From: Reticulomyxa filosa
Taxonomy: Eukaryota; Protista; Foraminifera
Reading direction: 5' to 3'
Assembly: GCA_000512085.1 (NCBI GenBank)
Contig: ASPP01000688.1
Location: 1-36,350, forward strand
DNA: 36,350 bases
Positions 1 to 36,350 of this stretch are shown one piece after another (the stretch's first letter is position 1; each line of letters opens with the position of its first letter). Made by a program: the position numbers and the translations under genes. A model generated the notes under the pieces. It saw only the letters and a program-made list of their open reading frames with translations. It did not search any database and was not told where the DNA came from.

Positions 1-57
1 CATATGCATACATATGTAGACAGTGCGATACACACAAAAAAACAAAGACCCACTCAC

Positions 58-916
58 TTGATGCCCAATTCGTCAAGCAAATAGCGCCGAACGGTCAGCA
101 GAAACATGTACTGCACATCGTTGAACATGTAGACGTGGCTAAGCAGAGCACGCTTTTGAAGAGACGATTGGGGCGGGTGAAACTTACCATTAGACTCAAT
201 TGCATTGCCATGACTGTAATAATAGTTCAAATATTCCATTGGCAAATTCTCCCGCAATTCATACATTTTACGATCCGCATATTCCAATACGTCGTCCAAA
301 CTCCACGTTCGAAACCACTCTTCAAATGCATTTCCTTTCTTTAATTATATATGTATATGTGTATACATATAATATGCATCCTCTTTTTGTATTACATTAA
401 TTATGACAAAGAAAAGATACATTACGCACAAACTTGGAAAGTAAGCTTTTGAAATTGAAAAGACTCCAAACGCAGCTTGATGACCTCAAACAATTCGAGT
501 AATACATTTCGGTCATCAATTTGCATTAGCACACTTCCTGCAAACAATTGGTTGTACGAACTTGGCCCACCTTCCGTCTTCATCGAAATGACACGAAGAC
601 CGGTGTTATTTCCACGGAACAGTGGCTTGATTGTCCATTCAAACGATCCTTTTTGCTCTTCATTGTTTCGATGCCAATGAAACCAACTTTCGTCATTTTT
701 GTCCATTTCTATGCTTATCACGTTCAACTCTTTTCTCGTCTTTTTCCCCCTTTCTTCGTCGGCTTCATCTGTCTCCTCTGGGGGACTCCACCCTGTTTCC
801 CCTTTTCCACCTTTCTTCATTTGCCGTTGCTGAGGGAACGCGGAGGGCTTACTGTTCTTTATCATTTGCACATTTGACAACGTCGATACCGACATGCAAG
901 GAACCGAGTTGCCCAT
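58..916 (-). CDS. Putative N-myristoylated/palmitoylated protein with a PDZ-like domain; 3' part runs off the window start (exons 916-434 and 338-58)
   Basis: ORF 422..943 contains the start MGNSVPC (ATG at 916; Gly2 plus nearby Cys) and a PDZ-like segment GLRVISMKTEGGPS...LFAGSVLMQIDDRNV. A phase-0 GTTTGT..AAAG intron (433-339) joins it in frame to ORF 54..299. A GTGAGT donor at 57 opens the next intron. Confidence 0.6.
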
Positions 917-2869
917 TTTTAGCTTGTCTTGTTTGTCCTGCAAACAAAGTGCTCTCTTATCGAATTTAAAAACAATGTGAGGCAGCTTTTTTTTTCCTTT
1001 TGTTTTTTCCCTTGTTTCCCTTTTTCTTTCTGCTACTTTTAATTACAAATGTTACTGCTGCTCCGTGAAGCACTTCCGGATCCCTTCTTTTGCTTTTGGT
1101 GTATAGTTTTAATTTGGGATCATGATTTCTGACCTTTTTTTACAAAAACATATACGTTTAAAATACGAATAAAAAAACGTTTGCCTTTGAAAATATTCCT
1201 CCACATTCATCACTATGTCTGTGAATGCATTCATACAGTTCAAAAGGAGAAAAAAGCTAAACAAAGAGCATATTCACCACATTCAAATCTAATCCATAAA
1301 AGATTTATATTCTGATGACAAATTTAATCTACGCTTGCTTAAATTATTTCTGATCAAAAATGATCCGATGTAATTTTTTTTACATGCAAACTTTTGCTTG
1401 TTTCGAAAATTGACTGTTTCAAAACTTGTTTTTACAGATTTGCTTTTGTAAAAGACGATATCTTTTGTTTAAAAAACATTTCTCTCATTTTTTTCTATTT
1501 TTTTTGCCTTTTTGGAATTTATGTAAATACATTGTTAGAAGAACACATTAAAGTTAGTAAAAAGGGAGTAAGATTTTGATTTTTTCTGTTTATCTTTCAA
1601 GAGGTTTTTGTGATTACTTATGGCTGTTAATATTGATGAATTATTGTTTTTTCCTTTTTTTAAAGGAAACTTTTATATTAAAGTTGATTTTATATGCCAA
1701 CATTTTTAATAAAACTTTTGAACATTTAAAATTGTGAAATAAAAACAACTGTTACTGTTTAAATTTTTATTTTATATTTCATAAAATATGCGTTTGTGAT
1801 TATACAAGAATTATATCATTTGATATTCATCAATAAATAATTCCATATGGATTAAAAGGTAAATTAAATAATACTATTACTTCAAATTCAGCTTACAATT
1901 ATTCAATTCAAAACAATGAATGTATTATTCAAAGATATTTTGATAATTTAATTGTTAAATGTATGTGGGAAAAATCGACTGTATATAGAGAAATGTCAAT
2001 TGCTTGTGGGAAAAAGCAAATTTAGTGTGAAAGAAGGACAAGCTAATTTTTGCCTTGTAAATACTCTATATTACTAATGTACAGTTATTCAAATATGAAA
2101 TGTGTAATGAAATAAAATGCAAAATATGCAAACGTTCCTAGATGTTTCACCAGATAGTAATATGATTTGACAGTCTCATAAAAAAAACAATCCGAGTATG
2201 GACACAACACAAAATAACATTTGACACCAAAAGTAACAAAATAAAAGTTGTGCGTTTACGTTTTCATTTAAAATAAGATTTTACTGTTCTCCGCTTTATT
2301 GTTGTGGATTTCTTATTCTTGAAGTTGGCTTTAGTTCAGAAAAATTACACAACTACTCTTTTTTTTGTACGAATCGTTAAATTATATTTGTGGAATATCC
2401 AGGACCGTTATTTGTTAAAAAACAAGACCCCATGCTCTAGCAACTTTTTAAAAACCTTATCAAATAGACACTTATGCTCTATTTTACTTCCAAAAAAATT
2501 ATGTAATTTTTTTGTTCAAAATTTGACATTTCAAAAACTGACTACGTGCAAATCAGCCAACTTTATGATGTTTAAAAAGGTTTTGTCTGATTTGGTTGTG
2601 ATATTTCATGCTGGGCTATGCATTGATTGAAACACAAGTATTCTTTTCTAATCAATTTCTTCCAGCTTTCTCTTGCAAGCACATTTACTCTTTCCGTGCA
2701 TATTAGTTTTTAACAAAAAAAAACTATGGCATAATGTTGCAGTTAAACGTATGACGTGCAGAGGAATTGAGGAGGTATTTCACAACATTTTCTTGATGAC
2801 ATAAACTTCTACCAGAAATTTTTATTCTAAGCAAGACTTAAAAAAGAAAAGTGCAATTGAAAGGTATTT

Positions 2870-3927
2870 TTATCGTGGATCTCCTTGAGCAAGCCCAATG
2901 GTTCCACAGGCCACACGAGCCCCCGCATGGCCAGTCGTTTTGGAGTCAGGGAACCCACCTTTTCCTAAGTCGTCTTCGTCAGCATGCAAAACAAAACTTC
3001 GTCCAACTACGGAATATGGTCCACCTTAAAAAAACGAACAAACAAAAGCAATTCATCGACTTCTTTACACTTCAGATAAAAACAAACAAAAAAAGGATAC
3101 TTTGTTAAAACTAAACAAAGTTTGACTTGGGAATCTTGTATATCGAGGGTCGCTTTTCCATCCTTGCCCGCAACCACGTTGCCAAGATCGCCAACATGTC
3201 TTTCTTCATCATTTGGTCCTCCTAATTTTTTTTTTTAAACTGTTCTTTATTTCTTCTCCTTTTTTTTTTCCTCCCCCCCTTGTTTCTATCCTTTTCTCTC
3301 TTTCTTGTATCCCCAACAGAATAAAGAGTTTATAATGAAAATAACCATGATTTTTTTCAAATGGGTTGTAATGTGCCCCTGCTGTTTTGCACCCTTCAGA
3401 GAGGTCACCAAATTGGTGAATGTGAAATCCATGTTTGGTATTTGGCGGAAGTCCGCTAATTTCTGCGTGAATTGCTGTCACCTTGCCGTCGCATGTGAGT
3501 TCAACTTTTCCATCTTTTTTTTTTTAAAAAAAGGGGAAAGGACATCATAAAAACGTTCATAGTTTTTTTTAAAACTGTGTTTATTGGTTTAGTGTTTGCT
3601 TTGGTACAATACTACTCCTCCACTTTTGATATAAAGAAAAGGTTCTTAACTGACGTTGGAACCACCATCAGGTTTTAGTAAACATATTGCACGGCATGGT
3701 TTTTCAGGAGTTCCACGAAATCCTTTTCCACACTGACAGTTGCCTCCCTTGCCACATTTGCAAGAGCCGCCCACTGAACAGCCACCCACTGAAGAGCCAC
3801 CCATTGAACAGCCACCGCTCTTTTGGCATATTCCAATCTTTCCTATCTGGCAGGAATTTTGGCAAGCCCACCAAGAGGCTCCTGCTCCGGCTGCAAAAGT
3901 TACCAAATATTTAAATGCTCGAGACAT
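2870..3927 (-). CDS. SOD1: Cu/Zn superoxide dismutase with an N-terminal hydrophobic and Cys/Gly-rich extension (exons 3927-3651, 3513-3346, 3221-3117, 3024-2870; ~234 aa)
   Basis: The spliced product has all SOD1 metal ligands and signatures: [61 protein letters not shown]. Three GT-AG introns keep the frame. Confidence 0.95.
3767..3820 (-). repeat. Imperfect 15-bp tandem repeat encoding GG(C/S)S(M/V) x3 in the SOD extension
   Basis: Plus-strand units gccgcccactgaaca / gccacccactgaaga / gccacccattgaaca. Confidence 0.8.
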
Positions 3928-4248
3928 AGTACTTCTCCTTGACTTGTTTTGAATGACAATTTCAACTTAAAAAAGACGTTCCTTAAAAAAAAGTCAAAAG
4001 CTTGAGTGTCGTCTTCGTTCGGGTACAACAAAGAGTAGATGGGAAAAATGCCATTCTTTTTTATTGCTACAAGCACTTTGAAAATTTGAAATACAGTCAA
4101 CGTCAAGCAGACGGTGGAAATTCTCTAGTAGGGAAAATTTAACTAACTTAAAAACTTAAAACTTTTGAATCTCCACACAATTCAAAAGTATCATTTTGTG
4201 TTCAAGAAGCCCCTTTTTCTTAGAATCACCAGCAATTGGTAAATAATT

Positions 4249-5584
4249 ATGGCATTATTAGCAGGCGACAAGAAAAAGAAATTATTGATGGTCCCAGGAC
4301 CAATAGAATGTGATCAAGAAGTGTTGCAAATGATAGGACAGCCTTCAGAATCAGTGGTACACCCAATTTTTATCAAATCATTTGGTGACTGTTTACGAAA
4401 CATGCGCAAACTATTTTGTGCAAATGAAAGCTGTCAACCGTTTATACTGTCAGGAGGAGGAGCACTAGGTTGGGACTGCACAGTAGTGTCGCTCTTGGAA
4501 AGTAAAAAGGACAAGGCGCTAGTCCTAAATACAGGTTACTTTGGCGAAAATTTCCGTGACTGTTGCCGTGCATACGACATTGAGACGGACGAGTTACAAT
4601 TTCCAATTGGCGCGGCGGCCAATGTTTCTGACTTGGAAAAGCAACTGAAAAAGAAAAAATACAAATTGTTGACAATAACCCAAGTTAAAAATCATTTTCT
4701 CCCTAAAAAACATAAAAGTATCCTCGAATTTGTGTACATGTATTGCACTTTTTTTTTTTAAAAAAAAAAAAAAAACAAAAAAAAAAAAAAAGGTGGAAAC
4801 GTCGACAGGTGTTTGCAATGACGTCCGTGAATTGGCGGACACGTGTCGCCGAGTTTCTCCCGAAACATTGATCGCAGTGGACGGGGTGTGTTCGTTTGCT
4901 GCCGTACCGTTTTATTTTAGTGATTGGAATATCGATATCGCAATAACGGCATCTCAAAAAGCATTGGGGGCACCTCCTGGCTTATGCGTGATGATGTTGT
5001 CAGAACGGACGTGTAAGTACCTAATGAGCGAACAACGTAAAAATGCAGTGAGGAGTTGGTATTGCAATTTGCAACAGTGGCTGCCTATCATGCAAGGCTA
5101 CGAAAAAGGTCAGATTTGTTACTTTTCCACACCCAATGTGAATTTGATCAAGGCTTTGTTGGTGTCCTCCCAACAACTGCTCAATGATGGGCTGGAGCGC
5201 AGCTTTGCACGTCATAGACATGCCACGCTCAGCTTTCGAGAAGCGATGAGGGCTTTGAACTTGTCCTTGTTGGTTCCGAATGATGATCAAGCTGCCGCTA
5301 CTGTCACTGCTGTGTGGTTTCCTCCAAATATCAACCCTGCAGAGTTTTTGAAATATATTGATGATTTTGGGGTAGTCGTTTCTGGTGGATTGCATCGCAA
5401 AATTAAAACTCAATATTTTCGAGTTGGACACATGGGCATCAGCGTCAATCCAAATCGAACTGACTTGCTTCAAACAGTTCAGGCTATTGAATATGCCTTA
5501 GCAAAATGTAAAGTTAGTAATTTTGAAAAGGGTGCCGGTATCAGTGCTTTTACCTCAGCTTTTGGTACTGTTTCTAAATTATAA
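4249..5584 (+). CDS. AGXT: Alanine-glyoxylate / serine-pyruvate aminotransferase (class V PLP enzyme), peroxisomal (exons 4249-4683, 4793-5584; ~408 aa)
   Basis: Motifs LLMVPGP, NTGYFG, TQ|VETSTGV, AVDGVCS, TASQKALGAPPG (PLP lysine), FSTPNV and FRVGHMG. C-terminal PTS1 signal SKL. One phase-0 GTTAAA..AAG intron. Confidence 0.93.
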
Positions 5585-5656
5585 TTAAGTTAATCATAAA
5601 AGGAAGATCTCTCCATTTATTCTTAAAAAAAATAAATTGCAACTCGCATTTCATAA

Positions 5657-6305
5657 ATACTCAACTGGCAGCTTAAATAATTTCCATAAAGGCAATACAA
5701 GAATTTTTTGGAAAAATCTAATTTTTCTTCTTGACCTAAATTGTTAATTTATCTACGAAGGGTAAATAGTTACGGTAAATTTTAAGGGCTACTCTCACTC
5801 TGATATCTGAAAAGCGATAAAAAGATATCACAACCATAACCGTATTTCGGCAAATTTTAATATAGACTTTTAAGTTTGCTGACTTGTTAATAGTGTAAGA
5901 AGAGTAGTTACAACTAAGTGTAATACGAAAGGCACTTTGTTCAAAATAAAATATCAGTAAAACAGAATTAAATAAGGATAATTCTCAAAACATAAAACAA
6001 GAATGAATAAAGAAACAGTGATACATTCGGTATAAGTGAAAAGTGATAAATTTTTTATAAGTGTGTAGGGCAAGCCCTTATCACACATGGCTGAACGCCT
6101 ATGGAACTGAGGAGCTCCCTTTGGGTTAAACCTCCTCAACAAACTACCTCTTACTTGTTTTCTCTTACTTCTTTTGTCTTCTGATTTATTCTTTAATTTA
6201 CTTTGTTTACTGAAAGTCGCTCTCATTGAGAGTAACAATCTTTCGTATTACATTTAGTGAAGCTCTTCACTGTAGACTCCCCACAAGTGTGGTATATTTT
6301 TTCTC
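5657..6305 (+). ncRNA. U1: Expanded variant U1 snRNA candidate (~650 nt; 3' end uncertain, may extend to ~6410)
   Basis: 5' end ATACTCAACTGGCAG (5657-5671) matches human U1 ATACTTACCTGGCAG at 13/15. U1-70K-like loop ATCTACGAAG at 5751-5760 (human GATCACGAAG). Contiguous four-way junction: helix H gcag 5668-5671 / ctgt 6270-6273; SL1 5672-5786; SL2 5787-5909 (ggctactct/agagtagtt); SL3 5913-6258 (19-bp stem 5913-5931/6240-6258). Sm-like ATTTTTTC at 6296-6303. Stem imperfections are mostly G.U pairs on the + strand. No credible ORF. Confidence 0.8.
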
Positions 6306-6484
6306 AAATTAATAATCAATACTTTATAAATTAATTTAATTTACAATTTCTTTCGTCCTTTTAAAGATTTTATTTTAATGAAAAATCCTAATTAAAAAGA
6401 CCCGAAGCAAACTCTATTTCTTAACTTTTTTTTAAAAAGAAGTTTTTTTCAGTTTTTATTAGTAAAAATATTTTGCTAAATAAA

Positions 6485-9216
6485 ATGTTAGGAGTTTTGA
6501 CTTTATTACTTATTTTAGGTTTGACACTAAGAAGTAGTGTGGGGTCAATGATAATAAGTTGTCCGACAAACGCCGATTGTGAAGTAAACTGTGCAAACAG
6601 CACGTGCGCTAACAAAAAAATTACTGTCCGATAAGTACCAATTCCAAAAGCTACAATTGCACAGTCCGTTGTTTAACTGCCTACTCCTGCCTCAACACAG
6701 TAATTCGAGCGACCAATGATACTTCCACTTTACTTTTCGAAGCACTTCAAACGAATGTCTCTCACAATGCAGGTTCGTTTTTTTGTTTTTTTTTGAACGG
6801 CATTGTTTTAAAAAAAGTTTAAACATAAATTGTTCTAGCGATATTTGCCAATGGTGCAAATAATGTGCAAATTCTATGTAATGGAATTTGTTCGTGTGAT
6901 TCTATGACATTGATGGTAAAGAAAGCACAGTCGGTGACGGTGATAATAAACAAAACCATTGAAAACAGAGCCTTATATGCGATGAACTACGGGGCGTTGA
7001 ATATCAACGATTCACAAAACGTATACTTAAGTTGTAACAACCCAAATACATGCCTGTATACCGAATGGAATCTTTACGGCAATGACAACGTATCGATTGT
7101 TTGCAATGGATATTATGCTTGTTATGAAAGTAGAATTACGATCGGTCAATCCCAACAAGTCATGTTTCAAGGTTAATCTCTTATACTTTGTACAAAAAAA
7201 AAATTACTTTTGCATGTACCTATAAACATATATAAATACAAAAAAAAAAAAAAACAAAAAAACAAAACATGATAGCGACGTCAGGTCAACCCTCTGTACT
7301 GCAAAGCTGGATAACCTTCAAAAAAGTAACGTCATTGACCGTGCAGGGTGCGGACGGTGCAATACTAAACAACTGGTACTACTTGACTGACATTGAGAGA
7401 TTCTTGTTAGATATTGCTGGTACCGGAAACACGCTAGGCACTGCATGGAGCAGCGATAATGTATCCAGTGTCGCGATTGGCAGTTTTGTAATAATTAATA
7501 CACAAATAATTTACTTTTTACAAATTTTTTGTTGGCTTTTCTTAAAAAAAAAAAAATGACAAATTGAAAAGATTGGAATGTAACATCTTATTGGCTGACA
7601 AGTAAAGTAGCAGATGCGTATCAATGTCCAAATGACAGGGACTGCCACATTCGTGTGGATACAGCAATGGGCAAATATGTGAACATATCATGTCCATCAG
7701 CAAATCGCTCCTCTTCCACAGACGGAAACCAGCCAAAATGCTTGTTTTATTGCACTGCTAATGGTGGTTGTAATGGCATTCGATTGTTTGCTATTGACAG
7801 TCCTTACGTCACGTTATTCTTCAATCCTACTAGCAATTCTGGCTTTTTCTGTCAGTTTTTTTTTTTTTGCTTTTCTTTGATTTTTGTTGTTGTTATAGTA
7901 GCATATGTACACTATATGCTTTTGAAATTTTGTATTCGTACTTTGTTTATCGTTTGTGTGGGTATATGAAATATAAGAACACAAACTTTAAAAAAAAAAG
8001 TGAATGCAAATGGCTCTGGACTGAACGAATACGAAGGGGTAATAAATATTAGCTGCAACACTGAGTATAGTTGCAGAAGGGCAGTGTTCCAAGTGTCGAG
8101 ATATGCCACTCCGACAGTGTCTTGCAACGCCTACATGTCGTGCGAATCGACCCAATTCAACATATCAAACTTTCACAATTACGCAACGATCATGTCGTCC
8201 AACTCTGCCATGTACGAGGCGACGTTGTCACTGTGGTCTGGATCCACCGTTTTTGCCGCAAGCAAGTATAGTTCTGGTGCAGAATTGTCATTTTATAACA
8301 CTTTTTGGTCGTTTGATGATATTGACCAAGTCGACATGATCTGTTTCGTTTTTCTTTTGTTTAAATCTCACTTTGGGGAATAATGATCATTGATAGCAAA
8401 AAAAAAAAAAAAAAACCAATTGAAAATTAGGTGAACAAAACAGTGACTGCCTCGAAGCAAAATTTAACGTGTCAAAAGTGAATCAAATGAGAGTAGTCTG
8501 TAACAGTAATTCTTTTAATTCTGGCGAAAATTGCCGCAGCGCCAAATTTGATGTAGACCAATACACCGATTTTGATTTGACGTGCGCTGGGTTCTTTTCA
8601 TGCTTTAATATGAGTGTTTGGTACGACGCGAGCCAACCGTATTACCACAGATGTGACATTGGATGCTACTTTAACTCTTTTAATCAAGATGCCCCAAGCT
8701 GTGATACTGTGAATATTATCGTGGAGAACAATCAAATAGGTTATCAAGTCATTTCTCTGTGGTGTCAGATTATTGATGATAATCAAGCCTGTAACGATGT
8801 CACTGTCCAATGTGGAGACTCAGAATTAATGTGTACGTGTCCTGTTTTGTATGACTCCAAAACAGGTATATGTGTGTTTTTTTCCCCAATTCTGTTCTAT
8901 CATAATAATGCATTTTGCTTCGACGTCTCATTACGAATATTGGGATGGGAACAACAAAAAAAAAAAAAAAGGAGTTTGGGATTGTGAGGGCAAATGTGGC
9001 ACGTCCATTTGCGAGGACAGTTCGAACAGTGGCAAGTTGTCTATTCACGCAATTGCTAGAATTGTGTTGTCGGTGTTGGCTGCTGTTGTGTTGTTAAGTT
9101 GCGTTTGCTATCGGTGCTTCAAAAAACGCCAAAGCAGAAATCGACTGTTGCCATCGTCGGAAGAAGGTAGGCAAAATAATGTTCCATTTCCTAACATTGC
9201 TTATCAAACAATGTGA
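6485..9216 (+). CDS. Cys-rich repetitive type I membrane (cell-surface) protein; 7 exons; one apparent -1 frameshift near 6620
   Basis: Signal peptide MLGVLTLLLILGLTLRSSVG from ATG 6485. Repeated Cys-spaced modules (e.g. CNGYYACYESRITI, CAGFFSCFNMSVWY). Near-C-terminal TM IARIVLSVLAAVVLLSCVCY followed by basic RCFKKR. In-phase GT-AG introns at 6773-6838, 7172-7275, 7483-7571, 7851-8000, 8343-8430 and 8866-8971. Confidence 0.8.
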
Positions 9217-9462
9217 AAACAGAGTATTTTTTGATGGGTTGCTCTGTTCAAACAAAGGAGTGTATCGCCTTTTTTTTTTTCCCCCTCATATTGTTAATTA
9301 CTCGGTGAATGTGCTGCTTTCATAAACAAGGTGTTATATTTTCTTTTGTCCATGCATTTGTTTACGTTTTTTTTAATTCTAATTAAATACCGAAAAGAAG
9401 TAGTTCCATTTTTCACTATTTTTTTTTTAAAAGAAGAAGAGAAAAAGATGCATTAGTGAGGA

Positions 9463-10695
9463 TCAAAAACTTTCAATTGAAGCAACAAAAGCAACTCGAA
9501 TAGCAGGCAAAACAAAGAGACGCGCAACAATACTAAGACGTGTAAGTTGTTTAGAAAAGTTATTTGTGACTTTAGCAAGAGTATCTCCCCCGACAAATCT
9601 CTCAAGTAGCCACACATGCTCAATGAAGAGGCTAGAGGGCGTATTATCAGACAAAGATAGTTTAGCCTGACACAAGTAGCGTCTATCACATTTGGCCAAC
9701 TCAACAAGGTTGCGCTGGGAACGATGAGTGTGATGTTCAAAGTCATCCCAGCCAAACATTTGTTTTTCAAGGGACATTTCCTGTTCCCTGTGTTTCAGTT
9801 CATTGATTTTGTTCGTATCTTTTTTAAACGAATGTCTGATTATCAATAGTTTGGCCGTCGATTGATTCTTCGCCTCGGCCAGTTTCAGCATGTCCCCGTT
9901 CCATTGTTCCATCGAGTCAATGGTGGCCATTACGTTCCTGTATGTCTTCAACTGCCAAATTTGCGCATGACACACGAGCTCCTGGGTATAATCTACTTTC
10001 GTCCACATCAAATCTGCACATGGTTGTTGTTGTTGTTGTTGTCCAAGTGTGATGCTGCGAGATCCGATTTCTCGCAGACAATAGTGTGGATGATTAAGCA
10101 CATCGAAAAATATCAAATGGTTAAGGAATTTGGTGAAGAGTTCATTCAAATACTTTGGGAACAAGTGCAAGTGAAAGGATTGAGTAACCAATATCAGCGT
10201 GCCGTTGCTGACTGACTCAAAGTCACAGGACTGTCCATGGCAAAACGTGCCGAGCTCACCCAGTGTGTATTTTTTACGGATGTATGTGATCTTTGACAGT
10301 TTGCTGAGCTCAGATAAATAGTTGAACTTCCAGATCTCAAATGATTGCTTTTTTAATATCTCAAACTGCGGTTCATTGCTCTCGATTTCCTTTTTTTTTG
10401 ACTGCTTTCTCCTTTTCTTTTTATGCACTTGCGACAACGTTGAGGGTATCCTTTGTGACGAATACGTGAGACGACCAAAATCGCGACAGTATAATGTCTT
10501 CCAAAGCCACAATTTATTTGAAACAAACTTTACCAATCCATCCCCAAACAACCATTTATCTTCCTTTATTGTTGTGAACAAGCTTAATGCGCTTTCATAT
10601 GGCAAATAATAGACCAATAATTTTATTATTAACACTTTTTCATCATCATTCAATTCATTCAACAATATACTAGTCGAAATAATTTCATGATTCAT
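9463..10695 (-). CDS. Intronless ~410-aa protein with an N-terminal F-box-like motif
   Basis: Long uninterrupted ORF (9463..10755; first ATG at 10695). LNELNDDEKVLIIKLLVYYLPYESALSL...LWLWKTLYCRDFG resembles an F-box with its trailing WkxlxxrdF motif. Basic KKKRRKQSKKK is a possible NLS. Confidence 0.6.
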   Translation of the reverse strand: MNHEIISTSILLNELNDDEKVLIIKLLVYYLPYESALSLFTTIKEDKWLFGDGLVKFVSNKLWLWKTLYCRDFGRLTYSSQRIPSTLSQVHKKKRRKQSKKKEIESNEPQFEILKKQSFEIWKFNYLSELSKLSKITYIRKKYTLGELGTFCHGQSCDFESVSNGTLILVTQSFHLHLFPKYLNELFTKFLNHLIFFDVLNHPHYCLREIGSRSITLGQQQQQQPCADLMWTKVDYTQELVCHAQIWQLKTYRNVMATIDSMEQWNGDMLKLAEAKNQSTAKLLIIRHSFKKDTNKINELKHREQEMSLEKQMFGWDDFEHHTHRSQRNLVELAKCDRRYLCQAKLSLSDNTPSSLFIEHVWLLERFVGGDTLAKVTNNFSKQLTRLSIVARLFVLPAIRVAFVASIESF

Positions 10696-11134
10696 AATGT
10701 GGGACACACCTTTTACGTGAAAGAATCTCCCTTTGCTGTCTTTTTTGTACAACACATATTAAATAGCTTGGTGGCAGTGCTCTTCATAAATTTAAATGTT
10801 GAAAAATTTGGAAATCAATTAAAGTTGATTTTGCTTGATAGAAATTAAATTTTTATTTTTTGATATTCACTTCTTTTGAAGAAAGGGCAAGGAACACACA
10901 AATACCGAGATAGTATCTCCTGTGTCTTTTCTGAGTTTATTGTCTTTGAGGATACAACACAAAAAGGGAAAAAAACTAAAAGAAATATTTCCAGTTCCAA
11001 CATCAAACTATTTTCCATTGGGACTGTTCAGGTGGCGATTTTTGTGTTTCACTGACATTTTATCAAAAGATAAAAAAAACAAAATAAAACAACCTCTTAA
11101 ATTCAGGACCTTCTTTCAAGAATACGTACCAACC

Positions 11135-11533
11135 ATGCCACACAAAACACCGCAAGATCTGCAAAAAAAATTGGCCGAAAAGAACGACCTGGAAAATGAG
11201 TTAAAAATGCTCGACAGCACGGAAAAACCAGAAGAAGCCGCCAAAGAGATAATGAGCTTTGTTCTTAACGGAAAGGAGCCCTTGTTGGATGATGATAATC
11301 CTTACAGACCATCACGTGGTGATTGTTGCGAAAAATGCATAATGTTTAGTATTTTACATCAATTAAAAACTTTTCCCTCTTGTTTCCTTTTTACTCTCTG
11401 CTTCTTCTCTTTTCCTTCAAAATGTTAATAATTTCTTTAGGATTCACTCCATTACTTTCAAAACTGTAAGGCACAATACAACGGGGGTGTTTTTATTTGT
11501 ATATATGTGTCTGGATTTGGATGTAGCATGTAA
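11135..11533 (+). CDS. Heterotrimeric G-protein gamma subunit (GGL domain, 71 aa; exons 11135-11343, 11527-11533)
   Basis: Coiled-coil N-terminus, EAAKEIMSFV, EPLL (DPLL-like) and NPY (NPF-like) motifs. Splicing GTTTAG 11344 to TAG 11526 gives the C-terminus CCEKCIIM-stop, a CaaX prenylation box. Confidence 0.85.
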
Positions 11534-12250
11534 AAATCGAAGAAGTGAAAGAAGAAATAACAACCCTGAGAGAAAGAACACAACAAAAACAAGACAAAAA
11601 AAGAAACTAAAAGAATGAATTTGTCCAAACGGATTTTTTGAGTTTGACTGTTCGTATTACTTTTTTTGTTTTGTTTTTGAAAACGGCTGTCATTGTAAAA
11701 TTCAAAAAGAACCCATATTCAAGGAAAAAAATCATTGTGAGGTTCTTCCGTTTTTCGAAATAATATTACTTGCTCAAAGTACTTGGGAGGGCTTTCTGGA
11801 CGTATTGTCTCGTCTCCATAAAAAAAAAGTTAATATCCGGAAACAAACGTTCAATTTAAAGTTCCCCTATTTTCATAGCATATCCAACTTAACAAAAATT
11901 GTTCACCTTGTCTTTTTTTTACAGATATTTTCAGGTTATTTTAAATAATAACGATAATTAGCAATAGTTTCTTGTATACATTTATAAGACACGAGAAAAA
12001 TAACGTGCAGAGATGACGAAGCAACGCCAATTTGATTGTAGCTTCCGCAAAATATCTCAATTTGTTATATTCAAAGCGAACACTTTTTTAAAGTATACAT
12101 TTTTGATGCATGATCGTTGTTATGATCAAACCTGGATCGCTTTGGAAAAAATATTGAACAAGTTTTTGAAAACGAGCTGATTGTTTTTCAACATTTTGCG
12201 TTATTTTTATCCCAAAAAAAAAGGTTGTGACAAGTGTAAGGAGAAAAGGC

Positions 12251-13436
12251 TTAGATGCTAGGAGAATTATAGTTCCACTGTGCGCAATAAAATGCTCGTT
12301 CAATAAAAATTCGATCAGTTTTCCAATCCAAGCAAACACAAAACAACCATTTATCACCCTCAGGAAAGGCATTCTCAACGGAACAAATATAACGCAAATT
12401 ATTATAAATAGTCATTTGACGAGCATTAGTGTCAATAATAAACGATAACCAATCACCAGAAGTGTAATGAGGTAGTCCTCGTTTAACCAGCTGTTTTGAT
12501 GTTTGTATGGAGCCCGCCGGTCCGTCATCGCTATCATCCCAAATTTCAGAATCCCAAGTTTTAGTGATTGAAGACTCTCGCCCACCATAATACATCAATG
12601 TATGTTGCTGACATCTGAACAAGTTTGTCATATGTTTTTGGAATTTGATGATGAAAGCAAATAACAACAAAAAAAAAAACGGAAAAACAAAAAAACATTA
12701 CCTCGGAAAAGTCAAAGGTAGAAATTTGTCAAAATCGAATAATCCCATCCACATTTCATCTCCCTTGGATCGGACTAGTATGTCAATGCGATGGATGCCA
12801 GTGTCGGCTTCAAACACAGGCATTGCATTAACAAATATATGGTCCATGTATCCTGGAGCCATTGCATACTCGACCCATTCCTTGTTTTCACTGATTGCCA
12901 CATATTGTTCATTGATTTTTTCGCGAGAAAATAGACTAACGTCCCATTGCAAGCCCGAGGCTGTTAAAAAAAAAAGGGTACATTTTTTTTTTTTGGAGAG
13001 GAGAGGAGCAATTTGGAATACCAGGATTGGGCTTAGAATTAAGACCAGCAAATTCATAGATACAACCCACTATGCCCGACTCAAACGTCTCTTCATCTCC
13101 AATGTATTTTACTACCATTGATTGAATGAATTGCTGCATTGTTTCGTAATAACCTTCGTTGGGCGAATAGACAAAAGTTGCCATTAAAAACAATAGATCA
13201 CATCGTAGGAGATTGTTGGTCATTACAGTCGTTTCTCTTGTCTTCTCTCGTCTTAAATATCTTTTCGGTTGAATTGGGGACCATAAGTTCATCTCAATGA
13301 ACGCGTTGTTTAACAAAAAGTATACTTCCACGAACGACGGAAGATATTCGTGGCTTATGTTCACTTTTGAAAATTGTTGTAAAAACCATTGCGCTCTCTT
13401 ACTTGTTTTTTCCGTCTCTTGCAGCTCTGACTTCAT
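12251..13436 (-). CDS. Hypothetical protein with a C-terminal SPRY/B30.2-like beta domain (exons 13436-13022, 12960-12702, 12614-12251; ~345 aa)
   Basis: Two in-phase GT-AG introns join three ORFs. GIHRIDILV...MWMGL...LPHYTSGDWLSFIIDTNARQMTIYNN...LFCVCL has the SPRY-like pattern. Confidence 0.7.
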
Positions 13437-13780
13437 AATGTTTTGAGTTTTTTTTCATTTAAAAGTTGAAATCGTTTCTTCTTTTATATATTTCGTAAAG
13501 TTGCTGCTACTATTTGATGCAAAATAAAAGTCTTGATAATTTTGAACAATTTTGCTAGACAGATAGAAAAATTTTCTTGTTGATAAAAGTTAAAACTGAT
13601 ATACCAATTAATATAAACGTGTTACAAAAGTAGATTTTAAACTTAAATACTTGCGTTTATGCGGTGGTTAAATGTTAGGGATAAAACTTTTTTTTATCTT
13701 CAGGACCTAATTTGAGATTACTTGTGGCAGCGACCCTCAATATATAAAATAAATAATAGTCCATTCTTTGCATATCAAAG

Positions 13781-15183
13781 ATGGCAGATCAACATTATCA
13801 GATAACGACCCATTCTATTTCAAATGCAGCGTCAATTGAAACTACAAATGCAATACAGAGGAAGGAACAAGCAAACGAGGAAAGTAACCGGAACGAAGGA
13901 ACCACAAATGTGAACAAAGAGAGAAAAGAACCCCACGAAACATCCAAAGTACAAAAAGAATTATTGCTATCACATGGGCCCCCTCTGTTACCTTACCACC
14001 CAACCGTCAGTTTGGAGGTGTGTCACTATGTCACTTCCGCTTTGCCTTTGAAGCCAAATGCAAACCAACTCACTTTTTTTGTTTTTTTTGCATTTTTATC
14101 ACATTAAAAAAAAAAAAATTGATTGAAACAACCAAGAAACACACGCACACGCGCACAATCAACTAAACAAGTAACAGCAATAATAATAATAAAAAAGAAG
14201 TGTATTGTTCTTTTAAATTTGTGTGTGTGTGTGTGTGGGGAAAACAAGGAGATAAGCAACAATGAAGCAATGGAAAATCCAGAGGGATTACTAAAGAGCA
14301 AATTGGAAGATTATAGCAGTGACGAAAATACCCCATTGTTCAGTTTTCTCTTGCATCTGTTTGGATCAAATTCAATGTACCATTCCTTACACATTTTTCT
14401 TGTTTCATGGTCAGAGATCAAGTACAAGCTCCTTTTGAATCGAGACGCCATCATCTAAGAGATGCTGGTTGGCTTGTATTTTTTAAATTATTCATTTCAA
14501 TGTTGTTTTTTTTTTTTTAACAAACAAACAAACAAGAAAGAGTAAAGCCTTGACTTTGGACTTTTGATCCATTTGCACAAAAAAAAAAAGTGGCGTATAT
14601 GTACCCTATATCACACATACACACAGGAAACGAAAGAAAAAACGGCGGTATTGAACGCATTGAAATAGGCGACTCGGAGAGCGAAGATGCAAAGAAACAA
14701 GGAAAAGAAGAAGAAAGAAGAGGAAGAGGAGCAAATAACGAACAGCAACCAAATCACCGACATTCTCATATAAACAACAACAATAATAATAACAATAACA
14801 ATAACAACAACAACAACAATCTGGGCATAAACATGAACAATAATAACGATGACGATGACGATGATGAAGATGCAGTGGAAGAAGGGGATGATGACGACGA
14901 TGACGACGACGAGGATGCAGAGGAGGAGGAAGACGTCGAGGACGAAGAGGAAGAGGAAGAGGACGGTGATGATGATGATGACGATGAAAAAGAGGAACAA
15001 AACAACAGCAGTCATGAAAACAACGACGGAGGTGAAAGAGGTGCGCAAGAAGACGAGGAGGAAGAAGAAGAGGAAGAGGAAACCGCCGTGGAAGAAGAAG
15101 ATGACGAAGAAGAAGCAGAGGCCACCTTGTCGTCATTTGCCAATCGAAACAAAGATGAACAAGATGAACAAGAAGAAGAAGAA

Positions 15184-15215
<32 letters not shown>

Positions 15216-18200
15216 AGATGGTGATGGTGAAGAAAAGATGCATGAAGAAGGAGAAGAAGGAGAAGAGGAAAAAAAACAAGAAATAGAATGGTCACAGGCA
15301 AGACCTAATCGACAACTTCGAAAAGGTGGAAACTTTGATTTTGATGGAAGACGTGGAATCACACAAAGGAAACGTCCTCACAAAGGTATATCATACATAT
15401 ACATATATATATATATATTTTTTTTTTTTTTGTTTGGATGACAAGATTATATATTAGCTGTTTCAAAAAATAACACTTTGCGACTTGCACAGAGAATTGC
15501 TATCCCCATGAAACAGATCCAGGACAATGGAAAATAATAAACGAAAATGACATGGAATCTTACTACAAAAGTTATCAGAAGAAATATGGTATCAATTTCT
15601 ATCAAATGTACAACGATTGCTTTCACATCGATACCAAGGACTTTCACTTTCAATGTAGGCTTCTTTTTGTTGTTATTGTTGATTCTATTTTCCACAAATT
15701 AACAACATACATATTATTATAATTATTATAATTTTTTTTTTTTTTTGGTATTGAAATTGTTACAAAGCATACCCCGACAACTTGCCATTTTACATTTTCT
15801 GGAAAGAAATACAGCGATGGGCCAACTTAGCAAGTTTATTATTATTATTTTGTGTGTGTGTGTAAGCATTTTCGATTCTTTTCTGTTTGCAAATCCAGTT
15901 TGTAATGCGTACATGCGTGTACATTTGTGCATGTATGTGTGAATATATAAAAAGAGCAAGAAGAGGCAATAAATGAAATAATTGACAACACTGATCGCTT
16001 GTTGGCAACATTCCGCACATGGCTGCGTGCGTTCATAGGTCGAACGAGAGGATGGACGATCTCACCACAGATCTATATCTTGTTCCTTCACTGTTGCAAA
16101 GTTTGGCGTTGTTTGTTTTCCTGCATTCACTTTAAGTGAATTGATTTGAGAGTGAGGGAGGACACCACAAACAAAATAAAACAAAATAATTGGAAAGGAC
16201 ATGGCGGAGAGTATAAATGTGATATTTGGAAGTCATTGCTACTATTCCCACGTCTTGACATCCTACTGTTACATTATGCAAGCCACTGGAATATCTCGAT
16301 ACAATTCTCATACATCTCGCAATGGTACAAAGAAAGAAGACCATCTTTTGTTGTATTGTGAGAGTACATTGCATTTCTATTTATTTGCTTGTTTGTTTGT
16401 CTACTTGATATGCGCTTCGACACGCAATTGCGACTGGGGGGGGAGGAAAAGGCGAGGAACAGCCAAGAGAAAGCGCAGTTTTATACCGATCGACAAAGGT
16501 GAAGAACGCATGGGACCAACTCCATTTCAATGCGTATGCACGTTTTGGTGGCGAGGTGCTATACCGGCCCTATCAAGCTGCCTTTGTCGCAGCTGTGTTG
16601 ACGTTGCGTCGGACTTTTTGTTCACTTTTATATAAAACAACAAAGCAAGCAAAGAATAGTCGAGTCACATGTGTGTGTATATGTGTGTGTGTGACTTATA
16701 CTATCAAATGTCAAAACATAGGTCTTCGAATGGGTTACAAAATTTGCTCAACGGTGTGAATGGAATCATGTTGTGGTATGATGATCAATGTCGATCACTT
16801 GAAAATGAAGAAGACACCGAACTCCAATTTTTGGCCAAGACCATCCAAGTATTATTATTATTATTATTACTATTATTATTATTATTATTTTTTTTTTTGT
16901 CATTAAAACATCATATAACATATCCTACAAACAATACAACAAAAAGCATTATTGCAAAGAGAACAAATTTGCGGAATTGGCAACAATGTACAAGAACATT
17001 AGAACCGTTGTATTACCGCGTCAATGGAGCGCGCCAAGTCGCATCGAAGAGATGGTCACGTTGGTGTACGAATTTGCTCGTTTGTTGAGAGGACCCCAAC
17101 TCACGAGATTTGTTTTGGACTTTGCCAACACTTTTTCCCAAAATTTCTCGGCTTTTCCAAATGTATGTTTTTCTCTCTCTTTTTTCAATGAGCTTGGAGA
17201 CATACAATTTACAAATGGAAAAAAAAAAGGCCTTGATGCGACACTTCCACGAACACGAAACTGGCAATAATGGCGCTTCCCCTGTCGTATCCTATCATCA
17301 CAATCTCTACACAACACATCAATACATGAGCAAAGTATTCCAGTGTTATCAACACACTTTATCGTTGTGCTACAATTCTCACACTTGTCCTGAAGAAGTC
17401 TCCCGGTTTTGTTTATTTATTTATTTTTTATCTTTTGTTTGTTTGAAAGTGAAAGCAAAAAATAACAACAAAAAGAGTGGTGGAATTGCTGCGGATTGAA
17501 CTGGCAATGAAACAACTACGTTGTCCAACCATCAATTTGCGATTGGATGGACTGTCGATCATTCAACGCACAATCGATCAGCTTCCAAGATATCGCGATG
17601 AAGACGATTATTTCTCTAAGGTTTGCTCTACCATTCCTCTTTTAAATTGTTTTGCTTTGAAGAGGAGGGTATTGTTTGGTTCAATGCATTAGCTTGACTT
17701 ATGTTGTGACATCACTCAAACAGAGATATATAGATAGCCCTTACTCACATTCGCGGAAACGGAATCAATCTATCCTCTGGATGAATGAAGAACGATTGGC
17801 AAGTTTGCTGGAATTTCACGACTTTGTTGGTGTGGTGTTCGGTGCTGATGCCAATCCGCAACTGATTCAGAAATCCATTCTGGTGTTGAAATTTCTGGCT
17901 TCCGCAGGCAAATTGAGTGACATGGATCTGACAAAAGTTTGGGAATCGAGTCAAGGGAAGCACGAGAGTCATGTGGAAACCATTTATCGATTGCTCTTTG
18001 GAATTGCAAACACATTGTCCAAAGATAAATCTGAGTCTCTGCTGCGGCAAATCGTCGAACATGTGCCTTTGCACACCTTTGACCTGCGCTTGCTTGATTT
18101 GTGGACCGAAATCACACAAACCACTTGTCCATCTGTCACTTATGTCCCGCAGCTAGATTTCAAGTTTTTTTTATCGATTTAACACACACACACACATATA

Positions 18201-21200
18201 TTCAGACATATATCATCTTATGCATATAACACGCTTGTGTATGCGTATTGTATGTATACTTACGTGAAGTTCGGCATCAAAAAGCGAATTGCCTTTTGGA
18301 TTGGATATACTGTGGCAAATGTTTGTTCACAGTTGAGTCTTTTTATTTTTATTTTGTTTTAATGCTTGCTCTGACAAATGCACAATGAAATAATCAAAAC
18401 AATGTGAGTCAGATGAAATTACATTTTCAATGCGACTGAATGTTGCTGAAAGATTAGTGAAATTGCTGTCCTCGCCCGATTATATACATTTACAACGAAC
18501 TGTACTATTTTTTGTAGTGCCAATCTTACCAATAATTTTTACACTGGATTGACACTTCGATTAGTTCGTGGTCTTTTTGCCAAAACTGTCGAAAATATAA
18601 TGCTCGTTTAGTGCTTTGACTTTCTCTCTCTCTCTCTCTTGGATGTTTTTGTGTGGAATTGAAAACAAATGATGTATATGCTGTGCATGATTGCTTGTTA
18701 ATGAAGCAATTGACGCAATTGAACGGATATTTGCAAGAATTCCAAAACTTTGTAATGTTGAACATGTATAACCCATTGAAACAAAACATTTTCAATTCGG
18801 GTTCCTCTCATTTTATCCTCACCACCTCTTCTGAAGTTGATTCCATTCTTTTTTTTCCCCCCTGCCCCCCAATTAAACGTACACTCATCCTTTTCCTATG
18901 TTTTTTTCTTGTTAGGAAGAAAAATACGAATCAAAAGAAGAAAAAAAAAGTGAAACAAAGAAAAGGATACAAGAAAGCGTGACGGAATTGCAACAAAAAC
19001 TACTGTTTTTTGATTTTTGCTTGCGCATTTGTAATGCGACAATCCGCAAAGAAGATATCCACAAAATTTGGAATGAATTTGTGTTAAGAGAGGCAGATCC
19101 AATCAAACAAGCGTTTTTAGAATTTTTTCAAAATGCAATTGATTGTGAATGCGTGTTGAGGACCCATTTTACTTTGAGAAATATTTTGGCATCCAATGGC
19201 GAAATGATTACAGATCCTCCCAAATTTGACTCGCAATCACTGGTGCATCAATTTAACAAAGAATCATTTAGCGAGGGCGTCATTCGATACATTATCAAAG
19301 CGTTGTTGCCGACATTGTCATTCAAACAAATGATACAATCGGAATTTAATGTGTGGAAAGACTATTTCACATGGGTGAATGTTAAAGATGGCCATTTCCA
19401 TTTTCGTACGATCGGTGAGTCCTGTTACATCCTTTACGACACCAAAGTCGATGGCTTGAGCTCGTTGTGGGAAATCATCTTCCAAGCGCAAAACTCCAAT
19501 GTCAGTCAAATGGCACAAAGTCTGCTGAAAAATATCCACACGCATTTAGATCCCACTGTCAACGTATTACAATTGTATGAAAACTTTGTCGCTGTTTGTA
19601 TGAATCACGCCAACCACGCCAAAGCGATGTCGTTGTCATCACAAGATCTATCCGGTACGTTTAGTCAAACGACTTCTGATGACAATAACAACAGTAATGG
19701 CAATAATAGTAGCAATAACAGGAATAACAACAATAACAGCAACGATGAATGTGATTCATTTTCGTCCTCTTTAATCCCAAAATCGAATCGCATCAAACTT
19801 TATTGTACAACAAATGAAGAAGCCAAGACCATTATACAGCGATGTTTCCAATGTTTAAATATGGCCATTTGTAATGTTCGGTTTAATATTTACTTTATTT
19901 ATTTATTTATTTTTTTTATAGTTTGCTACAAATATGATGTTGTACATGACGTATACGTTGTCTAGTTTCGGCCAGCACCAGCGACCCAAGTCTGCTTGTC
20001 AGTGAACGTAATTTACAAGAGTCAAAAGAGCCTCTCGAAGTCACTAAGATTGAAACTGCCAGTCACGGCGACCTTAGATTCGGTTTTATCCGAGGTGGTG
20101 AGCCAATTCCACATCGATCAACGCTATCCTATTGAATTCGTGTCAGGGGTCAAATTGACCGATTACCAAAAGGAATTGCGTCAGCTATTTGCGGACAAAT
20201 TGATAACGCCCAATGGATCTAGAGAGGGTAACGTACCCACAATCGCCATGAGATTGTGATTGATGACCGTATCACAAGTCACGAAGCGATAATAACTTCA
20301 CCACCGCCCGCAGAGAGAAAGATGCCCGTTCATAAGCCCGTGTCCCCCGATCGTGCCGAAGACGATGGTTCGGTCATCGCCCAGCCTTCACCCTCACCGT
20401 CACCAGGACCGCATCAACCCGCCAACCACGACACGACGGGAGGGTCCGACTCGGCTATGCAAAGTGCACACATGATGGAAAAGGAACGTACGCGACAAGT
20501 CTTGAATTCGTCGGGCCAGGGGATGGAACAAAAGAGTGAGCACGAAGACCCCATGATCAAAGAAATCGACAGCACGGAAACGGGCATGAACATAGGTGCG
20601 AGTGTGGATGAAGATCGAGGTCCTGATCGAGATGAAATTGATTCGGATGATCCGTCGCTCTCGCAAATCCAGACCTTGGGAAGCGAGAGCAAGAATAGGG
20701 ACCAATTGGCATTGGTATTGCGACAACCGTCCACCGAAGAGGAGGAAGAGGAAGAAGAAGAAGAGGAGACCAACGAAAATCTTCTTTTGTCTCAGGACAA
20801 ACCTTTTCATAACGAAGAGGAATATCAACAGGAGATTCATCCGATCCATATCCTTGCAAAAAATCAGTACTTTGACGATTTGTTCCGCTTCTTGCAATAT
20901 CCTGACGACGCAATTGCGCATGAGGCCTGGAAGATATTGCAGCACTTGCCCGTGAATCGCCATCACTTTGATATCATCCAAAAGATGAAACCCGAGTGGA
21001 TCAAGTACTTTGATAGCAGATACAACCCATTGCTGACCGCACGCTATGCGTTAAATATCATCTATCAACTCGCGTACGAGGAAGGGCCCTTTATCAACGA
21101 CCGAAGGTCTTGCAGTGTTTGGCTGCGAACTTTTGTGTCCAGTCGAGGTCTTGTGCCACTGCTCGAACTGGCATTGAAAACCAACGTGGTTGGCGTCTTC

Positions 21201-24200
21201 AAAACAAAGGATCGAAGCGATCCGGAAATGGCCTACTTTGCCGTTGTCACGACGTTGTTGGAGACAATCATCGAATACATGGGCGACATTCTGCAAAAGC
21301 AACATCAATCTTTGCAATTAATACTATCCGCGCAATTTGTGAACCACCTTTTCAATATGATATTTGTGCTGTCCAGCTTCAACGAGGATATGACAGATCA
21401 CGACGCAAAGGATGACACTTGGAGGGATACCACTAACACCGGGGTATACGGACCGCATTTACCCTCACTCCAAATGCACGACTGTAATCCCATGCATTCG
21501 AGAGAAAAGCGCAATACCTGGAATTACGTGACCAACGACCTATTGCTAAGCTATGCGATACGTTGTTTAGGACTAATTGAATTTGTGTTGCTTCATGATG
21601 TCAACAAGACGATACTTAATCATATTTTAAACGCCGATTTGTGCTCGTGGCTATTTCAAGTACTGCTTCAATGTTCCAATCATACGTTGAAATGTCAAAT
21701 CAAACGTCGCTTGCTTCTAATGCTGACCAAGTATTTTCCGTTGGGAGAGACTGCCTCCAAAATTATGACGTCGAATCTCCCCAAAAAAATTCCAAAACAA
21801 AACGAAGCTTTTTCTGAGAAAGCCATACAAGAAACGCTTTTGCCACGATTGCAATCGCTCGCGGATAACACGCAGGATCCAAGCTTACATTTCAAGTTTT
21901 TGAAATGTGGCTTAAGTTTGTTGGGATTAGATGTACCGACGGGCTCAATCGGAATCGAAAAAGAAAAACCTCTGAAAATTGTCGATCAATACAAGTTTCA
22001 ATGCTTTTTTTTATTGCGACTGATCATTCGATTGTTGGAAGATTTGTGCTCTACTTTTGCCGTGCTCGTCAAATACCCCGACTTAAAAGTTTGGCTTTGA
22101 ATATTCATTTGATTGTCTTGTTTGTTACGTCTCTTTGTAGACACAGAGAGGAAGGAACAGACGATAATAATACCAACAACAAAACAGAGCAAAGTGGTGG
22201 GAGGATTGACACGAGTCGAATGCGTGACCAACGATATGACATGGGATGACCTATTTGTGAAATTTGTTAAGTACTTGGAATCGTATCCCGTGACCGAGTC
22301 ATCTTTGGATGCACCAAAGGCCGAAGCATTGTTAACACATTGCGACCATTGTGAAAAGTTGTGCTTTTCGTGGTGGATTTGTACCGACACCAAAGAATCC
22401 CCACAAGGAGATCAATGTCTTCAGGGATCCATGGTCATGGCCCATTTGATTCTCACTCATGTCCCAAATATCAAACAAACTGTACTGTCCAAATGCAATT
22501 TGACAGCATTTATTGATTTCTTGTATTCCAAAGGGCTATTCCCCGACGTTCGACAACAAGTGGAACATGATAAAGGAGACATGTACTATCTTCCATTGTG
22601 TAAGCAGGTTGTGACACGAATGAATGCAGTAAATCTATTGTCGGAATTGGGAGAGGTGTCCCCACAGCACCATCAACACTTAATTCATATCATGATTTTG
22701 CATCACACAAATCAAAGAACCAACCAACACTTTTATGATCAAAATTGGTTTTATGCCAATCTGGTATCCCATCGATCCTTTGCAAGTTTTGTGTGCTTTC
22801 TTTATTTACTTTTTGCTTAATGTACGTATATACATATATGTATGTATATACATTATGTATGTGTATATATATGTAATATAATGCAATAGCGCATTGCGGA
22901 CTAACCAATTTGGGCGCAACATGTTATATGAATTCGTTAATGCAGCAATTGTATATGACTCCGGCATTCCGATTTTCAGTGCTCACTCGAAATTTACCGA
23001 GTATCTTGGACAAACATACTGAACACAAAGAAGAAACACAAAGTTACTTTTTCAAGTTTTTACTTTTCTGATCTTTGTTCTGAGTTTGTAAAACAATGTC
23101 GGTTGAATCCAATGCACAGAGGATCCGAAAGAAAAAGCTGAAGTGAAAATCGGAGATCCAAAAGAAAAAGTTGAAGTGAAAATCGGAGATCCAGATGATC
23201 CAAATTGTAATATGTTAGCACAGTTGCAAATGCTATTTTCGCATTTGCAGGTAAGCACAAACAGAATTAACAAATGATAGTACAATTATCCGTTAGTCCA
23301 TTTAAAAAAAAAACAAACATAAATCATACAAATGGTGCAATGTCGATAGGAATCAGACGTGAGATTTTATAATCCCAGGCCATTTTGTGATTCTTACAAA
23401 GTTCGTGGTGAACTAATGAATGTAAGGGTCCAAATGGATGTGGACGAGTTCTTTGCGACGTTTGCAGATAAATTGGAAAAACAGCTGCAATTTGACAATC
23501 ACGAAAAAGTGATTCAATACTTGTTTGGTGGGGTATTTGTGAATCAATTCTTTGGAAGGAAAGCTTGCCATCATTACAGGTGTTGTCAATTGTGTTTATT
23601 AGTGGTGCCACATATGAGCGCAACTTTGACACATGCACTTGCTTGTTGTTTTTTTCTTTGTATGCCAATAACAGAGAACGGTCAGAACCATTCATAACGT
23701 TGACCGTGGACGTACGGAACAAAGGAGACTTGGAAAAAAGTTTGGAGTCATTTGTGAAAGGGGAAATAATTGAAGATTACTACTGTGAGGTGTGTAAAAA
23801 TAAAACGGAGTTATTCAAACGAGTTTCTGTCAAAATCTTGCCACGACACTTGGTTATCCATTTGAAAAGATTCGAATTTGATGTTGAACATTTCATTCGG
23901 GTATTGTACACATATACGTATACACACATATATATGTTTGTATTCCTATGTGTGTATAACCTATGCATGTGCTTTATTGTCATTACAAAAAAGGCTAAAA
24001 TTAACGATCAGTTGTCGTTTTATCGCTATTTGGATATGGAACCATATATGCAACAAAGCTTGGAAAAAAAAGAAGAAAAAAAAGAAGAAAAAAAAGACGA
24101 GACCGATTTTTCCACAACGGATCCACACGAAAGAGAAGAATTGGAAAAGCAACACAAACAATGGGAGAATTTGTATGACGTGGAAGGTTCAACAATGTAT

Positions 24201-27200
24201 CAATTAGCAGGAATTATTCAACATTCCGGAACGTGTGATTCTGGTCATTACACTTCCATTATTCGAGAGAGATTACCTCGATATGGTTTGCTTTGTGTTT
24301 TTTTTTGGTTTTAGCTTTTGTACTTTTGCAAAAAAGAGACAATAAACTAGTGAGAATTTTGTTGTTTGACTCGAAGATATGGAAATGGAATCGGGATGGA
24401 TATGCTTCAATGATAACCTAATCAGTCGATGTGACCCCTCAAAAATTCCGGCGGAATGCTTTGGCTATGGAAACTCCTATACTCCGATGCACAATCAACG
24501 ACAGTATAGTGCATACATGTTGTTTTATGAACAGCTATCGCATAAAGACACAGCAGTGGTGCGTGAAGCATTGACCAAGAACCCGAACATTAAACGATTC
24601 GATTGCAGCGATAGTGATGCCTCGTGCATTCCTTCCGTTTCGCCTATTCAATCCGGCCAATCGCGAACAACGTCGCTGAACAAACGTGACAGTATTGTGA
24701 CTGTTCCGAATCAAAGCACTATGGACTTATTTCATGTGATCAATTGTGAATCTTCTTCACAAGCCAGTACCGCGGCCAATGAGAAAATGCAACTCAAGAG
24801 GTCATTAACGGAAGCATTCCAAGAGGACAATATTGGCGAAGATATTAACAACAAGCGAAGACGCCTTGTAACTGCTTCGAATACCACTATTGGTACCATG
24901 CCCTATTTTGCGCACGGCAACATTGATATGGGAAACGAGTCCATTGACAATGAGAGTGTTATTCGTGACCATTTGTCCAATGAACTGTTGTCGAAATTCC
25001 CCAAAATATTGCCGTCGTACCTTCAAGCATCATTGGTCCCACCGCACATTATGAAAGAGTTTAACCTTTTTTCATTGTTGTTGCTATTATTGTAATGCCC
25101 TTTTGTTTTTGGATAGATTGAACAAAGAGAATGAAGAAGCAGCGAGAGAGAGATATGCATTGAATCGTGAGTTTTTGCGATCTTGTCTGAACATAGCCCT
25201 GCAACAAACCAATACGACAACGGAAGACATTCAGTTGGTGATCTACGTGTTGTTGGAAACACTTTGTCACAGCGTTGATTTGCCCGACGTGTTCACACAA
25301 AATGACTTGAGACGTCTATTGGTAATGATGAGTGAAAATACATATGCTTGTGGGTGGTTTATTAACGAGATAGTATACGAACAGAAAGGTGATTGGGTGA
25401 AGAATTTGTACGATCAAAGTCGATGCAACAAAACGTGGAAATCCTTTTCCTTCGGTCTGCATTACATTATGGAGGAGATACTATTGCAGGCGTGCTTCAC
25501 TTTGAGACCATTGGAACTCGCTAGCTATTTCGAGGTATGTAAAAAAGAATTACAAAAAAAAAAAAGTTTAAAAAGGTAAAGACATTCGAATAATTGTTTG
25601 TGTAGTGTGTAACGACGCTCAAGTATCAATCAGACACTCATGATGAATGGAAAGACAAAAAGGCAATGCACACACTGCGTCCCAAAAAACGCAAATTAGA
25701 CCAAGATATTGTATCTGCGAACGATGATGTAGAAGATGACAAAAACAATCTGTTGCAACTGCAATTCCATCCATCTAAACGCCCGCGACTGGATAATTCG
25801 CTGTCTACAAGTGCAGAAACAGCACGTTCCAAATTGAAAACAAAACCAATGTATCCATGGCAAGGAAAACAGCTAATTCCTAAACTGATATCCCTAGTGC
25901 TTGCGGAATTGGGACCAATTCGCCACGACAATACAGAGGCCCCCAATTACATATCGTTTCTCTGGAGATTTGCCGAGTTTGGAGCCGCAGAGAGAGCGCT
26001 GCTAATTCGAGCAGGGGCGATATGGCGAATTTTGGCCTTTGAATGCAAAGATTTCGTCGCGTTGAAAACGGGAGAGCCATCCGAAAATGAAAAGAAAAAT
26101 CCTGTTAAGAAACAGCAATCTGATATCAAATTTTCTGACCTTATGAGGTTGTTATCGCTGCTAATCACGTCTGTTCATCCCTCTTCTATCCATGATTTTC
26201 TTGTCGAGGTTAGCACCAAACAAAAGAGAATTTCCTTTGTTTTTTGTTGTGTCTTTGCAAAGAAACCAAATGAAAAGACAAGTAAGCATTGCTTGTTGTT
26301 GTTACACCATCCGCACTCACAGTACTCACATGGTAAAAAATTTGTTCATCGCTCGACAGAAATGGAAAATGGAGAGAGCGATACGTATGAGACATTGAAA
26401 GAAGCAAACTCATTCGAAATAACTGTGCCAGTGCTCGACCTTGACAGTTCATTTGTTTCATGCCTTTGCTTGTGCAACGTTGTAGTTGTTACGTTGTTTG
26501 TTGTCTGTTGGCCTTCGGACGACGCCCATAGAAGACGAAACCATGAACACACTTTTGGGAATGGATGACGCCAGCGAAGAATTAAAGTACAATGAACACG
26601 CATTTCACAAACCGAAACTTGTTCTGGACCCTAGGCGACTAAACAGCATTGCATTGATATCCGATGTCGTTGTGAAAGTCAAACAATTGTTTTCACAAAG
26701 CGATTGGCTTTTCTTAACGAGTGAGTCCGGTATCGCAGAAGCATTCCAGTCTCATTATTCCATTCTGCAGTTTGCGGTAGCGCATTTGGTCTATTCTTCC
26801 CCTGTGTAAGTGTCAATCTTTGCTTTGTTTCATTTTGTTTCCTCAAATGCAATTGATTACGTGCAATTTGTGTATTTGAAAGGTTGGAACAAATGTTATT
26901 ACATTTGCTACCCAGCATGTTATGGCAGTGCGATTTGAAACAATCAATTGCTTTTTCCTGTCTTGAAGCCTTTCTAATTCCGGGAAATTCTGTCTTTGTG
27001 GCCGATGAACACACCTTGCAAAGATGCGGCCATTTCTTACTGTTGCACATATTTAAGGTAGGATTGCGTGTCTCAATTCATACTTTTTCATCCTTTGAAT
27101 GTGTGATTGAATGAAAACAAAATTAGGCTATTGATGGATTGAAAGAGAAATATATAGACGACCCACAAGAGATTCTTTCGTGGTTCATAACAGCGTGGAG

Positions 27201-30200
27201 AGCTAAAAAATCCATCGTTTTTGATACATTTTTGCATGCTCATTTATCGACATGGGCACCATTTGTATACAGGGCACTTGTTCCAGTACAAGACCAAAAA
27301 GCGTGTGCCCTGATTCAACAAATCATTCAAGACAAATTGAAAGACGTTTAGTGCTGCTTCTCTTTTTTTTAACACAAAAATGAAATCAACTTTCTGTGTC
27401 TATTTTGTATTCGTTACATAGTCGAAAGTCCAGTATCGTGAAGCACAGCAAAAGAATAACGAAGGGGAATTGTATGTCTTGTATTTTGTTGTCGTTGTTG
27501 TCATCAAAACAAATCAACCCGAAAACAGCTATTTGACATTCACATAATTCACAACGACAGACGTGCGATCGAAGAAATGGTGAAAAAGTTTTTAGAATTA
27601 CTACTGAAGCCGAAAGCAATGGCTGAGTGTTATATGAATGCAAAGAGAAGAGCAGCACAAAGTTCCAATATTATAAGATTTGGCGGTCCTAGTTATCCTC
27701 GTTATTCATTCACTATTGATTCTATTACTTTCTTGGCCACCGAATTTCATGATCTAATCATTCCCATTTTAGTTTAGTTTTTTTTTTTTTTGAGAGGGCT
27801 GTGTGCACATTCAAGTCAATTCCTTATAAAATATTGTTGTGTTATGTGATGAAAAGTCAACAGATCAATGTTGGGGAAAATGTGCAAGAACTATATGCGC
27901 TGGTCTTCGCAGATCATCGAGATAACCACTTGACCATGGATAATGATATCCTGGCAATATACAGACTCATTCAACTAATACTGCGCGCTCCAATGAATCA
28001 AAGCGAGGCAGCGTTAACCAGGTTATTTCGAGAAAAACTCATTGAACGTGTGTCGGTTATCTTTACATCCGATTCCATGCAAATACAGCAATGCTCAGAA
28101 ATAGTCATTTGTTTATGTAACATAATGTCCACATTTATGCCAATTTCTCAACAATGGATTGATCGTTACATATCTAACCCTATCTTTATGTCGAATCTGT
28201 TTCGATTCGTATGTCTGCGACACAAACCCGTAGTAGCTCCAGAAATCGAAGTTTCAATAAAACAACAAACAAAAAGAATAAGAGAGTTTTTTGTCTTTCC
28301 CTCTTTTTTTTTTAATTTTCCCTCTTTTTTTTTTGGCTTTGCCCATAGAAATCGATGGCTCCGTTACTAAAGAGCTTAATGAAAATTGACAAAATTCGAG
28401 AAAGGTCTGCTGAATATTTGAAACAAGTGTTGTTATTTTTGACGGAAGAGATTCGCAAATATGGAAATACGAATAAATGTGATGATATATTCCTCAATTT
28501 TTGGATTGAGTTTGGTTCAATTTAATATTTTTTCAAGGCTTGTTTGTGCTCAAGCACGCAACATAACAAAAACTCGAATAGGACGATCTTCTTGTTGATG
28601 AACGATGAAAAAAACTTTGCAACGCTCAATGAATATTCTGGAATATCTATAGTCATTCAGGTTTGACAAATGTGTTTATCTTTCAGATCTGGTATGCAAA
28701 AAGAAAATAATAACAATATAAAAAAGATTGTAAAGAAGATCACACAATTTAAAGATGAACCCATACAATGGAAATCGATGGCAAAAGCATTTCAATTTTT
28801 GCATCAAATGATAAGAATGTTAAGTAATTATCTCTCTTTTCATTAAAATACGAATCCAATACATGCGTTTGTTTGTTTATAGATATCGTGAGAGAGCGTG
28901 TGATGTTAGTTTAGATGTCAAGACTCTTATATTGCACTGCGTGCTCAGTTTTTCAAAGACTACATCGTTATGTGATAAAAATAGTGATATCAACATTGAC
29001 ACAATTCTGTTGAACTGTTTACACGAATGTGTACGACACGACTTGGCAATTAAGGCCATCTCTGCTGCTGCAAAAACACAAACGGAGTCCAAAAACGCAC
29101 ACTTGGATACCAATAACATATATGAATTTACGCAGATAATGTTGAAGATAGCATTTGATGTTACTCAGCCGTACGCAGGTCATAATCAATTACAAGATGA
29201 ATTCAAATCTGGTTTCGGACTTCGTGCATCTTTGCTTGTTGCTACCGAAGCGCAATGGAAACTCTCGAAACAACAAAATGATTTAATTTGGCTCGTTCGA
29301 ATCTTTGAGACAATGCTTCAATTCGCCGATACTACGATGCTAGATTTCCTGACAATACAACTTTCAAACAATTGGCTTCAGTATTGTTGAGTAAATTTCG
29401 AAATAATTTTGTTGTTTTCCTCTGAATAACATGACGACAGGTAATACTTGTTTGATTTGTGTTGAATTGATTGATATCAATAGTAATATTGATATGGTTT
29501 GTGGAAAGAGAGGGCTGGCATTTATCTTTAATGTTATTTGAGTATGTGAAAGACCATATTATCCCAATTATTGGCCTTTGCAACGATCTTCCCTGTCATT
29601 CATTGACACAATTGTTGGTATTGCGACGAAGTATTAACTGCTTCATTTCAAATGCAAACACGTGTTTGGATAGTGCAATAACAAGTCACGTCTTCAATAC
29701 AACAATGAAAAAAAAACCAGAAAATCCTCTTACTGTCGAGTTCGGCAAAACCACTTCAAAATATTGGAGATTTTTATATTGGTACCACTTTCACCAATGT
29801 ATCGATCAATATCTGATTAAAAATTTAGCAAATATTACTGATTCGGACAAAGTGGATTCATTGTTTTGTGAACAAGCAAATGTTTAGTATCTATTTCACG
29901 TGCTTTTTTTGTATTATCTCTGAAAGTTTTCATAAATACTCTTATATCCACAGCTGGCAAAATGGATTTTATCTGCATCAGATGGATGTGATTGGCCCGT
30001 GCAGAATAATGACACAGATGTGGACATGAAAGAGCCAGGACAAGAGCAGAAAGAGAAATATATTTTCACTTATCAGCAAATTAACTTGATGATTTCACAA
30101 ATTCAGTGTCTTCAGGTAACTTTGCAAACATATTGCGAGAAGTATCCTAGTGCTGATAAACTGACTGCTCAGCTTCGCAAATTAGAAGAGTTGCTAAATG

Positions 30201-30602
30201 CACAATTGAGCCTTTCGAAAAATGCAAACACGATCAATGAAAAACCTCCTCTTCGTCAAGAGAATACAAAAGGTCCAACTGGTGCTATTAAGTTGCCCAT
30301 TTCTGCAAGTAAAAGAAAATCAAGTTACTACGATTATGGACCTACACAAAATACTACTTCATTATTGTTTGGAGTTTCAAAAATGAAAAATCTCTTGTTT
30401 TGAATTGCTACAAAATACAATTATGTGTATTCAAAAATGACTGCTACTAGGCGTGGGTGGACGACCGACAAATCTGAAATCGGAACAAAAAACTGAAATA
30501 GATGGTGATAATACGAATAAATCGAGTGAAGCAGAAGAACCAAAAAGACCATTTGAAGATTCACGAGAAATTGGTGAAACAGCAAATGAAAATAAAATAT
30601 AA
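13781..30602 (+). CDS. Very large ubiquitin-specific protease of the USP9X/USP24/USP34 type (peptidase C19), ~41 introns; last exon and stop uncertain; two apparent -1 frameshifts (~18510, ~20240)
   Basis: Cys box GLTNLGATCYMNSLMQQLYM (catalytic Cys codon 22922-22924), QMDVDEFF, Zn-finger CHH..CEVC, HLKRFEFD, KIND, His box HSGTCDSGHYTS (~24222-24257), WICFND and SAYMLFYE. Long helical N- and C-terminal regions. Successive exons join through phase-compatible GT-AG introns. Confidence 0.9.
14772..15280 (+). repeat. Coding low-complexity tract: poly-Asn followed by a long Asp/Glu-rich region in the USP N-terminus
   Basis: (aac/aat)n then (gat/gac/gaa/gag)n trinucleotide arrays, in frame within ORF 14590..15441. 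Confidence 0.9.
23121..23192 (+). repeat. 33-bp coding tandem duplication (DPKEKAEVKIG DPKEKVEVKIG DP) inside the USP catalytic domain
   Basis: gatccgaaagaaaaagctgaagtgaaaatcgga followed by gatccaaaagaaaaagttgaagtgaaaatcgga. Confidence 0.85.
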
Positions 30603-31019
30603 ATAAACTGATTGAAGAGAGGGAAGGGGAGCGCAATTCGATTTTCTAATTTATTTTGCTTGATCATTCTTACTCAGAGGCATGAAACACTTTACCAACG
30701 CGTTGTAATGAACAGTACAACTGTTAATGTTAATGACTTTGTGGCAATCAATAGCGGACGTTGTTCAAAATTGTGACGGAAATTTCATTTGTGCACAATC
30801 ACATATTAGTTCAAATAAATGCAAAAAAATTTTTGAAAGTCTTTAATATTCATTCATTTTCGCAATTTCTTTTAAATGACAATGCTGAGTTTAAACATTG
30901 AAAAATGAACTGACAACTTTTGATGGTTAAAAAAATTGATAGTTTAGTGCTTTGAACTCGTTGAAAGCTGGGCAAAATCGAAATAAGGGTAGAAAGTTCG
31001 TATTGTAAAAGTAATTTGT

Positions 31020-32497
31020 TTAAAGATGTACAACTTTAGTCTTTATTTCTAAACCAAAACCTTGTTGATTCACTTCAACATTTTTAAGTGGTTCATTTTC
31101 ATGAATTATTTCACATATGATGGCAGTGACTCTTCCAACATGGTTAACAGAAGACTCTACTTTTTCCACACTCCACCCGGTTTTGAATAGAAGAAAAGTT
31201 TCAGCAAGTGTTCCAGGATGAATAAAATGTTGATTTACTTGTTTTTTAACTTTGTAACGTTTACATAAGAATGACAAAATTTCATTTTTCTCGTAAGTTG
31301 GATTTTCCGTTTGTCGTTCAATTCCGAAACCGTATTCAAGCATTTTTGAATTACTGGTCAACTTTGGGGATGTCCATTCTGATGTCCGTGGCTTGTCACA
31401 TTTTTCTTCGTCAATATCAACATCAATTTCTGGCGCATTTGCTTGCGCTTGTGCTGTATTAATTAACGGATTGGGTATGGGAAGCGGGCTGCTACTTTCA
31501 ACTATAGGAGTAATTTCTTGTCTATTTGATTTTCTCTTCGATATTGTTTGGGGTTGTCGCAGTGACACTCCGTTTGGGGAAATATCAAGTTCTATCTGCT
31601 TCTTCTGTCCTTTGATTTTGTATGAAAACAGTAGCCCTGCATGTGTTTATGTCCAACAAACACAAACAATTGAAACACATGCCTTTGCGAACGAGTATCA
31701 GGATTTGGAGCTCCTAACAATTTTTCGGTTTTCTGCTTGGTATGTTTGCTAATATTTTGAGGAGTACTCGCTTTGGAACTGGCCGATTTTATAGTTGGAG
31801 ATTTTTGCTTTGTTGTCAATGAACGATTTCTAGTTATTTTTTTTTTTGTGCTTTGCGTTTGCTTATTCTTTGTCTTTATTTTGGTTTGCGTATTGGCTGT
31901 GTCATTGTTCTTATCAACAGTTTCTTTTTGGGTTGACTGAGTTCTGATGTCATCAAAATTTTTTTCGGTTATTTGTGATTTCTCATTCATTTTCATATTA
32001 TTTTCAAATTCTTCCACTGTCATCAAATCCACTTCATTGTTTGTAAATACTCCGTGCTTTGGCCCACAAGTAAAGTACTTGTGTCCTCCTTTGACTCCGT
32101 CGTTGTCTCCTTTGGCCTCATGCAATTCAATGCCATAATGAACTTTTTTAAAGCTTGCAAAAGCTGGAATTCCAACATATGTAATCACTCCTCCTTGCAC
32201 TCCCTTCACGATAACGCTTTCTCCAATCGTGAATTTTGTTGATTGTTTAGTTCTGGTTGTTTTTGTAATTTTATTTTTGGTGACCAATCTTCCCGTTAAT
32301 TGTGCGTTATCTTTGACCGAAAAATAGGTTACACCCTCCAGTGATCCATTGTTTCGCCCCTTGCCTGAAGTCAATTCGATTCCGTATAGTGTTCCCTTCT
32401 TTCCTACAACTTCTCCAATGAACCGCACATGTCCAATACCACCATCGTCCAAAGTCACTTGATCACCAAAATAAATTACAAGTTCCGCAGATGACAT
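31020..32497 (-). CDS. Tandem CAP-Gly domain microtubule-binding protein (exons 32497-31693, 31636-31020)
   Basis: Two CAP-Gly motifs: GHVRFIG..YGIELTSGKGRNNGSLEGVTYF and GVITYVG..YGIELHEAKGDNDGVKGGHKYFTCGPKHGVF, then a basic Ser/Thr-rich linker. A phase-1 GTTCGC..GCAG intron (31692-31637) joins the two ORFs. Confidence 0.88.
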
Positions 32498-32835
32498 ACT
32501 TTAGCTTTTTTGATGGTGGTCAATCGGCAAAAGGGGATCCACAACGAAATCGTACCCATTCAAAAAGGTAACCTTTGTCTTCCAAAAGTTCCTAACTAAA
32601 TTAGTATATTTGCTTGACAAAAGCTTTCAAAAGAGAAAATGACTATTTTTGTCGCTGATTTACTGAAAAGAAGTTAATTTTTCTATAGATTAGCATATAT
32701 AAGTTGAATTAATATAATGTTTCCTTGTTAGTACGTTTGTTCAGACCTTTTTTCCTGAAGTCCCAGTTTCCTTGCAACTAAACCAGGGACGAGCCAAAGC
32801 CTTGAGGCTACAAATTGTAAAGTGAAAGGAGAGAA

Positions 32836-34383
32836 ATGGTGACTATATTAACAGCAATAATTACTACTTTGTTAATAGAACTGCTGTGTCCAACAAGTTT
32901 ATGCATTTATATTTACAAGAACTATAAACAAAGACGTCATCCTTGTTTGCGAGCACGGTCGCTAAAGAGTACTATTTCAGCTTCCATTTTGGCAGTATTG
33001 TATTTGTTGTTCGTTACACCACTACAAATTTTCGGTGCAATCGTGCCTCAATTGTTACAATTCAGTATCCCGCTGTACTCCGTGTTGCTACATTCACAAA
33101 ATATGTTATGGACAGTCGCAATGTGGAACATAACGTATCACCTGAAAAGAAACTCTATTTTTTCAAAGGTGCAATGGATAACACTTATCAATGCTAAAAT
33201 CGCTCAAAGCGAGTATCAAAAAAATGAATGGTGAGACAATGTTTGGATACAAACAGTGTTTTTTTTTTTGGAGATTACGACCTATTAAAAAAAGTACACA
33301 TACAAACTAGGTACTTACGATCGAGCACGCGACAGCGCTACGGTAATGAGACTTGGGTAATATTGCATTATGGATTACCGTTTGTAATGGTGATAGTCAT
33401 TCCACAGTTGATAATCTGTGAACTCGGCCGAGGGAGTCATAATGTGGATCTTAATAATGCCCCTAAGCATATTCGAGAACTGGATCTGACCTTTGAGCTG
33501 TATGATCTGTTTATGCACATTTTGCATTTGATGATCAAGTTGGGGATATTGTACGAATGGAAAAAAATTAAATTCAATGACTATTATCAAGTACGTATAG
33601 ACTATTGGTACGGCTTTCTGGCTTTGTCCTCAGCAGTTTTTGGTTGGGCGGGATTAATTGCAATGGAAAATACTCGGGTGATGTCTTATTCCGATTTCAT
33701 ATACTTGGCGGGCTTGCTTAGCCCCATGGCTATCACTAGCGGACTTACTTTTTTATTGTGGTATCCATTATATATGTTCGGCATCGATCGTTCCCTCTGT
33801 TCAAGTACTAGAAGTCGTCCGAGTTTAGGTATGAATAAAGTCTTTCGCACGCCTTTTCAAAAATTTTGTTGGCTGTACTTAAAAAAAAACAGTCCTTTCA
33901 CGGGCCAACTCGAACAACAATACACTCCTATTATTACAACAAGTTTTGCAAAATCAAAAAATGGTCGATGCGTTCATGCACCATTTGTTTTTGGCATTCG
34001 CAAGTGAGGGCCTGCTTTGTATAATTGAAATGTGCCAGTTTATTGTTCACCACGCTTCTTTGCAAAGTCCTGGAGAAGAGGTCGTGAAGTGTGTGATTCA
34101 ATTGGACCCAGCCATTCCAATATCTGATATTGTTAGTAATGATAATTTAACAGTTCAACAAAAAGCACACAAACTAGTCGAGAAATACATTGCAGTTGGG
34201 GCCGAGTTTGAAGTCAATATTTCATTTGGATTAAGACAGCAAGTAATTACACTCAAAGAGTCTGCATCTGACAACCAAACCTATTTTAAATGGGCAAAGC
34301 TGTGCAATACCGTCATTTCCAACTTGGCTGTTTTATTGTCGGATAACTTATCTAGACTTGAGTTTCAATCTATAAGTCCTTAA
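32836..34383 (+). CDS. 7TM-RGS protein (seven predicted TM helices plus a C-terminal RGS domain); introns 33231-33310 and 33868 (or 33829)-33943
   Basis: Seven hydrophobic segments, followed by AFMHHLFLAFASEGLLCIIEMCQF...AHKLVEKYIAVGAEFEVNISFGLRQQV, matching the RGS pattern including EVNI. Confidence 0.85.
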
Positions 34384-35499
34384 AATATACTCAAAACTCT
34401 TACTTTTACTATCAACACCCAACTGAGTTTGTTTCCCTTTTTTTTCTAAACTTGTTTAAAGAATTCCTTTTACTTAAGTCAACTCGATTTTGTTTGACAA
34501 AGACATGAAACATTAGCAAGGCATGCAGATTTTGAACTTAGAATCAATGATAAATGTAAAAAATTGAAACGAAGAGCTTTAACTACTAAAGAACTTCTAA
34601 TTTTTAGGAGCAGGCTATATGTTTTACTACAGTAATTTTCTTTCGAATTGCAAACAGAAAATTGCGTTTTTAGGTAAATAATGAATTATAAGAATAAAAC
34701 AAATAAAAATGTTGTTAACTTTATAATAAACTTTCGGTTTTTAAGAAACTATTATTGCTTGTATCATATAGTAGGCAAAGGACAATAGTGTATATTTACG
34801 AAAAATAGTAATAGTTTATTTATTGACACAATTCCACGCAAAATAAAAATATCTAAATAAAGTAAAAGATATTCCTAATTGAAAAAAAATGGTCATTAAT
34901 ATATTGAACATACAACCAAAACTTGTGACTTGGTACAATTGAAAAAGTTATGACCAAGCATATACATTGTAAGAAAGTTGTTAATGTTAGTCATATTGTT
35001 TAAGATTTAATTTTAATATAAACATAGTGATAATATTTATATGTGATAAAAATTGTATATGTACGAGCGCAAGCGTGGAAGCCAACGGGAGGATGGGGAA
35101 ATAATATTAAAAAAATGTACGATATAGTGCATTTTCTATGGCATTGAATTAGATGACACAAATGTTTGACTGATAGCGCGGTCAAACAATAGTTTTATTT
35201 CAATGCAATAACAATTACTGACATTGCTCGATTTGATGACATCAGTTTTTGGATAGTGATGAAGGAGCGGGATGAATAAGAGAAAGTCATTATTTCATTT
35301 TCAATATATGCATATTTGCTGATCGTACTTTTTACACTTTTGCATTTAACATTTTTAAAAAAATTTTATTAAAAAGATTGAAATATATACTTGATCCTAC
35401 CTTTTTTTATTCTTGTTTATTCATTACAAGCCAAAAAAAGATATAAAATACAAATCGCTCGTTTGTGTTAATAGCAATTGATGACAAAGTTACACTGTT

Positions 35500-36110
35500 T
35501 TATTTCGAAAAAAAGGCAGAAACAAAGACAGCAAAGAAATATCGTCAGCGTGCTTATGATCAGTGTGTCTCGGCAGTGTCAGTGATGTCGCTGTGAATGA
35601 AGCATTGAAGAAATCACCAACAGAAAACATAATATACTAGGAGGATCTACAATCGAATACATTGTATGCAAGCAAAGAAAAAGAGTTGCAAAAGATCACA
35701 CAGCTGCGCGAAGAGAAAAGTGATCACACAAACTGAAGCGAAAGTATGAGTGAAAGTGAATATAATAAGTGGTCTATCACAAAAAAACGAAAAACAAATA
35801 CATAGAAAAAGACAAAAAAAAACTATCAAATTTAGCAATTGAATATAATCATCAGGATCAATTTCTATATAAGTCTTCGTTCTCAGTCCGACAAACGCAC
35901 TATACGCTAGCAAAGCGCTTTGGGTCAACATCACATACAATCCAACGAGCAAAAACGATGACGACGGCCAGGACAAAGAAAGTGCTCGTATTATCTTCGT
36001 CATCAGAAGATTGACTTGACGATATGCAGGTGGTCTCAAATGACATCGATGCAATAAAATGGACATCCAGAGCGCCGGCCAGGCAAGGACAGCCGATGCA
36101 ATATGTTACT
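35500..36110 (+). pseudogene. Possible decayed coding fragment of unknown family
   Basis: Higher GC and codon-like purine-rich composition than its flanks, but interrupted by stops in every frame and with no recognisable motif. Confidence 0.25.
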
Positions 36111-36350
36111 TTTTTTCAAAAGTATAGACTTTCAAAACTGATCAATGGTCAACAATTAAAAAGCTTAAGTAGTTATTATACATTTATCAATCAATTACTG
36201 CGTAATTCTTGATAAAGCAAACACTATATCATAAATGTTAATAGCTTATTATTCTTTTAATTAAATACAATAATAAAACTACAATCTTTGCATATTATAT
36301 AATAATAGTTGTATTTTGAAGGAAGACAAGCACAGAACATCTGGATACTG

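What the first reader, a model, noticed from the sequence alone, without database searches (positions are those of the whole stretch)
3116..29888. Dominant GTT donors and a recurrent one-base-shifted GTTNAGT 5' splice-site class
Seen (manual count): about 40 of ~59 inferred introns begin GTT. Ten read GTTNAGT: 3116(-), 11344, 14338, 18332, 18606, 27346, 27772, 28819, 29386 and 29882; 3650(-) reads GTTAAGA. Many GTT donors have A rather than G at -1. Reading frames show cleavage is still before GT (e.g. SOD L-C-G-P-Y, G-gamma CIIM). Canonical GTAAGT/GTGAGT/GTATGT donors coexist (57, 17163, 25535, 26806, 27473). Known: +3U is rare in model eukaryotes, where bulged or shifted U1 pairing is a minority mode. 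Inference: either two U1 types serve two donor classes or one U1 uses two registers; U6 ACAGAGA pairing may also be altered.
Basis: partly seen in the sequence, partly recalled or inferred. Interest (0 to 1): 0.8.

Follow-up and report, generated by a model that had tools for sequence, protein, structure and literature searches.

The report
Intron starts read one base over
In the foraminiferan Reticulomyxa filosa, roughly a third to a half of introns carry the usual splice-start signal moved one letter downstream of the cut, a reading mode known in humans only as a rare exception.

Summary
The window is R. filosa contig ASPP01000688.1. Of 57 curated GT donors, 37 start GTT. That is only modestly above the T-rich intron background (p=0.02), so GTT dominance is the weaker signal. 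The strong signal is register. GTTNAGT occurs in 10/37 GTT donors against 0.46 expected (7/25 in the motif-blind or homology-anchored set, p=2e-8), but in only 4/435 decoy GTT sites. AG sits at +5/+6 in GTT donors and at +4/+5 in the others (11:1 versus 0:6). GT at +6/+7 (21/57) outnumbers GT at +5/+6 (8/57). Weak GTT donors have -1A (13/19), whereas +5G donors have -1G. One motif read in two registers fits best (leave-one-out 66 versus 46 for one matrix). This is the Roca-Krainer +1 shifted U1 register, here apparently a major mode; all proven non-canonical registers cover 1.5% of human donors. No RNA run was listed and no snRNA gene was reachable, so junctions are inferred and U1/U6 involvement is untested. 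Three of the ten donors are ambiguous and 27473 is unsupported. The scan noted GTT and shifted donors, and ACAUAC U1 variants, on other contigs; that variant does not explain these donors.

The parts
3110..3116 (-). Shifted-class donor T|GTTTAGT, Cu/Zn SOD intron 3 (3116-3025)
   Evidence: gives K-L-C-G-P-Y in an intact SOD frame; motif-blind posterior 0.95
3644..3650 (-). Shifted-class donor CA|GTTAAGA, SOD intron 1 (3650-3514); near-perfect +1 register match to canonical U1
   Evidence: posterior 0.89; shifted duplex -4.4 vs canonical 0 kcal/mol
3339..3345 (-). GTT donor G|GTTATTT, SOD intron 2 (3345-3222)
   Evidence: posterior 1.00
4684..4792 (+). Aminotransferase intron with weak donor A|GTTAAAA and poly-A acceptor
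   Evidence: junction ITQ|VETS matches foraminiferal homologues; same intron position in L002
11344..11350 (+). Shifted-class donor T|GTTTAGT, G-gamma gene; acceptor 11526 gives a C-I-I-M-stop end
   Evidence: posterior 1.00; the GenBank model uses the same donor with another acceptor
14338..14344 (+). Candidate donor T|GTTCAGT (ambiguous with 14343)
   Evidence: posterior 0.37
18332..18338 (+). Candidate donor CA|GTTGAGT (ambiguous with 18325); strongest shifted-register match
   Evidence: posterior 0.43; shifted -6.0 vs canonical 0 kcal/mol
18606..18612 (+). Shifted-class donor C|GTTTAGT, USP gene
   Evidence: posterior 0.81; upstream frame assumes a one-base homopolymer error near 18508
22786..22792 (+). 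+6G+7T donor A|GTTTTGT before the USP Cys box
   Evidence: homology to foraminiferal and related USPs; posterior 1.00
27346..27352 (+). Shifted-class donor C|GTTTAGT
   Evidence: in-frame stop follows; posterior 0.95
27772..27778 (+). Candidate donor A|GTTTAGT (motif-blind parse prefers 27777)
   Evidence: posterior 0.08
28819..28825 (+). Shifted-class donor T|GTTAAGT
   Evidence: posterior 0.92; shifted -4.2 vs canonical 0
29386..29392 (+). Shifted-class donor T|GTTGAGT
   Evidence: posterior 0.93; sliding both ends by one base gives a stop
29882..29888 (+). Shifted-class donor T|GTTTAGT
   Evidence: in-frame stop follows; posterior 0.76
23251..23257 (+). Canonical-register donor G|GTAAGCA, USP core
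   Evidence: homologue alignment shows the gap exactly here
23580..23586 (+). Non-GTT donor with +6G+7T, G|GTGTTGT
   Evidence: homologue alignment
23901..23907 (+). Non-GTT donor with +6G+7T, G|GTATTGT
   Evidence: homologue alignment
24286..24292 (+). GTT donor in canonical register, G|GTTTGCT (-1G, +5G)
   Evidence: homologue alignment
25535..25541 (+). Canonical-register donor G|GTATGTA
   Evidence: posterior 0.91
26806..26812 (+). Canonical donor T|GTAAGTG
   Evidence: posterior 0.91
51..57 (-). Canonical donor A|GTGAGTG
   Evidence: in-frame stop follows; acceptor lies off the contig
13781..30403 (+). USP9/24/34-like gene, about 4,300 codons and 40 introns, carrying most of the donors analysed
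   Evidence: frame-consistent model in three segments; homologues

Best explanation
These are GT-AG major-spliceosome introns whose donors are recognised in two registers. Class 1 (-1G, +5G) pairs with U1 normally. Class 2 (-1A, G+1, unpaired U+2, U+3, any +4, A+5, G+6, U+7) is the same signal slid one base downstream: G+1 faces U1 C9, U+3 faces A7, G+6 faces C4, U+7 faces A3 and -1A faces U10. Cleavage stays before GT. When +5A+6G+7T is complete, the exon side is free; when it is incomplete, -1A compensates. This accounts for much of the +3T excess; the rest reflects T-rich intron starts, which may also recruit a TIA-1/Nam8-type helper to very weak donors. Shown: the two offset classes and their couplings. 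Inferred: that an unchanged U1 does the reading, and any helper.
For: AG at +5/+6 vs +4/+5 is 11:1 in GTT donors and 0:6 in the others (p=4e-4; 8:0 vs 0:4 in the high-confidence set). -1G occurs in 6/7 GTT +5G-only donors but 1/20 GTT +6G donors (p=1.6e-4). -1A occurs in 13/19 weak GTT donors against a 22% decoy background (p=1.5e-5; 9/13 high-confidence), and in 2/20 non-GTT donors. +7T follows +6G in 21/24 donors. Leave-one-out log-likelihood: one matrix 45.6, two free matrices 57.3, one matrix in two registers 66.4. Canonical U1 separates GTT donors from decoys only when the shift is allowed (AUC 0.56 to 0.76 by energy; 0.52 to 0.82 by H-bond count). Shifted and +3/+4 loop registers are experimentally proven in human cells (PMC4856993).
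Against: No RNA-validated junction. One contig and 57 donors, 40 of them in one gene; only 10 are anchored by homology or protein sense. No U1, U5 or U6 gene was seen. The shifted register predicts -2C and +4 purine, but -2 is mostly A and +4 mostly T. About a dozen GTT donors have no predicted U1 pairing in either register. Four non-GTT donors also carry +6G+7T. -1A/-2A could instead reflect U5 loop 1 pairing.
Confidence: 0.55

Rival explanations
1. A second U1 type serves class 2 donors, with an arm complementary to them (for example C8A, giving ACUUAACUG, or U6A, giving ACUAACCUG), as U1 co-evolved with GUUUGU donors in Entamoeba.
For: Precedent: Entamoeba ACAAAC and Mastigamoeba ACGUAC (bioRxiv 2022.06.08.495308). 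C8A and U6A variants score slightly better than unchanged U1 (AUC 0.835 vs 0.82). Earlier scan notes, unchecked by me, report more than one U1 type in this genome.
Against: The gain over unchanged U1 is negligible and only appears in the shifted geometry. No single-base variant works unshifted (best 0.64), and the reported ACAUAC variant gives 0.55. An inserted-base U1 would keep -1G favourable, but +6G donors nearly lack it.
Confidence: 0.2
2. The +6G+7T signal is read mainly by U6: its ACAGA box pairs one base downstream (through an insertion in U6 or a bulged donor base), and the two classes are U5/U1-strong versus U6-strong donors.
For: +7T follows +6G in 21/24 donors, while +6T follows +5G in only 8/19, which is background level. 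Four non-GTT donors and three GTTTTGT donors carry TGT at +5..+7, the U6 ACA complement moved by one. In the normal register GTTTAGT leaves U6 about one base pair (inference). A -1 U6 register has been proposed for STAT3 (PMC11162779).
Against: It does not explain why +5A+6G is tied to +3T (11:0) or why weak donors take -1A. U6 pairing is normally fixed relative to the cleavage site.
Confidence: 0.17
3. Mostly compositional or curation artefact: +3 is unconstrained in T-rich introns and the GTTNAGT donors were picked because they look like donors.
For: +3T is only 65% against a 51% background (p=0.02). Three of ten donors are ambiguous. A raw strand count is unremarkable (14 sense vs 6 antisense). 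I curated the candidate introns by eye first.
Against: Motif-blind soft count is still 7.2 GTTNAGT among 56 introns. AGT peaks only at +5 in GTT donors (10, against 0-1 at every other offset); decoys give 4/435.
Confidence: 0.08

Closest known systems
Atypical human 5' splice sites read by +1 shifted U1 pairing (Roca and Krainer 2009, not held here; described in Tan et al. 2016, PMC4856993)
   Same: Same geometry; Tan's model oligos are CA|GUCAAGU (shifted +1) and G|GUUUAGU (asymmetric loop +3/+4), and G|GUAUUGU (loop +4/+5) matches donor 23901.
   Different: All proven non-canonical registers together are about 1.5% of human donors. Here strict GTTNAGT is 12-18% of donors, GT at +6/+7 is 37%, and the mixture model assigns about 57% to the shifted register.
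Entamoeba GUUUGU donors with co-evolved U1 ACAAAC (bioRxiv 2022.06.08.495308)
   Same: +3U is the commonest base.
   Different: Entamoeba keeps +5G+6U in the normal register, with about 88% of introns identical, in an intron-poor genome. Here GTTTGT is 1/57, donors are degenerate, genes are intron-rich and the G is more often at +6.
Physarum GUAUGU donors with ACAUAC U1
   Same: GTATGT donors occur (25535, possibly 17163); earlier scan notes report ACAUAC U1 genes in R. filosa.
   Different: That arm does not explain the GTT class (AUC 0.55).
Non-canonical U6 register at the STAT3 tandem donor (PMC11162779)
   Same: A GT dinucleotide displaced from +5/+6.
   Different: A single site shifted by -1; here the shift is +1 and recurrent.

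Membership tests
U2-type (major) spliceosomal intron | GT-AG termini restoring an open frame | tested here: met
   56 complete introns, 53-231 nt (median 92), give stop-free frames; GT-AG was assumed in the parse
U2-type (major) spliceosomal intron | Polypyrimidine tract and CTRAY branch motif | tested here: not met
   -20..-4 is 41% A and 31% T; CTRAY in 1/56
U2-type (major) spliceosomal intron | Removal seen in transcripts | not testable with these tools
   no RNA run was listed
+1 shifted-register 5' splice sites | Consensus displaced one base: +3U, +5A, +6G, +7U, with -1A | tested here: met
+1 shifted-register 5' splice sites | -2C and +4 purine as in the human class | tested here: inconclusive
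   -2C in 5/20 GTT +6G donors against 19% background; +4 purine in 4/11 strong donors
+1 shifted-register 5' splice sites | Better predicted pairing to canonical U1 in a non-canonical register | tested here: met
   advantage of at least 1 kcal/mol in 13/57 donors vs 22/400 decoys; assumes a canonical U1
+1 shifted-register 5' splice sites | Rescue by shifted but not canonical suppressor U1 | not testable with these tools
   needs a bench experiment
Entamoeba-type co-evolved donor/U1 | One strict GUUUGU consensus | tested here: not met
   GTTTGT is 1 of 57 donors
Entamoeba-type co-evolved donor/U1 | U1 arm changed to match the donor | not testable with these tools
   whole genome not held; no snRNA in the window
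U12-type (minor) intron | GTATCCTT donor | tested here: not met
   none of 57 donors; no minor-spliceosome components reported in Rhizaria (PMC11347168)

The most novel reading that the evidence does not exclude
The R. filosa spliceosome has been rebuilt so that the +1 register is the default at the active site: a U6 ACAGA box (or a dedicated U1/U6 set) reads G+6 U+7 rather than G+5 U+6, breaking the fixed spacing between the U6 helix and the cleavage site.
Probability: 0.2. Interest if true: 0.85.

Novelty: new variant of a known kind. Interest (0 to 1): 0.62.

Why it matters
Shifted pairing has been treated as a rare tolerance of U1. A free-living, intron-rich eukaryote in which it serves a third to a half of donors would be a natural system for asking how cleavage stays at GT when the U1 helix slides, and what U6 and U5 pair with at donors lacking +5G. 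I found no description of R. filosa donors in the paper library searched; the genome paper itself was not consulted. It also matters in practice: the public gene models on this contig retain introns and split genes, so surveys built on that annotation would blur the signal.

Tried and rejected
RNA runs: none was listed. Own-genome U1/U6 search: genome not held. Rfam: nothing real in the window or L083. The metagenome scan with the aminotransferase alignment returned uninterrupted, apparently bacterial loci and no usable foraminiferal introns. CAP-Gly and G-gamma searches gave only self and one short intron-poor paralogue contig, so no further R. filosa introns were obtained. GenBank models were rejected as a reference: P0126 translates a retained intron and uses wrong acceptors. 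A fully automatic flat-donor parse was too noisy on its own, so I curated by frame and then scored motif-blind. Rejected: cleavage after the G (needs a variable 3' terminus and gives a stop at 29386), U12 type, Entamoeba type, and the ACAUAC U1 as reader of GTT donors. Left out as unresolved: the CAP-Gly intron, a possible intron at 20228, and the gene near 36000. Roca and Krainer 2009 and Roca 2012 are not held and are cited through PMC4856993.

Full report
Source. An aminotransferase exon matched RFI_00636 of Reticulomyxa filosa at 100%, and the window is the whole contig ASPP01000688.1. No RNA run was listed, the genome is not held for searching, and the window has no snRNA. All junctions below are therefore inferred from reading frame, composition and homology.

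Building the donor set. The quoted strings are at the quoted places. I read the three frames and curated 57 donors in eight genes, with stop-free frames apart from suspected one-base homopolymer errors near 6630, 18508 and 20228. Each intron was rescored against every frame-compatible GT/AG pair with no donor motif in the model and junction flanks masked from training. Thirty-three donors reached posterior 0.7 or more. Ten are anchored by homology or clear protein sense: three in SOD, the aminotransferase intron, the G-gamma donor and five USP core introns, against a Nonionella protein and the closer locus L085. The union, plus donor 57 which is forced by a stop, is a 37-donor high-confidence set. 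The 'canonical' donor 27473 is unsupported.

What is more than chance. +3T is 37/57 (25/37 high-confidence; 7/10 anchored). That is far from the usual +3 purine, but only slightly above the 51% T at +9..+30 (p=0.02), so part of the GTT dominance may be relaxed constraint in T-rich intron starts. +5G (23/57) and +6G (24/57) are both strongly enriched (p<1e-8). GTTNAGT is 10/37 against 0.46 expected, AGT peaks at +5 only, and decoy GTT sites give 4/302 in exons and 0/133 in introns. The motif-blind soft count is 7.2 of 56. A raw strand count alone is not convincing (14 vs 6).

Anatomy: two registers. AG lies at +5/+6 in GTT donors and at +4/+5 in the others (11:1 vs 0:6). GT at +6/+7 (21) outnumbers GT at +5/+6 (8). 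GTT donors with +5G alone have -1G (6/7); those with +6G almost never do (1/20). Complete GTTNAG donors have a pyrimidine at -1 (8/11), and incomplete ones have -1A (13/19 against 22% in decoys). Written out, class 2 is the canonical string slid by one base, differing only where U+2 faces U1 C8. In leave-one-out tests a single motif read in two registers beats both one matrix and two free matrices (66.4, 45.6, 57.3; high-confidence 32.8, 21.7, 18.2) and assigns about 57% of donors to the shifted register (the fit was seeded on +6G). Canonical U1 energies separate non-GTT donors from decoys in the normal register (AUC 0.86) but GTT donors only with the shift (0.56 to 0.76). Cleavage remains before GT: with AG acceptors fixed, a later cut breaks the frame, and sliding both ends leaves a variable 3' terminus and a stop at 29386, although it is tolerated at the other sites, so protein sense alone does not exclude it there.

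Mechanism. Most likely an unchanged U1 binds class 2 donors in the +1 register proven for rare human sites, where all validated non-canonical registers amount to 1.5% (PMC4856993). This alone predicts both the +3U link and -1A. Against it, -2C and +4 purine are not enriched, and about a dozen donors have no predicted pairing at all. The T-rich tract behind the donors (poly-T in the first 40 nt of 20/56 introns) suggests TIA-1/Nam8-type help (PMC9311317; inference). A second U1 with C8A or U6A would look the same in these data. No single-base variant works unshifted, including the ACAUAC arm that earlier scan notes report for this genome. A U6-based reading is suggested by the tight +6G+7T pair, by the lack of +6T after +5G, and by four non-GTT donors with +6G+7T; displaced U6 pairing is otherwise reported for one human site (PMC11162779).

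Comparison. Entamoeba has +3U, but as a strict GUUUGU in the normal register with a matching U1; here GTTTGT is 1/57. Two relatives suggest the trait is not shared by all foraminifera: the homologous aminotransferase intron in a contig of the Elphidium/Nonionella clade starts G|GTACATC, and the one homology-supported intron of L085 (organism unknown) starts G|GTATGTT. Two introns are a hint only. Paper searches found no account of R. filosa donors.

Handling notes. Exons were joined from window coordinates inside local scripts only, to check frames and, to align and place the USP core against proteins already fetched. I ran the large protein search once, on USP exon 23676-23900, because the word search cannot see full-length relatives of an exon and Pfam had left two neighbouring USP exons unassigned; I had not first tried the word search or Pfam on that exact exon. 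Earlier scan notes were treated as leads, not as support.

Verdict. It is a new variant of a known kind, awaiting RNA and snRNA confirmation. Interest 0.62.

Noticed in passing
window, all 56 complete introns: Acceptors lack a pyrimidine tract: the last 20 nt are A-rich (41% A; A at -4 in 39/56; A at -3 in 21/56), poly-A runs occur in 17/56 and CTRAY is nearly absent. Introns are polar, T-rich at the 5' end and A-rich at the 3' end.
   Followed up: partly
window:13781-30403: One USP9/24/34-like gene of about 4,300 codons and 40 introns; GenBank splits it and translates retained introns (P0126).
   Followed up: partly
window:3651-3927 (-): The Cu/Zn SOD has an N-terminal Gly/Cys-rich extension with short repeats; the GenBank model ends at 3007 and misses the true C-terminus at 2870.
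   Followed up: no
window:11135-11533: G-protein gamma subunit; acceptor 11526 gives a CaaX end, whereas GenBank uses an earlier acceptor and a 118-residue product without it.
   Followed up: partly
window ~6630, ~18508, ~20228: Frame breaks without intron features, probably one-base homopolymer assembly errors.
   Followed up: no
window:33121-34383: Membrane-segment protein with a C-terminal RGS-like region, on the same contig as the G-gamma gene; assigned from sequence appearance only.
   Followed up: no
window:23130-23200: Short in-frame tandem duplication (about 36 nt) inside a USP catalytic-domain exon.
   Followed up: no
L002:599-659: Aminotransferase intron position is conserved between R. 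filosa and a contig of the Elphidium/Nonionella clade, with a non-GTT donor there.
   Followed up: yes
L085:1462-11065: The closest USP relative found (Logan SRR32380747, organism unknown) is almost intron-free, with two apparent short introns, against 40 in R. filosa.
   Followed up: partly
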